Positions 1-61,235 of a stretch of DNA of 61,235 nt are shown here, piece after piece. The stretch is from Patescibacteria group bacterium (lineage in GTDB: Bacteria > Patescibacteriota > Minisyncoccia > Phycocordibacterales > UBA1550). The position numbers were made by a program, and so were the translations under genes. The notes below the pieces were generated by a model, which saw only the letters and a list, made by a program, of their open reading frames with translations, was not told where the DNA came from and did no database searches. The stretch's first letter is position 1, and the number at the start of each line of letters is the position of its first letter. The stretch covers positions 12,035 through 73,269 of the forward strand of contig JBBTUT010000010.1 of assembly GCA_038063615.1 (NCBI GenBank), read 5' to 3'.

Positions 1-400
1 TCAGGGTGACGGTGACATTCGGTGCGCCGGTGACAGCACCGGAGATGCTGTAGGTGGGAACGATGACGGGTGCCGTGACAAAATTGATGTTCGCGACATT
101 GCCGTTGTTCACTGTCACTGCCGTGCTCGTCGGGCTAAAAGTATAGCCTGGCGCTGTTGGGGTGATGGTGGAGCCGCCGTTTGTGAGACCGGCAAACGAA
201 AAGTTTCCGTTTGCGTCGGTGGTGGTAATCGTGGTCGTTGTGCCAGCCACCAAAGTGACCGTGATACCAGATGAGACCGCACCGCTTACCGCGCCAGAGA
301 CGCTGTAAAGAGATGCTGACTTCAGATCCTTCAAGTCACCACAAGCGGCAACGAGAAGTAGAACAACAATACTACTCAACTTCCATACACTTTTCAACAT
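1..400 (-). CDS. Lipoprotein with repeated beta-sandwich-like units; 5' part only, continues past left edge
   Basis: ATG at 400 with GGAGG upstream; MLKSVWKLSSIVVLLLVAAC lipobox-like signal; repeated SGAV.G...TDANGNFSF / GYTFSP units; missing from ORF track because truncated. Confidence 0.55.
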   Translation of the reverse strand, partial: MLKSVWKLSSIVVLLLVAACGDLKDLKSASLYSVSGAVSGAVSSGITVTLVAGTTTTITTTDANGNFSFAGLTNGGSTITPTAPGYTFSPTSTAVTVNNGNVANINFVTAPVIVPTYSISGAVTGAPNVTVTL

Positions 401-577
401 GTCATTCCTCCTTTTTTGAGCGAAAGTCTTCCCCGTTGCCAATGCTCAGCCTATCTGAGGTTGGTCGGATATTTTCTAGATTGACAAAAAACTAATTCTG
501 TATTGAATAGTATAGTTTTATAGGGAAATGTCAAGTAAATGAGGGTCACCTGTGGGTAACGCACAATCGCAGCTGGG

Positions 578-835
578 TTAGTATGTACTACTGGTCCGAC
601 GCTCGATGTCGTAAACATCAATGATTTTCTCGCCCGCGAACAGCCGATACTTGATTCGATAATTGCCAATCCTCCTCCGCCATGCACTATCTTCACCGCC
701 AAGTTTAACGACATCGCCACCAAACGGATCAACTCCCATACTATCAATGGCGCCGGTAATGCGCGCAATATCCTTTTGTGGAATACGCCTCAGTTGTTTC
801 TCTGCAGTTTTAGCTACGCGAATTTTCCAAGTCAT
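578..835 (-). CDS. RelE/ParE-family type II toxin
   Basis: 85 aa; MTWKIRVAKTAEKQLRRIP...WRRRIGNYRIKYRL...IIDVYDIERR resembles RelE/ParE; overlaps a small upstream ORF. Confidence 0.75.
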   Translation of the reverse strand: MTWKIRVAKTAEKQLRRIPQKDIARITGAIDSMGVDPFGGDVVKLGGEDSAWRRRIGNYRIKYRLFAGEKIIDVYDIERRTSSTY

Positions 836-1034
836 ATTTTAATTTGTTCCAAAGAACAAACTCTCCTTTTTTGATCTCTTTTTCGCCACGCCTAATAGCC
901 ACAATTTCTTTTTTTGTTGCGTTAACAATAGGAATAATCTTTTTTAATTCCAAAAGGTTGTTATATTCTTTGCGTGGGATGACCACAAGATCGTCATTTT
1001 TTATTAAATTTCTAGGAATTGTTATCATGTTCAT
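810..1034 (-). CDS. Putative antitoxin paired with the RelE/ParE toxin
   Basis: 74 aa from internal ATG (MNMITIPRNLIK...); the longer track ORF would cover the rplB terminator hairpin; overlaps toxin start by 26 nt. Confidence 0.5.
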   Translation of the reverse strand: MNMITIPRNLIKNDDLVVIPRKEYNNLLELKKIIPIVNATKKEIVAIRRGEKEIKKGEFVLWNKLKYDLENSRS

Positions 1035-1076
1035 ATTGGTTATTGTACCACAAGTACAAGGTAACAGGCAAACACA

Positions 1077-1102
1077 CAAAACCCGCCATTTGGCGGGTTT
1101 TG
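1077..1102 (-). terminator. Intrinsic terminator after rplB
   Basis: caaaacccgcc-attt-ggcgggttttg hairpin with U-run on the minus strand, 55 nt downstream of rplB stop. Confidence 0.75.
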
Positions 1103-1156
1103 TGTGTATTATTCCATATTCCACATTCGATATTCAATATTCTTCCCCCCCCCTCC

Positions 1157-1996
1157 CTACTTCGCCCTCTTATTCTTCCTTCGTGCGACGATGAGGGTGT
1201 TCGAGTATTTCTTTGGGGAGCGGGTTTTGCGTCCGCCGGTGACTTTGCCGTAGTAGGTCTTTGGGCGTTTGGTGCCGCGCCCTTGGCGACCTTCGCCTCC
1301 GCCGTATGGATGGTCGACGGGATTCATCGCCGTACCGCGGACTGTTGGGCGGATGCCGAGCCAGCGCGAACGACCTGCTTTGCCGATGTTGCGGTGCTTG
1401 TATTCTTCGTTTGAAACAGCGCCCACTGATGCCCATGCGTTTTCAGAGACCTTGCGGATCTCGCCTGATGGCATTTTCAAATGAGTCTGTCCGGCATTGT
1501 TTGCCACCACTTCGGCATAGTTGCCCGCTGAGCGCGCGATGCGTGCACCACCGTTTGGCTGAAGCTCGATATTGTATACAAAAGTACCGACGGGAACTTT
1601 GCGAAGCACAAGACGGTTGCCCGGCTTGAGCGGAGCGTCCTCGGCGATGAGAATAGTATCCCCCACCTTGACCGTTTGCGGAAGCAGGTTGTAACGGCGT
1701 TCCCCGTCGGCATAGCAGACGACTCCGATAAAACCCGAGCGATTTGGGTCGTATTCGATGGTCTCGATCTTTGCGGGAATGCCGACCTTATCCAAACGAA
1801 AATCGATCTGACGGAACGAGCGCTTGTGTCCGCCGCCCTTGTGGCGCGTCGTGATACGGCCAAACGCATTGCGTCCGGAACCGCGGCGGAAGCCGGTCGT
1901 GAGAGCTTTCATCGGCTCTGACGCGGTGAGTACGCCACGATAGGTGACGATAGCGGTATGGCGATTTGACGGTGTTGTTGGTTTAAACTTTTTCAT
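1157..1996 (-). CDS. rplB: 50S ribosomal protein L2
   Basis: 279 aa; KGGGHKRSFRQIDF and NPVDHPYGGGEGR motifs; follows rplW. Confidence 0.97.
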   Translation of the reverse strand: MKKFKPTTPSNRHTAIVTYRGVLTASEPMKALTTGFRRGSGRNAFGRITTRHKGGGHKRSFRQIDFRLDKVGIPAKIETIEYDPNRSGFIGVVCYADGERRYNLLPQTVKVGDTILIAEDAPLKPGNRLVLRKVPVGTFVYNIELQPNGGARIARSAGNYAEVVANNAGQTHLKMPSGEIRKVSENAWASVGAVSNEEYKHRNIGKAGRSRWLGIRPTVRGTAMNPVDHPYGGGEGRQGRGTKRPKTYYGKVTGGRKTRSPKKYSNTLIVARRKNKRAK

Positions 1997-2001
1997 GATA
2001 T

Positions 2002-2355
2002 TTATATGAGTTCGATCTTATCGCCCTTCTTCAATGTGACGAGTGCCTTGCGAATACCCGACTTGACGCCGTTCTTGCCACGGACAAATACGCGGGTATT
2101 GGGAAGGTTTACGATGTTCACGCGAACAGGAGTGACCCCGTAAAGCGCCACGACTGCCTTTGCAATCTCAACCTTGTTGGTGTCGCGCGCGACTTCGAAA
2201 ACGAAAGTTCCCTTCTCGGCAAGGATCGCCGCCTTCTCGGTGATGTGCGGACGCACGATGGCGTTCACGCGCTCACCAAGCTTGCTCTCGGTCTTTTTTG
2301 CTTTGGCGACTTTTGGTGCCTTTGCTTCTTTTGTTGTTTTTTTGAAAATGGCCAT
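2002..2355 (-). CDS. rplW: 50S ribosomal protein L23
   Basis: 117 aa; position between rplD and rplB; L23-like core with Lys-rich N-terminal extension. Confidence 0.9.
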   Translation of the reverse strand: MAIFKKTTKEAKAPKVAKAKKTESKLGERVNAIVRPHITEKAAILAEKGTFVFEVARDTNKVEIAKAVVALYGVTPVRVNIVNLPNTRVFVRGKNGVKSGIRKALVTLKKGDKIELI

Positions 2356-2366
2356 AGTGGTATAGG

Positions 2367-3038
2367 TTACTTAGCGTCGGCAAGCTTGCCTTCGATAAAA
2401 CTAATAGCTTTCTCCGGGCTCACGATCACGAGATACTTGTGGCTCAAGAGATCGATCGGGTTCATATTCTGTACCATATCGAAATCAATGTTCCCAAAGT
2501 TCGAAAAGCTCTTCGTCACCGCCTCGGACTTCTCCGCTGATGCGAAGTACGCCGCATTGCGCTTTTTGGTGAGCATCTTTTCAAAGCCCTTGACTCCCGC
2601 GAGTGCGGAAAGAATGCCTTTCGCCTCGGTCGTCTTCGGTGCTTTCATGACGATGCCATCGACAAAGAGCACTTCGTTTTTGCGGAATTTTTCCGAAAGT
2701 ACGGTGTAGAGCGCTTTGGCGCGGACTTTTTTGTTGAGTTTCTTGTCGTAATTCTTTTCAACAAGCGGACCGTGCGTGACACCGCCGTGACGCCAGATCG
2801 GCGAACGGGACGAACCGTGACGAGCGCGACCGGTTCCCTTTTGCTGCCATGGCTTTTTGCCTCCGCCGGAAACCTTGCTTCGGTCCTTCACCGCTGCGGT
2901 CGTCGTGCGCATGTTTGAGCGCATCGATTCCACGACTTGGTGCACGAGGTCTGCATTCCACGAAAGACCCCAGACTTTCTCGTTCAAGGCGATCTTCCCC
3001 GCTTCCTTTCCTTTTGTATTGTAAATTGTTGCTTCCAT
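2367..3038 (-). CDS. rplD: 50S ribosomal protein L4
   Basis: 223 aa; GGGKKPWQQKGTGRARHGS motif. Confidence 0.95.
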   Translation of the reverse strand: MEATIYNTKGKEAGKIALNEKVWGLSWNADLVHQVVESMRSNMRTTTAAVKDRSKVSGGGKKPWQQKGTGRARHGSSRSPIWRHGGVTHGPLVEKNYDKKLNKKVRAKALYTVLSEKFRKNEVLFVDGIVMKAPKTTEAKGILSALAGVKGFEKMLTKKRNAAYFASAEKSEAVTKSFSNFGNIDFDMVQNMNPIDLLSHKYLVIVSPEKAISFIEGKLADAK

Positions 3039-3046
3039 GGTATTGG

Positions 3047-3664
3047 TTAGTTAGCTTGTGCCTTAATTTCGAGAAGTGCGCCCCTCACGCCCGGTACGCA
3101 ACCAGACACGAGGATTTTCCCATTGGTAGTATCGACCCCAAGTACGCGAAGACCCTTCACTGCAATTCTGTCGCTACCCATACGGCCTGCCATACGGCGA
3201 CCTTTGGATACTTTCTGCTGACCGGTCGAACCGATAGAACCCGCCTCGCGCTCGGAGTGCTTCTGACCGTGAGTGCGCGGTCCGCCCTTGAAGCGATGGC
3301 GCTTCACCACGCCCTGAAAGCCCTTGCCTTTTGAAGTCCCCGTGACGGTAACAATGTCGCCCACTGCAAAGAGTGAAGCATCCATAATGTCGCCCTTTTT
3401 GAATGCGCTCGCATCGTCAACGCGGAATTCGCGAATGACCGCAAAGGAGCCGAGGTCCTTTGTGTGACCCTGCACCGCCTTTGAGATGTTTTTTATCGCA
3501 CGAGTACCAAAGCCCACCTGCACGGCTTCATAGCTGTCGGCTGATTTCGACTTCACCTGAACAATGGAAACAGGCCCGACGGAGAGCAGTGTCGCAGCGG
3601 TGGCAAGCCCGTCGTTTCCGACGAACGAAACCATATTTTCTTTTCTTCCGAGAATAAATTTCAT
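3047..3664 (-). CDS. rplC: 50S ribosomal protein L3
   Basis: Start trimmed to MKFILGRK (ATG 3664); FKGGPRTHGQKHSEREAGSIG motif. Confidence 0.95.
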   Translation of the reverse strand: MKFILGRKENMVSFVGNDGLATAATLLSVGPVSIVQVKSKSADSYEAVQVGFGTRAIKNISKAVQGHTKDLGSFAVIREFRVDDASAFKKGDIMDASLFAVGDIVTVTGTSKGKGFQGVVKRHRFKGGPRTHGQKHSEREAGSIGSTGQQKVSKGRRMAGRMGSDRIAVKGLRVLGVDTTNGKILVSGCVPGVRGALLEIKAQAN

Positions 3665-3812
3665 AGCGGTAATGACTACAGGAACCATTGCAACCTCAAT
3701 GGGTTGTTGGTATTTTAATTAACTTGATAAACTTTTGGCTTCTTCACTTTCCCCATCCCCGCATTTCTGTCAATTGTCCGCGAAGCGGTGTCAGTTGTCA
3801 GTTGTTCCCCCA

Positions 3813-4169
3813 TTAACTCATCTTCACATCAATATTGACGCCTGAAGGAAGAGAAAGATTGGTAAGTGCTTCGATAACTTTCGCGCTGGGATTCAAGATG
3901 TCGATCAATCTCTTGTGCACGCGCATCTCAAACTGTTCGCGCGCGTTCTTGTAGATGAAGGTTGAGCGGTTGACGGTGTATTTCTTGATATCCGTCGGAA
4001 GCGGTGTTGGACCCACAACCTCTGCATCATAGCGCATCGCCGTATCAATGATCTGCTTTACCGAATTGTCGAGCACCTTGTTTTCATAGGCGCGCACGCG
4101 GATACGGAGCTTGTACGAGGCCTCCTTGTCTGCAGATTTCGTGATAGTTTTTTTTGTTGCTGTTGTCAT
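3813..4169 (-). CDS. rpsJ: 30S ribosomal protein S10
   Basis: 118 aa; LRIRVRAYENKVLD...PLPTDIKKYTVNRS...HKRLIDI; short N-terminal extension. Confidence 0.95.
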   Translation of the reverse strand: MTTATKKTITKSADKEASYKLRIRVRAYENKVLDNSVKQIIDTAMRYDAEVVGPTPLPTDIKKYTVNRSTFIYKNAREQFEMRVHKRLIDILNPSAKVIEALTNLSLPSGVNIDVKMS

Positions 4170-4178
4170 GGGGGAATG

Positions 4179-4267
4179 AGTCGAAAGTCTTAAAGTCTTA
4201 AAGTCGAAAGCGGATACAAATGCATTTTGACTTTATGGACTTTTGACTTTATAAACTTTAAAGACTT
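4179..4267. repeat. Long imperfect hairpin built from heptamer words (AAGTCNN)n between tuf and rpsJ
   Basis: gtcgaaagtcttaaagtcttaaagtcgaaag ... gactttatggacttttgactttataaactttaaagac; arms roughly complementary around a ..caaatgcat.. centre. Confidence 0.6.
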
Positions 4268-4269
4268 GT

Positions 4270-5466
4270 TTACGCGATAACCTTGGTTACCACACCTGCA
4301 CCTACCGTACGGCCACCTTCGCGGATAGCAAATCTCTGTTCCGCTTCGAGAGCGACCGGTGCGATGAGCTTGACGGTAATCTTCACCGTATCGCCCGGCA
4401 TAACCATTTCGGTGCCTGCAGGGAGCGTAGCATCGCCGGTCACATCTGTCGTGCGGATATAGAACTGTGGCTTGTAACCGTTGAAGAACGGGGTGTGGCG
4501 ACCACCTTCTTCTTTGGTGAGAACATAGATCTCAGCCTCGAATTGAGTATGAGGAGTTACAGAGCCCGGCTTGGTGAGCACCTGTCCACGAGTAATGTCT
4601 TCTTTCTTCACACCGCGGATAAGGATGCCGGCATTGTCGCCTGCCATACCTTCTTGGAGGGACTTGTTGAACATTTCGATACCGGTAACCGTCGTCTTGA
4701 CGGTGTCCTTGATACCCACGATCTCAACTTCGTCGCCAACCTTGATGATACCGCGCTCGATGCGACCGGTGCATACTGTGCCGCGACCTTCGATAGAGAA
4801 GACATCTTCAACAGGCATAAGGAACGGCTTCGAGGTCTCGCGCTCAGGGACAGGAATGTAGGTGTCGAGAGCATCTGCGAGGTCGAGGACCTTCTTTGCC
4901 CATTCGTCTTCGATCGACTTCGCCTCAAGCGCCTTGAGCGCTGAACCGCGGATAACCGGCGCGTTCTTGCCGTCAAACTGATACTTGGTCAAGAGCTCGC
5001 GAACTTCCTCTTCGACGAGGTCGATAAGTTCCGGATCGTCAACCATATCGCATTTGTTGAGGAAGATAATGATCTTTGGTACGCCAACCTGTTTTGCGAG
5101 GAGGATGTGCTCTCGTGTCTGGGGCATCACACCATCCGTTGCGGCAACCACGAGGATCGCGCCGTCCATCTGTGCGGCACCCGTGATCATGTTCTTGATA
5201 TAGTCGGCATGGCCCGGAGCGTCGATGTGCGCATAGTGATGCGCGTCGGTCGAGTACTCGTTGTGAGAAAGCGCGATTGTAATACCGCGGGCCTTTTCCT
5301 CGGGAGCGGAGTCGATCTGGTCGACTGACTTCATTTTTACATCCTTGCCCGCCATGTGGAGGGTGTTCAAGATTGCTGCGGTAAGAGTAGTCTTGCCGTG
5401 GTCGACATGACCAATTGTTCCCACATTGACATGGGGCTTGGAACGATCGAATGCTTCTGTTGCCAT
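4270..5466 (-). CDS. tuf: Elongation factor Tu
   Basis: Start trimmed to [27 protein letters not shown]; full-length EF-Tu. Confidence 0.98.
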
Positions 5467-5689
5467 AGTGTTGTTGTCTCTTGCAATCAAAGGTTCGTAC
5501 ACGAGAAACCACTACGAACCTTTTATTGCAATAAGAAAAATTAAATTAATAACTGATAATAAAGAAACAAAAGTACCACGAACGCGGTACAAATGCCATA
5601 TTACCAAATAGCGGAGAATAGTCAAGCCCTCGGGGAACATCTGACAGCTGACACCGCTACGCGGACATTTGACAAGGGACGGATACAAT

Positions 5690-5719
5690 AAAAAAAGGGA
5701 TTGCGACTTGCGCAACCCC
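5690..5719 (-). terminator. Intrinsic terminator, about 310 nt downstream of the 6032 membrane gene and upstream of tuf
   Basis: minus strand GGGGTTGCG-caagt-CGCAATCCC followed by T7. Confidence 0.65.
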
Positions 5720-6031
5720 TTTTGGTTCTCTTGGGCGATGACGAGGATAATGAATATCCCCTTTCTGGAGCAAAAGCTCCGTGGTGATTCAAACCCCTAG
5801 TTTATTTGAAACCTTTTGACGGCCAGCCTCGCCTAACAGCTACAAGCGGTTCGCGAGGTTCTTGGCGACTCCCTCCTTTTTTAAGGGTTAAACTTCCCCG
5901 ACAGAAACTCTAATGTCCTCCGTAAGCCATAAGCACCACCCCCTTCCTTTTCTTTAGAATAAGGAACAAGACCTGTACATTAGAGTAGCACGACCACTTA
6001 ATTTTGCAATAGAGTTATCCACACACAGAAA
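5720..6031 (-). ncRNA. Candidate structured non-coding RNA or long 3' UTR, class unknown
   Basis: No ORF of 60 aa or more lies wholly within it (the 5998..6180 track ORF overlaps its right end); 10-bp ACTCTAATGT/ACATTAGAGT helix enclosing TTCCTT/AAGGAA hairpin; ends at the 5690..5719 terminator; no RNase P, tmRNA or SRP core motifs found. Confidence 0.3.
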
Positions 6032-6838
6032 TTACATCTCGCTGTATATCCCTGTTGGTTTTTTGAGCTTGCCGAAACCGATGAGGAGGAGACTGGCGGC
6101 GGCATATACGAGGAAGTGCGCAATGTAGAGATTTTGAGTATCAGAGATACCAAACGCCTGTAAAGTCCCCGTCGATTCAAAATATTCAGAAAACGCCGCC
6201 AAGATCACGAGGACCATTGCAGGAATTGCGTAATGCGAGTACTCTTCAAAAACCGGCATAATTTCTCTTATGTTCCGAATCGACAAGATCCCCACAGCCC
6301 CAAAGCCGACGATGCCGATGAGTATTGCGACAGGAAGCCATATGGGCAAATTCTCTGCGAACACAGGCGAGACATTTGCCCCGATGAGTCCGATAAAGCC
6401 GGCCGCGAGGAGCATGGAAAGCACCGCCGTAAATACCATTGATTTTTTGCGATAAATGCGAAAAACAAATTCGAGCGCCAGAATGACCCCGATGAACCAG
6501 AGCAGATAGCTCCACGCGACAGAAAGCTCCACGACCTCACCACTAAGCATCGAGAAATGAAGACCGAGGTATTCATACACATGCACGAGTCCGAAAAACA
6601 AAAAGAATGCGAGTTGAATTTTCAAAAAACCCCTAAGAATATGGTCGCTGAATGCGTAATCTGAAAAAATTCTCACTATGATCAACCCCACAAAAACAAT
6701 AGCGATGCCATGCATGAGCCCAGTCTCGGCGAAATATGCACCTCCGCCAACGAACTCCGCCGACAAAACTATCGCGAGGTTGAGTGCTATCAAAAGATAC
6801 GGTGTGAACAATTTTTCAAAAGGTGCCAGTATTTTCAT
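6032..6838 (-). CDS. Multi-pass integral membrane protein, function unknown
   Basis: 268 aa, about 8 hydrophobic segments; no recognisable motif. Confidence 0.7.
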   Translation of the reverse strand: MKILAPFEKLFTPYLLIALNLAIVLSAEFVGGGAYFAETGLMHGIAIVFVGLIIVRIFSDYAFSDHILRGFLKIQLAFFLFFGLVHVYEYLGLHFSMLSGEVVELSVAWSYLLWFIGVILALEFVFRIYRKKSMVFTAVLSMLLAAGFIGLIGANVSPVFAENLPIWLPVAILIGIVGFGAVGILSIRNIREIMPVFEEYSHYAIPAMVLVILAAFSEYFESTGTLQAFGISDTQNLYIAHFLVYAAASLLLIGFGKLKKPTGIYSEM

Positions 6839-6854
6839 GGTTGATTTTAAAATT

Positions 6855-7229
6855 TTACAGGTAACTCTTCGCCCTATCTACCACTTCCTGCATTGAGTGA
6901 CTGACTTTGACCAAATACTCATTTGCACCAAGCGACATTGCGCGGTCCTTGTCAGACCGCTGTCCGAGATTTGAAAGCACCAAAACAGGAATCTTTGCCA
7001 GCTCGGGATTCTTTTTGATTTCCTCAAGAATAACAAAACCGTCTTTTTTGGGAACCATGAGATCGAGGATGATGAGGTCTGGCTTTTCTGTAGCGATCTT
7101 TTCAACCCCGTCTTCACCATTGACGACAAAGATAGTATCGTACCCCTCTTTTGAAAACTTTATTTCATACACCTTGGACACATGCTCGTCGTCCTCGATA
7201 ATGAGTATCTTTTTTTTGCGTTCGTCCAT
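6855..7229 (-). CDS. Single-domain CheY-like response regulator (receiver only)
   Basis: Trimmed to MDERKKKILIIEDD...; DLIILDLMVPKKDG phospho-acceptor region; 124 aa. Confidence 0.85.
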   Translation of the reverse strand: MDERKKKILIIEDDEHVSKVYEIKFSKEGYDTIFVVNGEDGVEKIATEKPDLIILDLMVPKKDGFVILEEIKKNPELAKIPVLVLSNLGQRSDKDRAMSLGANEYLVKVSHSMQEVVDRAKSYL

Positions 7230-7311
7230 AGTACCGTTAAGTATAGCACCATTCAAAAGAATATAATGGACTCCCTGTGTATAACTATCGGGCGACAAAA
7301 GGGTTCCGATT

Positions 7312-7689
7312 TTATTGTAAGAAACTTTTTGCCTTATCGACCACTTCCTGCGTTGAACAGCGCACTTTGACGATGTACCCATTTGCACCGAGCGCGATGA
7401 CGCGGTCCTCGTCGGACTTTTGACCAAGGTTCGAGATGACAAGAATCGGGGTATTTTTAACTTCTTGATTTTTTTTAATTTCCTCTATGACCATAAAGCC
7501 GTCTTTTTTCGGGAGCATGAGATCAAGCATGATGAGGTCTGGCCTTTCATTCAAAATCTTCTCTAATACCTCCTCGCCGCTTTTTGCCAAGATAGTATCA
7601 TACCCTTCATGTGAAAATTTGATATCGTAGATCCTTGAAATGTCCTCGTCATCCTCGACAATGAGTATCTTTTTTTTGCGTTCATTCAT
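7312..7689 (-). CDS. Single-domain CheY-like response regulator, tandem paralog
   Basis: Trimmed to MNERKKKILIVEDD...; DLIMLDLMLPKKDG; 125 aa; clear paralog of 6855..7229. Confidence 0.85.
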   Translation of the reverse strand: MNERKKKILIVEDDEDISRIYDIKFSHEGYDTILAKSGEEVLEKILNERPDLIMLDLMLPKKDGFMVIEEIKKNQEVKNTPILVISNLGQKSDEDRVIALGANGYIVKVRCSTQEVVDKAKSFLQ

Positions 7690-7718
7690 ATTGCTGAGAA
7701 TCATACCATACCCTCCAC

Positions 7719-7750
7719 AAAAAAACCGCCACAAAATGGCGGTCTTTTTT
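7719..7750 (-). terminator. Bidirectional intrinsic terminator after fusA
   Basis: aaaaaaaccgcc-acaaaa-tggcggtctttttt. Confidence 0.75.
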
Positions 7751-7817
7751 GTTTATATTCCCTTTCTTCCCCGTTCCATATTCCAAATTCAATATTCGAT
7801 ATTCGATATTCCACCCC

Positions 7818-9962
<2,145 letters not shown>

Positions 9963-10035
9963 GGTTTAGTTAAATAAGTTTAAAAAGTTGAATAAGTTTG
10001 ATAAGTTTAAAAACATTACGAACTCCAAGGCTTTT

Positions 10036-10140
10036 GGTTTTGAATGCAGTACGAGACGACAAGTGTGCGAATTAATGAGCTGTACAGTAGTACTGCGATT
10101 TAATTCGCACACGCAGTCAACGAAGTAATGCGTCAAAACC
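10036..10140 (-). other. About 105-nt extended hairpin in the rpsG-fusA spacer
   Basis: perfect 13-bp GTGTGCGAATTAA/TTAATTCGCACAC inner helix (10063..10075 / 10100..10112) within outer GGTTTTGA/TCAAAACC helix. Confidence 0.6.
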
Positions 10141-10149
10141 AGAAGCCGA

Positions 10150-10620
10150 CTACCAGGCGAAGTGAGCGAATGCCTTATTCGCCTCCGCCATCTTGTGCAT
10201 ATTCTCCTTCTTCTTTATCGCCTCGCCCTCATTGTTGCTTGCAAGCAAGAGCTCATCCGCAAGCTTCTCGTGCATCGGACGGCCCTTTTTTGCTTTTGCC
10301 GCGTTGATGATCCAGCGCATCGAAAGCGAGAAACGGCGATCGGGGCGCACTTCGTGGGGCACCTGATAGTTTGCCCCACCGACACGGCGAGAACGAATCT
10401 CCATGAGGGGACCAGTATTCTTCACCGCGAGGTCAAAAACCTCAAGCGGTTCCAGATCCTTCTTTTTCTCTTTGATGATCTCAAAAGCCCCGTACACGAT
10501 TGCGCGTGCGGTGTTTTTCTTTCCCCGCTCCATCACATAGTTGATGAGCTTCTCGACCTTGGTCGAGCCATAGACGAGGTCTTCGCCGGGGATATTACGA
10601 TTTTTTACTTTTCTGCGCAT
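10150..10620 (-). CDS. rpsG: 30S ribosomal protein S7
   Basis: 156 aa; typical S7 sequence; downstream of rpsL. Confidence 0.97.
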
Positions 10621-10642
10621 GGTTATTTTTTAATAGAGAAAA

Positions 10643-11071
10643 TTATTTCTTTGCTACGATGGCCTTTCCCTTCTTTACCCCATAGCGACTGCGACCCTTT
10701 GAACGCTTTTCAACCGGCGTTGCGTCGAGACGACCGCGCACAATGTGGTAGCGCACACCGCCGAGGTCTTTTACGCGACCGCCGCGAATCATCACCACCG
10801 AGTGCTCCTGAAGCTTGTGTCCCATTCCCGGAATATACGCGGTGACCTCCATACCGTTGGTCAAACGCACGCGAGCGATCTTGCGGAGCGCCGAGTTCGG
10901 CTTCTTTGGGGTCGTCGTGGTTACCTTTGTGCAGACACCGCGCTTGAACGGCGAGTTGTGGTACACCGGCTTGTTCTGAATACTATTGAAACTTTTTAGA
11001 AGCGCCTGAGAACGAGACTTCTTTATCGGAGTCTTGCGAGGTCGTTTGGTGAGCTGACGAATTGTTGGCAT
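10643..11071 (-). CDS. rpsL: 30S ribosomal protein S12
   Basis: 142 aa; MPTIRQL...[10 protein letters not shown]...[17 protein letters not shown]. Confidence 0.98.
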
Positions 11072-11147
11072 AAATATAAACTAGTCGCATACGCGACCAA
11101 GTGCAACTACTCTACTATATGGTATCAGAAAATGCAAGCGATTGGGG

Positions 11148-11771
11148 CTATGCGCTAAACCCAGTAATCATCAAGAACAAAAAGCTGGAAATAGGCCATA
11201 TAATGTATTGCGCGAAAAAGAGGACAAAAACGATAAAAATGAGCCAGTTATGTTCCAAATAATCGTGGATGTGCTGAAAACGGTACGGCAAAAAGGCAAA
11301 AAGGACTTTTGCACCGTCAAGCGGAGGAAACGGGATCATATTGAACACGGCGAGGGCTATATTGAGGAAAACAATAGCTCCCAGCATATCAAAAAACGGA
11401 CCGGATGGGATTCCGAGGATATCTTGATAACGAATCATCAAGCCGAAAACGACCGCGATGGCAAGGTTTGAGAGTGCTCCCGCCGCCCCGACGAAAATAG
11501 TCCCCCATTTAAAATTCTTTAAATTATAGGGGTTGTACGGCACCGGCTTTGCCCACCCAAAAGCGAAATGACCGCCGGAACCGAGGAGCATCAGGGCGGG
11601 AAGAATAATGGAGCCAAACGGATCGATGTGGCTGGCAGGGTTGAGCGTCAGCCGTCCCGCGAGGCGCGCGGTCGGGTCGCCCATTATTTCCGCGGCAAAA
11701 CCATGAGCAATCTCATGAATAATGACCGAAAATATGAGTATGGCGAGAAAAAAGAGTGTTTCGACTTGCAT
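11148..11771 (-). CDS. Peptidase M50 / site-2 protease family membrane metalloprotease
   Basis: HEIAHG (HExxH) in first TM, NMIPFPPLDGAKV second motif; start taken at MQVETLFF. Confidence 0.85.
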   Translation of the reverse strand: MQVETLFFLAILIFSVIIHEIAHGFAAEIMGDPTARLAGRLTLNPASHIDPFGSIILPALMLLGSGGHFAFGWAKPVPYNPYNLKNFKWGTIFVGAAGALSNLAIAVVFGLMIRYQDILGIPSGPFFDMLGAIVFLNIALAVFNMIPFPPLDGAKVLFAFLPYRFQHIHDYLEHNWLIFIVFVLFFAQYIIWPISSFLFLMITGFSA

Positions 11772-11908
11772 AGCGCGTTCGCGCAAGTGGAAAGTGGAAA
11801 GTTAAAAGTCATAAAGTCACGGGGACAGGGTGCTTCTATATTTTCACTCAAACTTGCAAAATTACTAATGTATGATACCATACAAAAACTAAACAAGAAA
11901 TAAATCAT

Positions 11909-12115
11909 ATGGCAAAATCCTGTCCAACCTGTGGCAAAGGAACGATCATGACCGGTCGCTACTCCAACCGCGTCCGCGCAACCAAGTTTAACCCTACGGG
12001 AGTGACCCGCAAATACCCAAATCTCCAATGGGCGCCTCTTTCCGACGGCTCTCGCATCAAGATCTGTACTAAATGCATGAAAGTAGGGAAGCATCTCGCA
12101 ATCAAGTTTGTATAG
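11909..12115 (+). CDS. rpmB: 50S ribosomal protein L28 (Cys-containing form)
   Basis: 68 aa; MAKSCPTCGKG..G...S...RATK....PNLQ pattern of L28; CxxC...CxxC. Confidence 0.8.
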   Translation: MAKSCPTCGKGTIMTGRYSNRVRATKFNPTGVTRKYPNLQWAPLSDGSRIKICTKCMKVGKHLAIKFV

Positions 12116-12126
12116 CTAAAACAACT

Positions 12127-12150
12127 AATACCCGCCATATGGCGGGTTTA
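12127..12150 (+). terminator. Intrinsic terminator after rpmB
   Basis: aatacccgcc-atat-ggcgggttta. Confidence 0.7.
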
Positions 12151-13011
12151 GTTTATACGCAAATCACTCCCGTCTGTTTTGAAAACAATATTTCCCTGTC
12201 CAAGAGTGCTGAGAAACGGGATTTTGAATTCGGTGAGGAGGTCGGTGACTTCTTTGTGCGGATGACCGTATTTATTGTCTTTGCCTGCGGAAATTATTGC
12301 GTATTCAGGATCGACTGCCGAGAGAAATATGCGGGAGCTTGAGGTATACGAGCCGTGATGTCCGAGCTTGAGGACGGTGGTATGCAGGGTGCCACCATTT
12401 TTTCCGACGAGATACTGCTCCACCCCTTGTGGCGAGTCGCCCGTAAAGAGGAAGGATTTCTCGCCATACGAGAGGCGCGCGACAATGGATGCGGTGTTGG
12501 TATCCCATCCGGAGGCGTTTCGGTTGGGAAATAATACCTCAAGCGCGATGCCCTCATCGAGAATAATGCGTTCGCCCGCGCGGGCGAGGAATCGCGCCGG
12601 GCGCTTTTCGAGGATTGCCTTTTCAAATGCGCCGTACGCTCCCGTATCTGAAGTATTTTCGGTAGTGACGACGCTGGCGACATTCATGCGGTCGATGACA
12701 GCAGGCAAACCTCCCACATGATCTTGGTCGGGATGCGTGGCAAGGACGAGGTCGATGGATCGGTCATAAAACGGCATCACACGGCCAAGCGCGCGGAGGA
12801 CCACACCACTCGATGGTCCGCCGTCGATGAGCATCTGGTTCCCATTCGGCGCTTCGATGTAAATAGCGTCGCCCTGCCCAACATCGAGAAACGCAACCGT
12901 CAGTTCGCCATGACGGTCTGCGCGCAAGGTTGCCGACCAGATGAAAATATTTATTATTACAAAAATTGCAACGAGTGCGTATTGCAGGTTTCGCTTCGAA
13001 AAACTCAACAT
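12148..13011 (-). CDS. ComEC-type metallo-beta-lactamase domain protein (stand-alone, TM-anchored)
   Basis: 287 aa; LDVGQGDAIYIE, THPDQDHVGG, KLGHHGS motifs as in the C-terminal domain of ComEC/Rec2. Confidence 0.85.
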   Translation of the reverse strand: MLSFSKRNLQYALVAIFVIINIFIWSATLRADRHGELTVAFLDVGQGDAIYIEAPNGNQMLIDGGPSSGVVLRALGRVMPFYDRSIDLVLATHPDQDHVGGLPAVIDRMNVASVVTTENTSDTGAYGAFEKAILEKRPARFLARAGERIILDEGIALEVLFPNRNASGWDTNTASIVARLSYGEKSFLFTGDSPQGVEQYLVGKNGGTLHTTVLKLGHHGSYTSSSRIFLSAVDPEYAIISAGKDNKYGHPHKEVTDLLTEFKIPFLSTLGQGNIVFKTDGSDLRIN

Positions 13012-13039
13012 ACTAATATGGTACCATGCTCCGTCTCAC

Positions 13040-13095
13040 GCAACCCACTGTCATATAAGAGACGCTATAGCGTCTCTTATATGACAGTGGGTTGC
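13040..13095. repeat. 56-bp perfect palindrome (28+28), family ACTGTCATATAA(A)AGA
   Basis: gcaacccactgtcatataagagacgcta|tagcgtctcttatatgacagtgggttgc in the divergent spacer between the MBL gene and dedA. Confidence 0.9.
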
Positions 13096-13130
13096 GACAA
13101 TAGTGAGCTTCGCCATGCTAATATATCAGA

Positions 13131-13721
13131 ATGACTGACATTGCCATCGAATCACTTATCCAAGGCGGGAGTTACTTCGCAATTTTTCTTCTGATGATAG
13201 CGAATGGCGCCGTGTCTTTTCCGTCGAGCCAAGTGCTCTACATTATTGCGGGATACTTCATCGCGCGTGGAGACCTTGTGCTCATTCCCGTCGCTCTTGC
13301 GGGCGCACTCGGCAACACCGCCGGCAACATCATCCTCTACGAGCTCGCACGCGCGCACGGTCGCACATTCATCGCACGAATGAAAATCTTTCCTCTGCGC
13401 GAACTCGCAAAAGTTGAACACGCATTCAAGAAAAAAGGAGCGTGGTTTATTTTCATCGGAAAACTTTTGCCCGCGATAAAAGTTTTTGTCCCCATCCCCG
13501 CAGGTCTCGGAAAAATGTCGCGCCCGCTTTTTGCGATCCTAATGTTCGTCGCATCATTCATCTGGTCGCTCGCGTTCATCGCCATCGGATATTTCTTCGG
13601 CAAGTCGTCCGACCTCTTTGGCCGCTATGCGATCATCCTCGCCATCATCGCCGCAGTCGTCATCCTCCTCTTCTACCGATACATCAACAGCACCGAGGTT
13701 ATGCGCGAGATCGAAGATTAA
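13131..13721 (+). CDS. dedA: DedA/SNARE-associated family membrane protein
   Basis: 196 aa; typical DedA layout (FPSSQVLYIIAGY..., GKLLPAIKVFVPIPAG). Confidence 0.85.
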   Translation: MTDIAIESLIQGGSYFAIFLLMIANGAVSFPSSQVLYIIAGYFIARGDLVLIPVALAGALGNTAGNIILYELARAHGRTFIARMKIFPLRELAKVEHAFKKKGAWFIFIGKLLPAIKVFVPIPAGLGKMSRPLFAILMFVASFIWSLAFIAIGYFFGKSSDLFGRYAIILAIIAAVVILLFYRYINSTEVMREIED

Positions 13722-15286
13722 AATTCATACTCTGATTTTTCTTCTGCCGCCTCATGTGGAAAATTTTTCGCAATATAAAATCCGAGGAGCGCGTATGCGA
13801 TGGCGATGGCGCCGAACGGAAATGAAATACCGTGGAGTGATGCAAATGGTACGCGCACAAAAAATTCTACCGCAAGGACGATGTACGCGAGCATCAGGTA
13901 CGCGCAAAATGCAAAGACGCTACTGACAAGCGGTACCCATGCGAGCGTCGCAGTGAAGGCGACTGCGAGCATGGCGAAAGGCACGACCGGAAGAATAAAA
14001 ATATTTGAGATGAGACCGATGAGCGACACGCTCCCCATGTGATAGAGAATGAGTGGCAGGACAAAAATCTGTGTGGCAAAAGTGGTGACCACGATCTCTC
14101 GCAATACGCGCGAAGAGACAAAAAAGAAATATTTTTCGATGACGGGCACGAGGACAACGAGCGCGAGTGTCGCAGAAAATGAAAGCTGAAACGACACATC
14201 ATGGAGGAGGATCATCGGGTTCACAAAAACCATCAGCCCGCCGGCGAGCACGAGTGCGCGAAGCGCGTCGCCTTCGCGCCCCAGCACGCGCGCAAGAATA
14301 ATGATGAGCGCCATAATAGTCGCGCGCACAACGGTCGCCCCTCCGCCGACCATCAACGCGAAAAGAATAACGCCGATGGCACTCGCGCCGAGGCGGAGCG
14401 TAAACGGCACAAACAAACCGACCCGTGAAATGATACCGGCGATAACGGCGATATTGTATCCCGACAAGACCACGATATGCGCGACACCGGTGTCTCGGAA
14501 TTTTTGCAAGAGCTCATCGCCTAGAGATTGTTTTACACCGAGGGTTATCCCGCCGGCGAGCGATGCCTCGGGCTCGGGTATCATTCGTACGATATTCCCC
14601 ATAAGCCATGTTTTCAGTGCAAATAATTTCTCTAAAATAATATTCCCTTTGCCGTGTGAAACGAGTGTCACTTTCGGAAAATACATTTGATAGTAGATGT
14701 CATCCTTTGCGAGGTATGCTTGATAGTCAAAATCTTTTGCTCCGTCTTTTGATGCAAAATTTTTAGGTGGAGTGATCTTTCCATCTACCGTCACTTCATC
14801 GCCATAGCGAAGCACCGGATACACGGGGACGCGCACGAGAATGTTGGAAGTTTTCTCAAGGACAACTTGATTTTCACCGTATAGGACACTATTTATTTCA
14901 CGTCCAAGGTGGCGTCCAAGATGTGAACCTGCTGGTTCAGCCTCTGCTGACCCTAGGACAATATTTGTATATTCCTCTCGGACATCGGGCTCGTTTTTAA
15001 TAATTCCTGAGACACTTACGGTGTCACCGAGAAATTTGTTTAGTGTATGCGCATTTTGTTTCGACAGAGAATAATCGACGCGCAAAATGCCGAGAGCGCA
15101 TCCGAGCAATACGAGTGAAACAATACAACTGCCTGCACCGCGCGACCCGTTCCTCCGCGCAAGGAATATTATTACCGCAAGAAACGCGCACAAAATACCG
15201 AAAGAGTATCCAAAATTAAAAAAACTTTCGAGCGCAATGCCAACAATGAAACTAATACTGAAACCAAAAAAATATTCAGAGAGCAT
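13718..15286 (-). CDS. comEC: ComEC/Rec2 DNA-uptake channel protein (membrane part, no MBL domain)
   Basis: about 522 aa from MLSEYFFG; N-terminal OB/DUF4131-like part and multi-TM competence domain (GVAHIVVLSGYNIAVI). Confidence 0.85.
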   Translation of the reverse strand: MLSEYFFGFSISFIVGIALESFFNFGYSFGILCAFLAVIIFLARRNGSRGAGSCIVSLVLLGCALGILRVDYSLSKQNAHTLNKFLGDTVSVSGIIKNEPDVREEYTNIVLGSAEAEPAGSHLGRHLGREINSVLYGENQVVLEKTSNILVRVPVYPVLRYGDEVTVDGKITPPKNFASKDGAKDFDYQAYLAKDDIYYQMYFPKVTLVSHGKGNIILEKLFALKTWLMGNIVRMIPEPEASLAGGITLGVKQSLGDELLQKFRDTGVAHIVVLSGYNIAVIAGIISRVGLFVPFTLRLGASAIGVILFALMVGGGATVVRATIMALIIILARVLGREGDALRALVLAGGLMVFVNPMILLHDVSFQLSFSATLALVVLVPVIEKYFFFVSSRVLREIVVTTFATQIFVLPLILYHMGSVSLIGLISNIFILPVVPFAMLAVAFTATLAWVPLVSSVFAFCAYLMLAYIVLAVEFFVRVPFASLHGISFPFGAIAIAYALLGFYIAKNFPHEAAEEKSEYEF

Positions 15287-15288
15287 AA

Positions 15289-16029
15289 CTATCGGACACC
15301 CCACTCCTTGATGATCGCGCGCTCATCGTCCGCGCTCACCGCTTTTTTAAATTTCGTGCCCTTCACTCCTTTCACGCGTCTTTCACACTCTGCCCATGTC
15401 GTGTGACGCATGAGCTTGCCACCGACCAAACTCAAATACGAATACGCTTTCATTTTTTGTCGCGCTTTTTCTTCTGGTGACTTTTTTGATTTCGTACTTA
15501 CCACCGTCACCTCGAGACTTTCAAGGTCGACATCGTACTCCGCGCGTGCACCGCTAAAAAGTTTTGGCCGTTTGCCGTCGGCATAGTCCGTCGCGATGAT
15601 ATCTGCGCGTTCATTTCCCGGAATACCGGAGTGCCCCGGCGTGTACCGCCACAAGATCTTCGACCCGCTCATCTTCACATCAGAGAGTGCCATTGCGAGC
15701 GCCTCCCACAGATCGCGATTGAGCACATCTTCTTTCTTGCTATTCTTCCAGCCATTTCTTTCCCACCCCGCGATCCACTTTGTAATGCCGTTGATGACAT
15801 AGCTCGAGTCCGCGCGCATATCGACAGCAAACGCACTGCCTAAATCACGCACAAAAGAAAGTCCCGCGATCGCCGCCGAGAGCTCCATCCTATTGTTCGT
15901 CGTATGATTCTCTCCGCCGCCGAGCTCCTTCACTTTTCCTTCCCAAGCAATGATCGTTCCCCATCCTCCGGGACCGGGGTTACCTCGCGATGAGCCGTCT
16001 GTGTAGATAATTATTTCAGGAAGTTTCAT
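15289..16029 (-). CDS. rnhA: Ribonuclease HI with C-terminal hybrid-binding-like domain
   Basis: IYTDGSSRGNPGPGGWG, MELSAAI, DSSYVINGI, GHSGIPGNERAD; C-terminal YSYLSLVGG..HTTWAECERRVKGVKGTKFKK resembles the RNase H1 HBD. Confidence 0.9.
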   Translation of the reverse strand: MKLPEIIIYTDGSSRGNPGPGGWGTIIAWEGKVKELGGGENHTTNNRMELSAAIAGLSFVRDLGSAFAVDMRADSSYVINGITKWIAGWERNGWKNSKKEDVLNRDLWEALAMALSDVKMSGSKILWRYTPGHSGIPGNERADIIATDYADGKRPKLFSGARAEYDVDLESLEVTVVSTKSKKSPEEKARQKMKAYSYLSLVGGKLMRHTTWAECERRVKGVKGTKFKKAVSADDERAIIKEWGVR

Positions 16030-16038
16030 TTAGTTAGT

Positions 16039-17727
16039 CTACACTTTTTTAATTACCTCCACAATTCGGAGTCTCAGCTCGCGCTTGTCGCGAAAGGTGT
16101 TCACCTCGATCGTCGCGACTAAATTGATGGGGTCTCCTACAACGAGCTTTTTGTATTTTTCATCATCTGCAAAAAACAAGATCGCTTTCACCGATGAACC
16201 TTCAAACGAAAGTTCAAGATGATTTTTCTCTTTCCCGAAATATCGCACGGTAGCAAGTTTCACATTTTCAAAAAGAAATACCGGTTTCGGATTACCGATT
16301 CCAAACGGCGCAAACTTTTCTATCTGTTTCCAATTGACCCAATTCACCTCCACGAGAGAAATCGTTGCCTCCACCTTTTGCTCGCCTTCTTCTTTTTCTT
16401 TTCGCACGGCTTGATACACACTCACGAGCTCGTCTTCAAGTGTGTGGATGAAGTCGCTCGAAACAGAGAAACCTCCCGCGAACTCGTGCCCGCCGATCGA
16501 CGCAAACACTCCATCGCGCACCGAGGTCATCAGTAGGACAACATTCACCGTGCCGTCCGAACGACACGAACCTTTGATGCATCCGCTCTCCGTGCGACCC
16601 CACACAAAAACCGGTCGCGCATACGCCTCAGACAAATTCGCCGCGACGAGTCCCGCGAGTCCCGGCTTCCACAGAGGATTGCCGATTACCACCACTTCGC
16701 GAAGTCCGCGCATGTCGAGATGTTTGCGCGCCTCTTTCACCATGCTCGCAACGAGTCCCTTGCGCGCGTCATTCAAGTGCACCAACTTGTCCGCATACTC
16801 ATCCGCCGCTTCTCGAGTCGCGGATGAGAGCAGTCGAAACGCGTCCATCGGGTCTCCCATTCTGCTCGCCGCATTGAGGCGCGGACCGATCATAAAACCG
16901 ATATCGTCTTCAGTAATATTTTTTGGCGGAAGATCCATCTTGCCGAGGAGAGCGAGAATGCCAGGGCGGCGCGATTTGCGGAGGACCATCAATCCGTAGT
17001 GCGCGAGTGCGCGATTTTCATTGCGAAGCGGTACCATGTCGGCGATGGTCGAAAGCCCCGTCATGTCGAGGAGCCACTTTTCCCAACCGAGTGGCACGCC
17101 CCACGATTCCCCGCGTTTCACCAAAAGCGCCGAAACAAGTTTCCATACCACCGCCGCCCCGCAGAGCATCGAGTCGTGATAGGTGTCCCCCGCTTGTTTT
17201 GAATTCACGATCACATATGCGCGAGGCAAAATATCGGGAGGAAGATGATGGTCGGTAATGACCACATCCATACCAAGAGATTCCGCATGCGCGACCTCGG
17301 CAATATCAGAAATCCCACAATCAATAGTGATGAGGAGCGTCGCCCCGCGAGACGCAAGGAGATCGATTGCTTCACTATTCAACCCATACCCCTCACTGTT
17401 GCGATGCGGAATATACACTTCAAAATTTTCATACCCGATCTTTTTCAAAAAGTCGTGGAAGATCACCGCCCCAGGAATCCCATCGCAGTCATAGTCCGCA
17501 AAAATAGCGATGCGCTCGCCCGTATCAATAGCACTCAAAATCCGCTCAACCGCTTTCTCCATATTGAGTATCCCAAACGGGTCCCGCACATCCCGCGCAA
17601 AATCCGGATACAAAAAATGCTCCGCATCCGCCGCATTGGTAATCCCACGATTTTTGAGAAGCGTCTGAACGAGTGGCGGGTAGGTTGAGAGGTCAGCTGA
17701 CATAAAGCGCATTGTAGCATACGCCAA
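16039..17727 (-). CDS. recJ: Single-stranded-DNA-specific exonuclease RecJ
   Basis: 562 aa; DYDCDGIPG, VITDHH (DHH) and DHHA1 region; exact start uncertain. Confidence 0.92.
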   Translation of the reverse strand: MAYATMRFMSADLSTYPPLVQTLLKNRGITNAADAEHFLYPDFARDVRDPFGILNMEKAVERILSAIDTGERIAIFADYDCDGIPGAVIFHDFLKKIGYENFEVYIPHRNSEGYGLNSEAIDLLASRGATLLITIDCGISDIAEVAHAESLGMDVVITDHHLPPDILPRAYVIVNSKQAGDTYHDSMLCGAAVVWKLVSALLVKRGESWGVPLGWEKWLLDMTGLSTIADMVPLRNENRALAHYGLMVLRKSRRPGILALLGKMDLPPKNITEDDIGFMIGPRLNAASRMGDPMDAFRLLSSATREAADEYADKLVHLNDARKGLVASMVKEARKHLDMRGLREVVVIGNPLWKPGLAGLVAANLSEAYARPVFVWGRTESGCIKGSCRSDGTVNVVLLMTSVRDGVFASIGGHEFAGGFSVSSDFIHTLEDELVSVYQAVRKEKEEGEQKVEATISLVEVNWVNWKQIEKFAPFGIGNPKPVFLFENVKLATVRYFGKEKNHLELSFEGSSVKAILFFADDEKYKKLVVGDPINLVATIEVNTFRDKRELRLRIVEVIKKV

Positions 17728-17781
17728 AAAACTAAGGGCGGGCCTTGAGAACCAGTATTTAAGACCCGCTCTTAGTTTTTT
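17726..17781. repeat. REP-like hairpin, family AAAACTAAGG...CCTTAGTTTT (copy 1)
   Basis: aaaaaactaagggcgggcctt...taagacccgctcttagtttttt in the divergent recJ/HIT spacer. Confidence 0.7.
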
Positions 17782-17800
17782 GGTGTATACTATCTTTCAT

Positions 17801-18211
17801 ATGAACACCTGCCTCTTCTGCAAAATCATCGCCGGGGAAATTCCCACGCAAAAAGTTTACGAGGACGAACACACGCTCGCCTTTTTAGACATTCACCCCG
17901 TCAACATCGGACACACCCTCGTCATCCCGAAAGTGCATCACACCAATCTATACGACACCCCTGACGAAACACTCGCGCACATAATGACCGTGGTAAAAAA
18001 ACTTTCCATCGCAATAAAGAGTGCGATGAATGCCGACGGCATCAACATCGAAATGAACAACGACCCCGTCGCCGGCCAAATCATCTTCCACACCCACCTC
18101 CACATCGTCCCCCGCTTCGAGGGTGACGGCTTCAAGCACTGGCACGGGGCGCGAGACTACCACGAAGGAGAAAGCACTGAGGTGGCACAAAAAATTTCTG
18201 CAGCACTATAA
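17801..18211 (+). CDS. HIT-family (histidine triad) protein
   Basis: MNTCLFCKIIAGEIP..., HTHLHIVPR triad. Confidence 0.92.
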   Translation: MNTCLFCKIIAGEIPTQKVYEDEHTLAFLDIHPVNIGHTLVIPKVHHTNLYDTPDETLAHIMTVVKKLSIAIKSAMNADGINIEMNNDPVAGQIIFHTHLHIVPRFEGDGFKHWHGARDYHEGESTEVAQKISAAL

Positions 18212-18247
18212 AAACACCAAGATTAAACCTTGATATTTTTTATCGCG

Positions 18248-18943
18248 CTATATTTCGCCTGCTTTTATTTTTCTTATTCTTTCTTCCCTTCGCTCGACAT
18301 TAAGTTCAATAATTTCTTTAGCAATTTCTTGTGGGGTACCTGAAATAGAAAACTTATCTTTAATTTTTTCATAACTATTTTCCCAATTTCTCGCTATAGC
18401 TATAAGGTAACCTCTTTTTACGCTTTCTTGAATAATGGGTTCAGATTTAACTTTTTCAATAAGTGACGGAAAATCATTAATGATGAGCTCGGCTTCACCT
18501 AGCCATCCACCTTGTGTAGATAGATTTTGTATCAATCTCTCTTTTAATGCTTCTGCAACTTCAGGGTCGTCAACTAACTCATCCTCAGAAATAACAGACA
18601 AACTATAAAGTCTATCCATTTGGTCTATTATGGAATCCCCTTGCAGAGAAGACTCCATCAAAGAAATTACCGCTTTTTTAATTACATCCTTAGAAAGGAC
18701 TTCTCTTGGTAAATTATTTTTCTCCAAAAAACCATTAATCATATCTACATAGGAGCTATCCCGTGGGTTACCTTCGAATTTAGACATTTCAAATTCTTCT
18801 CGTTTTAATGTGTCCCCCTTATAACTCGAAAAGAGTAACTCTCCTGAAAGAATTTTGTCTAATGTTTCCATTAATTGTTTTTGTCCTTCTTTTACTACCT
18901 CCTCCGGCGTATGCTGTTTCGGCTGTTCCATTTTTGGTTCCAT
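18248..18943 (-). CDS. Hypothetical protein (AT-rich segment)
   Basis: 231-aa acidic, helical ORF; no recognisable motif. Confidence 0.55.
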   Translation of the reverse strand: MEPKMEQPKQHTPEEVVKEGQKQLMETLDKILSGELLFSSYKGDTLKREEFEMSKFEGNPRDSSYVDMINGFLEKNNLPREVLSKDVIKKAVISLMESSLQGDSIIDQMDRLYSLSVISEDELVDDPEVAEALKERLIQNLSTQGGWLGEAELIINDFPSLIEKVKSEPIIQESVKRGYLIAIARNWENSYEKIKDKFSISGTPQEIAKEIIELNVERREERIRKIKAGEI

Positions 18944-19080
18944 ATTTTTGATATTAATTACTAAATGACTAATACCTCTAGTATGCCCCCCCCCTAGACC
19001 CTCCTGTCAAGCCCCATACATTTCTCCCACCCCATTATTCCCATCAACGCCCACCCGCCAAGACCACAATACCGACAACC

Positions 19081-19116
19081 GTCATACAAAAAAGGTCATG
19101 ACTTGTTTTGTATGAC
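19081..19116. repeat. Degenerate copy of the GTCATA...TATGAC palindrome family
   Basis: gtcatacaaaaaaggtca|tgacttgttttgtatgac, 2 mismatches; downstream of the PaaX-like gene. Confidence 0.6.
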
Positions 19117-19204
19117 ACCCTTAAAATACATGAGCATAATGCTACTGATATTTTAGTCAATAAACGGATACAAAGAACAAGCAGGGAACAAACGACTTTT
19201 TGCT

Positions 19205-19753
19205 TTAAATTCCGAAATTGCGTTTCACTTTTTCGGCACCATCAATATGAGTCGCCTCGATATAAATAATATTTCTTCTCACCCCAAAGACCTCTCCAAC
19301 AAAATCAATCTCGTCTTTGCATGGATGCGGAAACACAAACACAGACTTCTGAATCGGGTACATTCCAATATCTTTAATCTTAAAACTTATTGCATCTCGG
19401 ACTCGCTTTTTTGTTTGGGGGATGTCGAACATTACAATGCGCCACTTCCCGTCCCACTTCTGCCTTGGGTTGAGTTTTATTTTTTCAAGGTCATACCCAA
19501 GAACCTTCTTTTTCCCTAGTGCCGTAATCTCTACGACATCATGCCCTTTGCGACTAATGACGCGCACCATCTTCTTTTTTTGAAGACCGCAAAGTGCTTG
19601 CCTCACCCGATAACGATCGCGCGAATTTCGTGGTTTAAAGATGTCCACGACTTGTGCCAAATTTGGCATTGCAAAACACAAGACAATAAACCCACCGAGT
19701 GCAAGCCCTTTCAAAATCTCTTTTGCCAACTCTCCTCGTTCGTAATTTTCCAT
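19205..19753 (-). CDS. PaaX-like winged-helix regulator
   Basis: 182 aa from MENYERGE; WDGKWRIVMFDIPQTKKRVRDAISFKIKDIGMYPIQKSVFVFP matches the PaaX middle-domain pattern. Confidence 0.65.
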   Translation of the reverse strand: MENYERGELAKEILKGLALGGFIVLCFAMPNLAQVVDIFKPRNSRDRYRVRQALCGLQKKKMVRVISRKGHDVVEITALGKKKVLGYDLEKIKLNPRQKWDGKWRIVMFDIPQTKKRVRDAISFKIKDIGMYPIQKSVFVFPHPCKDEIDFVGEVFGVRRNIIYIEATHIDGAEKVKRNFGI

Positions 19754-19772
19754 AATGTAATACCTCAAGCAT

Positions 19773-19828
19773 ACCACCTACTGTCATATAAAAGAAGTCA
19801 TGACTTCTTTTATATGACAGTAGGTGGT
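19773..19828. repeat. 56-bp perfect palindrome (28+28), same family as 13040..13095; candidate operator
   Basis: accacctactgtcatataaaagaagtca|tgacttcttttatatgacagtaggtggt, begins 20 nt upstream of the PaaX-like start. Confidence 0.9.
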
Positions 19829-19979
19829 GATAGGTGGAGGGGTGGAGTTGACGCATGTGGCGGAGATTGGATTATGGATAACATTTTTTTGCATCGTGAG
19901 TCTTTAGGTGTATACTATTCCAGAACCCATCTTAAAAAAACAATGTAACAAGATATGTTTTTGAGATTGGTCTACACCT

Positions 19980-20258
19980 ATGGATGCTTTTGCGAAAATG
20001 GATATTTTCTTTTTGGTGACCACCGCCGCGGTCGTTGTGTTTGTGGTGTTTGTGGGGGCACTTCTCTACTATGTGATTCGTACGGCGCGCGATGTGAGCG
20101 AAGTCGTGCGCACCGTGAAAAAAGAAAGTGAGCGATTTGTGAGAGGCACGAGTGCGGCGCGGTGGCAGATGGTGCAGGGTGGTGGGGGTATGGTGCAGAA
20201 AGTCATAGCGTTCGTGCAGTCGTTCGCATCTGCACGCAAAAAGAAATCAGAAAAGTAA
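19980..20258 (+). CDS. Small membrane-anchored protein
   Basis: 92 aa; one N-terminal TM (IFFLVTTAAVVVFVVFVGALLYYVI). Confidence 0.5.
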   Translation: MDAFAKMDIFFLVTTAAVVVFVVFVGALLYYVIRTARDVSEVVRTVKKESERFVRGTSAARWQMVQGGGGMVQKVIAFVQSFASARKKKSEK

Positions 20259-20290
20259 TTTTAGTAATTAATATAACTGGGTACAATCAA

Positions 20291-20668
20291 ATGGCAAAAA
20301 CAAAAACAACGGGGACAGGGGCAGTCGTGGGTGCAGGACTTGCAGCAATCGCGGCATTCGCGGCGGCGGGATATTTTCTCTATGGAAAGGACGGCGCAAA
20401 GAACCGCAAGAAGGTGCGTGGCTGGATGCTCAAAGCAAAAGGTGAGGTGCTTGAGGGCGTGGAGAAATTGAAAGATGTGACCGAGGAACAATACTCGGCA
20501 ATCGTCGACAAGGTAAGCGCAAAGTATGCGGGAGTCAAAAACATCGACCCTGCAGAGCTGGAAGCGATGGTGCGCGAGCTTCGCGGACATTGGAAGAACA
20601 TCAAGAAATCAATTACTCCCGCTCCAAAAAAGAAAGCTAAGAAAGTGACTAAGAAAGTTTCAGCATAG
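20291..20668 (+). CDS. YtxH-like membrane-anchored protein
   Basis: Trimmed to MAKTKTTGTGAVVGAGLAAIAAFAAAGYFLYGKDGAKNRKK; Gly/Ala TM then helical tail. Confidence 0.6.
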   Translation: MAKTKTTGTGAVVGAGLAAIAAFAAAGYFLYGKDGAKNRKKVRGWMLKAKGEVLEGVEKLKDVTEEQYSAIVDKVSAKYAGVKNIDPAELEAMVRELRGHWKNIKKSITPAPKKKAKKVTKKVSA

Positions 20669-20677
20669 TGCTGAGAG

Positions 20678-20715
20678 AAAAAACTCCCGACCTCTTCAAG
20701 AGGTCGGGAGTTTTT
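20678..20715. terminator. Bidirectional intrinsic terminator
   Basis: aaaaaactcccgacctc-ttcaa-gaggtcgggagttttt between convergent genes. Confidence 0.85.
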
Positions 20716-20728
20716 ATTTTTATTAGTC

Positions 20729-21874
20729 TTATCTTTTTTTACATTTGACAATCGCATCAATACCCGGAAGTTTGCCGTCGGCGAGGAAGTCGAGGGTGGC
20801 GCCGCCGCCGGTGGAGACAAAGGTGAATTTGTCGGCGATGCCGAGCTTTTCAACTACTACCGCAGTGTCGCCGCCACCGATGATGGTGGTGGCCTTGCTT
20901 CCTGCGACCGCGTTCAGGAGCGCGATCGTCCCTTTATCAAAACCTTCTTCATAGTAGCCGAGGGGGCCGTTCCAGACGATGAGTTTGGCTTTTTTGAGGA
21001 GCGGGGCGAGATTTTTGATCGTCTCGGGTCCGACATCAACGATGCTCTCCTCGGGAGAAAGCTCGCCGATATGCTTCACGGTCGTTTTTTTGCCCTGACC
21101 ATTTTTCACGACCACATCGCTCGGCAAAATGATTGTTCCTTTTTTCAAAAGCGGAGTGAGTTTGAAACTATGCGCATCGACAAATGACTTCCCCACTTCG
21201 AGTCCGATATCATGAAAGAAATCGTTCGCGAGAATGCCACCAACAAACACCTTGTCCGCAATCTTCATAAACTTTTTCAGGAGTGGCATTTTGGTCTCAA
21301 ACTTCGCACCGCCGAGAATGAAAAGGAATGGGTGCTTTGGATTGAGCGCGAGGGAAAGGTGCTTGACCTCGTCAGCGATGAGAAAGCCGGCGTAGCTCGG
21401 CAAATATTTTGTGATGCCCACGACCGAAGCATGCGCACGATGCGACACCGCAAAAGCGTCGTTCACGAAGATGTCACCGAACGATGCGAGGTACTTTGCA
21501 AATTCGGAATCATTTTCCGTTTCGCGGCCGTCGAGGCGCAGATTCTCAAACACAACTACCCCGCCTTCAGGAAGACCGTCTACGACCGCACGAGCTTGCT
21601 CAACACGAAAGTCCGGAACAAAGCCGACATGCATTGTTTTGTTCAAATACTGGACGATTGGCTTGAGCGACGAAGATGCATCCTTGCCGATATGGGAAAG
21701 AATGATGATGCGCGCTTTTTTCTTTACCAAATACTCCACCGTCGGTATCGCGCGGTCAATACGCATCGTCTCGACAATCTTGCCGTTTTTTATCGGCACA
21801 TTGAAATCAAGGCGTAAGACCACGCGCTTGCCTTTCAGCTCTTTGATGTCTTTTATTGTGGGGATGTTTTTCAT
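20729..21874 (-). CDS. pgk: Phosphoglycerate kinase
   Basis: 381 aa; RVVLRLDFNVP..., full-length PGK. Confidence 0.96.
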   Translation of the reverse strand: MKNIPTIKDIKELKGKRVVLRLDFNVPIKNGKIVETMRIDRAIPTVEYLVKKKARIIILSHIGKDASSSLKPIVQYLNKTMHVGFVPDFRVEQARAVVDGLPEGGVVVFENLRLDGRETENDSEFAKYLASFGDIFVNDAFAVSHRAHASVVGITKYLPSYAGFLIADEVKHLSLALNPKHPFLFILGGAKFETKMPLLKKFMKIADKVFVGGILANDFFHDIGLEVGKSFVDAHSFKLTPLLKKGTIILPSDVVVKNGQGKKTTVKHIGELSPEESIVDVGPETIKNLAPLLKKAKLIVWNGPLGYYEEGFDKGTIALLNAVAGSKATTIIGGGDTAVVVEKLGIADKFTFVSTGGGATLDFLADGKLPGIDAIVKCKKR

Positions 21875-21893
21875 GTGGTTTAGTTATCGTAGA

Positions 21894-21946
21894 GAAAACT
21901 AAGGTCCGACCTTCGGGAGTACCCGCAAGGTCAGACCTTAGTTTTC
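21894..21946. repeat. REP-like hairpin family copy 2 (tpiA-pgk spacer)
   Basis: gaaaactaaggtccgaccttcgggagtacccgcaaggtcagaccttagttttc. Confidence 0.75.
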
Positions 21947-22698
21947 TCCGCGCTCATCAAAATCTCACCAAACACTTTCGGGTCCAAGCTTGCACGGCCG
22001 ACGAGGAGTCCGTCGACTTGGGACTTGAGTAGGAACTCCCAAGCATTTTTTGCATCGACGGAACCGCCGTATAGAATCAAAACACTTGCGCCGTCTTTCC
22101 CACCATACAGATCCGCAAGGGTCTTTTTGATAAAGATTGAAACCTCGAGCGCGTCGTCTGTCGAGGCGGCGCGGAGGGCATTTTTTCCTATTGCCCAGAT
22201 CGGCTCATATGCGATGACGACTTGTGCAAGATCTTTTTTCTGGATACCATGAAGCGCCATCTTCAACTGCCCCGCGATGTGTTTCACATATTCTCCGTCA
22301 GGATCGCGCTCTCTTTCGCCGACACAGAGGACTGCCGTGAGTCCCGCTTTCACTCCCGCAAGAACTTTTTTGTTCACGAGCTCATCCGTCTCCCCCATCG
22401 CGCGCCGTTCTGAATGACCGATGATGACATAGCCGAGCCCGAGCGATGCGAGCATTGTCGGTGAAACCTCTCCCGTATACGCGCCTTCATTTTCAATCCA
22501 CGCATTTTGCGCGCCCACCACGCACCGATGTCCCGTCACCAACTTTTTCAGCTCGCTTGTATAGACAAAAGGCGGACAAATGACCGTCTGGACATTGCGA
22601 AGCCCACTCGCGACTTTTTTGATACCCGCAAACTTCGCCTTTGCGTCCTTGACGCTCGCGGGGTACATTTTCCAATTGCCGATGATGAGTTTCTTCAT
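21931..22698 (-). CDS. tpiA: Triosephosphate isomerase
   Basis: Trimmed to MKKLIIGNWKMY; IIGHSERR, AYEPIWAIG motifs. Confidence 0.96.
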   Translation of the reverse strand: MKKLIIGNWKMYPASVKDAKAKFAGIKKVASGLRNVQTVICPPFVYTSELKKLVTGHRCVVGAQNAWIENEGAYTGEVSPTMLASLGLGYVIIGHSERRAMGETDELVNKKVLAGVKAGLTAVLCVGERERDPDGEYVKHIAGQLKMALHGIQKKDLAQVVIAYEPIWAIGKNALRAASTDDALEVSIFIKKTLADLYGGKDGASVLILYGGSVDAKNAWEFLLKSQVDGLLVGRASLDPKVFGEILMSAEKTKV

Positions 22699-22730
22699 AA
22701 GGGTATTGTAGCATAAGATGGTCAGGTGCG

Positions 22731-22791
22731 AAAAAACTAAGGTCCGGCCTTCGGGATTACCCGCAAGGCCGGACCTTAGTTTTTTCTCCCC
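22731..22791. repeat. REP-like hairpin family copy 3 (after the pilus gene block)
   Basis: aaaaaactaaggtccggccttcgggattacccgcaaggccggaccttagtttttt; compensatory changes relative to copy 2. Confidence 0.75.
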
Positions 22792-22825
22792 ACTTTTAAC
22801 TTTTGACTTTACACTTTTGACTAGA

Positions 22826-24136
22826 TTACTGCCCCTCTTTCCAATCCTGAATCGTCCATGTGCCTCCCGGCCCCGAAGTAAAGAGCGCATTCTGAAGCCC
22901 GCTCGCATAGGTCACATTCGCATTATTCTGAAGCGTGATTTTGTACCCTGTTACCTCTTTCACTGATGCGCTGTTTTTGAGAAGAATATCTCCAAGACGC
23001 GAATAGAGAAGGATGTCCCCTTGCGCTCCCTGCTCAAGCTCTATTGCTTCATTGGGCTGACCCAAAGAAGCACCGTTATTTTCAGAAATGAGCATTATCC
23101 ACGAATTTCCCCCGGGTGCTCCCGCGAAATTGAGACCTTCTCCCTCGACGCTTACCGTACTGCTCGTTAAATGATTTGTCGGATTGTCTGAGACCATCAC
23201 GATAGATTGTCCAACAAGCGTAGGGTCTACGCGAATAGTCAGGTGATTTTTTATTTTAATATTCCCCGTCACCCAAATAGGTCCGCCAAGTGTAATGACC
23301 GGGCCGCCACCGCTTCCCGTACCCGTGATTTCCAAATCGCACGGTATTTTTTTGGGACCGATACTCGCCGAATCGTTGATCGCATATTTCCCGCCCGAGC
23401 AGGTAACCATACCTCCCAGAGCGGCTGCCGTTTCCCAATTTGCAATATCTTGCGCAGTGATTGGGAATGGCTGCGCGACTTGCGCGGTCAATGTCTCGCA
23501 CGATGTTCTGTTTGATCCGGAAATCGTATTGCAATACGCAGAACCCGAAATGGTCGAGTTTGAGATAGTGCCCGCATACATATGGCTGCCCCCTTGATTA
23601 AAAACTCCCGTGATAGAGCCGTTGAGTCCCGTCGTCCCACCGGCGATGACGGTGCCCGTGACCAGATTGTTCGATCCGATGATTGGTCCCGCAGAAAAGA
23701 GGCTCCCCGTAATGGTCGAGCTGTTTTGCAAAAGAACTCCGCCGGCACCCGCCTGTACGCCATAGCTGAACGACTCACCGCTCGAAGTCGTGAGCTTCGA
23801 CTTCACGCGGCGCGTATTCAGGAGAATATCACCGAGGGAACTGATTTCCTTCTGGCTTGCAGTTATATCGGTAATCGTCGTTGTAGCGGTATTTCCGCCG
23901 AGGGAAATTATTTCCTGCGCGCTGATTGGTTTTGCTTTTTTGATGCGATAGAGAGCATCCTCGCTCCCCGCCTCGGACAAATAGTATGCCCCTTTTGATT
24001 TCGCAAAATCACGAGCCGTCGTATATTCGCGCACTACCGGAGAGGAAAGTCCGATCGCCATTGCGGTAGCAATGATGACAAAAAACATAACAGCTGTGAT
24101 GATAGCGGCCCCCTTGTTACGCGGAAGATGTTTCAT
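22826..24136 (-). CDS. Large pilus-associated protein (PilX-like N-terminal anchor, repetitive Gly/Ser/Thr beta-rich body)
   Basis: 436 aa; MKHLPRNKGAAIITAVMFFVIIATAMAIG hydrophobic N-terminus; last gene of the pilin block. Confidence 0.6.
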   Translation of the reverse strand: MKHLPRNKGAAIITAVMFFVIIATAMAIGLSSPVVREYTTARDFAKSKGAYYLSEAGSEDALYRIKKAKPISAQEIISLGGNTATTTITDITASQKEISSLGDILLNTRRVKSKLTTSSGESFSYGVQAGAGGVLLQNSSTITGSLFSAGPIIGSNNLVTGTVIAGGTTGLNGSITGVFNQGGSHMYAGTISNSTISGSAYCNTISGSNRTSCETLTAQVAQPFPITAQDIANWETAAALGGMVTCSGGKYAINDSASIGPKKIPCDLEITGTGSGGGPVITLGGPIWVTGNIKIKNHLTIRVDPTLVGQSIVMVSDNPTNHLTSSTVSVEGEGLNFAGAPGGNSWIMLISENNGASLGQPNEAIELEQGAQGDILLYSRLGDILLKNSASVKEVTGYKITLQNNANVTYASGLQNALFTSGPGGTWTIQDWKEGQ

Positions 24137-24309
24137 AATGAATTCTAAGTTTCAAAAATTATTAATATGTATCACAAAAATAATGCTAGGGGAATTTTTA
24201 ATTTCAAATTTTTAATTTTTAAGCAATGTTTTAATTTTAAATTTTTAAACATTTGAGCCATTTCTTTAAAAATTCAAAAATTACAAAATTAAAAATTTGT
24301 GTTCCTCCC

Positions 24310-24918
24310 TTAATGTACCGACCCCCTCAGCACTATCGTATCATAAAACTTCACCGCTTGTGTCGTCGTCGCGCGCGAGTCATGAAGCGTCATTTCCACC
24401 TTCACGGCTTTTGAGTTTGTCATGGATATCGAGCGGAAGACGAGGTTGGTGAGCGTGACGCTCTTTGTCACGAGCGCACCTTTATCGACACCACCCTCTT
24501 TCAGTCGGAGCTGGCTTGCCCCGTCCATATAAAACTCCATTGTCGTATTCGCACCGACCGCGTCTTTTGTCTTGAGCGTAAGTCGTCCCGGGCTCGAGCC
24601 GAGCGTGCTGTTTGCCGTGTCCACATCATAGGCATTGCGAATCTCGCGACTCAATCGTTCGAGCGCGACTGTCGCTGACTGGTTCACGCTCTGGTTCAGG
24701 CGAAGCGTGTAAAATGATTTCATCACCATAATAGTCGCGTTCACGGCGAGTACGGAGAGTATCGCGAAAAAAGCGATGTAGATGATCATCTCGACGAGGG
24801 TGAAACCGCCGCGCGATTGGGCTGAATATCGAATATCGAATATCGAATATCGAATGGGGTACGGGAAATTTCTCGTTTCTTTTTGTACTGTTTTTTTTAT
24901 TCTATATTCCATATTCAA
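24310..24918 (-). CDS. Prepilin-type N-terminal cleavage/methylation domain protein (minor pilin)
   Basis: ...SRGG|FTLVEMIIYIAFFAIL class III signal; long leader encoded by a (CGAATAT)n array. Confidence 0.8.
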   Translation of the reverse strand: MNMEYRIKKTVQKETRNFPYPIRYSIFDIRYSAQSRGGFTLVEMIIYIAFFAILSVLAVNATIMVMKSFYTLRLNQSVNQSATVALERLSREIRNAYDVDTANSTLGSSPGRLTLKTKDAVGANTTMEFYMDGASQLRLKEGGVDKGALVTKSVTLTNLVFRSISMTNSKAVKVEMTLHDSRATTTQAVKFYDTIVLRGSVH

Positions 24919-24932
24919 TATTCTACCCTTTA

Positions 24933-25475
24933 TCAGTTATTAAATATATTCGTCACATAGGTCTGAATCGAGCGCGTCGTCGTGCCGGTGGCGGGCTCGC
25001 TCCATGCGACCGAGACCGTTACGAGCTTGATGTCTGGATCATAGGTGCCGGACACGGCGATGTCGCTATTCGCGTCACGATTCACATCGGCGAGGGTAAA
25101 CTTGCGCTCAAACTTCCCGTCGATGAGCGTATTCGTTGTTGTCGTCGCCCAGTTCGTGCCGCTCCACGAAAAATAGTAGGTGGTGGTCGTGGACATATTG
25201 CGGATATTACTCGTATAGCTCAGGTCGCGAAAGATTTTTACCGCCTCCATCCCTTCTTCAAGAAGGTAGTCTCCTTGGACGGCTGACTTGGTCGTCCCGC
25301 TCGTTCGCAATGCTAGCTGGAAAAAATTTGAAATACCGAGGAGCGCTACCGAGAGCACCGACGCGCCGATGAGCATCTCGATCATGCCGAAACCGCGCGA
25401 AGCGCGAGTCGAAAGTCGAAAGTCGAAAGTCGAAAGTGAGGAATTCTTTTCTGTATTTTTTTGGTTAGTTGTCAT
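24933..25475 (-). CDS. Prepilin-type N-terminal cleavage/methylation domain protein (minor pilin)
   Basis: ...SRG|FGMIEMLIGASVLSVAL; leader encoded by a (CGAAAGT)n array. Confidence 0.8.
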   Translation of the reverse strand: MTTNQKNTEKNSSLSTFDFRLSTRASRGFGMIEMLIGASVLSVALLGISNFFQLALRTSGTTKSAVQGDYLLEEGMEAVKIFRDLSYTSNIRNMSTTTTYYFSWSGTNWATTTTNTLIDGKFERKFTLADVNRDANSDIAVSGTYDPDIKLVTVSVAWSEPATGTTTRSIQTYVTNIFNN

Positions 25476-25500
25476 TCGTTGTTCGTTGTTAGTTGTTCCC

Positions 25501-25989
25501 CTAATTGATCGTCACCACTCCCGTCGGCAAAACGAGGACCGTGGTGCTCGCTGTCGTCCCCGTGACCAAGAGAGTCGTCGTCGCATTTTGGCTCGTCGCT
25601 CCGGTCACTTTTTCGAAAAGGAGTTCCGACCCGCCTCCATTTATTGTGATAGACGAAAGGGTAACAGCCGGGTTGAATGCGTGCACCTCGTTTGTTCCCG
25701 CCCCTGCCGTATAGGTCGCCCCCTGAAAAAGGGTGACATTCTCCGCCTCAAGATGGATGCCGAACCGATTGTCATTCTTTGACGACACCGAGAGCAAGCG
25801 CGCGCGATTGATGACCGTCACCAGCTCTTGCGTCTCGGTGTTCAAAAGACTGCTCCGCCTGAAATTGAGAAATGAGGGGATGATGACAGCCAAAAGAATC
25901 GCCATGATCGCAACGACAATGAGAAGCTCGAGAGCGGTGAAACCGGATGACACTTTTGACTTTTGACTTTTGACTTTTGACTTTTTCAT
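25501..25989 (-). CDS. Type IV pilin (candidate major pilin)
   Basis: MKKSKVKSQKSKVSSG|FTALELLIVVAIMAILLAV; leader encoded by a (GTCAAAA)n array. Confidence 0.85.
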   Translation of the reverse strand: MKKSKVKSQKSKVSSGFTALELLIVVAIMAILLAVIIPSFLNFRRSSLLNTETQELVTVINRARLLSVSSKNDNRFGIHLEAENVTLFQGATYTAGAGTNEVHAFNPAVTLSSITINGGGSELLFEKVTGATSQNATTTLLVTGTTASTTVLVLPTGVVTIN

Positions 25990-27203
25990 ATATTACTCAT
26001 CACACTGTACATCGGCGAGATCATCGATACGGCAAAGAAGCCGACCGATGCGCCAATGACCACCATGAGTATCGGCTCGATGATGGTCGACATATTTTTT
26101 GTCGCCTCATCGACTTCGTTCTCATAAAACAACGCGACATTGAGGAGCATCTGCGAGAGCTTGCCTGTCTCCTCGCCCACTTCCACCATATCGCCGACGA
26201 GAAGCGGGTAGATATATTCATTCTCGGCAAAAACAGAGGAAAGCGGAATACCCTTTTGCACGCGTTCTCCGGCGAGTGTCATCACCTCTTTATAATATGA
26301 ATTTTGAAGGACATCTTTTGTGATGTTGATCGCCTCGAGCATGTCCACGCCGGAAGAAAGGAGCGACGAGAGTGTGCGTGCCGTGCGTGCCGCATTCGAC
26401 TGACGCACAAGACTGCCGATGACCGGCAGGCGGAACAGAGAAAATTCGAATGCACGGCGTCCTTGTTTTGTGCGAAGCGCCATTACAAATCCCGCGACGA
26501 CTCCCGCGACGATGAGGACTCCGATAAGCAGATGATTCGACAAAAAGTCGCTCAAGCCAATGATTATTTTTGTGCTTGTAGGAAGCTCGGTGTTGAGCTC
26601 TTTGAATGTTGACGCGAGGGTGGGTACCACATAGATAAACATCAAAACACCGATAACAATGAGCGCGACGAGGACAACCGACGGGTAGATCATCGCGCCT
26701 TTGATCTTCTTTTTCAAGAGATAGCTTTTTTCCAGCTGGTCCCCCACCACGAGGAGCGAATCCGAAAGACCTCCCGACTCCTCCCCTGCACGCACCATCG
26801 AAACAAAGATCGGCGAGAAGACTTTTGGGAACTTCGCCATGCCCGCCGAGAGCGTCGACCCGCGGCTGATCTCGTCGATGAGCGTCTTGATCGTTTTTTT
26901 GAATGCGGGGTTCTTTGTCTGCCTTTCGAGGATAGTGAGCCCGCGGGAGAGCGACAGACCCGCTTTCATCATCGCGCTCAAGTTGTGCGCGAACACGATC
27001 AGATGCTGAGTTTTCACGCGCGAAAGGAGCACATTGATCGCGTCCATATTGAAAGAGAATCCGCTCTTCACATCTTCGACCGAGATCACTGACTTGCCCT
27101 CGCCGCGCAAATTCGCCGCCACCGCAAAACGGTCCGCCGCATCCATCTCCCCGGCCGTCTCCTCCCCCGACAGCTCCCGCACTTTGTATTTAAATTTTGG
27201 CAT
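25986..27203 (-). CDS. pilC: Type IV pilus platform protein PilC (GspF family)
   Basis: 405 aa; two GspF repeats, 3 TM segments. Confidence 0.93.
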   Translation of the reverse strand: MPKFKYKVRELSGEETAGEMDAADRFAVAANLRGEGKSVISVEDVKSGFSFNMDAINVLLSRVKTQHLIVFAHNLSAMMKAGLSLSRGLTILERQTKNPAFKKTIKTLIDEISRGSTLSAGMAKFPKVFSPIFVSMVRAGEESGGLSDSLLVVGDQLEKSYLLKKKIKGAMIYPSVVLVALIVIGVLMFIYVVPTLASTFKELNTELPTSTKIIIGLSDFLSNHLLIGVLIVAGVVAGFVMALRTKQGRRAFEFSLFRLPVIGSLVRQSNAARTARTLSSLLSSGVDMLEAINITKDVLQNSYYKEVMTLAGERVQKGIPLSSVFAENEYIYPLLVGDMVEVGEETGKLSQMLLNVALFYENEVDEATKNMSTIIEPILMVVIGASVGFFAVSMISPMYSVMSNI

Positions 27204-27213
27204 TATTATTTAC

Positions 27214-27293
27214 AATTGACATTTGACAAGTGACATTTGACTTAATACTACTGTATCTGTTTCCTCTTGTCACTCGTCAAATGTCAATGGTCA
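27214..27293. repeat. Low-complexity TTGACA-word hairpin in the pilB-pilC spacer
   Basis: ttgacatttgacaagtgacatttgac ... gtcactcgtcaaatgtcaatggtc, imperfect inverted arms. Confidence 0.55.
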
Positions 27294-27304
27294 TATGTTC
27301 TTCA

Positions 27305-29053
27305 TCATTCCGACACCACCCGGAGTACCTCCTCGATTGTCGTCACGCCTTGCACGGATTTCATGATACCGTCTTCGAGCATCGTGCTCATTCCCTCTTT
27401 TTTCGCCTGCGCTTCTATTTCAACTGGAGTCGCGCTTTTCATAATGAGGTCGCGAATCGTGGGCGACATTTTCAAGATTTCGTGAATGCCCACGCGCCCT
27501 TTGTATCCATCCTCCGACTCCTCTGATTTTTTTGGACGGTAAAAGGGGACATCTTTCCACTCCGCGTTCGGCGCGACGATGCTTTCCTCTTTCAAGACTT
27601 TCATCACGCGGTCAAGGTCGACCGACTTTCTGAGAGTAGCGACCTCCGCGTCGGTGAGCGTGTATTTTTCTTTCGTATTGCACAGACGGCGCACGAGACG
27701 CTGAGCGATGATGACATTGACCGTGGAAACGATGAGGAACGGCTCGATGTCCATATCGAGGAGGCGAGGCATCGTGGATGCGGCGGAGTTGGTGTGGAGC
27801 GTCGAAAGCACGAGATGTCCCGTGAGCGCGGCATTCACCGCGAGCGACGCCGTTTCATTGTCGCGGATCTCGCCGACCATGATGATGTCCGGATCCTGAC
27901 GCACGAGCGAGCGGAGCCCCGATGCAAAGGTGAGTCCGATCTCCGTCTTCACCTGCGTCTGGTTCACGCGCGTCATCTGGTATTCGATCGGATCTTCGAT
28001 GGTAGAAATGTTCACATCCGGCTCATTCAAAATATCCAAAATAGTGTAGAGCGTCGTCGACTTACCGGACCCCGTCGGTCCCGTCGTGAGGATCATTCCC
28101 ACGCGCTGTTTTGTCGCCGCATAAATCCGCTCAAGTCCGACGCCGTGGAAGCCGAGACCTTCCAAAGTAAAGCCCGACACCGACTCGCGCAAAAGGCGCA
28201 TCACGGTCTTCTCTCCATAGTAGACGGGGAGCGTCGATACGCGGAACGCGACCTTCTCTCCCGCCGACTCGATCTTGAAGCGACCGTCTTGCGGCAAGCG
28301 TTTTTCATCAAGCTTCAAATTTGCGAGCACTTTGATGCGCGCGACGATACCAGGCGCCGCGGTCTTGGGCAAGACCATCGCATCGTGAAGCAAACCGTCG
28401 ATGCGATAGCGGATCACCACCTGCGCGTCCATCGGCTCGATATGAATATCCGACGCACCCTGAATGATCGCGTGGTTGAGAAGCGTGTCCACGATCTTCA
28501 CCACCGGCAGATCCTCGGCGAGCTTTTTCAGGTCCTCTTCGCTCTGCGCTTCGTCACCCTCGGCAACCATCTTGAGCGCGGACGCTTCCTTTTCGATGAT
28601 GTCGCCAAACTCAGCCTTGAGCGATTTCTGGTATTGCAAGAGGACGCCCTTGATCGATTCTTGGTCGGTGAGGCGCGGCTGGATCTTTAGCCCCACTTTC
28701 TTTTTTATGAATTCAATGGCGGCGAGGTCGTCGGTGTCGAGCATCGCCACTTCGAGCGCGGTCGTCGTCTTTTTGAATGCGACGATATTGTGTTTGCGCG
28801 CAATCGGCTCGGGGATGAGCGAGAGCACCGCAAAATCGATCTTCTGCCCTTTCAAACTCACGAAAGGTATGCCGAGAATATACGCCTCGGTGCGACGCAA
28901 ATCATCCTCGGAAAGCTTGCCCTCTGAAACGAGAATGTCCCCGAGAGAAACTTTCTTTTCCGCGGCACGCTTTTCCGCATCATCAAGCTCCGCGCGCGGG
29001 ACCAGTCCCGCATCAGTGATAAAATCTTTGAGCTGTTTATTGTTAACGGTCAT
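27305..29053 (-). CDS. pilB: Type IV pilus assembly ATPase PilB (GspE family)
   Basis: 582 aa; T2SSE_N-like N-terminus; GPTGSGKSTT Walker A; VGEIRD. Confidence 0.95.
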   Translation of the reverse strand: MTVNNKQLKDFITDAGLVPRAELDDAEKRAAEKKVSLGDILVSEGKLSEDDLRRTEAYILGIPFVSLKGQKIDFAVLSLIPEPIARKHNIVAFKKTTTALEVAMLDTDDLAAIEFIKKKVGLKIQPRLTDQESIKGVLLQYQKSLKAEFGDIIEKEASALKMVAEGDEAQSEEDLKKLAEDLPVVKIVDTLLNHAIIQGASDIHIEPMDAQVVIRYRIDGLLHDAMVLPKTAAPGIVARIKVLANLKLDEKRLPQDGRFKIESAGEKVAFRVSTLPVYYGEKTVMRLLRESVSGFTLEGLGFHGVGLERIYAATKQRVGMILTTGPTGSGKSTTLYTILDILNEPDVNISTIEDPIEYQMTRVNQTQVKTEIGLTFASGLRSLVRQDPDIIMVGEIRDNETASLAVNAALTGHLVLSTLHTNSAASTMPRLLDMDIEPFLIVSTVNVIIAQRLVRRLCNTKEKYTLTDAEVATLRKSVDLDRVMKVLKEESIVAPNAEWKDVPFYRPKKSEESEDGYKGRVGIHEILKMSPTIRDLIMKSATPVEIEAQAKKEGMSTMLEDGIMKSVQGVTTIEEVLRVVSE

Positions 29054-29112
29054 TGTATCTCAAATAGTATACCAAAATTTATGCGCGGAGAGAATATAAA
29101 ATTACGAAACAA

Positions 29113-29135
29113 AAAGGCGACCACATGGATCGCCT
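29113..29135 (-). terminator. Intrinsic terminator ending the 29172..30164 small-gene unit
   Basis: minus strand AAGGCGA-tccatgtgg-TCGCCTT followed by TTTTG. Confidence 0.6.
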
Positions 29136-29171
29136 TAAAAAATAAAAAAAGAAGGAAACTATTTGACGCAA

Positions 29172-29423
29172 TTAGTGCATAAGCCGTCGGTAGTAGTGAA
29201 CTGGTCTTTGCTCATTCTGATTGTCTCTACTGCATGCGGGTCCATCCTTTCGGGAGAACCCTGTTTCTCTATCCCCCCACATGCTTTGCAGATTAGCACT
29301 TCTTGTTTTTTGTCTTCCATTTTTTACCTCCTCCTTACATTTTCTTGGCGGAAAGTCGTTCAGCGGAATGATGATGTGACATTTAAGTATTCCGCATACA
29401 GAGCAAAAATACTTTTCTCTCAT
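29172..29423 (-). CDS. Small Cys-containing protein, uncertain
   Basis: 83 aa from ATG 29423 with strong AAGGGAGGAG SD; overlaps 29383..29613 out of frame, so only one may be real across the overlap. Confidence 0.35.
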   Translation of the reverse strand: MREKYFCSVCGILKCHIIIPLNDFPPRKCKEEVKNGRQKTRSANLQSMWGDRETGFSRKDGPACSRDNQNEQRPVHYYRRLMH

Positions 29424-29613
29424 CACTCCTCCCTTTTTTGAAGTGACAACAGAGGCACCAATCCAGCGCGGAACCCTCTTCCTTCTCAGTCTTTTCATAG
29501 ACCCTCCCCTTCAGCTTTTTTTTGACTACTCTGTAAAAAATATACCATACTGCATAAAAAAGAAAAAGGGCGATCATTGCTGACCACCCTTCAATAATTC
29601 CGTGCTTTTTCAC
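29383..29613 (-). CDS. Small single-TM protein, uncertain
   Basis: GTG at 29613 overlaps the upstream stop as GTGA (coupling); WSAMIALFLFYAVWYIFY TM. Confidence 0.35.
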   Translation of the reverse strand: MKKHGIIEGWSAMIALFLFYAVWYIFYRVVKKKLKGRVYEKTEKEEGSALDWCLCCHFKKGRSDERKVFLLCMRNT

Positions 29614-30164
29614 CTCGGGTGCATACTTTTGCGACAGCTGTCTTGCAAAATGTAGAGCCCCGCAACCACCATTGATATGGGGTACACATACAGATACCCT
29701 TTTACTCCCCGATAGAACAGAAAGTTGTATGTGCTCTCCGCAAAAATAGACGGCTCTGTAGTCCACGACCCTATCCCAGTATCAATTCCTTTTGCGCCAG
29801 ATAACACAAGAATGCAGGAAAGAAAAGCAATGCATGAATAACCCAAACAAGAAAAAATCTCGCCAAAATTTACGCCCGTGTTTCTTGTTTGATTCAAGGC
29901 AAAAACTCCAGCCGCCTTCGTTACAAGAGCAACCGCACCGATAAAGATGAGTATCACATACACGAGCATGCTAGTCCACAAGACCACCAGAAAAGACAAC
30001 AAAAAAGTGTCAGATCCGCCGTGTGCCCATAGCGTCCATCCATGGATCAAGACCGATAACGCTGAAAGAAAGAGCTCCTTCCCCCACCCCAAAACCTGCG
30101 GTCCAAACGGGGAAAGAATCGCCCCTCCGATAACCAGTAACCCTCCAACTATCCCTTGTCTCAT
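29610..30164 (-). CDS. Integral membrane protein, function unknown
   Basis: Trimmed to MRQGIVGGLLVIGG with AAAGGAGG SD; 5-6 TM segments. Confidence 0.6.
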   Translation of the reverse strand: MRQGIVGGLLVIGGAILSPFGPQVLGWGKELFLSALSVLIHGWTLWAHGGSDTFLLSFLVVLWTSMLVYVILIFIGAVALVTKAAGVFALNQTRNTGVNFGEIFSCLGYSCIAFLSCILVLSGAKGIDTGIGSWTTEPSIFAESTYNFLFYRGVKGYLYVYPISMVVAGLYILQDSCRKSMHPR

Positions 30165-30342
30165 TTTGAACCTCCTTTTAAAGACCTTTACATTTAATTC
30201 ATCTATTTTTAATGGTACCATAAAGCACCCGAAGAGTAAAGTTTGACATCCTCCACCGCTTTGATATAATGCGGGAGTTAATGTCCGTCTCGAAAACGGG
30301 CAATTTTTGTTCAAAATTACAGGAAATCATCAAAAAAATATC

Positions 30343-31587
30343 ATGTTAGACTTAAAAACAATGGGATCGGCGCTTGAACAGCTTGAGGCGGAACGAGGCA
30401 TTCCCCGTGCGAAGATCATCGAAGCGATAGAGCAAGCGCTCGCCGCGGCTTACAAAAAAGACTATGGCAAAAAGGGGCAGATCGTCCGCGCCGTATTTGA
30501 TATGAGCTCAGGAAAGACGGAGTTCGTGCAGGTGAAGATCGTCGTTGATGAAGCGACCGTCCGTATGCCAGAGGACACCGACGAGGAAGCCGAAGCAAAA
30601 GAAGCAAAAATGAACAAGGGTGTTGCCGAAGGCGAAGAGATTTCTCTCCGCCGTTTCAGCCCCGAGCATGATATTCTCCTTGCGGACGCGCGCCGTATCA
30701 AACGCGATGCTGTTTCCGGCGACGAGGTTGTCTTCCCTCTTGAAGCGCACGACGACTACGGTCGCATCGCCGCGCAGACCGCGAAGCAGGTGATCATCCA
30801 GCGCATTCGCGAAGCGGAAAAGGTTTCCATTATCGGCGAATACGGGAGCAAGCAAGGCGACATCGTGCAGGGGACAGTTCAAAGAATGGAGCGCGGAAAT
30901 ATTTTTGTCGACCTCGGCAAGACGACAGGACTCCTCGCCTACGAAGACCAGATTCCCGGCGAGCGCTACAAGCAGGGCGAGCGCATCCACGCATACCTCT
31001 ACAAGGTAGAGGAAACTCCGCGCGGTATCGATGTGCGCCTTTCCCGCTCGCATCCAAAAATGATTGAGAAGCTTTTTATACAGGAAGCTCCAGAGGTTGC
31101 GGCAGGCACCGTACAGATCAAAGCCGTCGCCCGTGAAGCTGGGTCTCGCGCAAAAGTCGCGGTGGCTTCGACCGACGAACACATCGATCCTATCGGCTCA
31201 TGCGTGGGTCAGCGCGGCGTGCGCGTCTCGACCGTGATGAGCGAGCTCGGCGGTGAAAAGATCGACCTCATCGTATGGTCAGAGGATCCAAAGAAATTCA
31301 TCGCGGACTCGCTTTCTCCCGCACAAGTGCAATCGGTGGAGATTAACGAAGAAAATCACCAAGCAACCATTACCGTTTCCGCGGACCAGCAGTCCCTCGC
31401 AATCGGTCGTGGCGGTCAAAATGTGCGCCTCGCCGCAAAGCTCACGGGCTGGAAGCTCGACATCGTCGGACTCCCCGGTGAAGTTGTCGCGGAAGCAACC
31501 GCGGACGGTGCTGTAAAGATCGAGGAAAAACCGGCTGAAGTTGTTGCGGAAACTCCAACTGAAGCTACTGAAACTCCTGCTGAATAA
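30343..31587 (+). CDS. nusA: Transcription termination/antitermination factor NusA
   Basis: Trimmed to MLDLKTMGSALEQLE; S1 and two KH domains (GSCVGQRGVRV, IGRGGQNVRLA). Confidence 0.95.
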   Translation: MLDLKTMGSALEQLEAERGIPRAKIIEAIEQALAAAYKKDYGKKGQIVRAVFDMSSGKTEFVQVKIVVDEATVRMPEDTDEEAEAKEAKMNKGVAEGEEISLRRFSPEHDILLADARRIKRDAVSGDEVVFPLEAHDDYGRIAAQTAKQVIIQRIREAEKVSIIGEYGSKQGDIVQGTVQRMERGNIFVDLGKTTGLLAYEDQIPGERYKQGERIHAYLYKVEETPRGIDVRLSRSHPKMIEKLFIQEAPEVAAGTVQIKAVAREAGSRAKVAVASTDEHIDPIGSCVGQRGVRVSTVMSELGGEKIDLIVWSEDPKKFIADSLSPAQVQSVEINEENHQATITVSADQQSLAIGRGGQNVRLAAKLTGWKLDIVGLPGEVVAEATADGAVKIEEKPAEVVAETPTEATETPAE

Positions 31588-31613
31588 TTACTCACTTTAA
31601 TTTTCAAACCAAC

Positions 31614-32150
31614 ATGAAAATGAACCTATGGCACGATGTTTCTCTTGGCGACAACGCTCCTCTGGAGATCAATGTGATTGTTGAGATCCCAAAGGGCTCG
31701 AAAAATAAGTACGAGATAGACAAAGAGACCGGCCTCATCGCGCTCGACCGCGCGCTCCACACGGCGCAGGACTATCCGTTCGACTATGGCTTCGTTCCGC
31801 AAACGCTGTGGGATGACAATGACGCACTCGATGTTGTCCTCCTCACCACCTATCCGCTCTTCCCCGGCATCCTCGTCGCGGCGCGCCCTGTCGCGATCAT
31901 GCACATGACCGACTCTGGCGAAGGCGACGACAAAGTAATCGCCGTTCCCGTCGGCGACCCAAGGTGGGCGGACATAAAGGATTTGCAGGACATCAACAAG
32001 CATACACTCAAAGAAATGGAGCACTTCTTTATGACTTACAAGCAGATCCAGAAAAAGGAAGTTGTCGTGACCGGCTTTGAGGGAGCGGAAGCCGCTCGCG
32101 CCGCAGTCGAAAAAAGCATCAAGCTGTATCAAAACAAGTACGCGAAGTAA
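31614..32150 (+). CDS. ppa: Inorganic pyrophosphatase (family I)
   Basis: 178 aa; EIPKGSKNKYEIDK, DYGFVPQT, DALDVVLL motifs. Confidence 0.95.
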   Translation: MKMNLWHDVSLGDNAPLEINVIVEIPKGSKNKYEIDKETGLIALDRALHTAQDYPFDYGFVPQTLWDDNDALDVVLLTTYPLFPGILVAARPVAIMHMTDSGEGDDKVIAVPVGDPRWADIKDLQDINKHTLKEMEHFFMTYKQIQKKEVVVTGFEGAEAARAAVEKSIKLYQNKYAK

Positions 32151-32335
32151 AAAACTTCTTAAAAACCACCCAGCCCCTCTACTAGAGTGGCTGGGTGGTT
32201 TTTTGTAAGATTTCCATTTATGCACAGTCTTCTATTGTAGAAAGCTTATTGCTTTTATATAATGTATGGGCGTACAGGAGAAGGTACTAGTATTATCAAT
32301 AACATACCCTATTTCAGGGTTAGCATTTAAACCAT

Positions 32336-33229
32336 ATGAACAAGAAAATCAACATCGCGCTGATTGCCCTTTTGGCATTCGGAGCACTATCGACAAGCGC
32401 GCAAACCGACGGAACGGCAACCACGGCGTCGACTGACGCCACCACCGCGACGACCATAAACACAACAGCGGAAGGTGCGGCTGCTGCCAGCGCAGTACTT
32501 CAAGCGGGACAAATACCAAAAAGTCTTATTCGTCCGGTCCTCCAAGTACAAAAAATAAAAGACAAAGCACTTATGGAAGCTCGTGAAAAAGCGCTTAAAC
32601 AGACCCAGCAATCCACATTCGGCAATCGCGCAAAAGCTCTCCGCGCTACGACAACGGAAGTTCGCAAAGACATCCGCGACCTGCGCGGTGATATCAAAGA
32701 CATAAAAAAGGAAAATCGCGAGGAGATGGAGACGCGCGCAAAAGCCATCCGTGCGTCCACCACAGAAATGCGCGCGAACATGAAGGACAAGGTACAAGAA
32801 AAACGACTCGAGATCGCGCACAAGCAAGCGGAGCTCGTCATCAAGCGACTGACCGTGGCAATCGAGCGCGTCCAGAAACTCTCTGACCGTGTTTCAGAAA
32901 GATTGACCAAGCTCGAAGCTGAAGGCGTGACCACCACCGTTTCTCGAGGACACATTGCGGAAGCAAAAACAAAGCTCGATGAAGCTCTCACGAAAATATC
33001 CGCGATAAAACTCGCGACAGAAACCGCCTTTGCAGGCTCGACGCCAAAAGAAGCGTTGAAAAGCGTACAGGGTCTTGTAAAAGATGCTTCAAAAACAATC
33101 CAAGAAGCGCATAAACATGTCGCCCTTGCCATCTCGACAGTAAAACCCGGCCTCAACAAACCTCGCCCTGCCACGACTACACCAACGACAGCTACAACCT
33201 CGACGACAACCGCGACAACTACTCAGTAA
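32336..33229 (+). CDS. Secreted Thr/Ala-rich coiled-coil protein
   Basis: 297 aa; signal peptide MNKKINIALIALLAFGALSTSAQT; helical repeats; Thr-rich termini. Confidence 0.6.
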   Translation: MNKKINIALIALLAFGALSTSAQTDGTATTASTDATTATTINTTAEGAAAASAVLQAGQIPKSLIRPVLQVQKIKDKALMEAREKALKQTQQSTFGNRAKALRATTTEVRKDIRDLRGDIKDIKKENREEMETRAKAIRASTTEMRANMKDKVQEKRLEIAHKQAELVIKRLTVAIERVQKLSDRVSERLTKLEAEGVTTTVSRGHIAEAKTKLDEALTKISAIKLATETAFAGSTPKEALKSVQGLVKDASKTIQEAHKHVALAISTVKPGLNKPRPATTTPTTATTSTTTATTTQ

Positions 33230-33252
33230 ATTACTAATCTAATAAAACTACA

Positions 33253-33549
33253 ATGGACCAGAATATAAATGCAGGGGCACCGTCCCCGGAAAAAGGACCG
33301 ATCGGGGCAAAGATAAGTATTATCATCGTAGTACTCATTCTCGCCTTCGGCGCGTACTATTTCTTGAAACAAGTTCCTGTAGAGGAAGGGCTTGATACAT
33401 TACTCACTCCTTCTGAAGTGCAGAGCGACGCGGCCATCTCCAACCTCTCCGCGCAAGGAACATCAACCGAGCTCTCCGACATCCAAAAAGATTTGGATGC
33501 GACAGACCTCTCGAACCTCGATGCGGGCTTGAGCGATATTGCGATTTAG
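33253..33549 (+). CDS. Small membrane-anchored protein
   Basis: 98 aa; one TM (ISIIIVVLILAFGAYYFL), acidic tail. Confidence 0.5.
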   Translation: MDQNINAGAPSPEKGPIGAKISIIIVVLILAFGAYYFLKQVPVEEGLDTLLTPSEVQSDAAISNLSAQGTSTELSDIQKDLDATDLSNLDAGLSDIAI

Positions 33550-33641
33550 TAACGACCACCGTCTTTACAAAAAAAGACCGCCTCTGAGCGGTCTTTTTTC
33601 TTCTCTTTATCTTTGTTTTCCTCTTTCCTCTTTCCTATTTC

Positions 33642-33701
33642 CTAAGCACAATTTATCCCCTATCCGCCCGATAGGTAAAATAGGGGATGAATTGCGCTTA
33701 G
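33642..33701. repeat. Inverted repeat (22-nt arms, 2 mismatches) upstream of tig
   Basis: ctaagcacaatttatcccctat ... ataggggatgaattgcgcttag. Confidence 0.7.
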
Positions 33702-33745
33702 GATTAGATTTGCCAAACCGAGATGAAAAAGATATATTGGGGTCT

Positions 33746-34762
33746 ATGACTGAAATAAAAACAACGATAAAAGAGCTTCCGGACAGTGAGGTCGCCATCA
33801 TGTGTGAAATTCCTACGGAAACATTCGAAAAAGAGCGCGCGGTCGCGCTGAAAAAAATCGGCGAGGAGGTCTCACTCCCCGGCTTTCGCAAGGGGCACAT
33901 CCCCGAAGCGATACTCCTCCAAAAGTTCGGCGAAGCGCTCATCCTCGAGGAAATGGCAAACCTTGCCATGGACCGCGCGTACAGCGAAATTTTAACTCGC
34001 CACAAGATTCACGCGATCGGTATGCCGACAGTTGCCGTGACCAAGCTTGCGAAGGGCAATCCTTTTGAATTCACGCTCTCGTTCCCCGTGATGCCGGAGA
34101 TTGTGCTTCCCGACTATAAAGCGATAGCGAAGGTGATCATGTCGGTAGACGAAAAAGCGGAAGCCACCGACGCGGAAGTCGAGCAAGCGGTAAAAGAGCT
34201 CTGCAAACAGTTTGCAACCAAAGATGCTGACGGCAAAGAAATCGTCCCCGAAATCACCGACGAGCTCGCAAAGAAATTCGGTCCATTCGAAAATGTCGAC
34301 GCATTCAAATCAAAAGTCCGCGAATCAATCGCGCACGAAAAAACAAATCGTATCCGCGAGAAAAAACGAATGCAGACGATGGAGAAAATAGCGGATGGCA
34401 TCACCGCAAGGCTTCCAAAAGTTCTCATCGACGGCGAGATCGAACGAATGATCGGGCAGTTCCGCCACGATGTCGAAAAGATGGGGATGAAATTTGAGGA
34501 CTATCTCGCGACCACAAAGAAAAGCGAGGAGGAGATGCGCAAAGAGTGGCTCCCCGACGCGGAAAAGCGTGCAAAGGTGCAGATCGCTCTCACGAGAATC
34601 GCCGAGGCGGAGAAACTCGAAGTCCTCAAGGAAGACCTCGAGCGCGAAACAAAATTCTTCCTCGAACAATACAAAGACGCCGACCCCGCCCGCGTCCATT
34701 TGCACCTCGAAATGATGCTCACCAACGAAAAAGTCTTCCAATTCTTGGAAGAGCAGAAGTAA
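33746..34762 (+). CDS. tig: Trigger factor, short form
   Basis: Trimmed to MTEIKTTIKELPDSEV; ribosome-binding GFRKGHIP signature; 338 aa, about 95 aa shorter than canonical TF. Confidence 0.85.
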   Translation: MTEIKTTIKELPDSEVAIMCEIPTETFEKERAVALKKIGEEVSLPGFRKGHIPEAILLQKFGEALILEEMANLAMDRAYSEILTRHKIHAIGMPTVAVTKLAKGNPFEFTLSFPVMPEIVLPDYKAIAKVIMSVDEKAEATDAEVEQAVKELCKQFATKDADGKEIVPEITDELAKKFGPFENVDAFKSKVRESIAHEKTNRIREKKRMQTMEKIADGITARLPKVLIDGEIERMIGQFRHDVEKMGMKFEDYLATTKKSEEEMRKEWLPDAEKRAKVQIALTRIAEAEKLEVLKEDLERETKFFLEQYKDADPARVHLHLEMMLTNEKVFQFLEEQK

Positions 34763-34789
34763 CCATATGGAGGTCACACCTCCATATAT

Positions 34790-34857
34790 TATCGTGTCAA
34801 AAGCTTGCATTTATCGTATCACGATGATACGATAAACTAACCATTATGATACGATTG
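34790..34857. promoter_or_regulatory. Array of four TTATCGTATC-type half-sites (candidate operator) at the HTH-Fic gene start
   Basis: ttatcgtgtc 34790, ttatcgtatc 34811, gatacgataa 34826 (perfect inverted repeat with the previous site), gatacgattg 34848 overlapping the ATG. Confidence 0.55.
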
Positions 34858-35883
34858 TCTCAAATAAAGCCCCAATCTCAAATTCTCTATGCTATTTCGC
34901 AACATGGTCCAATTGGGACCGCCGAGATAGCAAAAAGACTGGGTGACAGTATTTCTCGCTCGACGCTTTCTCGCTACATCAAAGAGCTGAAAGAGTTTGG
35001 GCTTATCACCCCGTCCGGTATTGCGCGCGCCATCAAATACTCCGTCACACAAGATGCAATCCGTGCATACGATTTCGATCTCAGTGTTTACAATTCCAAC
35101 GAAATCTCAACGACACAAACACTTTTCAATCACAACCTTTTCGGTCTGTGCGAACAGGTTTTTTCTGACGATGAAATAAAAAAACTGGAAGAAACCACCG
35201 AGCAGTACCGTCAATGGAATGAAAAAACACCCAAAGAGTACCAAACGCTTGCATACGAACGCTGTGCAATAGAGTTTTCATGGAAGTCTTCAAAAATAGA
35301 GGGCAACACCTACTCGCTCCTTGAAACCGAGGCCCTCATTAAAAATAAAGTGGAGGCAAAAGGGAAACCCCATGACGACGCCACAATGATACTCAATCAA
35401 AAAAATGTTTTTGATCTGACAATGAGCAACACATTCCACAATCTATTTTCCGTGCAAACACTTGTTGATGTGCACAAAATGCTTGTAAGTGAGCTCAGTA
35501 TTCCCCACGACTTGCGCATTGCACAAGTCGGCATCACGGGGACCAATTACGCCCCGCTTCAGTTTCAATCGCAGATAAGGGAATCCCTCGAAAAACTCTT
35601 TGAGCTCGCGAGAAAAATCAAAGACCCTTTCCATTCTGCACTGATTTTACTTGCCGGCATTGCCTACATCCAGCCGTTTGCAGACGGAAACAAGCGCACT
35701 TCGCGACATATGGCGAATGCGATACTGCATAAAAACAATATGCCCCCCGTCGCGTGGAGAACCGTTGATGAAGTAGAATATAAAAAATGCGTCATCGCAT
35801 TCTACGAACTCGGAAACATTCGCCCCCTCGCACTCCTGTGGCTCGAAAATTATATCGAAACAACAAAAACCTTTTTTGCATAA
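34846..35883 (+). CDS. HTH-Fic/DOC family protein with degenerate Fic motif
   Basis: 345 aa; N-terminal wHTH; motif reads QPFADGNKRTSR instead of HPFx(D/E)GNGRxxR. Confidence 0.8.
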   Translation: MIRLSQIKPQSQILYAISQHGPIGTAEIAKRLGDSISRSTLSRYIKELKEFGLITPSGIARAIKYSVTQDAIRAYDFDLSVYNSNEISTTQTLFNHNLFGLCEQVFSDDEIKKLEETTEQYRQWNEKTPKEYQTLAYERCAIEFSWKSSKIEGNTYSLLETEALIKNKVEAKGKPHDDATMILNQKNVFDLTMSNTFHNLFSVQTLVDVHKMLVSELSIPHDLRIAQVGITGTNYAPLQFQSQIRESLEKLFELARKIKDPFHSALILLAGIAYIQPFADGNKRTSRHMANAILHKNNMPPVAWRTVDEVEYKKCVIAFYELGNIRPLALLWLENYIETTKTFFA

Positions 35884-35889
35884 TAAAAA

Positions 35890-35922
35890 AGTGGCTCCGT
35901 CATAAAGACCGAAGCCACCAAA
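35890..35922. terminator. Bidirectional terminator (end of Fic gene and of the minus-strand unit G2-G1)
   Basis: aaaaaagtggctccg-tcataaaga-ccgaagccaccaaaa. Confidence 0.6.
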
Positions 35923-35938
35923 ACCTTTTCTACTCTGC

Positions 35939-36106
35939 CTATTTCGGCGCTGATGTCCAATGCTTTCCGTTTGCACAAAGACCATCCTTGAAGTCAACGG
36001 CTGCGCACAGATAGGACCTCCTATCGTCGTTGCAATTACCCTCTTTTGTTACAGAGCCACAGGAGCTACAATCTTTTTTCAGTTTTTCTGTCTTCAGAAA
36101 AATCAC
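35939..36106 (-). CDS. Possible Cys-rich mini-protein, start codon uncertain
   Basis: AAAAAGGAGG SD; in-frame GTG overlaps the SD, CTG sits 8 nt after it; about 52 aa with CxxC and 3 more Cys; no ATG. Confidence 0.25.
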   Translation of the reverse strand: MIFLKTEKLKKDCSSCGSVTKEGNCNDDRRSYLCAAVDFKDGLCANGKHWTSAPK

Positions 36107-36132
36107 CTCCTTTTTCTAGAAAATGACTGCGT

Positions 36133-36558
36133 TTAGATCACATACAAATTGCTAATCTCTTGCAGTTCTTCCATTATCCTCTGCAAAGAACCTTCAATCT
36201 CAGAAATAATTCGCGAGGCATCCTTGAATTGCTCGTGTGGCGACTGGTCATTGACCAATCGTATTGAGTCATCCTTTGCCTCCTTTCTCATAACTTTCAG
36301 CCCAGAAGCGATAACATCGAGTTGCTGAGGAACTCCTTCAAGGAAGTCCTTGATCTCTTCAGGGACTGTCTCTTTCGTCTTTACGGCGGCAACGATCACC
36401 CGTAGATGATTGACCTCTTCCTGAAGAGAGTCGATATCGGTGAACAATGTTTCTACTATGACCTTACTGTTATTTCTCTCGCCGGCACACACGGTGCCTA
36501 TTGCGACAAAGAAAAAGAAACTGGCGAACATGAACATTCCGAAGATGTTTTTTCTCAT
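36133..36558 (-). CDS. Secreted coiled-coil protein
   Basis: Trimmed to MRKNIFGMFMFASFFFFVAIGTVCA signal peptide; helical remainder. Confidence 0.6.
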   Translation of the reverse strand: MRKNIFGMFMFASFFFFVAIGTVCAGERNNSKVIVETLFTDIDSLQEEVNHLRVIVAAVKTKETVPEEIKDFLEGVPQQLDVIASGLKVMRKEAKDDSIRLVNDQSPHEQFKDASRIISEIEGSLQRIMEELQEISNLYVI

Positions 36559-36588
36559 ATCCTCTCCCTCCATTATGGATAAAAAAGG

Positions 36589-36978
36589 TTATCCGCCGCT
36601 TTTGGGCTTATCCCCATTTTGCTCTCTCAAGCTAATCTCGTGGCGCGCCAACATCATGCGGACGGCGCCTTCGCTTTTCTTCAAAACAAAAGCCAACTCC
36701 TTGGAAGTTTCGTGCCGCTCTACGAGCGTCAGCAAAACTTTCCTCTCCACCTCCCCCATTACCTCTTCAAGCATTTTACCATTCTCAATCTCGTCTGCAA
36801 GGGAAGACAAAGAGATTGCTGACGGGTCCACGCCGTTCCACCTCCCATGTTTCATCATCCTGATACACTTTGATAACTCGTCTGCCAGCTTGGCCGCCTG
36901 ATAGACGCTCACCGCAGGAACAATGATCTCTCTTACCTGCTTTGTTTCTACCTTTTCCTCTCCGATTTCTTCGTTCAT
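36589..36978 (-). CDS. Small HTH protein (sigma-70 region-4-like)
   Basis: Trimmed to MNEEIGEE with AAGGAGGGGG SD; ERKVLLTLVERHETSKELAFVLKKSEGAVRMMLARH resembles region 4 / LuxR-type HTH. Confidence 0.6.
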   Translation of the reverse strand: MNEEIGEEKVETKQVREIIVPAVSVYQAAKLADELSKCIRMMKHGRWNGVDPSAISLSSLADEIENGKMLEEVMGEVERKVLLTLVERHETSKELAFVLKKSEGAVRMMLARHEISLREQNGDKPKSGG

Positions 36979-37020
36979 ATCCCCCTCCTTTTTTAAGAAC
37001 TTTTTTTGAAATCTTCCGCC

Positions 37021-37049
37021 ATGATACCATACCGCAGTACCTCTGTCAA
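37021..37049 (-). promoter_or_regulatory. Sigma-70-type promoter for 36978..36133
   Basis: minus strand TTGACA-17 nt-TATCAT. Confidence 0.6.
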
Positions 37050-37071
37050 ACTTTTTTGTATTTAGAATCGC

Positions 37072-37108
37072 AAAAAACAACCCGACCTCTCGCGAAGTCG
37101 AGTCGTGC
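37072..37108 (-). terminator. Intrinsic terminator (3' part of module C, copy a)
   Basis: minus strand ACTCGAC-ttcgcgagag-GTCGGGT then TGTTTTTTG. Confidence 0.65.
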
Positions 37109-37120
37109 TATTTCCCAAAA

Positions 37121-37161
37121 TTTTCAAAAAGAACATAGGATTGACCTCCATCCCGAGGAGC
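37121..37161 (-). repeat. Module C conserved core (pseudoknot-like), copy a
   Basis: minus strand GCTCCTCGGGATGGAGGTCAATCCTATGTTCTTTTTGAAAA, identical at 43783..43824. Confidence 0.7.
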
Positions 37162-37211
37162 GCTCTTTTGGCAAAGCGCACGAAGCCGAAGTCGTCTACT
37201 GAGATCATGTT

Positions 37212-37430
37212 TCATCGAGTTAAAGCATGGTGGACAATTTCCCCCTGTGCATCATATGCGTGAAGATCACCGCTGCAAGCGTCACATCGGCGCCAGACAA
37301 GTTCGCATTGATCACAAACATACTCTCCATAAACATGGTCGATGCAAAGTAAATTGCCTCCGCACCGGCACTTCAGCTCGCTGCCACCAAAACTCCAACC
37401 TTTCTGAATTATCTCGCTTTTTGCAAACAT
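37212..37430 (-). CDS. Small zinc-ribbon protein
   Basis: 72 aa; CRCGG...C, CDQC, CDAC. Confidence 0.65.
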   Translation of the reverse strand: MFAKSEIIQKGWSFGGSELKCRCGGNLLCIDHVYGEYVCDQCELVWRRCDACSGDLHAYDAQGEIVHHALTR

Positions 37431-37452
37431 AGATTCTCCATACCCTCTTCAA

Positions 37453-37490
37453 AACCCACCTGCCGATTGTTCGGTTCAGGACTTACGGTT
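37453..37490 (-). promoter_or_regulatory. 5' UTR stem-loop U1, copy a
   Basis: minus strand AACCgtaagtCCTGaaCCGAacaaTCGGCAGGtgGGTT just upstream of SD. Confidence 0.7.
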
Positions 37491-37512
37491 CATATTTTTT
37501 TGAAAGAACTAA

Positions 37513-37563
37513 TCTGTTTCGTCTTTTCAGACTCATCAGTCGAGATACGCATCTCGATACAGA
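37513..37563 (-). ncRNA. Type III hammerhead ribozyme (HHR-a)
   Basis: minus strand TCTGTA|TCGAGA-tgcgta-TCTCGA CTGATGA GTCT-GAAA-AGAC GAA ACAGA; cleavage after A (complement of 37558). Confidence 0.85.
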
Positions 37564-37686
37564 GAGCATTTTTACGCGTGCTCAGCGCGGATGGTTTTGT
37601 CTCGGTTCATCAACCGGAGGGCTCTGCTTCCCTTGGGCTCCACATTTTATCATCAAGAAAAAGTGGACAAAGACTCTAGGATTTAG
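37564..37686 (-). repeat. Module M (structured domain 5' of the hammerhead), copy a
   Basis: about 125 nt shared with 38921, 40958, 48082, 50510, 49421; helices TTTGTC/GACAAA, TCCAC/GTGGA, AGGG/CCCT, CGGTT/AACCG, GAGCA/TGCTC. Confidence 0.75.
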
Positions 37687-37740
37687 CGCGAGGAGTTACC
37701 TCATTCAAACACCTCCTTTATTACTTCAATGAATTTATAC

Positions 37741-38106
37741 TTAGCGGTATCGAGAACCCGCTGAACAGCTGCAAGGATAGCTTCCCTCAGGTCCTTCTGC
37801 ACTATACTCTGTGACCCTGCCAGTGTCATCGCATGCTCTACATTTTGGCTCTTTGATTCTTTCTACTGTTTCTTTGTGCGCTTGTGCTATTAGTCGCGCA
37901 AGGTCATTCAGGGTAATTTCGCCCTTACCGTTGCATAGATTACAAACTTTTGCTACCTTGCCGGTGCCGCGACATTCATTGCAGGAAGTACTTTCCCCAT
38001 AATATCTGCTATCTTTATAGACATCTACTTTGCCCTTCCCGTAGCACTTCCGACACTCTACAAGGAATTTCCCTTTACCTTCACAAGCTTCGCACATCTC
38101 TTTCAT
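37741..38106 (-). CDS. DnaJ-CR-type zinc-finger repeat protein
   Basis: 121 aa from MKEMCEACEGKG; five CxxCxGxG-like units. Confidence 0.75.
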   Translation of the reverse strand: MKEMCEACEGKGKFLVECRKCYGKGKVDVYKDSRYYGESTSCNECRGTGKVAKVCNLCNGKGEITLNDLARLIAQAHKETVERIKEPKCRACDDTGRVTEYSAEGPEGSYPCSCSAGSRYR

Positions 38107-38447
38107 GTCCCCTCCTTTTTTATTTGTTCCTCTGCTATTTTGCCCGTTCCCCTGCATTTACTGCAATGCCTAATCCATGACTGCTCTTTTATAACATGGT
38201 CATTATACTGAGAGCTATTAGCAAGCTCTATTCCCCAAACATGACCCGTTCCTTCGCATTTATCACATTTGCACCTCTGGCACACAATCGCCCCTTCACC
38301 GCTTCCGCCACAATCACAACACTTCTCTGTCCAACATTCACCAAAACCATCTTTATGGTAGGTCTTTCCTTTCCCGTTGCACTGCCTACAAACTTTCACT
38401 ATCTCGATCTCGCCTACACCCTTGCATTCATCACATATTCTCGCCAT
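38103..38447 (-). CDS. DnaJ-CR-type zinc-finger repeat protein (paralog)
   Basis: 114 aa; CDECKGVG, CRQCNGKG, CCDCGGSG, CDKCEGTG, CSKCRGTG; stop overlaps the next start (ATGA). Confidence 0.75.
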   Translation of the reverse strand: MARICDECKGVGEIEIVKVCRQCNGKGKTYHKDGFGECWTEKCCDCGGSGEGAIVCQRCKCDKCEGTGHVWGIELANSSQYNDHVIKEQSWIRHCSKCRGTGKIAEEQIKKEGT

Positions 38448-38502
38448 AATTTTCCCTCCTTCGCCTAAAGTCCGTCGGCTTTTATTTGTTTTTCAAAGAT
38501 CT

Positions 38503-38583
38503 TCTGATTTCGTCCTGCCTTCGCCAGCCTCCTTCCGGCTTTGTTTTTGGACTCGTCAGCGCCAGTCTCACTGGCGAATCAGA
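38503..38583 (-). ncRNA. Type III hammerhead ribozyme, extended stem II variant (HHR-b)
   Basis: minus strand TCTGATT|CGCCAG-tgaga-CTGGCG CTGACGA GTCC...GCCGG-aaggagg-CTGGC...GGAC GAA ATCAGA. Confidence 0.75.
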
Positions 38584-38869
38584 GAAGGTTTTTAGAGAAC
38601 CTTCCGAAACTCTTACCACTATGAGAGTTTTTTACGAGACTCTCTTAAACTCGGCATAGTTCCATGCGCTCCGACCGCGCGGTCCCACTGTCGGACAAAG
38701 AAAGATGACTGACTTGCTACCATGCTTGGCAAGCTTCATCCTCTCTGGGCTAAGTTTGATACCGACGACAGTTAAGTGCTTAGCTAAATTTCTGTCGTGG
38801 GCCGCTGATCGAGCGGCAAACTCAAGAGCTTATTTATTTTCCTCCTTTCAAGTCTTTGCAAAGAACTCA

Positions 38870-38920
38870 TCTGTTTCGTCTTTTAAGACACATCAGCGCA
38901 GACACTCATCTGCGGACAGA
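38870..38920 (-). ncRNA. Type III hammerhead ribozyme with A9U core substitution (HHR-c)
   Basis: minus strand TCTGTC|CGCAGA-tgagtg-TCTGCG CTGATGT GTCT-TAAA-AGAC GAA ACAGA. Confidence 0.7.
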
Positions 38921-39040
38921 GAGCATTTTTACGCATGCTCAGTGCGGATGATTTTGTCTCGGCTCATCAACCGGAGGGCTCTGCTTCCCTTGGGCTCCAC
39001 ATTTTATCATCAAGAAAAAGTGGACAAAGACTCTTTAGGA
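38921..39040 (-). repeat. Module M, copy c
   Basis: near-identical to 37564..37686. Confidence 0.75.
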
Positions 39041-39071
39041 TAATGAGCACTGTCGCGCTATTTTGCTCTTT

Positions 39072-39275
39072 TTATTTTTGCCAAAAAGAGCACCTGGTAC
39101 AGGTAGCGGCTATCCGTTCAGCAGTCCAAAGATGTGGGTTCTTGATTGCGCGTACCCAGCGTGTACATCTTTTGCGAGCATCACGCTTGAATAACTCAGC
39201 CTTGCCACAACCATCAAACGGTTGAAGGGATTTTACGGTCCCCTTTCCACAAGTTACAGCTCCCCAATCCATCAT
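39072..39275 (-). CDS. Small Cys-containing protein
   Basis: 67 aa; GAGGAGG SD; first gene after the 39403 promoter. Confidence 0.55.
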   Translation of the reverse strand: MMDWGAVTCGKGTVKSLQPFDGCGKAELFKRDARKRCTRWVRAIKNPHLWTAERIAATCTRCSFWQK

Positions 39276-39402
39276 ATTTCCTCCTCGTTTTAAGCCCGTC
39301 GGCTGTTATTTGACTCTTTCAAAGAACTGCTTGTTTCCTCCTTGAAGAAAGGTACCATACCTGCAATATAGTTGCTGAGGTTTTTAGATGATTTGTGGTA
39401 AA

Positions 39403-39408
39403 ATTATA
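39403..39408 (-). promoter_or_regulatory. -10 box (TATAAT) of a candidate promoter for the 39275-to-37212 unit
   Basis: minus strand ctgTATAAT; weak -35; lies in the divergent spacer. Confidence 0.4.
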
Positions 39409-39480
39409 CAGATAGGCAAAAATGGCTTAAAACAAATGGTTTTTAAAGGGTTGGGGTAAAAAAACTGTTGACGAAAAAAT

Positions 39481-39510
39481 TTGACAAGTAATGCGGAAAT
39501 CGCTTACAAT
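39481..39510 (+). promoter_or_regulatory. Sigma-70-type promoter for the TrmB-like gene
   Basis: TTGACA-18 nt-TACAAT; preceded by aaaaactgttgacgaaaaaatt, a motif also present at 41881..41902. Confidence 0.6.
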
Positions 39511-39531
39511 TTAAAGAAGTTACACAATAAT

Positions 39532-40266
39532 ATGGCTCTCTCAAAATTTTTAGATTCAATAGGACTCGATGAAAAAGACCAGAAAGTATACTTGGCTCTT
39601 TTAAAATTAGTCGATGCGCCAATTTCAAGGATAGCCAAAGTGTCAGGAATTCAACGCACAACGGCATATTATCGTATAGAGAAATTAATAAAACTTGGGC
39701 TTGCTTCCAGCTATCGTCACCACAATGTAAAGCGATTTGTTGCTGAAAATCCAAACAAGATAAGAGGCGTATTGGAAAGCAAGATGCTAATGCTGGATAA
39801 GTATTTACCGGAGTTGCAAACCGTTTCTCTTGAAAGAAAATTGGTTAATTTGAGGCTTTTTGAAGGGATAGGGGGGAGGAAGCAGATGATAGAGGAAGAA
39901 TTAAATTGCAAAGAAAAAATTGTCCGCTCTATTGGATATGCCCGTGATTTGAGAAAGGTCCAAGGTGGCAGTATGGGATTTTCCAAAAGACGAATAGAGA
40001 AAAAAGTTTTTTCAAAATGTTTGCGTCCGCAAGATGATGAGTTTGACAAGGAATGGTTAGCTAGCCAACAAAAAGAATTACGGGAGGTACGGCTGCTGCC
40101 ACCGGGGACGAAACCGTCGGGGATGATCTTTGTCTTTGACAACAAAATAAGCATTATCGCTCCCGAAGAAGAGGAAGGGATAGGATTTCTTATTGAGAGC
40201 AAGAGCTTGAGCGCGACAATGAAATCAATTTTTGATGTATTGTGGGAAATGAGCAGGAGAACATAG
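39532..40266 (+). CDS. TrmB-family transcriptional regulator
   Basis: Trimmed to MALSKFLDSIGLDEKDQKVYLALLKL...; N-terminal wHTH like 53086..53865. Confidence 0.75.
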   Translation: MALSKFLDSIGLDEKDQKVYLALLKLVDAPISRIAKVSGIQRTTAYYRIEKLIKLGLASSYRHHNVKRFVAENPNKIRGVLESKMLMLDKYLPELQTVSLERKLVNLRLFEGIGGRKQMIEEELNCKEKIVRSIGYARDLRKVQGGSMGFSKRRIEKKVFSKCLRPQDDEFDKEWLASQQKELREVRLLPPGTKPSGMIFVFDNKISIIAPEEEEGIGFLIESKSLSATMKSIFDVLWEMSRRT

Positions 40267-40307
40267 CCAACGCATAGCAGGTATCTCCACTAGCACTATA
40301 TTTGTTT

Positions 40308-40850
40308 TTACCATCCCTCTCTTCCTAATATCAAATCTGCATGCTGTTTCATTGGTTCAATATGTTTTTTATGCGACGCTTCCACTTGCGTTGAATGTTT
40401 GATGACCTCCGCCTCAGATCTGCCCCTTTCATTATCGCGTTTGATTCTGCGCGCAAGACGCTCATCAGTTGGTGTGTCTATAAATATTTTCAAATTCCCA
40501 ATCTGTCTTAATGTATCGTGCAGAGCGAATACTCCCTCCACGACAACCAGCCCCGATTTAGCAGGAATAATTTTTATTTGCCCAACCCTTTCAGATGTGA
40601 CCATATCGTATTCCGGGACAAACACTTCTTTCCCGCCGGCAAGATTCAGTGCCATTTTGGCGCATTCATCCAAGTCCACGGCGCAGGGATCATCAAAATC
40701 ATATTCTCCGTTTTCCATCGGTATCATCTTTGACTTTCCTATATAAAAATTATCCGTACTTATGATTGCGGCATCCCCGAATTTTTTGGCCAAAGTTGAT
40801 TTACCCGATCCGCTTCCACCACAAATTAAAATTATTTGTCCTTTTTCCAT
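40308..40850 (-). CDS. Uridine kinase / PRK-family P-loop kinase
   Basis: 180 aa; ICGGSGSGKSTLAKKF, VVVEG, FIDTPTDERLARRIKRDNERGRS. Confidence 0.75.
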   Translation of the reverse strand: MEKGQIILICGGSGSGKSTLAKKFGDAAIISTDNFYIGKSKMIPMENGEYDFDDPCAVDLDECAKMALNLAGGKEVFVPEYDMVTSERVGQIKIIPAKSGLVVVEGVFALHDTLRQIGNLKIFIDTPTDERLARRIKRDNERGRSEAEVIKHSTQVEASHKKHIEPMKQHADLILGREGW

Positions 40851-40906
40851 AGTTTCTATTTTTTAATTATCACTTTTTTGAAAATAATTTTCAATGTCTT
40901 TAAAAA

Positions 40907-40957
40907 TCTGTTTCGTCTTTTCAGACTCATCAGCGCAGACACTCATCTGCGGACAGA
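40907..40957 (-). ncRNA. Type III hammerhead ribozyme (HHR-d)
   Basis: minus strand TCTGTC|CGCAGA-tgagtg-TCTGCG CTGATGA GTCT-GAAA-AGAC GAA ACAGA. Confidence 0.85.
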
Positions 40958-41080
40958 GAGCATTTTTACGCGTGCTCAGTGCGGATGATTTTGTCTCGGT
41001 TCATCAACCGGAGGGCTCTGCTTCCCTTTGGCTCCACATTTTATCATCAAGAAAAAGTGGACAAAGACTCTAGGATTTAG
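40958..41080 (-). repeat. Module M, copy d
   Basis: near-identical to copies a and c. Confidence 0.75.
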
Positions 41081-41153
41081 TGTTTGGAATTACTTCATTT
41101 CACGCATCTCCTTAAGGAGCACTCTTTTAAGGCAAAGTGCACGAAGCCGTTTA

Positions 41154-41645
41154 TTATGGCCAATGATCATCAGCTCCACTGCTGCAAGTTTCTATTTCGT
41201 CATCGCGGGTTGTTGTTATTTCTTTTTTCGTTAACACCTCCCTTTTAAGAAGACTTTTAAGATGGATATAGTTTTCGCTGTCTTTTTCCCAAATGTCATT
41301 TTTGCACTTTATGCATCGATAGTAGACATGAAACTTTTCAACTCCCCGAGTGGCGTAGCCAATTGTATAAGTACCATAACTCATTCTACGGCGTTCATGC
41401 TCAGTTCTTTTCTTGCATTTAGGACATACTATCGTTGTTTCCACCGCCGTTGTCTCTATCGTCAACAAAAACCCGTGGTATTTTGCGAGAGACGGCTTTA
41501 TGCGGTTATTGCATTTTTTGCATTCATAGAAAATCTTGTACCCGTAGAAGAAGTTCGCATCTATATGTATCTCTCCATGCTCTGTTCTTTCTTTGCACTT
41601 AGAACATTCGATCGTTATTTTGGTTTCACTTTTTATTTCTTGCAT
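41154..41645 (-). CDS. Tandem zinc-ribbon protein (internal duplication)
   Basis: 163 aa; CSKCKERTEH...YECKKCNNRI repeated as CPKCKKRTEH...YRCIKCKNDI. Confidence 0.7.
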   Translation of the reverse strand: MQEIKSETKITIECSKCKERTEHGEIHIDANFFYGYKIFYECKKCNNRIKPSLAKYHGFLLTIETTAVETTIVCPKCKKRTEHERRRMSYGTYTIGYATRGVEKFHVYYRCIKCKNDIWEKDSENYIHLKSLLKREVLTKKEITTTRDDEIETCSSGADDHWP

Positions 41646-41695
41646 TTTCTCCTCCCTTTTCGTTTGAAGTTAACTTGCTTTTCGGTTTTCAAAGA

Positions 41696-41760
41696 TCTCC
41701 TGATTTCGTCCTGCCTTCGCCGGCCTCCTTCCGGTTTTGATTTTTGGACTCGTCAGTTCC
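41696..41760 (-). ncRNA. 5'-truncated hammerhead (HHR-e): core, stem II and stem III 3' strand only
   Basis: minus strand ttggaaCTGACGA GTCC...CCGG-aaggagg-CCGG...GGAC GAA ATCAGGAGA; no stem I hairpin or cleavage-site strand upstream. Confidence 0.55.
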
Positions 41761-41767
41761 AAAAGCG

Positions 41768-41773
41768 ATTATA
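41768..41773 (-). promoter_or_regulatory. -10 box (TATAAT) of a candidate promoter for the 41645-to-40308 unit
   Basis: minus strand ttgtcTATAATcgctttt; predicted start falls just before the truncated hammerhead core. Confidence 0.4.
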
Positions 41774-41965
41774 GACAATTTCTTATAAACTTACCGAGAA
41801 TTACTACTAACTGATTACAAATTAATTTACTCTGTCATAAAAACGGCTTCGTTGAGCCATTTTTATGAGTTCCCCATCAAAAAACTGTTGACGAAAAAAT
41901 TGGACAGCGACTGGAAATATCTTAATTTTCTTGTCTTTTTTTAACTAACCTTTTATAATATAGCT

Positions 41966-43222
41966 ATGATAAAAGAATCATTCCATAATTTAGAAAAAGC
42001 CCAATCGGAGGCGGAAAAAATAAAAGGACTGGTCGGAGAAAAAGGTGAGAGTGAGGACTACGCCACGGCAGAAAAACTTTTAGAAGAAGCTGGCGAAATA
42101 GAGCTGGTGGATTTCGACGCTGAAGAAAGCGGTGGTGTTGAAGCGCAAGTAGAAAAAACGACGCCATCCATCATTCCTGAAAAACAAAAAGCAGAAACAG
42201 TGAAACGAGAGCCAAAACCGTATGCCTACAAAGAAATAGATCGACTCGGAGAGCAACTTTCTAATTTCAAGAAAAATGCGAGGGGCGCGCGTAGCAAAGA
42301 GACTCGAAATGCCAATGAAGAAAAAATTAAATTTTTCAGAGAGGAATTAGAAAAAGCAAAAATAGCCAGAAAGGACATCAATGAGAAGATAGAAAACAGA
42401 AATTCAAAATTTGAAAGATTGCTTAAAGATAAATTTGAAGATCTTAAAGATGGAACATGGGAATCAAGTATACCGGAAATTGATTCTGTTCAGGTCTACA
42501 AAGACAAGCCCAGAGAGGAAGGCAAGGTAGAATCTCTCGGCATAAATGTTTTCTGGGGAAAAGACGGGGAAACACACACTGCGCATTTTAAACTTTTGAA
42601 AGATGGTACATTGGTGGGCAAAATGCCGATAGAAAGAGGATTGAATATCGACAAAGATGAGCTTTTTGACGATGTTTTGCACACTATCGAAACAGTAGAT
42701 ATGTCGTTTTTTGAGAATATTAGCAAGAAGATTTTACGCTCCAAACCATCATCTGATAGGCATCCTCATATCGACGGAGTACATACCCCAACTCCAGAGA
42801 AGCCGGACGAAAAAAGAAAACCAAAAGATCCTAGACGCCTAGAATTTATGGGAAACCATGGAAAGGTTCTTTTTGGCATCACAGAAGAGGGATACAACTT
42901 TAATGGTTATTACGGGTTTGTTTTTCCAAATTTTTTAGTATTGGAAAACGAGAAAATCGGTAATGCCGCCATTTTTATTGATTTTGAAAACCCTATCGAC
43001 ATTGACCCGAAAAGATTTAAATTGCCACCAAAAAGAAGAATGACCAAAGAGGAAAGGATGAAAACTCTGAAAGATAACATAGAAAAATACATAAACCTAG
43101 ATGGAGATCAGCTTGAAAAGATGGGGGCAGAAAGAAAGCCTCATCCGCATATGGATAATGAAAAATGGGAAGAAAAAATGAGGCTACGAATAGACACGAG
43201 ATTGACAAAAATAGAAAATTAG
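41966..43222 (+). CDS. Hypothetical Lys/Glu-rich protein
   Basis: 418-aa ORF; no recognisable motif. Confidence 0.6.
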   Translation: MIKESFHNLEKAQSEAEKIKGLVGEKGESEDYATAEKLLEEAGEIELVDFDAEESGGVEAQVEKTTPSIIPEKQKAETVKREPKPYAYKEIDRLGEQLSNFKKNARGARSKETRNANEEKIKFFREELEKAKIARKDINEKIENRNSKFERLLKDKFEDLKDGTWESSIPEIDSVQVYKDKPREEGKVESLGINVFWGKDGETHTAHFKLLKDGTLVGKMPIERGLNIDKDELFDDVLHTIETVDMSFFENISKKILRSKPSSDRHPHIDGVHTPTPEKPDEKRKPKDPRRLEFMGNHGKVLFGITEEGYNFNGYYGFVFPNFLVLENEKIGNAAIFIDFENPIDIDPKRFKLPPKRRMTKEERMKTLKDNIEKYINLDGDQLEKMGAERKPHPHMDNEKWEEKMRLRIDTRLTKIEN

Positions 43223-43276
43223 TATATCGTACTGGTAGTTGTTTTTTTGTAAATCATCAATCAAAAGGAGGGTTTT

Positions 43277-43504
43277 ATGGAAAAGACGGAATTGATTGCC
43301 TGTCACCGAACAGCAGGAAACGACACAATAACCAGAGAGGTATTTTGTAAGTTGGTGGATGTTTTATTGAAATATGCTCCGGACCATGTACGCAATTTTT
43401 TCAAGGATTTTGCCAATGATCCCGAGACAACCGATGGCGAAATCCAAGAAATAACAGATGTCATGCTCAATAAGCTTAATGAGAACACTATCGCCCAATG
43501 TTAA
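43277..43504 (+). CDS. Hypothetical small protein
   Basis: 75 aa; AAGGAGGG SD; followed by a terminator. Confidence 0.55.
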   Translation: MEKTELIACHRTAGNDTITREVFCKLVDVLLKYAPDHVRNFFKDFANDPETTDGEIQEITDVMLNKLNENTIAQC

Positions 43505-43525
43505 CATTGGGCGATTTTTATTTCG
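43490..43525 (+). terminator. Intrinsic terminator
   Basis: cgcccaatgttaacattgggcg palindrome then atttttattt. Confidence 0.75.
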
Positions 43526-43732
43526 GCTAGCATACTCCAAGAGTCATCCTGCTGGACGAGTACTCTCGTACACAGCGTCCGAGCGACGACGAAATATAGG
43601 TACAATACCGCGCGAGAAAAGCGAGCTCCGACAATACCCCGGGGCTATGCCCCGAGGAACCTTTATTGGCTGGGAAAATTGGATAGTCAAGCTCAAAAAA
43701 GGAAGAATGTGCGCAAGAAAGCAGGCTTCTTT

Positions 43733-43767
43733 AAACAAACAACCCAGCCTCTTGCGAAGCCGGGTTG
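43733..43767 (-). terminator. Intrinsic terminator (3' part of module C, copy b)
   Basis: minus strand CAACCCGGC-ttcgcaagag-GCTGGGTTG then TTTGTTT. Confidence 0.6.
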
Positions 43768-43782
43768 TACAATATTTCAAAA

Positions 43783-43824
43783 TTTTTCAAAAAGAACATA
43801 GGATTGACCTCCATCCCGAGGAGC
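43783..43824 (-). repeat. Module C conserved core, copy b
   Basis: identical core to 37121..37161. Confidence 0.7.
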
Positions 43825-43854
43825 CTTCTGTAGTAAAGACACAAACTGGGGTTT

Positions 43855-44172
43855 CTAGCAGTGATAGACATCACACCATGGATGTCTGCCTTCGCTAGTA
43901 TATGCAAGCTTCTCTTCGTCGCTTGCATATTTCGCGACCCTAATCTCAAAAGCGGAGTAAAAGAACTCTCCGTCAAGGAGACTTGCCTGCCCATTTACTT
44001 CCACTTCTCTTCCCAATAACTCTGAAAGAGGTGGCAGCTCAGCGTCCCCGTATTCTATGGCGAGATATTTGCCAGTTGGATGGCATTTCATCACCACGCT
44101 ATTCAGGTCTTCGCCTATAATTTTTCCTGAACAATTAAAATCAACCCAACCCTTATCTACTTCTTTTTTCAC
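43855..44172 (-). CDS. Hypothetical protein
   Basis: 105 aa; GTG start; no motif. Confidence 0.5.
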   Translation of the reverse strand: MKKEVDKGWVDFNCSGKIIGEDLNSVVMKCHPTGKYLAIEYGDAELPPLSELLGREVEVNGQASLLDGEFFYSAFEIRVAKYASDEEKLAYTSEGRHPWCDVYHC

Positions 44173-44226
44173 CTCTCTACCCCCATTCGTTTAAAGCCCG
44201 TCGGCTATATTTTTTTGAAAGAACAA

Positions 44227-44294
44227 ATCTCTGCAAGATTTCAAATTATCTCTAACTTAAAATCTTGATAAAGATGGCAAGTTTCTGACTTGCC
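44227..44294 (-). repeat. Double-hairpin module H2+H1, copy 1
   Basis: H1 44227..44275 (atctctgcaagattt...aaatcttgataaagat), H2 44276..44294 (ggcaagt-ttctg-acttgcc). Confidence 0.75.
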
Positions 44295-44358
44295 AAAAAG
44301 TTGACCGCTACTTTAAGGAGTGTTCTTTAAGCAAAACACACAAAGCTGTAAGCTTGTT

Positions 44359-44745
44359 TCACTCTGTATTTGATTTTATCCTGACCGAGTATCCCACTAT
44401 AAGTTCCTTAAATGCCGTTACCATTTTTAAGGAATTATTAGCGACATATTCCCAATCATTTCTCTCTGCTATTAAAGCTTTCACAGCATTGGATAGTCCC
44501 CTGTCCAATTGCTGCTGGCGAGTTTTCGCCAGCAATTCACATAGTGGTGGTGCCATATCTTCGTAAAAAGCTAGCGCAGGATGTTTTAGGACTGGTATTA
44601 CAGTTACCAAGAAAAAATCTAGATCCGAGCGATAATTGTGCTTTGGTATCGATATTTTCTTCAATATTTCCTCTGTTCTTGGCAGTACAGACCCTCCAAA
44701 CTCGTACAAAAAGGCACCACAAACTGCTCCTGCTCCTATTCCCAT
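44359..44745 (-). CDS. Hypothetical protein
   Basis: Trimmed to MGIGAGAVCGAF with AAGGAGG SD. Confidence 0.5.
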   Translation of the reverse strand: MGIGAGAVCGAFLYEFGGSVLPRTEEILKKISIPKHNYRSDLDFFLVTVIPVLKHPALAFYEDMAPPLCELLAKTRQQQLDRGLSNAVKALIAERNDWEYVANNSLKMVTAFKELIVGYSVRIKSNTE

Positions 44746-44808
44746 CTTTCTGCCTCCTTTTTTCAAATTCCTCCGCTATAAAAATAGCGAGGTGAACTTA
44801 CTAGCAGA

Positions 44809-44870
44809 AGGATAGCATATCGCCACATATTTGTCAAGCATTTGACAAAATTAAGAATATGATATATATT
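44809..44870. promoter_or_regulatory. Back-to-back divergent promoters sharing a TTGTCAAgcaTTTGACAA palindrome
   Basis: minus strand TTGACA(44837..44832)-17-TATCCT; plus strand TTGACA(44842..44847)-17-TATATT. Confidence 0.6.
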
Positions 44871-44910
44871 GCACTCAGATATGTTAAATTAAATCAATAA
44901 GGAGGGCAGG

Positions 44911-45108
44911 ATGCACGGAAAAAATAAATTTATAGAGCCATTAAGAGAAACGGTTAAGCGAATCATTGCGGAGCGAAACCATGGGCTAGGATGCATATGC
45001 GATGATTGCCTGATATTTGAGCTTTTAGGTGCTCAAGACGCCAAAGAGCAAACTCCAGGATCGTTTTTGTTGGAACGCAAAGCGGACAACAATACACCGC
45101 TTAATTAA
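44911..45108 (+). CDS. Hypothetical small protein
   Basis: 65 aa; AAGGAGGG SD. Confidence 0.5.
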   Translation: MHGKNKFIEPLRETVKRIIAERNHGLGCICDDCLIFELLGAQDAKEQTPGSFLLERKADNNTPLN

Positions 45109-45974
45109 AGAAAGTGCGGCAAAGAATGTTTCCAGAATCGAGAGGCCTGCTTAAGGCCTCTTTTTTTTATTTCATCTTCCTTTTGTTTTAAAATATCCTG
45201 TATTATGTTGAGTGCTTTTTCAAGTTTTTGAGGAGCGAGAGAATGTTGTGGCTTATTATTTCGAATAAGTTCCTCATTGAGCCTTTTGACAAATAAAAGT
45301 TGGTCTTGAAAATTCTGAACAATTTCCTCGAGGAACCCAAATTGTAATGGATGTGTCGCCTTATCAATGCTTTTATCGGCGATATTCTTGCAAAGCTCCT
45401 CAAGTTGATCTTTCTTTATTTGAACAATTGCACGAGGAATATTTTCTATTGCACCCTTGGTTTTGCTTATTTCAGAATAATAATATTTCAGATCCGTAAG
45501 TTTTCCATCAGATAGTCTCGTTCTTAATGATCTGTATTTATCTTCAAGAACCCCTTGATCTTCTGAAATAGTCAAGTCGATGGCTATTCTCTCAAACGAA
45601 TCATCTTCTTGTGAAATTTCCAATACGAAATCACTACCTCTTTTTATATCATCAAATTCGCTGGTCAAAATGACATTTGTTTCATAGCCAAGCCAACACG
45701 ACCGCTCCCCTTCCTCATAAAAAATCCCCGCCGCAATCAACGCACGCCCATGTTGCTCCCTAAATTTCGGATCTTTTTTAATTCTCTCAATCTCCCTTTT
45801 ATCTTTTTCAATTTCCTCTTTTGAATACAAACCTTCAAAATCCTCCATTTTTGGAGCTTCGACTTTCAGTACGCCATCGACATATTTTTCCATCGCTTTG
45901 TCCTCCGCCATTGTTAACGGAGGTTCTTTGGCTAAAAATTTATTCTCAAAAGCAACATCAGGTCTCATATTCAT
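45105..45974 (-). CDS. Hypothetical protein
   Basis: 289-aa acidic, helical ORF; own promoter (TTGGCA-15-tgaTATACT at 46069..46043). Confidence 0.6.
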   Translation of the reverse strand: MNMRPDVAFENKFLAKEPPLTMAEDKAMEKYVDGVLKVEAPKMEDFEGLYSKEEIEKDKREIERIKKDPKFREQHGRALIAAGIFYEEGERSCWLGYETNVILTSEFDDIKRGSDFVLEISQEDDSFERIAIDLTISEDQGVLEDKYRSLRTRLSDGKLTDLKYYYSEISKTKGAIENIPRAIVQIKKDQLEELCKNIADKSIDKATHPLQFGFLEEIVQNFQDQLLFVKRLNEELIRNNKPQHSLAPQKLEKALNIIQDILKQKEDEIKKRGLKQASRFWKHSLPHFL

Positions 45975-46089
45975 ATAATTAATTTAGTTTAAATGTTCGA
46001 CACTATGCTATCTAAAATCTCATAATCCACACTAGTACTTTCAGTATATCATTTTTGCTGTTGTGCCAAAACTTGCTATGACCCGAGCC

Positions 46090-46122
46090 AAATAAAAAAA
46101 ACGGCACTTTTGAAAAGTGCCG
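46090..46122 (-). terminator. Strong intrinsic terminator ending the long 52.6-to-46.1 kb unit
   Basis: minus strand GGCACTTTT-caa-AAGTGCC then GTTTTTTTTATTT. Confidence 0.8.
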
Positions 46123-46137
46123 CCTCGCAATTGGCTT

Positions 46138-46773
46138 CTATTCTATTTCCACCAATGCTTTTTCGGCAGTATAGCGCTGGATGCCGAGTTCTTTGCGCAT
46201 CTTGCGTATTATGCCGACCGGCTTATCTACGCAATCAGCGATCACGGTATCTGGCATGCGCCCTAGGAATGATTGGATCTTATCTTTCCAACCATCCACA
46301 CCCTCTTCGTGCGGATACGCAATGCCATTTTGTTTGAAAGCGTTTTTGATGCTCCCAAAATGGACGATTGCGGAATGATAGACCGCTGGATGCTTCTTGA
46401 GAAGCTCCTTCGGGCTAAACCCCTCTTTGCCCTTCATCTGGTCCAAGGTCTGTATCGCGCAGTAGAATTTCATCTCTGCGTGACCTATACCGTTCCGGCT
46501 TCTCGCCATTAGGTACGACACGAACCTTGACCCGCATTTCGGGCATCGCGTGGTGTAGTCCCGCGGGTCCTGATTGAACCCGCGAATGATCTCCGCCGGT
46601 GTCAGCGCGCGACCGCATTTCGGGCAATCACCCTTTGGCTTGTATTCTTCGCCACGGAGCTCTTGAATGAGCCCGAGTTTGAGAGCGATTTTATGCTCCG
46701 CCAAAAGCTGTGTTTCCAACACCGTTCGGTGCGTACTCCTGAAGTGGTGCCCTACCCTCAATGTCAATCCCAT
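46138..46773 (-). CDS. Zinc-ribbon protein
   Basis: 211 aa from ATG 46773; CPKCG...CPKCG. Confidence 0.65.
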   Translation of the reverse strand: MGLTLRVGHHFRSTHRTVLETQLLAEHKIALKLGLIQELRGEEYKPKGDCPKCGRALTPAEIIRGFNQDPRDYTTRCPKCGSRFVSYLMARSRNGIGHAEMKFYCAIQTLDQMKGKEGFSPKELLKKHPAVYHSAIVHFGSIKNAFKQNGIAYPHEEGVDGWKDKIQSFLGRMPDTVIADCVDKPVGIIRKMRKELGIQRYTAEKALVEIE

Positions 46774-46925
46774 CACCTCACCTCCTTTTTAATTTGTTTT
46801 TCCCGTTTTCTGCTATACCCCACCAAGCCTTTCTTGCTCGAATGGGCGCCACCACCATGATGACGAAGCTTAAAACAAACTGCCTCCGGAAGTCTCCTCC
46901 CGACTTTCAATCCAACCTTTTTCAT
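46773..46925 (-). CDS. Small basic protein, translationally coupled
   Basis: 50 aa; GGAGGTGGGAGA SD-ATG; stop overlaps the next ATG as TGATG; below the ORF-track size cut-off. Confidence 0.4.
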   Translation of the reverse strand: MKKVGLKVGRRLPEAVCFKLRHHGGGAHSSKKGLVGYSRKREKQIKKEVR

Positions 46926-46967
46926 TCTCCCACCTCCGCTATTTTTTTGGGACTCTTTTTCAAATCC

Positions 46968-47026
46968 CTTTTAGAAATTTCAAAACAAATTTAAAATTTC
47001 TAAAAGAAAGGCAAGTCTTGCTTGCC
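46968..47026 (-). repeat. Double-hairpin module H2+H1, copy 7 (divergent stem sequence)
   Basis: H1 cttttagaaattt-caaaacaaattta-aaatttctaaaag (13 bp perfect); H2 ggcaag-tcttg-cttgcc. Confidence 0.65.
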
Positions 47027-47035
47027 ACATAGCAG

Positions 47036-47209
47036 TTATTTTACATCGTACTCTGCTATTTTATGCTGATAGTCCGGAGATGGACCCCCGGTGCGATCCA
47101 GAGCATCTTGCACGGATTGTTCCGCCTTCTCACGGGAAGAGTACACTTCTACTATCATCCACCCACACCCCATGCAGTTCATCTGCCTTATAAAAACTTT
47201 TTCTACCAT
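47036..47209 (-). CDS. Hypothetical small protein
   Basis: 57 aa from MVEKVFIRQ; GGAGGTG SD. Confidence 0.5.
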   Translation of the reverse strand: MVEKVFIRQMNCMGCGWMIVEVYSSREKAEQSVQDALDRTGGPSPDYQHKIAEYDVK

Positions 47210-47228
47210 ATGCACCTCCACAAACTCA

Positions 47229-47267
47229 AACCCACCTGCCGATTTCTCGGTTCAGGACTTACGGGTC
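47229..47267 (-). promoter_or_regulatory. 5' UTR stem-loop U1, copy b
   Basis: aacccacctgccgatttctcggttcaggacttacgggtc. Confidence 0.7.
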
Positions 47268-47286
47268 GTATTTTTGAAAGAACAAA

Positions 47287-47350
47287 ATCTCTACAGAAGC
47301 ACAACTTGTGTTATGTTTCTGATAAAGACGAGGAGCGGTATTTGCTCCTC
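47287..47350 (-). repeat. Double-hairpin module H2+H1, copy 6 (covarying stem)
   Basis: H1 atctctacagaagc...atgtttctgataaagac; H2 gaggagc-ggtattt-gctcctc. Confidence 0.65.
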
Positions 47351-47357
47351 AAGAAGT

Positions 47358-47633
47358 TCACAGAAAAAATCTTTTGTGAACCCAGCTTGCCGCCAGAACC
47401 ATTGAGACAAGCCAAAGACATGGCCCCATTATGCCCAGTATCATGAACAAAATCATGAAAACAGCCAGCCCAATAAAAGGCAATGGGAAGCCAATCCTGA
47501 AAAAGAACTCATGCCATTCAGGATCATAAAATACCATGAACGGCATACCAAAGAGGTATTTTACTGCCCTCCATCCCAAAAACACGACGGCTACAAATAC
47601 TAAAATACTTAGTAGATTCGTCATCCTCTTCAT
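47358..47633 (-). CDS. Small membrane protein (3 TM)
   Basis: 91 aa from MKRMTNLLSILVF; GGAGGTGG SD. Confidence 0.6.
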   Translation of the reverse strand: MKRMTNLLSILVFVAVVFLGWRAVKYLFGMPFMVFYDPEWHEFFFRIGFPLPFIGLAVFMILFMILGIMGPCLWLVSMVLAASWVHKRFFL

Positions 47634-48030
47634 TCTTCCACCTCCATGCGTTTCCAGTCCGCCGACCATAATTTTGGGATTCTCTTTCAAATCCCTTTCA
47701 AAAAATTCAAGTTGTTAAAATCTTTGAAAGGGAGAGGATGCGATATTTTGCATCCTCTCTGTGCAGTGTCATCTTATATCGCGTAAGATGACTTGGTTGA
47801 GACCCTCGCCTGTGACGATAGATTTTCTGATAGCTAGTCAGAATAATCACACAAGCAACCGGTACGGTCTCACCCATAGGTTTTTTTTGTGAGGTCTAAC
47901 GACCTCATTGAGTTTCCTATAACTCTCTCCGTGACGTACTTTGGGGCTGCACACCCTCCCTGTACCACAACATCTTCCAAAAAAATCATTTCAAAAAGAT
48001 GTTGTGGCGCAGGGAATTTTTAAAAGAACA

Positions 48031-48081
48031 TCTGTTTCGTCTTTTCAGACTCATCAGTCGAGATACACATCTCGAAACAGA
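48031..48081 (-). ncRNA. Type III hammerhead ribozyme (HHR-f)
   Basis: minus strand TCTGTT|TCGAGA-tgtgta-TCTCGA CTGATGA GTCT-GAAA-AGAC GAA ACAGA. Confidence 0.85.
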
Positions 48082-48300
48082 GAGCATTTTTACGCATGCT
48101 CAGTGCGGATGATATTCATTATCGGCGTTGAACTTACCGTGACAAACGCTCAAGTTTGTCAGGCAATAGGTTATTCTCATCAGCTTACCCTATTGCCACC
48201 AATTTTTACCGGACTGGCGCCGTGTCTATGATTTTGTCTCGGTTCATCAACCGGAAGGTTCTGCTCCCTTTAGGCTCTCCATTTTTTAAAACGGGGACAA
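48082..48300 (-). repeat. Module M, copy f, carrying a ~117-nt insertion (48114..48230)
   Basis: flanks match the other copies with compensatory AAGG/CCTT for AGGG/CCCT; the insert holds GGCAATAGG/CCTATTGCC and TGACAAAC/GTTTGTCA hairpins. Confidence 0.7.
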
Positions 48301-48316
48301 ATCAAACTAAGCGTCG

Positions 48317-48979
48317 TTAGTTGCCTAGCTTTTTCTCCCCAAGGAGTTTGGCAAGTATGTCTGCCCAGTCCTTCCCGTGCTGCGAGTAGGCGGTTCCAGT
48401 CCCATTGCAACGGTAGCACCCGTAGGTACCATCCTTGCCGGAGCCGGAACACTTCGCGCAGGTGCCTTGGGTCCCCTCAATACCAACCATGCCAACATAG
48501 TTAGTAAAGAGTGCCTTCGCGTTATGGAGCACGAAAATGGTGTTGTTCATCGCATCGAGCATCGCGCTCGCTGGATGATCGTGATGACCCATGTCGGTCA
48601 CCACCGCAACATACTTCGCGCCGCGAAGTGCCGCAGTGATGGCGAGTGCCCATCCAACAGACATTTCCTTCCCCACATGCTTGAGCCCCTCACCACCTTG
48701 AGTGGCCCGACCTGCTGGCATCAAGAGATCGCAGAGTACGACATCCCAATACGGAAGCCACGACTCTGCCTCAGCCTTCTTGTGTGCCGGCCATGACTCT
48801 ATCCCCTGACTCATGTACTCGGATTTAAGGGTCTTATACTTCTCATTATCCAGCTGTGGTTCAAGAAGCTCGAGCGCTTCGTCATGACTCCCCACAACCG
48901 TAAGGTCATGTAAAGCCCCAAGAACCTGCTGAGCTGAATTCTGGTGGTTTGCGCTGTCGTCGATTACTAATATTTTCAT
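48317..48979 (-). CDS. Receiver-like domain fused to CxxCxGxG zinc fingers
   Basis: 220 aa; MKILVIDDS... REC-like N-terminus; C-terminal CAKCSGSGKDGTYGCYRCNGTG. Confidence 0.7.
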   Translation of the reverse strand: MKILVIDDSANHQNSAQQVLGALHDLTVVGSHDEALELLEPQLDNEKYKTLKSEYMSQGIESWPAHKKAEAESWLPYWDVVLCDLLMPAGRATQGGEGLKHVGKEMSVGWALAITAALRGAKYVAVVTDMGHHDHPASAMLDAMNNTIFVLHNAKALFTNYVGMVGIEGTQGTCAKCSGSGKDGTYGCYRCNGTGTAYSQHGKDWADILAKLLGEKKLGN

Positions 48980-49057
48980 ATTAATCTCCTACCCCTGAAC
49001 CCGAGGTGCAGCTTGCGAAGAATTCGCATTTTTATTTATTTTATTTAAAAGAACAAA

Positions 49058-49122
49058 ATCTCTACAAGATTTCAAACACTCTGTTTAAAATCTTGATAAA
49101 GATGGCAAGTTTCTAACTTGCC
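49058..49122 (-). repeat. Double-hairpin module H2+H1, copy 2
   Basis: H1 49058..49103, H2 49104..49122. Confidence 0.75.
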
Positions 49123-49195
49123 AAAGGTTGACCTCCACCGTAGGAGTGTTCTTTAAGCAAAACACACAAAGCTCTTTTATCCACCTATTTTATTT

Positions 49196-49384
49196 TTATA
49201 TTTCCTCTCCTCCTAAAAACTTCCGCCCGTTACCGTCTGTCGTAATATCACCGATTGGATCTAGACTGAAGCCATTAAGCCTATCGAGAGAAGCTTGGCT
49301 CGCCACTGCTCCTTTTACTGCGAGAATGGCAAAAAATTTCTCGATATCCTCCACTTCTTCAACCTGCTCTTTTTTCTCGTTCAC
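49196..49384 (-). CDS. Hypothetical small acidic protein
   Basis: 62 aa from GTG 49384 with AAAGGAGGTG SD; the track ORF extends in frame into module M, taken as fortuitous. Confidence 0.45.
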   Translation of the reverse strand: MNEKKEQVEEVEDIEKFFAILAVKGAVASQASLDRLNGFSLDPIGDITTDGNGRKFLGGEEI

Positions 49385-49420
49385 TATCTTTCTCACCTCC
49401 TTTTTGTTTTTAACGGTCCC

Positions 49421-49512
49421 GACATTTTGTCTCGGTGTGTCAACCGGAGGGCTCTGCTTCCCTTTGGCTCCACATTTTATCATCAAGAAAAATGTGGATA
49501 AAAACTCTAGAC
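49421..49512 (-). repeat. Module M, copy h (subtype 2, no hammerhead attached)
   Basis: matches 50528..50626; CGGT-tgacac-ACCG replaces CGGTT-gatg-AACCG. Confidence 0.7.
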
Positions 49513-49527
49513 TATATTGATTACTTT

Positions 49528-50037
49528 CTACACAGGAGACATGTGTTTGAGAATATTCCTAGTTTTCTCTGAATAAACTTCTTTCTCAATGAATGTATTC
49601 ATCTTGTCCCTAGAGAAACGATCAATTTTAATCTTTTTTCTCAAATCAAAACTTGTCTCATTGTCTTCTAAGAAAACAAACTCTACTGCAAACCCATTGT
49701 TCTCCATCTCTGTGGCAAGATCCAGAGCGAACTCTTCCGCTTTGTTTTTTAATTCCCGCCAGTCTTCCTTGGTTGCTTCAGAATTCTCTTTTTCAGAAGC
49801 AAATATCCACCCGTCAGACACATTTACTTTAGCAAAACCAGAATGCTCTTTGCGTGAATTTTCCCTATATTTATAAGGGCCCCACGAAAATAATCCTTCT
49901 GCGCTAATTGTAACTATGTAAGCTGGGTAATATTTCCAATAACGATTTGCATCCCAATGCCAATCTCCGTGCGTACCCAAATAACCCTGAACTGTTTTTA
50001 CCACCGAAACCAGAACTTTCTTTACTCCATCCACCAT
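49528..50037 (-). CDS. Hypothetical protein
   Basis: 169 aa; GAGGAGGGGGAG SD; no motif. Confidence 0.6.
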   Translation of the reverse strand: MVDGVKKVLVSVVKTVQGYLGTHGDWHWDANRYWKYYPAYIVTISAEGLFSWGPYKYRENSRKEHSGFAKVNVSDGWIFASEKENSEATKEDWRELKNKAEEFALDLATEMENNGFAVEFVFLEDNETSFDLRKKIKIDRFSRDKMNTFIEKEVYSEKTRNILKHMSPV

Positions 50038-50088
50038 TTCTCCCCCTCCTCGTTTCGAGCCCGTCGGCTATTTTTTTGAAAGAACAAA

Positions 50089-50157
50089 TCTCTACAAGAT
50101 TTCAAACACTCTGTTTAAAATCTTGATAAAGATGAGGAGCGATGCTGCCGCTCCTCA
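50089..50157 (-). repeat. Double-hairpin module H2+H1, copy 3
   Basis: H1 50089..50134, H2 gaggagcg-atgctgc-cgctcctc. Confidence 0.75.
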
Positions 50158-50458
50158 AAGACAGATGGGAACAAGGTCCCTTTTTAATAATTTGTTTTGT
50201 CGGCGTCCCAACAAACACAAATTATCGTCAAGCATTCTGTCAAAATGCTTTCGCTGAGTTGATGCCTTCTATGGCATCTAAAGGTCTCATCAGCTTAACC
50301 TTACAACGATGGATTTCGTCAGCACCCATCCCTAATACTGGTGTCTCCTACTCCTTGCAGTAGGGATCACCTGCCAAATTTTTCCGCGACTGGACATTTG
50401 TCGCAACCTTAATCGCCTTTTAATTCAAGGGGTAAGGGACGGATTGTTGAAAGAACTT
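50158..50458 (-). ncRNA. About 300-nt hairpin-rich non-coding spacer
   Basis: no credible minus-strand ORF (the 73-aa plus-strand track ORF 50142..50363 is judged spurious); 19-bp GATAATTTGTGTTTGTTGG/CCGACAAAACAAATTATT helix, AAGCATT/AATGCTT and GATGCC/GGCATC hairpins, loop GGTtaagctgatgagACC. Confidence 0.45.
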
Positions 50459-50509
50459 TCTGTTTCGTCTTTTCAGACTCATCAGCGCAGATACGCATCT
50501 GCGGACAGA
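50459..50509 (-). ncRNA. Type III hammerhead ribozyme (HHR-g)
   Basis: minus strand TCTGTC|CGCAGA-tgcgta-TCTGCG CTGATGA GTCT-GAAA-AGAC GAA ACAGA. Confidence 0.85.
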
Positions 50510-50626
50510 GAGAACGCGGTTTTTGTCGCGGTCTCGACATTTTGTCTCGGTGTGTCAACCGGAGGGCTCTGCTTCCCTTGGGCTCCACATTTTATCATCA
50601 AGAAAAAGTGGACAAAAACTCTAGGA
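50510..50626 (-). repeat. Module M, copy g (subtype 2)
   Basis: hairpin next to the ribozyme replaced by GAGACCGCG/CGCGTTCTC; the rest matches the family. Confidence 0.7.
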
Positions 50627-50642
50627 TAGGTAGACGGGCGGC

Positions 50643-50879
50643 TTATTCCCAGCCAGACTGGAGAGGTCCGATGCGGCGCCGAGCTTTACCCTTTTCGCCC
50701 CTTAGAAGGATATAAATTCCTCCCTCGGGAGCAAGGATAAGTTGCGCCCCCTTCAGCTCCTCGTTGTGCCCCTCACTACGCCTCTCTCTAAGCTCCTTGT
50801 ATTGCCGAGCGGTGAGAGATACGCTTGAGCCGTCTTTCCCCTGAACCAAAACCTTGTCCCTGATGATTACTCTTTTCAT
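50643..50879 (-). CDS. Hypothetical small protein
   Basis: 78 aa from MKRVIIRDK; TAGGAGG SD. Confidence 0.55.
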   Translation of the reverse strand: MKRVIIRDKVLVQGKDGSSVSLTARQYKELRERRSEGHNEELKGAQLILAPEGGIYILLRGEKGKARRRIGPLQSGWE

Positions 50880-50899
50880 ACATCCTCCTAAAATTTCAG

Positions 50900-50937
50900 A
50901 ACCCACCTGCCGATTGCTCGGTTCAGGATTTACGGTT
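50900..50937 (-). promoter_or_regulatory. 5' UTR stem-loop U1, copy c
   Basis: aacccacctgccgattgctcggttcaggatttacggtt. Confidence 0.7.
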
Positions 50938-50958
50938 CATATTTTTTGAAAGAACAAA

Positions 50959-51025
50959 ATCTCTACAAGATTTCAAACACTTTGTTTAAAATCTTGATAA
51001 AGATGGGGAGCAGGTTTTGCTCCCC
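50959..51025 (-). repeat. Double-hairpin module H2+H1, copy 4
   Basis: H1 50959..51004, H2 ggggagca-ggtttt-gctcccc; followed to 51058 by a shared ccaatataattgcaaca.ccgtttcggctgagaattt segment. Confidence 0.75.
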
Positions 51026-51235
51026 AATATAATTGCAACAACCGTTTCGGCTGAGAATTTTTGAATGGGCGTTGTTTTCCTCGAGATATCAACGACCGCC
51101 CCCCCCCTTCACTTTCTCGATAAGCTAGCGCTTTTATTTTGTATCGGGAAGCGAATCCTCCGATATCAGCGGTTTCTGTTGCCATGCAATCCGCTCCCTG
51201 CCCCGTCTCCATTAAGGTGCAGTTTCCCCTAATTT

Positions 51236-51547
51236 CTATGTTTCTTTAGTATCTTCTGAAAAATGACCGCTTTCACTCTTTATGACATAAGTGAAGGTTT
51301 TGCCATTATCAGAAATACCTTTCGGAAACATCCTCCCGCGGATAAAAGTCTCGTCAAGAACTTTTCGGGGTGAGTTTTTGCCGTTAAGGACATATATAGT
51401 ATCATGCCCCGAGCCTCCGCTAGAGTTTTGTATGCCAATGACAGCAATGTCTGCGTCTTTGGCAATATACAAATCTGTGCTTGACCGGCTACTCCGAAGT
51501 CCTTCACGAACTTTTTCCGCGTGTTTTTGGAAGTCCTTACTTGCCAT
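51236..51547 (-). CDS. Hypothetical protein
   Basis: 103 aa; GAAGGAGG SD. Confidence 0.55.
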   Translation of the reverse strand: MASKDFQKHAEKVREGLRSSRSSTDLYIAKDADIAVIGIQNSSGGSGHDTIYVLNGKNSPRKVLDETFIRGRMFPKGISDNGKTFTYVIKSESGHFSEDTKET

Positions 51548-51625
51548 ATTTTTACCTCCTTCGTGTTTGAATCTGAATGAACACGGTCATTCACCGTTTG
51601 GGGTTATCCCTATGCAGTCCTTGCG

Positions 51626-51922
51626 TTAGCTGGCTTTTGCCACAGCCGGTCTTTTGTCACCCTTGCGGACGACTTTGACCTGCCGGGCAAAAGCCTCAAG
51701 GAACGGCTTCAATCTGCCGATCTCTGCATTGCGCTTGGCGACCTCGTTCAGAGACGCCCCGAGCTCATACATCGGTATGAACTTTTTCTGAGCGCGCGCC
51801 TCCTTCCCGAGGTTGTATCGGCAAGACCCGCAGATGGGCTTGACCACCCATTCACCCTTTTCCTTTTTCAAGGGAAGAGCAAACTGTGGTTTCTCCCCGC
51901 CACAAACTGTACATGTATGCAT
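51626..51922 (-). CDS. Small zinc-ribbon protein
   Basis: 98 aa from MHTCTVCGG...ICGSCRYN; first gene after the long leader. Confidence 0.6.
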   Translation of the reverse strand: MHTCTVCGGEKPQFALPLKKEKGEWVVKPICGSCRYNLGKEARAQKKFIPMYELGASLNEVAKRNAEIGRLKPFLEAFARQVKVVRKGDKRPAVAKAS

Positions 51923-51942
51923 AATAACCTCCATAATTTCAG

Positions 51943-51980
51943 AACCCCCCTGCCGATTTCTCGGTTCAGGATTTACGGTT
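51943..51980 (-). promoter_or_regulatory. 5' UTR stem-loop U1, copy d
   Basis: aacccccctgccgatttctcggttcaggatttacggtt. Confidence 0.7.
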
Positions 51981-52003
51981 CATATTTTTTTTGAAAGAAC
52001 TAA

Positions 52004-52072
52004 ATCTCTACAAGATTTCAAATTATTTCTAACTTAAAATCTTGATAAAGATGAGGAGCGGTTTTGCTCCCC
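52004..52072 (-). repeat. Double-hairpin module H2+H1, copy 5
   Basis: H1 52004..52052 (long-loop subtype as in copy 1), H2 52053..52072. Confidence 0.75.
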
Positions 52073-52578
52073 AATATAATTGCAACAGCCGTTTCGGCTG
52101 AGAATTTTCGCGTACATTTGGCATGGGCACTAACTCGTATCAATCTACCGTCTGGGGATCAACCAGATCGGTGATTGCTTACTTGCTAGTGTTTCTGTTC
52201 ACCATGCCGTTCTCTTTTTGCCAATCCACCCCGCTAAGAGTGTTGGCGCCCAGAGTCAGGACCAATAGATGCAAGGTAGGGCATCTATTACATTTCCTTA
52301 TTAAGACCTATTTTCTCGTCTCTTAATAAGGATTTCCGTCTTTCACGCCCCATGAGGACGAGGAACAGGTTGGGCTATAGCGAGCCCTCAAAACAGATTT
52401 GAATGTGCAACTTCAATCTCACGCAAACGCGAGGGACTTTGGGGCGAGAGTTTCGCCTGAAACTCCCCCGTATTGCGTGAGATCGTTAGGTTTCTTTCAA
52501 GGCACTGTTCGAGTCGCGGCCAATGTAAATAATTAAATGCCGGCTGTGGAATGTGTCACTCGCTATCAACTTAACTTT
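52073..52578 (-). ncRNA. Long structured leader RNA downstream of the 52.6-kb promoter
   Basis: no credible minus-strand ORF (the 67-aa plus-strand track ORF 52123..52326 is judged spurious); perfect hairpins CCTTATTAAGA/TCTTAATAAGG, AATAGATGC/GCATCTATT, ATCTCACGCAA/TTGCGTGAGAT, GGCATGG/CCATGCC. Confidence 0.5.
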
Positions 52579-52586
52579 CTGAGGGT

Positions 52587-52614
52587 ATTATAGCAAACCT
52601 GCAGGATTTGTCAA
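52587..52614 (-). promoter_or_regulatory. Consensus sigma-70 promoter driving the 52.6-to-46.1 kb unit
   Basis: minus strand TTGACA(52614..52609)-16 nt-TATAAT(52592..52587). Confidence 0.7.
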
Positions 52615-52761
52615 GCACTTCTGACATTTCATCTCCATCTCGTACTCAAATATGTTGTAAAATAAGGGTTTTTGCCGTTTCTTATTGTTATTTAGTTTGT
52701 ACAAAATGGCACTATGCGAACACAAAAAACAATAGTGTCAAAGTATTCTTGTTAATGGTGC

Positions 52762-52790
52762 TTGACAAAAGGAAAGCAATTTGCTACACT
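52762..52790 (+). promoter_or_regulatory. Sigma-70 promoter of a candidate plus-strand sRNA
   Basis: TTGACA-17 nt-TACACT. Confidence 0.6.
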
Positions 52791-52796
52791 CATGTT

Positions 52797-53108
52797 AGAA
52801 AGGTTTGGATTGTCCAAATCTAGGGCTTCTAAAAAGGAGGTGACCCATGCACGGATAACTCTCCACCAAAAGGTTCTCGACAAGAGATTCTTTTGATGGA
52901 GGGTTCTCTGCAAGCAATGGTAAGCCGAATGGACAGAATACCCAAAAAAGAAAGGAGGTGGGACAGATGTGGGGTTAGAGAATGAAAAAAAGCAATTTTT
53001 TTTGCGGTAGGTAAAGTTGGCGCTTTGCAAGTTAGCATAGCTAACACGAAAGCGCCGAAGTAGGTAGCGCCGAGTCGGGGATATTCTATTCCCCGGCTTT
53101 TTTTTGTT
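52797..53108 (+). ncRNA. Candidate ~300-nt sRNA with two perfect SD sequences followed by 3-codon mini-ORFs
   Basis: AAAAAGGAGGTGaccc-ATG CAC GGA TAA (52847..52858); AAAGGAGGTGggacag-ATG TGG GGT TAG (52967..52978); ends at GTCGGGGA-tattcta-TCCCCGGC + T8, which overlaps the 3' end of the convergent TrmB-like gene. Confidence 0.45.
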
Positions 53109-53865
53109 CTTTTTGTGCCTGAGCCCCTATTTTTGCGAGCTTTATTAAAGTTTTGAGAGTATCCGCGACATCTCGGCTTTGGATGAAGATGCTGGAAATA
53201 CGCTTGCCGAGCGTTACAAACTGAACACGGTCTTCATATACGGAAAGGTCACATTTGATAGGAAAATCTTTTGCGTCGACGCGAGTTCGGTCACTCAAGC
53301 TATCACTTGGCAATTCTTGTTTTGAATAATTGTAAACTGAAACAGCTTTGATCTTTCGCGCGGGACGATCTTTTGCAATGGTCTCTATTTCTCTTTGCGA
53401 AAAAGCTTCTTCTATCAGGTCGCGGTTGAACGCAAAATACCCCGTGTCTTCTTTGGATTCGTTCCCGGACGGAAAGAATGCGAGACTATCATGAAATGCC
53501 GCCTCTTTGCCATCAAAATATTTAAGGACCGGTCGTTCCCCTAGCTCTCGTTGAACACTCTTCATTTGCGGAATGATGTCTTTGAGGCGCTTCGCCGTCT
53601 CTCCGAGGATAAGCTGCTGCCTCTCCACAAAAGTCTCCAACCTCTCCGGCGGCTCCGCCGCATAATGCGTCTTCTTCCCAATCTCAACCTCTGAAACCAA
53701 TCCTTTTTTCGCAAGTGTTTCAAGCACAACATACACCGTAGGGCGTTTGATCTTTGTCTTCTCGGCAATGTCCACAACAGAAGCAGAGTCCACCTGCAAA
53801 AGCGCCAAATACACCCCCGCCTCCTTTTCATTCAACCCGATCTCTTGGAGATATTTTTCAAGCAT
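53086..53865 (-). CDS. TrmB-family transcriptional regulator
   Basis: 259 aa; MLEKYLQEIGLNEKEAGVYLALLQ... wHTH. Confidence 0.8.
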   Translation of the reverse strand: MLEKYLQEIGLNEKEAGVYLALLQVDSASVVDIAEKTKIKRPTVYVVLETLAKKGLVSEVEIGKKTHYAAEPPERLETFVERQQLILGETAKRLKDIIPQMKSVQRELGERPVLKYFDGKEAAFHDSLAFFPSGNESKEDTGYFAFNRDLIEEAFSQREIETIAKDRPARKIKAVSVYNYSKQELPSDSLSDRTRVDAKDFPIKCDLSVYEDRVQFVTLGKRISSIFIQSRDVADTLKTLIKLAKIGAQAQKEQKKAGE

Positions 53866-53872
53866 AAAATTA

Positions 53873-54694
53873 TTATTTTAATTTCTTCATTGTCGGATTA
53901 TTTGAAAGTGATTTCATTTGAGTTATTGCTATCGCATTTAGTCTCAGAAGTCTCTCTTTTTGCTCCAAACCTTGGCGGATAAATTCTGCGTTTAACGATT
54001 CGAGGTTTGCCAAGCACACGAGCTGTGTCACATCCGCATAGTCACGCATATTCCCCTCTTTGTTTTTATTTTTTGACTTCCAGTCTTGTGCGGCTATGCC
54101 AAACAAAGCCATATTCAAAACATCCGCCTCGTTTGCATATACAATCGTGGCGTCTTTAACAGACAATTTTTGTGGCAATACGATATTTTCTTTTATGGAA
54201 TCCGTATGGATTTTATAATTGATTTTGGTGAGCATCCGCTTTGCATCCCAGCCCAAAATAAGCCTCTCGTTTTCCTCTACTTTGAGCCTCTGGAATTCTT
54301 TGATCAAATACAACTTAAACTCCGGAGATATCCATGTGGCAAATTCAAAAGCAATATCTTTATGTGCAAAAGTTCCTCCCCCGTAGCGCCCTGATTTATT
54401 TATCATTCCAACAGCCCCCACTGCCTCAATCCACCTCTTTGGCGTAAGGGAAAAGCTGTTGGAGCCGGCTTTGTTTTTAAACCCATCGAATTCGATGGGT
54501 TTAAAATTTTGGTTGTTTATCTTCTCCCAAATGCCCAAAAATTCAACGGTGTCCATCGTACGCATCCAGTTTTGGATGATATAATCGGTCCTTTCACTGT
54601 CTTTATATTTTGCAATATCAGTCAACGAAATATAATCATTTTCGTTCCGCTGAAATGTATATATTTGTAACCCCCGTGCATTTATTTTTTTCAT
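53873..54694 (-). CDS. KilA-N domain-containing protein
   Basis: 273 aa; N-terminal pattern ([11 protein letters not shown]..., [29 protein letters not shown]) typical of KilA-N. Confidence 0.7.
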
Positions 54695-54766
54695 AAGATA
54701 TTTTATAAGTATGCTTGTATTGTATCACGCGCTTGCATCTCGACAAAGGTATGGTACAGTAGCCGT

Positions 54767-55363
54767 ATGTCATATTTAATACCAACCGTTATCGAGAAAA
54801 CGACGCAGGGTGAGCGCGCGTACGATATTTATTCGCGATTGCTCAAGGAACGCATTGTTTTTCTTACCGGAACGATTGACGATGATTCGGCAAATATTGC
54901 CATCGCCCAACTTCTTTTTCTTGAGTCTGAGGATCCAAAAAAAGACATTTGCCTGTATATCAACTCGCACGGCGGCTCAGTAACCGCAGGCCTTGCTCTC
55001 TACGACACAATGCAACATGTGAAGCCAGATATTTCAACAATTTGTGTCGGGATGGCGGCATCAATGGGCGCAGTGATTCTTTCTGCCGGAGCAAAAGGCA
55101 AACGATTCATTCTTCCGAACGCAGAAGTAATGATCCATCAGCCGCTTGGAGGGACCGAGGGGCAGGCGTCAGACATCGCCATCACTGCAAAACATATTTT
55201 GAAAACAAAGGAGAACCTGAACAAGATACTTTCGAAAAATACCGGTAAACCTCTCGCACAAATAGAAAAAGACACCGACCGCGACTTCTTTATGTCCGCC
55301 GACGAAGCAAAAAAATACGGCATCGTAGACGAAATCTACAAACCAAAGAATCCCCGCGCGTAA
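54767..55363 (+). CDS. clpP: ATP-dependent Clp protease proteolytic subunit
   Basis: 198 aa; [14 protein letters not shown] active-site Ser region, MIHQPLGG. Confidence 0.97.
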
Positions 55364-55369
55364 AGCGCA

Positions 55370-55461
55370 AGTCAAAAGTCTGTAAAGTCCTTAAGGTCAA
55401 AAGTGGGAGCATTTGCACCCGCTGACTTTAAGGACTTTCGACTTTATAGACTTTTAGACTT
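55370..55461. repeat. Long heptamer-word hairpin after clpP (likely terminator)
   Basis: gtcaaaagtctgtaaagtccttaaggtcaaaagtggg ... cccgctgactttaaggactttcgactttatagacttttagac. Confidence 0.65.
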
Positions 55462-55588
55462 ATTAGCGGTAATATGAACGAGTTCCTCTTAAAAATTTAA
55501 ATTGACACCTTTTAACAACAGTAACCGCTCGCAGATCTGGAGAAAATCCCTTGTTTTCAAGGGTTTCAAGGCTTGGCGGGTTTAGAAT

Positions 55589-57121
55589 ATGGACATTAAC
55601 ATTGCACTCACCCTCGGCGGGGTGATGGCTATATCGGTCGGTGTGGCACTCGGCTACCTTTTGCGCTGGTTTATTTCGATAAGCAAGCGCGGATCGATCG
55701 AGCTCGAGGTCAAGCAAGTGCTCCTCTCCGCAAAGGAAGAAGCGCAGAAGATCATCGAGGAAGCCGATCAGAAAGCCGAAGTATACGAAAGAGAACTCCA
55801 CAAAAAAGAAAAAGAGAGCGATGATCGTTTCAAGAAAACCGAGGATCGCCTCATCAAAAAAGAAGAATTCCTCGACAAACGCCAGACCGACATCGACAGC
55901 GAGGTCGCGCATATAAAAGAAAAGGTCGAGGAGGTCAAAGAGATCCGCGAAAAAGCAAATAAGGAAAAAGAACTCGCCGTCCGCGAGCTCGAGCGCATCG
56001 CGCGCCTCGAGGCACCTGAAGCAAAAGAAGAGCTCTTGAAGCGCACGGAAAAGCGCTATGAAGAAGACCTCCTGGCGCGGATGAAAAAACTCGAAGGTGA
56101 GGGAGAAGAGCGACTCTCTCAAAAGGCGCGGGATATCCTCGCCTCATCGATCCAGCGCCTCGCGACATCGACCGCGGCGGAAATGATGGCGACGACCGTC
56201 CCTCTGCCTTCCGACGAGATCAAGGGAAAGATCATCGGCAAAGAAGGTCGCAATATCCGCGCGTTTGAGCGCACGGCGGGAGTGGAAGTCATCGTTGATG
56301 ATACGCCGGGCTCTATTCTCATTTCATCGTTCGACCCGATTCGCCGACAAATAGCGCGTGTGGCGCTCGAAGCCCTCATCGCCGATGGGCGTATTCAGCC
56401 GGCAAAGATCGAGGAGATGGTGGAAAAAGCGCGCGAAGATGTGAACAAGATCATCAAAGAAGAAGGCGAGCGAGCGGCGTACGAATGCGGAGTTTTCAAC
56501 TTGGACCCGCGCATCATCGCCATTTTGGGTCGCCTTCATTTCCGCACCAGCTATGGGCAGAATGTGCTTCAGCACTCGGTGGAAATGGCGCACATTGCGG
56601 GGATGATAGCCGAAGAAGTCGGGGCAAATGTAGCGGTGGCGAAAGCGGGAGCGCTCCTCCACGACCTCGGCAAAGCCGTCGACCACGAAGTGGCGGGCAC
56701 CCATGTGGAGATCGGCAAGAGAATTCTTCAAAAATTCGGCGCAGACACGCGCATCATTCAGGCGATGCAGTCGCACCACGAGGAATACCCATATGAAACG
56801 CTGGAGTCCATCATCGTGCAGACCGCGGATGCCATTTCCGGCAGTCGCCCAGGTGCGCGCCGAGATTCAGCAGAAAACTACATCAAGCGCCTCGAAGACC
56901 TCGAGGGAATAGCAAAATCCTTCCCCACCGTCGAAAAAACCTATGCAATACAAGCAGGAAGGGAGCTTCGCGTCTTTGTGAAGCCGGAAGAAATCACCGA
57001 CCTTGAAGCAAAAAACCTCGCCCGCGAGATCGCGCTCCGCATAGAAAAAGAGCTCAAGTACCCGGGCGAAATAAAAGTCGCCGTCATCCGCGAATCGCGC
57101 GCGATAGAGTACGCGAGATAA
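55589..57121 (+). CDS. rny: Ribonuclease Y
   Basis: 510 aa; N-terminal TM, coiled coil, KH (GKIIGKEGRNIRAFE), HD domain. Confidence 0.95.
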   Translation: MDINIALTLGGVMAISVGVALGYLLRWFISISKRGSIELEVKQVLLSAKEEAQKIIEEADQKAEVYERELHKKEKESDDRFKKTEDRLIKKEEFLDKRQTDIDSEVAHIKEKVEEVKEIREKANKEKELAVRELERIARLEAPEAKEELLKRTEKRYEEDLLARMKKLEGEGEERLSQKARDILASSIQRLATSTAAEMMATTVPLPSDEIKGKIIGKEGRNIRAFERTAGVEVIVDDTPGSILISSFDPIRRQIARVALEALIADGRIQPAKIEEMVEKAREDVNKIIKEEGERAAYECGVFNLDPRIIAILGRLHFRTSYGQNVLQHSVEMAHIAGMIAEEVGANVAVAKAGALLHDLGKAVDHEVAGTHVEIGKRILQKFGADTRIIQAMQSHHEEYPYETLESIIVQTADAISGSRPGARRDSAENYIKRLEDLEGIAKSFPTVEKTYAIQAGRELRVFVKPEEITDLEAKNLAREIALRIEKELKYPGEIKVAVIRESRAIEYAR

Positions 57122-57256
57122 AAATTTCAAAATAGGTAAGGTAAATGGCGGTCTTTTTTAAAAAAGACCGCCATTTACATTACCACTCCAGCAAAAGAAA
57201 AAAGGGGCAAGCGTAAAGCTCTGCCCCCTTTATGATTTTAATTACATAGGGTAACC

Positions 57257-57970
57257 CTATGTTTCTACCGCAAGAACATTCATGGCGTGCCTTTTCTCTT
57301 TCCTTCGGTGAAGATATCGACCGAGGAAATAACAAGTAAAAGACAAGATTCCTAACTCTCCAACCCCCTGTGCAAATGCAGTGTCCCACAAAAGCACCGC
57401 TACTACTGCCAAGATAGAGAAACCTGTCTCAATAAAAAAGATTGCTTCATTACCAAGATACTCCGCATAAAAACAGTAGATTAGCATAATTGTGAGAATG
57501 AAGAGGGAGGATACCGACAACGATTCATTGCTCACTTCTTCTGTTGTCCATCCACCCCTGAAGAAGACTGTTGTGTCCGTCTTTATCGTTGTAATTGGAA
57601 GACCGAAACGGTATCCCCCCTTCTCGGCAGATAACTTAACCGCCGGCACCCCCTCCTCCACCAACTGCCGAGCTTGCTCAGCGGTAATACCCTTGGGAAC
57701 ATTGGGTATCACCTTTGTCTTTGTCTTCTCGTAGTATACAAGGTTGCCGTCTTCGATTTGAACTATCGTCTCCCCCGCATGGGCGGTGGCAATGGGCAAA
57801 AAAATCAGCGCCATTATCGCCGCAACCGTGGTCTTTTTGGGGCCGAATTTCATGAGGAATTTTTGAGTTGCCCCTTTCAGTAATACTGAGACAACCCATA
57901 GTAACGCCAAGCAGCCAACCATAATTCCCAAAATACACAAAAAGGCATTCTGCAACATCTTCCGCAACAT
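57257..57970 (-). CDS. Membrane protein, function unknown
   Basis: 237 aa; several TM segments flanking a soluble loop. Confidence 0.55.
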   Translation of the reverse strand: MLRKMLQNAFLCILGIMVGCLALLWVVSVLLKGATQKFLMKFGPKKTTVAAIMALIFLPIATAHAGETIVQIEDGNLVYYEKTKTKVIPNVPKGITAEQARQLVEEGVPAVKLSAEKGGYRFGLPITTIKTDTTVFFRGGWTTEEVSNESLSVSSLFILTIMLIYCFYAEYLGNEAIFFIETGFSILAVVAVLLWDTAFAQGVGELGILSFTCYFLGRYLHRRKEKRHAMNVLAVET

Positions 57971-58306
57971 ATCATCCTCCCTTATTTCTTGCGCGTACTT
58001 TTAGCTCGCCAGCCGAATTTAAGAGAACATCTGGTGAGAAGTAAAGCACTTTTACAAGCATTTGTCAATCTCCCAGAAAAATCCTTGTGGCTATTGCACA
58101 AAAAAACATAGGGGGGTATACTATTCGGCAAGGAGGTCTGACCCGCGTCGAGAGGGTTCGACAACTCCCCTTCCGCAAAAAACGGAGGGAAGGGTGTGGG
58201 CTAAACCGTTTTGTAAACAAAACAGTCGCCCGAACATTTTCCTTAAGAAAATGTTTTAGGGCGGGTCAATAAGTTTTAGTATTAAAAGTTAATTAAATAT
58301 CATTAT

Positions 58307-58579
58307 ATGAACAAAGCAGCAATCGCAGAGATCATCCACGAGAAAATGGGTGGTACAAAAGTATCAGCAGAGCAGACACTTGACGCAATCCTCGAGGGGA
58401 TCGTAAAGACTCTCAAAGGTGGCGGTGAAGTTTCTATCGCAGGGCTCGGCATCTTTTCAACAAAGGCACGCGCCGCTCGCACAGCACGCAACCCAAAGAC
58501 TGGCGAGGCAATCCAAGTTCCCGCAACAACAGTTCCAAAGTTCCGCGCCGCAAAGGCACTCAAGGATGCAGTAAAGTAA
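58307..58579 (+). CDS. hup: DNA-binding protein HU
   Basis: 90 aa; GFGTF-like GLGIFSTKARAARTARNPKTGE arm. Confidence 0.95.
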   Translation: MNKAAIAEIIHEKMGGTKVSAEQTLDAILEGIVKTLKGGGEVSIAGLGIFSTKARAARTARNPKTGEAIQVPATTVPKFRAAKALKDAVK

Positions 58580-58596
58580 GTATTCTTGTTTCTTAA

Positions 58597-58633
58597 ACAA
58601 AAAAGACCACTCGCCATAGAGTGGTCTTTTTTG
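58597..58633 (+). terminator. Intrinsic terminator after hup
   Basis: aaaaaagaccactc-gccatag-agtggtctttttt. Confidence 0.8.
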
Positions 58634-58645
58634 TTTGTTGCAAAC

Positions 58646-58687
58646 AAATTCCCCAACTCAGACCCATAGGTCTGAGTTGGGGAATTT
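58646..58687. other. 19-bp perfect hairpin
   Basis: aaattccccaactcagacc-cata-ggtctgagttggggaattt between hup and the hydrolase gene. Confidence 0.7.
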
Positions 58688-58745
58688 CACTCACCCATAT
58701 AACTGGGTACAATATTTCGTCTTCGTTCGGACGCTGTGTACGAGA

Positions 58746-59783
58746 TTACTCGTCCACGCGTTCCCGAATCAGCTGATTCGTGGCTTTGCCATAGACTTGA
58801 GCACATTGCCCTACTGGGTCGCTAGCCGAAATAAAATCAAAAACTGCATCCCCTACCTTTTTTATCGGGAACCGATGCCATGGGTGCCATGATTTTGAAA
58901 TGGACATCACGCAGACAACGAAATGAGTATCCTCGTTCCGTACAACACCTACATCGTGACTCCAGCGAATGACCGCCCATTTGCCGAGAAAAATATTTTT
59001 TAATGCTGAAAGCGGTGAATGTTCCCACAAGTTTGTCTCAAGCCATCCACCTTTGCCATAAAAAGAGACGGGCGGTTTAAGCAGAAACCCTCGCATACTT
59101 TTCCTCCCCATCATATACGCTTTCAATTTTTCAGAAACGAACGGCGAGACCATTTCATTTTTTTCAATAAGAAAAAAGAATTCCGCCAGATGCCTCGCGC
59201 ACGACATCGTTGTTTCTGAAAATCGATACGACTCTCCCTCTTTCGCTCGGTCGAGAAACTTTCGCGTTACTTCACTTCCCGCCCATCCATACCGATGGAT
59301 GATATTTTCGGTGATGCTCTCGCGCGAAACAAGGTCCATGAGGCAGTTTGCCGCCGTATTGTCCGAGCGCGTAAGCATCAGGTCGAGCAGACGGTCCACA
59401 CTCTCCCTGTCCCCCGCTTTCAAAAGTGGGCGACGGTCCTCGGGGAAAATTCGTGCATCCTTGTCGACATCATTCGGCGACTTAACCTCGACAATATCCT
59501 GCAAAGAAAGCTCCCCCTTCTCAATACGGCGGAGGACTTCAGCACCGATGAAAACTTTGTAACAGCTTGCCGGGTACACAAATTCGTCCATTTTATAACC
59601 AAAAACCTCCGGCTCTTTTTTTGAAAGATCAATAACACACGCCGAAACGACGAAATCTTCCGCATACGAACGAAAAATCTCCTCAAAAAACTCCTCACTG
59701 CGTTTTTGATTGTAGGCAGGTAGTTGTGTCATTTTTGCAATATCTACTTTCCCATCCTGCCGATACCTCAAGGGTATGTACAA
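58746..59783 (-). CDS. Serine hydrolase, class A beta-lactamase-like fold
   Basis: 345 aa; SCYK (SxxK) motif, SDN-like RSDNTAAN; start uncertain. Confidence 0.65.
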   Translation of the reverse strand: MYIPLRYRQDGKVDIAKMTQLPAYNQKRSEEFFEEIFRSYAEDFVVSACVIDLSKKEPEVFGYKMDEFVYPASCYKVFIGAEVLRRIEKGELSLQDIVEVKSPNDVDKDARIFPEDRRPLLKAGDRESVDRLLDLMLTRSDNTAANCLMDLVSRESITENIIHRYGWAGSEVTRKFLDRAKEGESYRFSETTMSCARHLAEFFFLIEKNEMVSPFVSEKLKAYMMGRKSMRGFLLKPPVSFYGKGGWLETNLWEHSPLSALKNIFLGKWAVIRWSHDVGVVRNEDTHFVVCVMSISKSWHPWHRFPIKKVGDAVFDFISASDPVGQCAQVYGKATNQLIRERVDE

Positions 59784-59846
59784 TTTGTACCCACCCTTTA
59801 GATAATCTCCCGTCTAAACAATGCTATTTTTGTAGTTTCCATTATT

Positions 59847-59920
59847 TTGGTGCGGGCAGGGAGAATCGAACTCCCGTCAAAGGATTGGAAATCCCTTATT
59901 CTACCATTAAACTATGCCCG
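59847..59920 (-). tRNA. tRNA-Gly (anticodon UCC), CCA encoded
   Basis: GCGGGCA acceptor stem, anticodon loop TTTCCAA, GGGAGTTCGATTCTCCC T-arm, 3' ACCA. Confidence 0.9.
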
Positions 59921-59990
59921 CTTAACCTCGCGCTATCATAGCAGTTGGGCACGACTTTCGCAACGCTGTTGAAGTCAAGCTTCAACAGTC

Positions 59991-60039
59991 AGTTGTTAGT
60001 TGTTAGTTGTTAGTTGTTAGTTGTTAGTTGTTAGTTGTT
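59991..60039. repeat. Perfect tandem heptamer repeat (AGTTGTT) x7
   Basis: seven exact units between tRNA-Gly and the recombinase gene. Confidence 0.95.
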
Positions 60040-60056
60040 AGCGGTATACTACCCTT

Positions 60057-60992
60057 ATGTCGCAAAATATTCCCGCTACCACGCTCGGCTCGTTTGCACG
60101 ACAATTTCTCGAGTATTTGGAGATCGAGCGCGGACGAAGCTTGAAAACTATTCAAAACTACGAGCACTACCTCACGCGCTTTCTCTCTGCGAGCGGGGCA
60201 AAAGAGCCGGGTGATATTACCGACGAGGTGATGCGCTCATTTCGCTTGTGGCTCAACCGCCAAGAAGCGGGCGTGCGCGAGGGTCGCAATACGACACTCA
60301 AAAAGAAAACGCAGAACTACTATCTCATCGCGATTCGCAGTTTCCTCAAATATTTGCGTAAACGCGGTATTGAATCATACGCTCCCGAGCGCATTGAGCT
60401 TGCAAAGGTTGCCGAACGCACAATCGACCTTTTGAGCCCGCAAGATTTGCGCCGACTTCTTTCCGCGCCCGACGGCGACACGGTAAAAGCGCTCCGCGAC
60501 AAAGCGATTCTCGAACTTTTCTTTTCCACCGGACTTCGCCTCTCCGAACTATGTTCGCTTTCTCGCGACATTGACCTTTCGCGCGATGAAATATCCGTGC
60601 GGGGCAAAGGCGAAAAGGTGCGCGTGGTCTTTATTTCCGACGATGCCAAAACTGCGATTACCGCATATTTAAAAAAGAGAACAGATATGGACGATGCGCT
60701 TTTCGTGCAAGAGAGCAGGAACACAAGCAAAGACGGCTCCATCCGCCTCACTCCACGCTCCATCGAAAGAATGGTGAAGCACTATGCCACCAAGGCGGGC
60801 ATTATGGACAAAGTCACTCCCCACATCCTCCGCCACAGCTTCGCCACCGACCTCCTCTACAACGGCGCCGACATCCGCTCCGTACAAATAATGCTCGGCC
60901 ACGCCAACATTTCCACCACGCAGATCTACACCCATGTGACAGATAGTGAGCTACGCAATGTTCACAAGAAATTTCACAGCAAGGGGCGGTAA
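60057..60992 (+). CDS. Tyrosine recombinase, XerC/XerD-like
   Basis: 311 aa; HILRHSFATDLL...GHANISTTQIYTHV catalytic region. Confidence 0.9.
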   Translation: MSQNIPATTLGSFARQFLEYLEIERGRSLKTIQNYEHYLTRFLSASGAKEPGDITDEVMRSFRLWLNRQEAGVREGRNTTLKKKTQNYYLIAIRSFLKYLRKRGIESYAPERIELAKVAERTIDLLSPQDLRRLLSAPDGDTVKALRDKAILELFFSTGLRLSELCSLSRDIDLSRDEISVRGKGEKVRVVFISDDAKTAITAYLKKRTDMDDALFVQESRNTSKDGSIRLTPRSIERMVKHYATKAGIMDKVTPHILRHSFATDLLYNGADIRSVQIMLGHANISTTQIYTHVTDSELRNVHKKFHSKGR

Positions 60993-61013
60993 TTTTTTGC
61001 TATACTGCACCTA

Positions 61014-61235
61014 TGAAACTCATCTCATGGAATGTAAACGGCTTGCGTGCGATTCACAAAAAGGGGAACTTTGGAGAGATACTCAAAGCAAATCCGGATA
61101 TTTTATGTTTGCAGGAGACAAAAGTGGAGGAACAGCAGCTTGACCCGGAGTTGCGCAACCCTGACGGCTACTTTTCATATTTTACTCATTCAAAAATGCG
61201 CAAAGGGTATAGCGGGGTCGCCGTGTATACAAAAA
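61014..61235 (+). CDS. xth: Exodeoxyribonuclease III, N-terminal part (runs off right edge)
   Basis: MKLISWNVNGLRA...DILCLQETK. Confidence 0.85.

Follow-up and report, generated by a model that had tools for sequence, protein, structure and literature searches.

Hammerhead ribozymes and a TrmB-headed gene array in the variable tig-clpP interval of a Patescibacteria bacterium

Gene content of the tig-clpP interval

The window is a 61,235-nt stretch of DNA from a groundwater ultra-small (CPR) bacterium of the Patescibacteria, and all coordinates are counted from its first letter. The left anchor, tig (33746-34762, plus strand; 338 aa as called on the source contig), encodes a trigger factor with Trigger_N (1.9e-32) and Trigger_C (1.1e-26) domains, no PPIase domain in a Pfam search of the protein, and 73-79% identity to Yonathbacteria MAGs. 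The right anchor is clpP (54767-55363, plus strand; Pfam CLP_protease, 2.8e-85), whose promoter, CTTGCA-N17-TGGTACNNT, lies directly 5' of the gene and is kept in five relatives (L002, L003, L004, L010 and L015). From the end of tig at 34762 to the start of clpP at 54767 there are 20,004 bp, exactly the borders set by an earlier sequence-only reading. That reading had also judged this island more AT-rich than its flanks, which is borne out by windowed composition: GC is 0.429 vs 0.493 in the flanks, tetranucleotide usage lies about twice as far from the flank profile inside as outside (distance 0.026 vs 0.014; Mann-Whitney p = 3e-5), and composition changes abruptly at the two borders.

The island contains 28 fairly confident ORFs of at least 50 aa (median 137 aa); the figure of about 35 proposed earlier is reached only with smaller ORFs. 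The two TrmB-like regulators and the KilA-N, HTH-Fic and uridine-kinase-like proteins recognized previously are all supported by Pfam, and the count of at least nine Cys4 proteins holds approximately, as at least two CxxC motifs are present in seven of the 28 ORFs, and a single CxxC with extra cysteines in another two. Searches with Pfam, PHROGs and PADLOC agree with the sequence-only reading that the island has no integrase, transposase, phage structural protein or Cas protein, and it likewise contains no relaxase or replication gene. The only tyrosine recombinase of the window is the Xer-like gene noted before (60057-60992), which adjoins tRNA-Gly (59848-59921) 5 kb from the island.

The two end genes are of the conflict type. 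Next to tig is a SoFic-like HTH-Fic gene, a separate indel unit (34846-35883, plus strand; Pfam Fic 6.8e-14 plus MarR/HTH; PADLOC SoFic 3.4e-17, also PDC-S04), and next to clpP is the KilA-N gene (53873-54694, minus strand; Pfam KilA-N 2.7e-20; PADLOC PDC-S22 1.5e-126; PHROG 2657, 6e-54), whose product has counterparts at 50-59% identity in over 150 IMG/VR contigs. PADLOC matches are confined to these two genes, and PDC-S22 is a candidate system only.

Several further units lie between the HTH-Fic gene and the main array. A minus-strand two-gene unit (36133-36978) with a promoter-like site at 37049-37021 consists of a 129-aa ORF (36589-36978) and a 146-aa ORF (36133-36573), the latter with a predicted signal peptide and homologues at the equivalent place in L251 (40%) and L252 (36%). 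Next in coordinate order come a 72-aa zinc-ribbon ORF with two CxxC motifs (37212-37430, minus) and two minus-strand ORFs of 121 and 114 aa (37741-38447) with DnaJ-type CXXCXGXG zinc fingers (Pfam DnaJ_CXXCXGXG 6e-9 and 1.3e-7), which are paralogues (31% identity, E 1.5e-11). A divergent unit is formed by TrmB1, a TrmB-like winged-helix regulator (39532-40266, plus; Pfam TrmB 1.7e-9), a 67-aa ORF on the opposite strand (39072-39275, minus; tblastn 77% identity to L246 9974-10168) and a hammerhead ribozyme. Beyond TrmB1 are a PRK/uridine-kinase-family P-loop protein (40308-40850, minus; Pfam PRK 1.3e-27) and a 163-aa zinc-ribbon ORF with four CxxC motifs (41154-41645, minus; PHROG 1305 DNA-binding, 4.7e-6). 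A plus-strand unit of a 418-aa and a 75-aa ORF (41966-43504; terminator 43490-43515) has no match in Pfam, PHROG or PADLOC and no relative in IMG/VR; the 418-aa ORF and TrmB1 have a 22-nt promoter-like motif in common. A minus-strand unit of 128-aa and 105-aa ORFs (43855-44745) precedes a 289-aa protein (45105-45974, minus) for which AlphaFold gives a pLDDT of 78.6 and which lacks PDB fold matches at E <= 0.001 as well as IMG/VR relatives. As this protein belongs to a large and widespread uncharacterised family (1170 representative clusters at E <= 1e-3), the cargo is not all accessory.

Hammerhead ribozymes and repeated RNA modules

All dispersed repeats of the window fall within 37072-52108, as the sequence-only reading had stated of its repeated modules, bar one 45-nt partner copy outside the island at 58712-58756. 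The repeated RNA modules had been left unnamed there; the hammerheads among them define the central 15 kb.

There are six full-length type III hammerheads, one of them core-mutated, and one remnant, all on the minus strand; five were detected by Rfam and the sixth by our own model. The copy at 37511-37565 has the cleavage triplet GUA (RF00008 43.6 bits, E 1.1e-6; own model 84 bits); that at 40905-40959 (Rfam 46.8 bits, E 1.3e-7) has the 163-aa zinc-ribbon ORF on one side and the kinase gene on the other; that at 48029-48083 (44.7 bits) is 3' of a 220-aa gene, a pairing seen also in L153, where a homologue (41%) is followed by a hammerhead; and that at 50457-50511 (49.9 bits) is the sole copy over the Rfam gathering score of 48.5. 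The sixth ribozyme (38501-38585), whose stem II is long and whose core reads CUGACGA (N7 = C), was recovered by model R2 (32.5 bits, E 8e-6). In the copy at 38868-38922 (Rfam 41 bits, E 5.7e-6) the core reads CUGAUGUG, and judging from this A9 to U change it is probably impaired. The remnant at 41690-41765, a repeat of 38449-38564 that R2 does not pick up, retains CUGACGAG...GGACGAAAUCAG and has lost stem I and the cleavage site. With one core mutated and one remnant, not every site can work. Pairing holds in 97.3% of cells across 44 related hammerheads. Their covariation score is 0.613; shuffles score 0.205, none of the 500 attaining 0.613, and slid controls do not exceed 0.093.

Three further modules accompany the ribozymes on the minus strand. 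Module A (repeat family D1) is a multi-hairpin RNA located 5' of the hammerhead, as at 37590-37682, with other copies at 38947-39039, 40984-41076, 48227-48306, 49420-49513 and 50535-50627, the 49420-49513 copy being without an adjoining hammerhead. Alignment and folding show an invariant loop, AAGCAGAG, above a stem that occurs in three compensated forms; model R1 recovers all six copies and one in L038, there too directly 5' of a hammerhead. Module B (family D5; 37448-37515, 47224-47291, 50895-50962 and 51938-52005) is a stem-loop immediately 5' of the ribosome-binding site, and its four copies all adopt one three-tier hairpin fold (z -1.4 to -2.9). Module C (families D4, D7 and D8; 50065-50160, with other copies near 44206-44297, 47292-47352, 49035-49126, 50936-51030 and 51981-52075) combines a conserved 20-bp AU-rich hairpin with a GC-rich hairpin that varies between copies, both arms being changed (fold z -6.4 and -6.2). 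A 96-nt module, D12, follows the 72-aa zinc-ribbon ORF together with a strong terminator (37077-37166; 13 pairs at 37106-37077), and its second copy (43734-43829) ends the 128-aa/105-aa unit, again with a terminator (43739-43829). Beyond this genome, A, B and C were found in L246 and A only in L038, and none elsewhere.

The main array and its TrmB2 head

The main array (46138-52108, minus strand) comprises nine ORFs whose spacers are modules A, B and C and hammerheads. In transcription order these are ORF 1 (98 aa, Zn-ribbon; 51626-51922), ORF 2 (103 aa; 51236-51547), ORF 3 (78 aa; 50643-50879), ORF 4 (169 aa; 49528-50037), ORF 5 (95 aa; 49196-49483), ORF 6 (220 aa, receiver-like plus zinc finger; 48317-48979), ORF 7 (103 aa, membrane; 47358-47669), ORF 8 (61 aa; 47036-47221) and ORF 9 (211 aa, Zn-ribbon; 46138-46773), the last followed by a terminator (46126-46098). 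Terminator-like hairpins are each followed by UCUUUAUCAA. The cargo proteins show no relationship to one another, and for about half of them neither a family nor a structure match points to a function.

Upstream of the array is a structured untranslated leader (52105-52582, minus; fold z -6.3) that contains no ORF and over its initial ~160 nt shares ~97-99% identity with the sister species L246. It is preceded by the best promoter match of the island (52587-52626, minus), TTGACA and TATAAT separated by 16 nt (12/12), which together with the palindrome TGTCA-N8-TGACA is conserved in five other TrmB2-type loci. This palindrome, which occurs once in the window, covers the -35 box and is a candidate operator for TrmB2, the TrmBL2-like winged-helix regulator of 259 aa encoded next (53086-53865, minus; Pfam TrmB 5.3e-17; PDB TrmBL2 1e-3). 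Between promoter and regulator, on the plus strand, are two mini-ORFs, MHG* and MWG* (52836-52978), with strong Shine-Dalgarno sites, situated on a candidate ~300-nt RNA running from a promoter-like site (52762-52790) to a terminator (53072-53099). Of the 13 TrmB2-type loci, 11 possess this feature; the number predicted by shuffling is 0.09 loci.

Recurrence of the TrmB-hammerhead layout

Among 120 metagenome loci chosen solely by the hammerhead core, the commonest protein family is TrmB-like, and the TrmB-hammerhead loci show two stereotyped layouts. One of these, TrmB with a divergent small ORF and a hammerhead, is present in 9 of 17 metagenome loci. In a small unbiased sample of seven loci chosen solely by TrmB2 homology, all seven have the same order: TrmB, a gene-free stretch of 0.8-1.8 kb, and an array of small co-directional ORFs that match nothing in Pfam. 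Four carry hammerheads, seven in total and each downstream and co-oriented, vs none of 35 tig-anchored control loci (Fisher p = 3e-4). As L247 and L256 have arrays and no detectable hammerhead, the ribozyme is frequent, not obligatory. Hammerheads clustered around variable genes are already known; the link to TrmB and the conserved three-codon mini-ORF appear not to have been described previously.

TrmB2 homologues form 629 clusters, and all source names that give a taxon are Patescibacteria. The protein is 81% identical in the L246 locus and 53-87% across hundreds of Patescibacteria clusters, often beside clpP-rny-HU, a pattern that fits a vertically inherited chromosomal locus; in other lineages the array occupies other chromosomal contexts. 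Not all of the island is foreign, for arrays headed by TrmB2 constitute a locus type across Paceibacteria.

Variation of the interval in relatives

The adjacency of tig and clpP that the sequence-only reading mentioned for many bacteria does occur in this lineage, with gaps of 50 bp in L003 and 92 bp in L002, and the genes are likewise neighbours in L031 and L101. In 15 other relatives the gap extends up to more than 10 kb and contains, among others, rsmE, a RelB/YafQ toxin-antitoxin and a 911-aa methylase-like gene of restriction-modification type. Its content is unlike in each of these Yonathbacteria-like relatives, and the proteins of the window's island are all missing from their tig-clpP gaps; rsmE, inside the gap in most relatives, is nowhere in this genome's window. 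The site is a hotspot with varying cargo rather than one insertion.

Closer relatives point in the same direction. The stretch with HTH-Fic (34833-35881) is precisely missing in L251 (tig 95% identical) and is present in L252-L254 (tig 89%). KilA-N is missing in L246, where TrmB2 directly adjoins clpP, and its position in L252 is taken by HicAB, next to a TrmB2 remnant. As this remnant is just the first 10 codons, it points to loss of TrmB2 in L252, not gain here. By these comparisons, KilA-N inserted recently into the space separating TrmB2 from the clpP promoter. The L246 locus has the same array modules in another order, with the homologue of the 67-aa ORF as first array gene. The island is a mosaic whose parts come and go independently in close relatives. 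Its earlier description as an accessory island stands as to accessory content and compositional shift; it is not one island, nor is all of it foreign.

Origin and function of the locus

A decayed prophage or phage-derived early-gene region, with TrmB2 as a former repressor, is an unlikely source of the central array, even though hammerheads clustering around small, variable genes are a typical prophage feature. Prophages with several hammerheads bordering individual genes or small groups of genes have been described (Perreault et al. 2011, PMC3088659), phage genes are enriched among ribozyme-associated genes (PMC10085705, PMC4604425), some of the 120 hammerhead loci are plainly phage-like, and KilA-N has many viral relatives. 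However, structural, packaging, lysis, replication and integration genes are absent from the window and the seven TrmB2-anchored loci, the island's exact hammerhead core is absent from IMG/VR, as are relatives of the 418-aa and 289-aa proteins, and the conservation of TrmB2 fits vertical inheritance, as described above.

Entry of the 20 kb as one integrated mobile element, perhaps Xer-assisted near tRNA-Gly, is improbable. The deviant composition with sharp borders, the mobile-element-type genes KilA-N and Fic at the two ends and a weak direct repeat near both borders (GCTTG.ATT..GTATCACG; 6 of 500 shuffles attain its score of 24) would be expected of such an element, but the repeat is marginal and coincides partly with promoter-like CTTGCA boxes, and the interior lacks genes for an integrase, a transposase, a relaxase or replication. 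The Xer gene is conserved (98.5% in L246, 57-65% in distant relatives) as expected of a housekeeping XerC/D, and both the independent gain and loss of parts and the other contexts of the TrmB2 array speak against single entry.

It is very improbable that the array is integron-like, namely a CALIN (an attC cluster without integrase) with the hairpin modules as recombination sites. Such an array would also have co-oriented small genes without evident promoters of their own, about half unannotated, separated by imperfect palindromes, in an order that differs in the sister species; but the window has no IntI-type integrase, the hairpins are conserved in sequence (82-96%) and not only in structure, RYYYAAC / GTTRRRY boxes are absent at their outer ends by eye, and ribozymes, active at the RNA level, form several of the boundaries.

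Although shorter contigs of other samples stop at repeats inside the island (40084, 50874), a chimeric assembly joined via repeats is hardly credible, since the tig-Fic and KilA-N-clpP junctions recur at 99.7-100% identity in contigs of several independent samples and assemblers, one 130.6-kb contig spans the whole region, and homologous partial versions exist in L246 and L252.

We consider it reasonably probable that the interval is a mosaic, fast-changing accessory locus at a lineage-specific recombination hotspot, with the TrmB2-headed, hammerhead-separated array as its core. Its backbone would be the Paceibacteria locus type, consisting of TrmB2, a short convergent mini-ORF RNA, a sigma-70-type promoter with the palindrome, to which TrmB2 probably binds, and a structured leader. 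This backbone is predicted to drive a long minus-strand transcript across small, mutually unrelated genes, several of them zinc-ribbon, which the intercistronic type III hammerheads may cut during its synthesis. After cleavage, new 3' ends would carry module A, and new 5' ends, along with ribosome-binding sites, would carry the B and C hairpins, so that each cassette might end up on a separate mRNA whose stability and translation are independent of the others. At the DNA level the repeated modules might serve as recombination substrates by which cassettes are shuffled, duplicated and replaced. The second unit, with TrmB1, its divergent small gene and hammerhead, was probably gained independently, as were probably the conflict-type genes, the SoFic-like HTH-Fic at the tig end and the KilA-N PDC-S22 gene at the clpP end. 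The cargo of this locus may function in biological conflict or in interactions with the host.

The tig-clpP interval and its composition

The island is bracketed by tig, ending at 34762, and clpP, starting at 54767, and the 20,004 bp between them bear out the split of this neighborhood that the sequence-only reading had claimed. The trigger factor encoded by tig (33746-34762) is a protein of 338 aa that in this lineage has the N- and C-terminal domains (Trigger_N and Trigger_C) and no match to the PPIase domain. The right bracket is clpP (54767-55363), and the island border on this side is marked by its conserved promoter, CTTGCA-N17-TGGTACNNT. As had been judged by eye, the island is more AT-rich than its surroundings, with a GC content of 0.429 vs 0.493 in the flanks, and its tetranucleotide distance to the flank profile is about twice that of the flanks (0.026 inside vs 0.014 outside in 4-kb windows; Mann-Whitney p = 3e-5); the switch in either measure coincides with the island borders. 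A second low-GC stretch (GC 0.40-0.45) is present at 17000-20000, and perfect palindromes occur at 13039-13096 and 19773-19828, with related copies at 19044-19117.

Pfam searches recover the gene families that had been named from the sequence, namely an HTH-Fic protein, two TrmB-like regulators, a KilA-N protein and a PRK/uridine-kinase-family protein, together with two DnaJ-type zinc-finger proteins. Set beside the earlier estimates of about 35 ORFs and at least nine Cys4 zinc proteins, the count here is 28 ORFs of at least 50 aa, seven of them with at least two CxxC motifs. Comparison of the window with itself places all dispersed repeats in 37072-52108, and the claim that the repeats are confined to the island holds save for one 45-nt partner at 58712-58756. 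The latter belongs to an inverted repeat (93% identical) with copies at 43553-43597 (+), within the island past the terminator of a 75-aa ORF, and at 58712-58756 (-), where it covers the last three codons and the 3' UTR of a beta-lactamase-like gene near tRNA-Gly, a copy also present in the sister-species locus L246. This repeat could be a captured fragment or a common 3' RNA element. Further repeats in the window include a 96-nt direct repeat (77%) at 4179-4270 and 55370-55464, one copy lying between clpP and rny, and a tandem 7-nt repeat, (GTTAGTT)n, at 59988-60041 between tRNA-Gly and the Xer-like gene.

Variation of the junction among relatives

The tig-clpP junction is a hotspot and not the site of a single insertion. 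A scan with tig, taking one genome per species, yielded 35 loci, the best matches being Candidatus Yonathbacteria and other Paceibacteria MAGs with 64-79% tig identity, and the conserved order comprises two upstream genes, tig, the gap, clpP, rny and HU. That tig and clpP are neighbors in this lineage is confirmed by gaps of just 50 bp (L003) and 92 bp (L002). The gap measures 0.9 to 6.8 kb in thirteen other loci (L004-L011, L013-L015, L018 and L019) and more than 10 kb in L012 and L017, and in L016 clpP is not reached within 5.7 kb. Most of these relatives (L004-L019, Yonathbacteria) contain in the gap rsmE, the gene for a 16S rRNA methyltransferase, which is not found anywhere in the 61-kb window. 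Other cargo in their gaps includes RelB/YafQ-like toxin-antitoxin pairs and a 911-aa methylase-like gene of the restriction-modification type, these labels being readings of the sequence apart from some that are Pfam-based. Aligned across relatives, the gap thus varies in size and cargo alike, in line with the accessory character first proposed for it. When the island proteins were searched against the 35 tig-anchored loci with tblastn, they were absent from every tig-clpP gap, the only matches being distant TrmB-like genes outside the gap in L028 and L030.

The closest relatives show that the island has been assembled from parts gained and lost independently. The locus with a 99% identical tig (L250) has the same island. 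L251, from the same well and with a 95% identical tig, is without window positions 34833-35881, which is exactly the Fic gene and no more, and has RelB further along. In three loci from three other sites (L252-L254, tig 89% identical) the gap is only 2.6 kb; there tig is followed by Fic (81%), a homolog of the 146-aa protein, a 65-aa ORF that shares its first 10 codons with the regulator TrmB2, HicA with a small partner gene, and clpP. As a stub of TrmB2 remains in these loci, they suggest loss of the array. In L246 identity to the window is 99% for ClpP and RNase Y, 98.5% for Xer and 81% for TrmB2. Here clpP directly adjoins TrmB2, KilA-N is missing, and the array, which opens with a homolog of the 67-aa gene, shares its leader with the window and has the window's repeated RNA elements (modules A, B and C) arranged in a different order. 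This locus also has an extra hammerhead (6256-6310) and two small ORFs between rny and clpP, where the window has 225 bp only.

Of the two end genes, KilA-N codes for a protein that aligns along its entire length with the PADLOC candidate PDC-S22 (1.5e-126), and it looks recently acquired because it has more than 150 relatives in IMG/VR at 50-59% identity. The Fic protein is similar to SoFic (3.4e-17) and to PDC-S04. The idea that an identical Fic protein occurs in differing contexts was rejected, since all contigs with it represent one and the same genome.

Hammerhead ribozymes and companion RNA modules

The central array is punctuated by motifs that, judged by core sequence and covariation, are genuine hammerheads. 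Rfam detects five of type III on the minus strand, at 37511-37565, 38868-38922 (with A9 changed to U), 40905-40959, 48029-48083 and 50457-50511. The last is the sole copy above the RF00008 gathering threshold of 48.5 bits (49.9 bits), and the other four score 41-46.8 bits (E 1e-7 to 6e-6). A model built from these five copies recovers a sixth at 38501-38585 (-), with the core CUGACGA (N7 = C) and a long stem II, which Rfam missed at E <= 5. A truncated remnant of the same variant, having lost stem I and the cleavage site, lies at 41690-41765 (-). The core CUGANGA ... GAAA in type III order (open stem III) is intact in five copies, one with N7 = C, and the cleavage triplets (NUH, 5' of stem I), as read from the alignments, are GUC, GUA, GUU and AUU. 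The predicted cuts fall 3' of positions 37558, 38578, 40952, 48076 and 50504 (-). An alignment of 44 related hammerheads to the model, which is biased towards the structure by its construction, has 97.3% of cells paired, with changes on both sides in 10 of the 15 pairs and in 6 of the 7 pairs of stem I; its covariation score is 0.613, a value that none of 500 shuffles reaches (0.205) and that compares with at most 0.093 for slid controls. No twister, twister-sister, pistol, hatchet, HDV-like or other ribozyme was found in the island by Rfam at E <= 5, the rest of the hits being noise, and seventeen related loci likewise gave hammerheads only at the gathering threshold. The island's exact hammerhead core has no match in IMG/VR. 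All island hammerheads are intercistronic and share the orientation of the genes, and the array would probably be transcribed as polycistrons that are cut at these sites by the predicted self-cleavage.

The ribozymes are accompanied by further repeated elements. Module A (93 nt, six copies) immediately precedes five of the six hammerheads on their 5' side and has a fold of three hairpins, with one stem occurring in three compensated forms under the invariant loop AAGCAGAG. An A-like element is also found 5' of a hammerhead in an unrelated contig (L038). The covariation evidence for module A is thin, because its model found a single copy outside the window's genome among 99 loci (L036-L134). 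Conceivably, this module is a new class of functional RNA acting together with the hammerhead. A stem-loop immediately before the ribosome-binding site makes up module B, and module C comprises a variable GC-rich hairpin and then a conserved 20-bp AU-rich hairpin (fold z about -6.3). A common 96-nt module with a strong terminator is present at the ends of two operons. The unit of module A and hammerhead that follows the 220-aa gene contains an extra insert of about 110 nt at 48116-48227 (-), in which there are a 9-bp hairpin and another CUGAUGAG box lacking the matching GAAA half. The companion modules would be expected to shape RNA ends and translation, and they may also drive the exchange of cassettes on the DNA.

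Association with TrmB-like regulators

Such arrays, TrmB-like regulators and a conserved promoter form a recurrent association across the CPR. Scanning metagenomes for the hammerhead core (GUC-N6-GAC stem II) gave 120 loci, many of them short or phage-derived. Clustering of all their ORFs identifies the TrmB-like family as the commonest (17 loci), and a second group of loci is marine, phage-like and unrelated to the island. Among the island proteins used as tblastn queries, only TrmB and the 220-aa protein recur in the 120 loci, even at E 0.5. Nine of the TrmB loci have the regulator divergent from one to three small genes, which are followed by a co-oriented hammerhead 480-880 nt from the TrmB start, a layout matched exactly in the window by TrmB1 (39532-40266 (+)), the 67-aa gene and the hammerhead at 38868. 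Five loci have a TrmB with 47-60% identity to TrmB2 (53086-53865 (-)); their hammerheads lie downstream of it and are co-oriented, an arrangement that the window shows too. Among these, L132, whose tig is just 37% identical, again has the array between clpP and tig.

TrmB2 has 629 homolog clusters (E <= 1e-20), and every source name that gives a taxon is patescibacterial. Seven homologs on long contigs, picked irrespective of ribozymes, all show the order TrmB, 0.8-1.8 kb without called genes, and then co-directional small ORFs without Pfam matches. Seven canonical hammerheads, all downstream and co-oriented, occur in four of these loci (L245, L248, L255 and L257) vs none in the 35 tig-anchored loci (Fisher p = 3e-4; binomial p = 0.016 for the downstream side), and three of the seven (L246, L255 and L257) are near clpP-rny-HU. 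The first array gene of L245 (10079-11707) codes for a Ro60/TROVE protein with a vWA domain and has a hammerhead after it. Small structured RNAs are the ligands of Ro60 proteins, which are linked to RtcB, a ligase for exactly the kind of ends left by a hammerhead.

Both regulators of the window contain the TrmB winged-helix domain (PF01978) at their N-terminus (5.3e-17 in TrmB2 and 1.7e-9 in TrmB1). TrmB2 has no Pfam match past residue ~110 and no match to the TrmB sugar-binding domain; its closest solved structure is TrmBL2 (PDB 5bqt), a protein of similar length, to which residues 5-116 align. A near-identical 22-nt motif, CTGTTGACGAAAAAATT(T/G)GACA, is found at 39465-39486 and 41885-41906 (+), upstream of TrmB1 and of the 418-aa ORF, suggesting a promoter or operator common to the two.

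The TrmB family comprises archaeal sugar regulators, and TrmBL2 is a chromatin-like repressor. TrmB2 resembles them in its N-terminal winged-helix domain, and TrmBL2 in length and N-terminus. Unlike the archaeal proteins, the TrmB2 family is bacterial and CPR-specific by source names. TrmB2 itself is without a sugar-binding domain match, and its target appears to be one adjacent promoter bearing a palindrome, which we regard as a candidate.

Promoter, leader and mini-ORFs at the head of the array

Of all promoter matches in the island, the best is located ~470 nt past the TrmB2 stop, at 52614-52587 (-), with the boxes TTGACA and TATAAT separated by 16 nt and an upstream TG. The promoter block is conserved in five other TrmB2-type loci, with a palindrome, TGTCA-N8-TGACA, over the -35 box that occurs once in the window. 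We infer that this palindrome is a candidate operator of TrmB2, which would then control the array promoter. The leader is 478 nt long (fold z = -6.3), and outside the sister species it can be aligned only in the promoter block and in one ~70-nt block (L248). The non-coding block from ~52960 to 52425, which takes in the mini-ORF region, the promoter of the array and the first part of its leader, is ~97-99% identical in L246 vs 81% for the TrmB2 protein.

On the strand opposite the TrmB2-type gene, 130-380 nt beyond its stop, 11 of 13 loci (the window, L246, L247, L248, L255, L256, L257, L132, L062, L053 and L125) have mini-ORFs composed of GGAGG, 3-10 nt, ATG, 2-3 sense codons and a stop, against 0.09 loci expected from shuffles and none in the same-strand control. 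The encoded peptides, such as MHG, MWG, MND, MSD and MED, follow the pattern M-x-G/D-stop. The window has two, at 52836-52858 and 52954-52978 (+), with the strong Shine-Dalgarno site GGAGG, and these are flanked on the plus strand by a promoter-like site (52762-52790) and a terminator (53072-53099), which would bound a candidate RNA of ~300 nt (52,797-53,100). Both the conserved three-codon mini-ORFs and the near-identical non-coding block next to TrmB2 point, each in its own right, to a possible regulatory RNA. In the bar minigenes of phage lambda and in regulatory mini-ORFs a strong Shine-Dalgarno site is followed by two or three sense codons, and like these the window mini-ORFs are conserved as a feature and not as a peptide. 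Unlike the lambda minigenes, they are on a candidate convergent small RNA beside a regulator gene in CPR bacteria. The likeness is one of sequence, and any tRNA sequestration or other regulatory output would be hypothetical here.

Cargo proteins

The proteins between the modules are mutually unrelated, save two zinc-finger paralogs and the two TrmB genes. The 289-aa protein (45105-45974) belongs to a large uncharacterized family without a Pfam model (1170 representative clusters); its predicted structure (pLDDT 78.6) has no PDB fold match at E <= 0.001, and only scattered weak restriction-endonuclease-like fold matches, which we leave uninterpreted. As a distant homolog adjoins polA in L248, it may belong to the conserved proteins of the CPR and not to the island cargo. 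The 220-aa protein combines a receiver-like N-terminus with a DnaJ/anti-TRAP-like zinc finger, and a hammerhead follows its gene in L153 too. For the 418-aa protein none of the libraries tried gave a match, and neither it nor the 289-aa protein has relatives in IMG/VR. Two of the ten proteins tested with PADLOC give matches (KilA-N and Fic), none of them in the central array. The cargo may serve conflict or host interaction, as judged solely from the genes at the two ends, from genes of toxin-antitoxin and restriction-modification type in the gaps of relatives, and from a general connection between bacterial hammerheads and phage biology.

Relationship to known systems

Readings of the island as a single element, an integron-like array, a prophage remnant or an artefact each fail on the tested features. 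A single integrative element would fit the compositional deviation from the host, as in genomic islands, and one weak interrupted direct repeat flanking the island, which is marginal (p about 0.01 by shuffling). The 28 ORFs include no integrase or recombinase (Pfam, PHROGs), the Xer gene lies outside and is conserved in relatives, and there is no tRNA at either border, tRNA-Gly being 5 kb off. Presence or absence of the island as one block is likewise rejected, since its parts vary independently in L246, L251 and L252. With integron arrays and CALINs the island shares co-oriented small, often unannotated genes, palindromic separators and an order that shifts between relatives; unlike them, it has no IntI, its separating elements are conserved in sequence, several of these are ribozymes, and the module C hairpins are, by eye, without the RYYYAAC / GTTRRRY ends of attC core boxes. 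For a prophage, structural, packaging, lysis and replication genes are lacking and PHROGs gives regulator-type or weak matches only; in agreement with the sequence-only reading, Pfam, PHROGs and PADLOC found no integrase, transposase, phage structural or cas gene inside. An artefact is contradicted by a 130.6-kb contig from well H41 of the Hainich aquifer, with which the window is 99.9-100% identical in the compared parts, and by the recurrence of both island junctions in independent assemblies.

Hypervariable or defence islands at hotspots are like the window in their fixed site between two housekeeping genes with differing cargo in each relative, in the presence of toxin-antitoxin, restriction-modification-type, Fic and KilA-N genes among that cargo, and in a compositional shift without self-mobility genes. 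Unlike such islands, the window has only two end genes that match known or candidate defence families, and its central 15 kb is punctuated by RNA modules and gives no defence match.

Hammerheads in bacterial prophage regions can occur in clusters that flank one gene or a short run of genes (Perreault et al. 2011, PMC3088659). These clusters are like the island in having several canonical copies in one orientation, intercistronic and around small, inconstant genes, and in the presumed cutting of a polycistronic RNA into single-gene mRNAs. Unlike them, the island is on a CPR (Patescibacteria) chromosome without phage genes, its strongest associated family is a TrmB-like regulator and not Mu-like phage genes, its ribozymes are embedded in larger repeated modules, and the locus has a conserved promoter-palindrome and mini-ORF RNA. 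Clustered hammerheads around variable genes have been known since 2011 and 'ribozyme-associated genes', a notion reportedly due to Roth in 2014 and Weinberg in 2015, since 2014-2015. A literature search found no publication tying hammerheads to the CPR or to TrmB, or TrmB to Patescibacteria, the 2015 list of ribozyme-associated genes standing outside this comparison, and an earlier description is possible. Within that scope, we found no description of the phage-gene-free CPR setting, the tie to a TrmBL2-like regulator and mini-ORF RNA, or the placement of ribozymes within larger modules.

Implications

Taken together, these observations raise the possibility, which we consider rather doubtful at present, that Paceibacteria (CPR) carry an undescribed conserved locus of four parts: a TrmBL2-like regulator, a convergent small RNA whose three-codon mini-ORFs follow strong ribosome-binding sites, a promoter with a palindrome at its -35 box, and a hypervariable array of small-protein cassettes bounded by hammerheads and companion modules. 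At the RNA level the ribozyme modules would cut out each cassette, and at the DNA level they would act as portable recombination joints at which cassettes are swapped.

The reason for self-cleaving ribozymes beside particular bacterial genes has been in question since 2011-2015, and reviews still leave the biological reason for the placement of bacterial hammerheads unexplained. The present locus is a compact, recurrent case, and one in which the question is testable, because it offers a single dedicated regulator and a single promoter that bears a candidate operator, together with a defined set of predicted cleavage sites and reshuffled sister genomes from the same aquifer. If the four-part locus is real, it would provide a concrete, testable system for the long-unexplained 'ribozyme-associated genes', and tiny episymbiotic genomes would gain a regulated, fast-evolving repertoire against phages or for interaction with the host. 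That a very small CPR genome devotes 20 kb to a variable array beside core proteostasis genes bears on how episymbionts diversify.

Follow-up and report, generated by a model that had tools for sequence, protein, structure and literature searches.

Earlier work described clusters of hammerhead ribozymes that flank small, non-conserved open reading frames, and demonstrated their cleavage (Perreault 2011; de la Peña 2017). Such gene-flanking clusters have been known since 2011: in prophage regions, multiple hammerheads flank single genes or short gene blocks, and cleavage was demonstrated in vitro for Clostridium scindens, Azorhizobium caulinodans and Agrobacterium tumefaciens, and in vivo for A. 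tumefaciens (Perreault et al. 2011, PMC3088659). In the haloviruses HF1/HF2, a mapped transcript 5' end adjoins the cleavage site of the hammerhead HHphage (Perreault et al. 2011, PMC3088659). What hammerheads do biologically in prokaryotes is regarded in the field as unsettled (PMC6155905). The original prediction for the DNA analysed here, that no described bacterial locus organised in this way was known, has to give way to the 2011 precedent.

The window, by which we mean the whole stretch of 61,235 nucleotides that was analysed, is part of the chromosome of an uncultured groundwater Patescibacteria bacterium (Hainich), rather than of a phage. It contains six hammerheads within 13 kb; the minus strand carries all of them, as it does the called flanking genes. 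Five had been predicted, and all are present: HH1 (37513-37563), HH2 (38870-38920), HH3 (40907-40957), HH4 (48031-48081) and HH5 (50459-50509), with the triplets GUA, GUC, GUC, GUU and GUC, respectively, as originally given. Their start-to-start spacing is 1357, 2037, 7124 and 2428 nt. The 27-mer CTGATGAGTCTGAAAAGACGAAACAGA has five matches in the window at up to three mismatches, compared with 0.00 expected from 100 shuffles. The Rfam model RF00008 (Hammerhead_3) matches all five over their full length (E 5e-8 to 1.7e-5); the gathering score of 48.5 bits is reached by HH5 only (49.9 bits, match 50457-50511), with HH1-HH4 at 43.6, 41.0, 46.8 and 44.7 bits. R1, a covariance model that we built from the wider hammerhead family, gives HH1-HH5 66-76 bits (73.6, 66.2, 74.1, 76.4 and 75.4). 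R1 found 20 hammerheads in 18 related loci (12 loci have at least one), and not one of them reaches the RF00008 gathering cut-off.

The full-length RF00008 and R1 alignments bear out the predicted type III topology, in which loops close stems I and II and both ends lie in stem III. Every copy has a stem I of 6 bp, a stem II of 4 bp (G10.1-C11.1) and a stem III of 5-6 bp. All six copies have U16.1 and A15.1, and the residues at H17 are, from HH1 to HH6, A, C, C, U, C and U; the predicted cut in HH1 lies between 37558 and 37557. The core C3 U4 G5 A6 N7 G8 A9 ... G12 A13 A14 is complete in HH1, HH3, HH4, HH5 and HH6, and a GAAA loop II caps the consensus copies. The exception among the five copies to which a complete core and a GNRA loop had been ascribed is HH2, which reads CUGAUGU, with A9 changed to U at 38890, and has the loop II sequence UAAA at 38885. 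Position 9 is an A in all 128 tabulated family members (four of them the window's own consensus copies), and HH2 is probably an impaired, decaying copy. Minimum-free-energy folds recovered stems I and II, but HH4 alone of the five copies folded with stem III; nearest-neighbour models treat the hammerhead core poorly.

Two further elements had been missed. HH6 (38503-38583, minus strand) lies 337 nt downstream of HH2, and its stem II is interrupted by 33 extra nt: UCUGAU-U/CGCCAG-UGAGA-CUGGCG-CUGACGA-GUCC-[33 nt]-GGAC-GAA-AUCAGA, where the slash marks the predicted cut after U38577. It is absent from the Rfam matches and scores 36.4 bits with R1 (E 1.5e-7) under default filters; with the filters off, only a partial alignment of 17.4 bits is returned. 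The same long-stem-II variant occurs in the loci L004, L005 and L033. The other element, at 41699-41756 on the minus strand (repeat D12), is 91% identical to HH6 and retains only the 3' half (CUGACGAGUCC...GGACGAAAUCAGG), with neither stem I nor a cleavage site; by its sequence it is a dead remnant. It is located upstream of the gene at 41154-41645.

The compact 51-nt design of the window copies, (U/A)CUGU, H17, a 6-bp stem I with the loop UGYGUR, CUGAUGA, a 4-bp stem II with GAAA, and GAA-ACAG(A/U), recurs in over 100 genomes, most of them from Patescibacteria, and in over 40 contigs of uncultivated phages. The family accounts for 100 of the 119 GTDB loci matched by a core-only pattern. IMG/VR contigs carry it at 40-75 bits, with up to 3-4 copies per contig, and encode Sak, exonuclease VIII and primase. 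The term 'minimal' hammerhead does not suit these elements, as both loops are conserved family-wide (loop I: U13 in 128/128, G14 in 123/128 and U17 in 118/128; loop II: GAAA in 107/128), a pattern to be expected if loops I and II made the tertiary contact of natural, fast-cleaving hammerheads. Across 127 distinct sequences, 98.2% of cells pair, a percentage inflated by a family search that demanded paired stems, and 13 of the 15 pairs have changed on both sides. Covariation in this set, which had itself been gathered through a pairing filter, is 0.787; shuffles give 0.231, with 0 of 500 attaining the observed score, and slid controls do not exceed 0.136. Position-specific A-rich and pyrimidine-rich stretches mark the family flanks, and the median gap from the upstream ORF stop is approximately 70-80 nt, as judged with a rough ORF caller. 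In L007, a related Patescibacteria MAG contig that is labelled Saccharibacteria, the order is promoter, gene, hairpin and hammerhead, gene, hairpin and hammerhead, gene, hammerhead remnant, gene.

Within the window, the repeated unit is 87-195 nt long, far longer than the ribozyme. Copies 1-4 are 83-93% identical, whereas copy 5 has a repeat identity of 64% and a different upstream segment. To judge from this similarity, the window copies are recent duplicates and the two stem I variants are two haplotypes of a recent duplication. The variants themselves are as predicted (CGCAGA/UCUGCG in three copies, UCGAGA/UCUCGA in two), but as evidence of selection they are weak on their own, because they are haplotypes of one recent duplication; the strong covariation stems from other genomes.

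A hairpin, GAGCAYGCGUAAAAAUGCUC, abuts stem III of HH1 on the minus strand (37564-37583). The same hairpin recurs at HH2 (38921-38940), HH3 (40958-40977) and HH4 (48082-48101), and analogous ones at HH5 (50515-50530) and HH6 (38584-38605). Hairpins of at least 5 bp end at stem III in 118 of 152 family hammerheads (78%), compared with 295 of 760 random sites (39%); for hairpins of at least 7 bp the figures are 45% and 10%.

Upstream of this hairpin lies an 88-nt conserved structured motif, which we term module A; it consists of P1, GCC, P2 with the loop AAGCAGAG, and a P3 pseudoknot. A minus-strand copy precedes five of the six hammerheads by 30-150 nt. Copy 1 (37595-37682, repeat D1) precedes HH1, copy 2 (38952-39039, D1, 93%) precedes HH2, copy 3 (40989-41076, D1, 99%) precedes HH3, and copy 6 (50540-50627, D1, 95%) precedes HH5. 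Copy 4 (48232-48319) is a UCCCC/GGAGA variant, and a structured insert of 115 nt (48117-48231) lies between it and HH4. Copy 5 (49425-49512) has no hammerhead and runs directly into the ribosome-binding site and gene at 49196-49483. The order of the composite on the coding strand is module A, A-rich-loop hairpin, hammerhead, shared 5'-UTR start (GUUCUUUCAAAA) and gene. In other loci, module A is followed by a terminator, a ribosome-binding site or a hammerhead. The region 40960-41100 of the window gave no covariance-model match, at E up to 10, to any of the Rfam self-cleaving or RAGATH families considered for module A (twister, twister-sister, pistol, hatchet, HDV-like, RAGATH-6, RAGATH-18 and others). 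No gathering-level Rfam match covers module A in 18 loci.

The original prediction placed each ribozyme between two minus-strand genes, just before the next 5' UTR, and had it cut a polycistronic RNA. The strand holds, and so does the placement ahead of the next gene at HH3, where a uridine-kinase-like gene (40308-40850) starts 57 nt downstream, and at HH6, where the gene at 38103-38447 sits 56 nt downstream. HH2, however, follows a divergently oriented TrmB-family gene (contig gene calls), with no called same-strand gene upstream, and HH5 is followed first by approximately 300 nt in which no ORF is called, next by a terminator-like hairpin (50133-50157). With five of six copies also behind module A, cutting of polycistronic RNA is only a partial picture, and the RNA that is cut may be leaders alone.

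The clusters of C. scindens, A. caulinodans and A. tumefaciens resemble the window in packing several same-strand hammerheads into a few kb, each of them between small genes of poor conservation, and in including some core variants, and the role proposed for them is likewise to divide long transcripts into operon- or gene-length mRNAs. The window differs in its host, an uncultured Patescibacteria; in an island without recognisable prophage genes or integrase; in having only type III copies of one 51-nt design; and in that most of these are joined to module A and an abutting hairpin. The island, at 36-54 kb, holds no phage structural gene; a tyrosine recombinase (60057-60992) and tRNA-Gly are found beyond ClpP and RNase Y. 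With the type III hammerheads of viroids, satellite RNAs and plant retrozymes in RF00008, the window copies share the core, the open stem III and the closed stems I and II. Unlike the RF00008 consensus, which has longer loops, they have a 4-bp stem II with GAAA, and aligning them to it takes a deletion of 4 nt and an insertion of 5 nt; unlike members in circular RNA replicons, they are DNA-encoded between protein genes. HHphage also lies a few nt upstream of a gene start, but this archaeal-virus hammerhead occurs only once and has an atypical insertion in its core. Lou et al. reportedly described in 2012 the RiboJ element, the sTRSV hammerhead plus a hairpin between promoter and ribosome-binding site. 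As would be the case here, the type III hammerhead of RiboJ in the 5' leader strips variable upstream RNA and leaves a 5'-OH, ribozyme-capped mRNA. RiboJ is engineered and has its extra hairpin downstream of the ribozyme; the window elements are natural, with the hairpin upstream, and insulation by them is putative.

The best explanation, to which we assign a probability of roughly 65%, is that these are type III self-cleaving hammerheads of the 51-nt subfamily in composite intergenic modules, which would cut transcripts co-transcriptionally into gene-sized units. In another reading, the hammerhead would chiefly make the 3' end of an upstream module A RNA (a small RNA or leader), freed by self-cleavage in place of the intrinsic terminator found in other genomes, and transcription could run on into the next gene. 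Module A precedes a hairpin and hammerhead in five of six window copies and in L004, L005, L008, L189, L200, L208 (twice), L215, L218, L220, L235 and L244, and precedes a hairpin and U-run terminator in L197, L230, L243, L247, L263 and L266. Moreover, loci picked solely for module A exceed loci from related Patescibacteria picked for NusA 23-fold in hammerhead density. Most hammerhead family members nevertheless lack module A, as do those of L007, and module A directly precedes a ribosome-binding site and gene at 49425-49512, in L194 and in L259; we regard this role as possible but unlikely. It is rather less probable still that the ribozymes are passengers of mobile or recombining phage-derived cassettes, and that, although they may cleave, they persist by module spread rather than host benefit. 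The island at 36-54 kb has a GC content of 0.38-0.47, compared with approximately 0.50 in the flanking 1-32 kb, and encodes small ORFs without assigned families; a KilA-N protein is encoded at 53873-54694. The intergenic spacers of the window are a mosaic of repeated modules, decayed copies occur (HH2, 41699-41756 and the remnant in L007), the family is also found in phage contigs, and near relatives with DNA reaching far enough past NusA have no hammerhead there. Against passengers stand strong purifying selection on core and loops in more than 100 genomes, compensatory stem changes, and an island in which there is no integrase or transposase.

Hammerheads of type III are characteristic of circular RNA replicons (PMC6155905), and paired copies might excise the RNA between them for ligation into a circle, as in retrozymes or viroid-like replicons. 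The 287-nt stretch between HH2 and HH6 has no called ORF. RtcB-type ligases use 5'-OH and 2',3'-cyclic phosphate ends as substrates. Tandem short non-coding units of the retrozyme or viroid-like kind are not what the window contains, however: the spacings between hammerheads are 1.3-7.1 kb and hold ordinary protein genes, and only HH2-HH6 bound a short unit, of which HH2 is mutated. Spliced or circular products were sought in such clusters and none were found (Perreault et al. 2011, PMC3088659), and we consider RNA circles very improbable. That these are not ribozymes at all, and match the hammerhead consensus only by accident as parts of some repeated element that binds protein or resembles a terminator, would fit the four of five copies that fall under the Rfam gathering threshold, but the 13 conserved core positions (A9U in HH2 apart), H17 and three helices are in place, and the covariation over 127 sequences and the expectation of 0 chance matches make it disfavoured to the point of being scarcely credible. 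Counting against gene-by-gene cleavage are HH5, which has no gene directly after it, and the mutated HH2.

What is new here is the context, namely hammerheads downstream of a second conserved RNA-like motif without an Rfam match. Their likely role is co-transcriptional cleavage that parts a hairpin-ended upstream RNA from a 5'-OH downstream mRNA. In the nascent RNA, each consensus copy would fold and cut after H17. By hammerhead chemistry, the upstream piece would then end in a 2',3'-cyclic phosphate, and a ribozyme-led downstream RNA would begin with a 5'-OH. The upstream piece, comprising the preceding gene's mRNA, a module A leader, or both, would end in the abutting hairpin and UCUGUH with its cyclic phosphate; this end should protect it from 3' exonucleases, and with no more than 5 bp in stem III the piece should come away easily. 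The downstream mRNA would begin with the 5'-OH followed by the stem I and stem II hairpins, and therefore be without 5' phosphates, the feature recognised by 5'-end-dependent RNases. Overall, long transcripts would be split gene by gene and each 5' UTR uncoupled from the RNA upstream of it, much as with RiboJ.

Rfam's Hammerhead_3 model (RF00008) aligns full length to all five predicted loci, HH1-HH5 (37513-37563, 38870-38920, 40907-40957, 48031-48081 and 50459-50509; all on the minus strand), with E-values of 5e-8 to 1.7e-5. The scores span 41.0-49.9 bits (49.9, 46.8, 44.7, 43.6 and 41.0), and the best-scoring copy alone passes the gathering score of 48.5 bits; the other four fall below it. 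A 27-nt string comprising the core and stem II gives five matches at up to three mismatches, compared with none in 100 dinucleotide shuffles. The minus-strand sequences of HH1, HH3, HH4 and HH5 are exactly those of the original prediction. HH2 departs from its predicted sequence by two substitutions: its core reads CUGAUGU, i.e. A9 is changed to U (position 38890), and its loop II is UAAA in place of GAAA (38885). Position 9 is A in 128 of 128 tabulated family members (four of them from the window), and the first base of loop II is G in 107 of the 128. Given that A9 is universal and the loop II G common in this table, we expect from its sequence that HH2 is impaired. MFE folding recovers stems I and II of the five copies but stem III in a single copy; we attribute the missing stem III to the limits of the energy model and do not count it against the fold.

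A sixth hammerhead, HH6, was recovered at 38503-38583 (minus strand) with R1, a covariance model trained on members of the wider hammerhead family (36.4 bits, E = 1.5e-7; with filters off, a partial alignment of 17.4 bits only). HH6 reads UCUGAU-U/CGCCAG-UGAGA-CUGGCG-CUGACGA-GUCC-[33 nt]-GGAC-GAA-AUCAGA (slash, cleavage site) and lies 56 nt 5' of the start of gene 38103-38447. The insert in its stem II (38516-38548) contains a hairpin with the Shine-Dalgarno-like loop AAGGAGG and also CUGGCG, the same sequence as the 3' strand of stem I; in the MFE fold, the 5' strand of stem I pairs with this decoy. Since the insert duplicates the stem I 3' strand and has the AAGGAGG loop, a competing inactive fold is possible, and the modelled decoy pairing may point to a switch. 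A hammerhead remnant at 41699-41756 (minus strand), before gene 41154-41645, is 91% identical to the 3' half of HH6 and is without stem I and without a cleavage site; its counterpart of the stem II insert (41711-41743) likewise carries an AAGGAGG-loop hairpin. Another remnant (AGACGAAACAGA and GUGUUCUUUU) stands immediately after a stop codon at ~7470-7495 of L007, a related locus from a MAG labelled Saccharibacteria, whose NusA is 63% identical to that of the window. Like the window remnant, it suggests recombination or decay within ribozymes. The L007 operon runs promoter, gene, hairpin and hammerhead, gene, hairpin and hammerhead, gene, hammerhead remnant, gene.

The repeated unit in the window far exceeds the ribozyme in length. 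It consists of module A, an 88-nt conserved motif present in six copies, then a 20-nt hairpin (GAGCAYGCGUAAAAAUGCUC) directly adjoining stem III, the hammerhead and a common 5'-UTR start, GUUCUUUCAAAA. Both forms of stem I, which the original prediction had read as a sign of selection on structure, are present; because the unit copies are 83-99% identical to one another, these forms are haplotypes of a recent duplication, and two haplotypes make a weak argument for selection within the window alone. Of 152 hammerheads, 118 have a perfect hairpin (5 bp or more) whose end exactly meets stem III, compared with 295 of 760 random positions; at 7 bp or more, the counts are 68 of 152 and 77 of 760. 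The loop of this abutting hairpin is A-rich toward its 3' side, and the flank downstream of the hammerhead is pyrimidine-rich at +4 to +9 and A-rich at +10 to +15.

A core-only pattern, CTGATGAGNNNGAAANNNCGAAAC, matched at least 118 loci in GTDB. Among the matches listed, with the first-scan loci included, 100 of 119 loci contain a type III hammerhead that is complete and follows the same design; 83 of these 100 carry Patescibacteria lineage labels, and 128 of 145 distinct copies listed are exactly 51 nt long. In 127 sequences from the matches listed, the paired fraction of cells is 98.2%, and both partners have changed at 13 of the 15 pairs; paired stems were a condition of the collection, so the paired fraction, but not the number of pair types, is inflated. 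Their covariation is 0.787, compared with 0.231 when shuffled (0 of 500 reach the observed value) and at most 0.136 with the partners slid. In IMG/VR the same pattern matched 48 contig stretches, most scoring 40-75 bits with R1, with up to three or four hammerheads per contig; the neighbouring genes include those for a Sak-like annealing protein, exonuclease VIII and primase/helicase. When the family consensus was compared with cultured phages by BLAST, there was one partial match of 25 nt, in Xanthomonas phage RiverRider (MG983743.2, 17815-17839); this sole match covers the core and stem II and lies in an unannotated stretch. None of the hammerheads found with R1 in 18 related loci (L004, L183, L208, L215, L218 and others) reaches the RF00008 gathering score, and such sub-threshold scores may explain why the family has gone unannotated. 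The same Rfam scan also picked up, in L004 and L215, the RNA motifs DUF3800-IX and DUF805b, and six of the loci have tRNA genes. The ORFs flanking the hammerheads are diverse, and clustering yielded no dominant protein family.

Module A is found on the minus strand at 37595-37682, 38952-39039, 40989-41076, 48232-48319, 49425-49512 and 50540-50627. Its helix P1 is UCACC/GGUGA, with variants UCACA/UGUGA, UCCAC/GUGGA and UCACU/AGUGA and a frequent form UCCCC/GGAGA that contains a C·A mismatch. P1 is followed by a variable loop, GCC and a 4-bp helix P2 that closes the invariant-looking loop AAGCAGAG; the two variable pairs of P2 form in 93 and 87, respectively, of 120 instances taken without a filter, compared with 56 and 67 in shuffles. 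In the window and in several other genomes, a hairpin loop pairs with the sequence 3' of the conserved GAGACAAAA to form a pseudoknot (e.g. GAUGA:UCAUC, GACA:UGUC, GAUAG:CUAUC and UGACUAG:CUAGUCA). TAGAGT or TAAAAAG, immediately 5' of P1, may be a -10-like sequence. Module A itself was rejected as a sigma-70 promoter (TTGTCC ... TAAAAT), the box spacing being 5-15 nt in other genomes and both arms covarying as a hairpin; an assignment to the twister, twister-sister, pistol, hatchet or RAGATH families was rejected as there was no Rfam match, and a likeness of GGAAGCAG to SRP RNA helix 8 was discounted, since the Ns on its flanks form a hairpin with each other. No Rfam family matches module A at E up to 10, there is no gathering-level Rfam match over module A in 18 loci, and a literature search for the sequence retrieved unrelated primers only. 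The 115-nt insert between module A and HH4 (48117-48231, minus strand) forms multiple hairpins closed by CGGCG/CGCCG. It has the 13-mer UAAGCUGAUGAGA in common with a non-coding stretch 3' of HH5 (50285-50297), two exact copies alone not being significant.

A GTDB scan with the 17-base pattern GAGCCNNNNGGAAGCAGAGCC matched at least 118 loci. About one third of the matches listed are labelled as Patescibacteria, one is a DPANN archaeon (the single Woesearchaeota-labelled contig, L193) and the rest are a broad mix; with a pattern of 17 bases, some of the non-Patescibacteria matches are probably due to chance. Outside the window, module A occurs in L004, L008, L018, L056, L093 and L182-L290 and is widespread in Patescibacteria MAGs. 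Loci picked for module A alone contain 26 hammerheads in 422 kb, compared with 2 in 740 kb of Patescibacteria relatives' loci picked for NusA, a 23-fold higher density (p ~6e-10, an approximate value because matches in the same locus are not independent). Twister-sister, pistol and hatchet were originally found beside hammerheads, and module A co-localises with this hammerhead family in the same way. We tentatively suggest that module A could be an undescribed class of structured RNA: a ribozyme, a sensor gating the hammerhead or terminator, or an sRNA with a hammerhead-made 3' end.

The window is bacterial chromosome, on a contig of 130,651 bp recovered from the 0.1 µm fraction of groundwater at Hainich well H41. 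It encodes EF-G, ComEC, RecJ, PilB/PilC, NusA, trigger factor, ClpP and RNase Y, and its NusA shares 85-91% identity with the NusA of MAGs of Candidatus Yonathbacteria, Nomurabacteria and Paceibacterota, which places the organism in the Patescibacteria (CPR). A phage origin was rejected on account of these chromosomal genes across the window and because a megablast search of 50,697 phage records with 36000-51000 turned up nothing. The hammerheads sit in a lower-GC island of ~18 kb, bounded by a Fic gene (34846-35883) on one side and a KilA-N gene (53873-54694) on the other, with many small ORFs of no Pfam or PHROG family, two CXXCXGXG zinc-finger proteins, a uridine-kinase-like protein and two TrmB-type regulators. 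Gene orientation was taken from public gene calls, as a longest-ORF caller placed spurious ORFs over 91 of 161 hammerheads. By these calls, HH1, HH3, HH4 and HH5 lie between two minus-strand genes as predicted, and HH2 does not: the TrmB gene before it is transcribed divergently, so that transcription of HH2 requires a separate start. HH5 is followed by ~300 nt free of ORFs and then a terminator-like hairpin.

Segmentation and insulation of mRNA is the most likely role of the hammerheads, to which we assign a probability of about 0.65. Family membership, strand, positions and conserved flanks are direct observations; from hammerhead chemistry and published clusters, each consensus hammerhead would cut after H17 during transcription. 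The upstream RNA would then retain a terminal hairpin and a cyclic phosphate, and the downstream mRNA would begin with a 5'-OH followed by two hairpins. Alternatively, the hammerhead could serve to make the 3' end of a module A RNA. Five of the six module A copies in the window lie directly upstream of a hammerhead; across genomes, what comes after module A is a hairpin and hammerhead, an intrinsic terminator, or a ribosome-binding site with a start codon. We regard this alternative as unlikely. More doubtful still is that the hammerheads are passengers in mobile cassettes. The island looks strain-specific, because close relatives whose DNA extends far enough past NusA (short-contig relatives left out) have no hammerhead there; a PHROGs search of the island gave no structural or integrase matches. 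The formation of circular RNA is very improbable, and that the loci are not ribozymes at all is hardly credible.

The window contains several other repeats. A second intergenic module (44206-44297, 49035-49125, 50065-50157, 50936-51026 and 51981-52074; minus strand) comprises a terminator-like hairpin, UCUUUAUC, the inverted repeat CAAGAUUU...AAAUCUUG, TAGAGAU and finally GUUCUUUCAAAA, the 5'-UTR start also found 3' of the hammerheads; its layout resembles that of a terminator with an operator and promoter 3' of it. A 68-nt 5'-UTR element with the hairpin CCUGAACCGAACAAUCGGCAGG (37448-37515, 47224-47291, 50895-50962 and 51938-52005; minus strand) lies immediately 5' of four ribosome-binding sites, each belonging to a small ORF (61-102 aa). 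ORFs 37212-37430 and 47036-47221 are absent from public gene calls, in a check that covered two of the four, the other two lying beyond the stretch checked. A 55-nt near-perfect palindrome (ACCCACUGUCAUAUAAGAGACGC...) occurs at 13043-13097 and 19776-19830 (78% identical), the latter copy giving a spurious microRNA match in Rfam, and 57-nt palindromic repeats occur 838 nt apart at 21892-21948 and 22730-22786 (89% identical). Short intergenic tandem arrays (1112-1142, 7760-7818 and 24893-24923; 25458-25497 and 59979-60046; 22769-22830 and 25943-25997) have ~7-nt units with a reported 14-nt register (TTCCATATTCCA..., GTTGTTA..., ACTTTTG...), and one lies between tRNA-Gly and a tyrosine recombinase gene. 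Reading the repeated spacers as integron attC sites was rejected, there being no GTTRRRY core and no IntI gene.

Perreault et al. 2011 (PMC3088659) described prophage regions in which several hammerheads flank individual genes or small sets of genes; they proposed that long transcripts are processed there, and reported in vitro cleavage for three bacteria and in vivo cleavage for one. According to De la Peña 2017 (PMC6155905), such clusters surround small non-conserved ORFs and show a persistent link to phage, and the role of prokaryotic hammerheads is an open question. In view of the two papers, the novelty suggested in the original prediction, which knew of no described bacterial locus with such an organisation, does not hold: the hammerheads of the window are real, and are further members of an already known class of gene-flanking clusters (Perreault et al. 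2011). Within the literature covered, searches for hammerheads in Patescibacteria or the candidate phyla radiation found nothing relevant; the composite of hammerhead and module A may be new.

To our knowledge, almost no RNA biology has been characterised in Patescibacteria. In these bacteria the compact type III hammerhead is a very frequent design, and it keeps appearing in one fixed arrangement, joined to an abutting hairpin and, in many cases, to a further conserved motif. The curated Rfam threshold misses nearly all copies of this family, leaving them unmarked by standard annotation. Within 13 kb, the window offers six copies: four consensus hammerheads, one natural core mutant and one variant with a long stem II. 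Together with the ribozyme-free copy of module A, these six hammerheads form a natural comparison set for the effects of cleavage on neighbouring mRNAs.

Follow-up and report, generated by a model that had tools for sequence, protein, structure and literature searches.

The window, i.e., the whole 61,235 nt stretch of DNA that was analyzed, carries genes for EF-G, EF-Tu, ComEC, RecJ, PilB/PilC, PGK, trigger factor, ClpP and RNase Y. The same sequence is present on a 130-kb contig from Hainich groundwater well H41 (0.1 µm filter fraction). A Xer-like recombinase encoded at positions 60057–60992 has ~85% protein identity to proteins from Yonathbacteria, Paceibacteria and Parcubacteria bins, which places the host in the Patescibacteria (candidate phyla radiation). 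Between 36 and 52 kb there is a low-GC stretch with small minus-strand ORFs, mostly of unknown function. It is here that a repeated module, termed M, and a series of hammerhead ribozymes are found. A phage origin was considered and rejected: megablast and blastn searches of INPHARED gave no match, there is no true match to M or to the hammerhead core in IMG/VR, and the window carries EF-G, EF-Tu, RecJ, ComEC, PGK, RNase Y and ClpP.

A repeat search of the window reveals an 88-nt direct-repeat family with six members, which are the copies of M. Six copies had been claimed in a preliminary description of this DNA, and six are found by repeat search, alignment and R1, a covariance model of M. All are on the minus strand. 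The cores are 75–83 nt in length and score 84–95 bits with R1:

37593–37674, minus strand: M core copy a, four-helix junction P1–P4 (R1 95.0 bits, alignments; the MFE fold is a four-way junction)
38950–39031, minus strand: M core copy b (R1 94.4 bits)
40987–41068, minus strand: M core copy c (R1 95.3 bits)
48111–48229, minus strand: insert in copy d, between core and linker (120 nt, three hairpins)
48230–48304, minus strand: M core copy d, divergent type (R1 83.7 bits, identities, fold)
49423–49505, minus strand: M core copy e (R1 87.6 bits)
50538–50619, minus strand: M core copy f (R1 94.0 bits)

All six copies are intergenic and have the same orientation as the genes; M is located 12–85 nt past the upstream stop codon. 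Copies a, b, c, e and f have cores that are 90–98% identical to one another, with 98% for a, b and c. Copy d has 74% identity to copy a, a short P2 loop and AAGG/CCUU in stem P3. This P3 variant had been recorded earlier but was assigned to the 49.4-kb copy; it is the 48-kb copy that carries it. The 120-nt insert of copy d has an AUCAU repeat on its flanks. Copy e is without a linker hairpin and without a hammerhead, and an AAGGAGG and a GUG start are found ~30 nt further 3'. Here M is in a 5' UTR, ~30 nt from the ribosome-binding site, a placement that runs counter to a 3'-UTR view of the module.

Type III hammerheads are located shortly 3' of the other five copies:

37511–37565, minus strand: type III hammerhead a (Rfam RF00008, 43.6 bits, E 8e-7)
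38868–38922, minus strand: type III hammerhead b (RF00008, 41 bits, E 4e-6)
40905–40959, minus strand: type III hammerhead c (RF00008, 46.8 bits)
48029–48083, minus strand: type III hammerhead d (RF00008, 44.7 bits)
50457–50511, minus strand: type III hammerhead f (RF00008, 49.9 bits, above the gathering score)

Type III hammerheads are defined by the CUGAUGA and GAAA cores, the GUH cleavage triplet and three stems of which I and II are loop-closed, and the five sequences belong to this class. E values range from 1e-8 to 4e-6; one sequence passes the gathering score and the other four fall 2–7 bits short of it. The core of hammerhead b is CUGAUGUG, with A9 changed to U. Stem I is a 7-bp hairpin that is fully compensated between copy types, stem II has a GAAA loop and stem III is short. 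The earlier placement of M directly 5' of each hammerhead holds in part. Five of the six copies do precede a hammerhead, but the 49.4-kb copy leads straight to a ribosome-binding site, and in the 48-kb copy the 120-nt insert (48111–48229) comes before the linker and the hammerhead.

The linkers were defined by alignment:

37564–37592, minus strand: linker a, CGCG..CGCG interleaved with GAGCA..UGCUC
38921–38949, minus strand: linker b, type as a
40958–40986, minus strand: linker c, type as a
48082–48110, minus strand: linker d, type as a
50510–50537, minus strand: linker f, the hairpin GAGACCGCG-ACAAAAA-CCGCGUUCUC, different from a–d at the same position

Linkers a–d have the layout of a candidate H-type pseudoknot; its loops include CU and UAAAAA, and the third loop is A-rich. 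Stem 1 varies at its fourth pair, which is G-C in a, A-U in b and d, and A.C in c. The two ribozyme-side hairpins named in the preliminary description are both real: GAGCA/UGCUC, and in the second subtype GAGACCGCG/CGCGUUCUC, the latter with one C.U mismatch. On its 3' side the linker directly adjoins stem III of the hammerhead and is therefore the last part of the upstream cleavage product. The conserved domain had been given as ~125 nt. A core of ~75–83 nt is universal, but the remaining ~30-nt linker is a separate, exchangeable module.

The M cores group as (a, b, c), (e, f) and (d), the linkers as (a, b, c, d) and (f), and the hammerheads as (a, d) and (b, c, f). These different groupings show that the three modules have recombined independently in the window. 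Among the same copies a, b, c, e and f whose cores are so similar, hammerhead stem I is wholly replaced with compensation, and copy f has a different hairpin as linker. A pairing of the conserved P3-loop GCAGA with hammerhead stem I was considered and rejected; it can form only in copies b, c and f.

Eleven further loci with M homologs were found in groundwater metagenome contigs and genome bins, with R1 scores of 60–95 bits. They were retrieved by exact-pattern scans with a context filter and by a look-up guided by the Xer protein. The first pattern scans gave mostly chance matches, and true homologs were chosen by sequence context; the metagenome scan for M used one exact pattern. The loci are as follows:

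L141, Hainich H41 contig: two M copies with hammerheads; genome type as the window
L145, second H41 contig: M of the copy-d type and the nearest relative of copy d
L053, Parcubacteria bin: M homolog
L271, Kaiserbacteria bin: M homolog
L293 and L294, Saccharibacteria-labelled bins: contigs of 235 kb and 102 kb
L295, Moraniibacteriota bin: M homolog
L223, Bdellovibrionales-labelled bin: 116-kb contig
L273, Nitrospirales-labelled bin: 3-kb contig
L305, metagenome contig: reached via the Xer protein look-up

Among the recovered loci M is confined to Patescibacteria-type bins. Its distribution is patchy: in eight related genomes the 10 kb to each side of the Xer gene were sampled, and seven have no M there. 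A constant co-occurrence with hammerheads is not borne out by these loci, most of which are without one. Rfam models detect no hammerhead in L223, L271, L273, L293, L294 or L295, and M stands without a hammerhead in these six, in L305 and in window copy e. Only the Parcubacteria sequence L053 contains a hammerhead-like CUGAUGAG...GAAAC, in which stem II is weak; it has two hairpins at the place of the linker.

Loci L271, L293, L294 and L295 are syntenic with the window, with genes for Fic-HTH, Xer and TrmB that match at 65–77% DNA identity. The M regions of these loci are 83–93% identical to those of the window. M is therefore better conserved than the neighboring coding DNA. Even where the protein genes on its flanks share just 65–77% DNA identity between lineages, M keeps an invariant junction and P3 loop.

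The 14 distinct sequences of M aligned without difficulty. They share a four-helix junction, and ~30 of the nucleotides in its junction and loops are invariant. P1 is UUUG/CAAA, possibly lengthened by an invariant GUC/GAC [UUUG(UC)/(GA)CAAA]. P2 is a hairpin of 5–7 bp with a loop of 9–19 nt, and is joined to P3 by G(C/U)C(C/A/U)A, e.g., GCCCA. P3 is AGGG/CCCU with the cap n-AGCAGA-n, and one C separates it from P4. P4 is CGG(U)/(A)CCG with a loop of 4–9 nt and is followed by AGA. P3 and P4 (CGGUU/AACCG) are the helices that had been named previously, and both are real. A change from CGGUU to CGGU had been read as a kept helix; here one pair is actually lost, with no compensation.

Compensatory changes preserve these helices across the homologs, as is expected of a structured RNA. 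In the 14 distinct sequences the share of paired cells is 85%, and 7 of 19 pairs change on both sides, compared with 0–2 in slid registers, where pair partners are moved by 1–3 columns. In a second control, none of 500 shuffles reaches the observed covariation. Two counts of the pairs were made, with 85–94% standard pairs and 6 or 7 two-sided changes. Support is strongest for P2. One of its pairs is A-U in 7 sequences and C-G in 7, another changes from C-G to U-A, the third pair has C-G, A-U, C.A and A.C variants, and by eye the sixth is G-C, G.U or A-U. P3 has moderate support, with G-C replaced by A-U twice and one G.U. P4 has three invariant pairs and a variable fourth, and its support comes from variation in the length of the loop, which also differs in sequence. 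P1 is weak; it consists mostly of invariant A-U pairs with one G-C, and its pairing is poor in L053.

There are signs of tertiary contacts as well. The positions flanking GCAG in the P3 loop are A.G, G.A, A-U, U-A or A.A, which suggests a non-canonical pair between them. Junction base 41 is U exactly where pair 44–57 is A-U (copy d and L053) and otherwise C or A. This hints at a base triple between base 41 and that pair, and rests on two events.

MFE folding gives the four-way junction in most homologs, and in the full copy-d unit M is predicted to fold as its own domain. The z scores of +0.55 to -2.7 are ordinary. The total length of M is 72–83 nt, and the P2 and P4 loops range from 4 to 19 nt. 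The length differences are not multiples of three, which argues that the conservation of M is not protein-coding. The preliminary description had proposed a conserved structured domain, and both covariation and retention in other genomes are found. Judged from these comparisons, M is a real, conserved and structured RNA module that was previously undescribed.

Searches with cmscan gave no Rfam 15 match to M at E<=10, whether the 16-kb region, M alone or M with its flanks from L293 was used. The models for twister, twister-sister, pistol, hatchet, HDV-like and hairpin ribozymes are among those without a match at this threshold, which confirms an earlier statement on twister, pistol, hatchet and HDV-like motifs. 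The hammerhead model does not match within M even when only 135 nt are searched; GAGCCCA is found where the CUGAUGA core would stand. The models for drum, skipping-rope, DUF3800-I and FuFi-1 likewise give no match at E<=10. Several likenesses, i.e., an SRP-like GGAAGCAG, an L11-binding site, a twister-like CCCAAG and a resemblance to the hairpin ribozyme, were set aside, as no Rfam match supports any of them. A tRNA-like element that would serve as RNase P punctuation was also rejected. ARAGORN finds no tRNA-like fold in M (its sole call in the window is tRNA-Gly at 59848–59921), the Rfam tRNA model RF00005 does not match, the P2–P3 junction is long and the P4 loop is 4–9 nt. A literature search joining hammerhead with Patescibacteria or the candidate phyla radiation found nothing relevant.

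The junctions of the gene array have a regular architecture. Each consists of a GC-rich hairpin (T1), UCUUUAU, an AU-rich hairpin (H2) and UAGAGAU-UUUGUUCUUUC-AAAAAA. The hammerheads use the same lower stem as H2 (UCUGU/ACAGA vs UCUUUA/UAGAGA), and the same GUUCUUU box comes after them; at the hammerhead junctions, T1 is replaced by M and the linker. Downstream of M, loci L271, L293 and L295 have first a GC-rich hairpin, next a hairpin of the H2 type and then the box, and L294 has hairpins and a box that is similar. The hairpin GGUGAGUG..CACUCACC of L293 and L295 overlaps with a second possible pairing, CACCACC..GGUGGUG, one strand of which is also part of the next hairpin. The diversity of what lies 3' of a constant M, i.e., pseudoknot or hairpin plus hammerhead, alternative hairpins in L293 and a bare ribosome-binding site, is also a riboswitch-like pattern. 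The box was considered as a promoter and rejected; in L293 it is ~12 nt from the ribosome-binding site.

Blocks of homology between genomes begin and end at the GUUCUUU boxes. In L271, L293, L294 and L295 the block comprises M and an upstream ORF of 25 codons, MLVQKNGRWYYYSW(S/T)TGYVAIKPPR, in which differences are mostly synonymous. The gene downstream of M differs between these genomes, so M is to be counted with the upstream unit, as part of its 3' side. A back-translated pattern of the ORF matched only loci already known, and a protein search with the small basic protein 3' of M in L293 gave no match. Among the neighboring genes there is neither a binding-protein gene consistently near M nor a consistent class of downstream gene.

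We tentatively favor a reading of M as an autonomous structured module of accessory small-gene arrays that may serve as a sequence-specific recognition domain in the 3' UTR. The presence of M without a hammerhead elsewhere and the independent histories of the modules indicate that M is autonomous and not a folding partner of the hammerhead. M would be transcribed with the genes, ahead of a structure that ends or cuts the transcript. In the genome of the window that structure would be the linker hairpin or pseudoknot together with the type III hammerhead. Self-cleavage after GUH, 5' of stem I, would leave an upstream RNA whose 3' end is M plus linker with a 2',3'-cyclic phosphate, and the downstream mRNA would begin with the hammerhead body and a 5'-OH. 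That M and the linker would form the 3' end of the upstream fragment had been proposed before, and this follows from the geometry of type III hammerheads, provided that cleavage takes place in vivo. Hammerhead-flanked genes that are processed out of long transcripts have been documented (PMC3088659), and the cleavage geometry in the M array agrees with the published view of gene-length RNAs arising from long transcripts (PMC3088659).

Since the RNA would terminate in the linker, and since the stability of M is unremarkable, a block to exonucleases is assigned to the linker, and recognition to M. As a 3'-UTR domain M would be read in a sequence-specific manner by a conserved trans factor, either protein or RNA, which would set the fate of the upstream RNA. 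Another possibility is that M is set free as a small, stable RNA. A plain 3'-end stabilizer, one of the roles suggested at the outset, is a poor fit, as the folding z scores are +0.55 to -2.7 and yet ~30 loop and junction bases are invariant.

Among other explanations, M as a new small self-cleaving ribozyme is unlikely but is the one that fares best. Acting with the hammerhead, such a ribozyme would cut out a short RNA or cleave the polycistronic transcript at a second site. The size of M, its variable hairpin loops and its ~30 invariant junction and loop bases are typical of small ribozymes, and its position beside hammerheads in an accessory array is the context in which twister-sister, pistol and hatchet were discovered, according to the account in PMC5737381. 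There is also a parallel in outline between M (5'-UUUGU-C / hairpin / 7-nt GAGCCCA / hairpins / AG / ACAAA-3') and the type III hammerhead (5'-UCUGU-C / stem I / CUGAUGA / stem II / GAA / ACAGA-3'). However, M matches neither the hammerhead model nor any other ribozyme model, the CUGAUGA core is absent, and terminator-like hairpins stand 3' of M in most other genomes. For the drum, skipping-rope, DUF3800-I and FuFi-1 RNAs a 3' terminator was judged to be at odds with self-cleavage, and of three that were tested none cleaved (PMC5737381).

It is quite unlikely that M is an aptamer that senses a metabolite, second messenger or protein, with the following hammerhead, terminator/antiterminator or ribosome-binding site as its platform. 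Second-messenger riboswitches are present in multiple copies before unrelated genes. M also is multi-copy and ahead of unrelated genes, its constant core precedes varied structures, the hairpins in L293 and L295 overlap as alternatives, and M contains a CCUCC run similar to an anti-Shine-Dalgarno sequence. Yet no conserved alternative pairing of P1 with hammerhead or linker was found, P1 is conserved in sequence and does not covary freely, and the downstream gene class is inconsistent. In addition, M travels with the upstream ORF and not with the downstream gene. Taken together, it is possible, although less likely than not, that M represents an undescribed catalytic or sensing RNA class. It would then be either a small ribozyme similar in outline to the hammerhead, with one more helix and another core, or an aptamer gating the adjacent hammerhead.

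A DNA-level element such as a promoter, operator or cassette recombination site is very improbable. Window-type copies carry TTGTCC-15 nt-TGATAAAAT, which is extended -10-like, within P2; but in other lineages the spacing of TTGTC to TAAAAT is 7–9 nt, so no promoter is possible there. The C.A mismatches of P2 would be G.T pairs on the opposite strand, but four helices with compensatory changes and G.U pairs on the sense strand fit RNA. A point in favor is the cassette-like array, with homology breakpoints at conserved boxes and a tyrosine recombinase nearby. An integron attC/cassette identity was examined and rejected. The recombinase scores 130 bits on TIGR02249, where the cutoff for integron integrases is 265, and is of the housekeeping Xer type, with Xer as best match and 85% identity across Parcubacteria. 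The box GTTCTTT is unlike the attC core GTTRRRY, and M has four helices and not one imperfect hairpin; it is merely an optional part of the junctions.

Activation of an otherwise minimal hammerhead by M, acting as a tertiary folding partner, is highly improbable; a folding-partner role had also been suggested in the preliminary description. M is upstream of all five window hammerheads, and their short stem III directly adjoins the linker hairpin. However, at least seven other loci and window copy e have M but no hammerhead. The hammerhead of copy d is intact despite the 120-nt insert that separates it from M, M types and hammerhead types are shuffled in keeping with separate module histories, and the hammerheads, in which stem I is a 7-bp hairpin and stem II carries a GAAA loop, are not obviously minimal. 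That M is the functionless end of a recently duplicated segment is scarcely credible, for although copies a, b and c are nearly identical, M is kept in 11 outside loci in bins of several phylum-level labels and is better conserved than adjacent coding DNA, while the adjoining hammerhead stems and linkers have turned over. The folding-partner, DNA-site and duplication readings are largely refuted.

With ~30 invariant bases and helices that have support, M is a compact RNA; Rfam 15 has no family for it, and it is confined to ultra-small, poorly studied bacteria. Motifs with such a profile have repeatedly proved to be ribozymes, riboswitches or to have specific protein partners. With a length of ~80 nt and natural variants at hand, M is directly testable in vitro. 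The use of a hammerhead or an ordinary hairpin on the same lower stem at equivalent junctions also offers a handle on the purpose of bacterial hammerheads. If M were an aptamer that gates the hammerhead, it would be the first natural allosteric hammerhead; a catalytic or sensing class, if real, would be restricted to bacteria of the candidate phyla radiation. We know of no described conserved partner domain of hammerhead-cut gene arrays.

The 3'-UTR reading of M can be set against known systems. The hammerhead arrays of Perreault et al. 2011 (PMC3088659) are similar in that co-oriented type III hammerheads lie between changing small genes near a tyrosine recombinase, in prophage-like or integrase-proximal regions, with the implied role that a long transcript is cut to gene-length RNAs. 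They differ in that they have no conserved upstream domain, whereas here M and a linker hairpin come before every hammerhead, and in that the present host sequence is a Patescibacteria chromosome.

Twister-sister, pistol and hatchet are ribozyme classes that came to light in searches of the neighborhood of hammerhead and twister ribozymes (Weinberg et al. 2015, as related in PMC5737381). Proximity to hammerheads is the signature that led to these classes, and as such it counts against the 3'-UTR reading. M resembles them in that it is small, highly conserved and structured, and is located next to self-cleaving ribozymes in accessory gene neighborhoods. It differs from them in that no covariance model matches at E<=10, in its four-helix junction and conserved bases, and in that cleavage by M is putative.

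The type of object that M most resembles is that of the drum, skipping-rope, DUF3800-I and FuFi-1 RNAs (Weinberg et al. 2017, PMC5737381). These too are complex and strongly conserved, are rarely in a clear 5' UTR, have a stable hairpin or terminator on the 3' side and are orphans in function (PMC5737381). M differs from these RNAs in that it has no sequence or structure match in Rfam 15 and no consistent protein gene. It is also limited to Patescibacteria-type bins and in the window is fused to hammerheads.

The placement of a conserved domain directly beside a ribozyme, with the ribozyme parting neighboring RNA contexts, has parallels in RiboJ, a ribozyme insulator with an accessory hairpin downstream of the cut, and in natural aptamer-ribozyme tandems, e.g., glmS and the c-di-GMP-II riboswitch with a group I intron. 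M is unlike RiboJ, where the accessory hairpin is downstream of the cut, and unlike the tandems in that control of the hammerhead by M is unsupported. Overall, the hammerhead-cut gene array is of a known kind (Perreault et al. 2011), and the M domain, on the evidence of its homologs, is an undescribed and independently conserved part of it.

All gene junctions in the 36-52 kb array of small minus-strand genes have the same layout, in which a GC-rich hairpin is followed by UCUUUAU, then by an AU-rich hairpin and finally by UAGAGAU-UUUGUUCUUUC-AAAAAA. The boxes differ in the element they carry:

52000, 50955, 50085, 49054, 47283 and 44224, minus strand, junction boxes with a plain hairpin
50456, 48029, 38866 and 37509, minus strand, junction boxes with a hammerhead

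The lower stem is common to the hammerheads and the plain hairpin, and the same box then follows. Because this stem and the downstream box are shared, the ordinary hairpin and the hammerhead look interchangeable at the gene junctions of the array. Comparison between genomes shows that the junction boxes are the points where blocks of homology start and stop, and the blocks are therefore shuffled in a cassette-like manner.

Two types of leader are repeated in the window. A 5'-UTR element, AUAUGAACCGUAAGUCCUGAACCGAnnAAUCGGCAGGUGGG, is present 3' of the junction box at four junctions and contains a hairpin, CCUGAACCGA..UCGGCAGG. The second type (five copies, repeat family D7) is a small AGCCGACGGGCU hairpin immediately 5' of the ribosome-binding site.

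37445-37500, 47221-47276, 50892-50947 and 51935-51990, minus strand, 5'-UTR element
38450-38488, 39274-39312, 44176-44214, 47637-47675 and 50039-50077, AGCCGACGGGCU leader

Hammerhead b (38868-38922, minus strand) has CUGAUGUG in place of CUGAUGAG, i.e., A9 of the core is changed to U. This change is also kept in a second contig (L141, positions 2907-2961), and hammerhead b may thus be slowed or inactive. The unit containing copy d of M, the four-helix-junction RNA core, is interrupted as follows:

48111-48229, minus strand, 120-nt insert inside the copy-d unit

An AUCAU direct repeat is found on both sides of the insert, which may represent a small inserted element. Three hairpins make up its fold, and one of their loops contains CUGAUGAG, but the insert gives no match to a hammerhead.

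Window-type M copies a, b, c, e and f display an expanded P2 loop with the sequence TTGTCC-15 nt-TGATAAAAT (e.g., 37640-37662, minus strand). By its sequence this would be an extended -10-like promoter and, if active, would place a transcription start inside M, with the leader then removed by the hammerhead. The spacing in M of other lineages is far too short for such a promoter. Between M copies a and b, two paralogous ORFs overlap (minus strand, 37741-38157 and 38103-38447). Both have CXXCXGXG zinc-finger repeats of the DnaJ type, and they are only weakly similar to a PHROG family of Q-like antiterminator proteins from phages.

At loci outside the window that have M homologues, a conserved 25-codon ORF, MLVQKNGRWYYYSW(S/T)TGYVAIKPPR, is located approximately 55 nt 5' of M:

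L293, 7187-7264
L294, about 1655-1732
L271, about 2530-2610
L295, at the locus edge
L305, upstream of 15263

The ORF has a ribosome-binding site and its differences are mostly synonymous. Since its 3' part (GGUACGUAGC) can pair with GUUACGUAGC, a conserved sequence of the hairpin that precedes M, this could be either a dual-function RNA or an arrangement like that of a leader peptide.

At the border of the variable region, an Xer-type tyrosine recombinase adjoins tRNA-Gly:

59848-59921, minus strand, tRNA-Gly
60057-60992, plus strand, Xer-type tyrosine recombinase gene

The position of this recombinase is syntenic in four other bins; L293 and L294 have it in opposite orientations with respect to M. 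The best-matching model in NCBIfam bears the name 'site-specific tyrosine recombinase/integron integrase (XerA)'; assignment as an integron integrase was rejected, as the protein fails the integron-integrase model.

Outside these bacteria, an unannotated segment of Bacillus velezensis plasmid NZ_AP024502.1 (37929-37982) has 81% identity over 54 nt to the unit; the similarity excludes M and is to the hammerhead part only.
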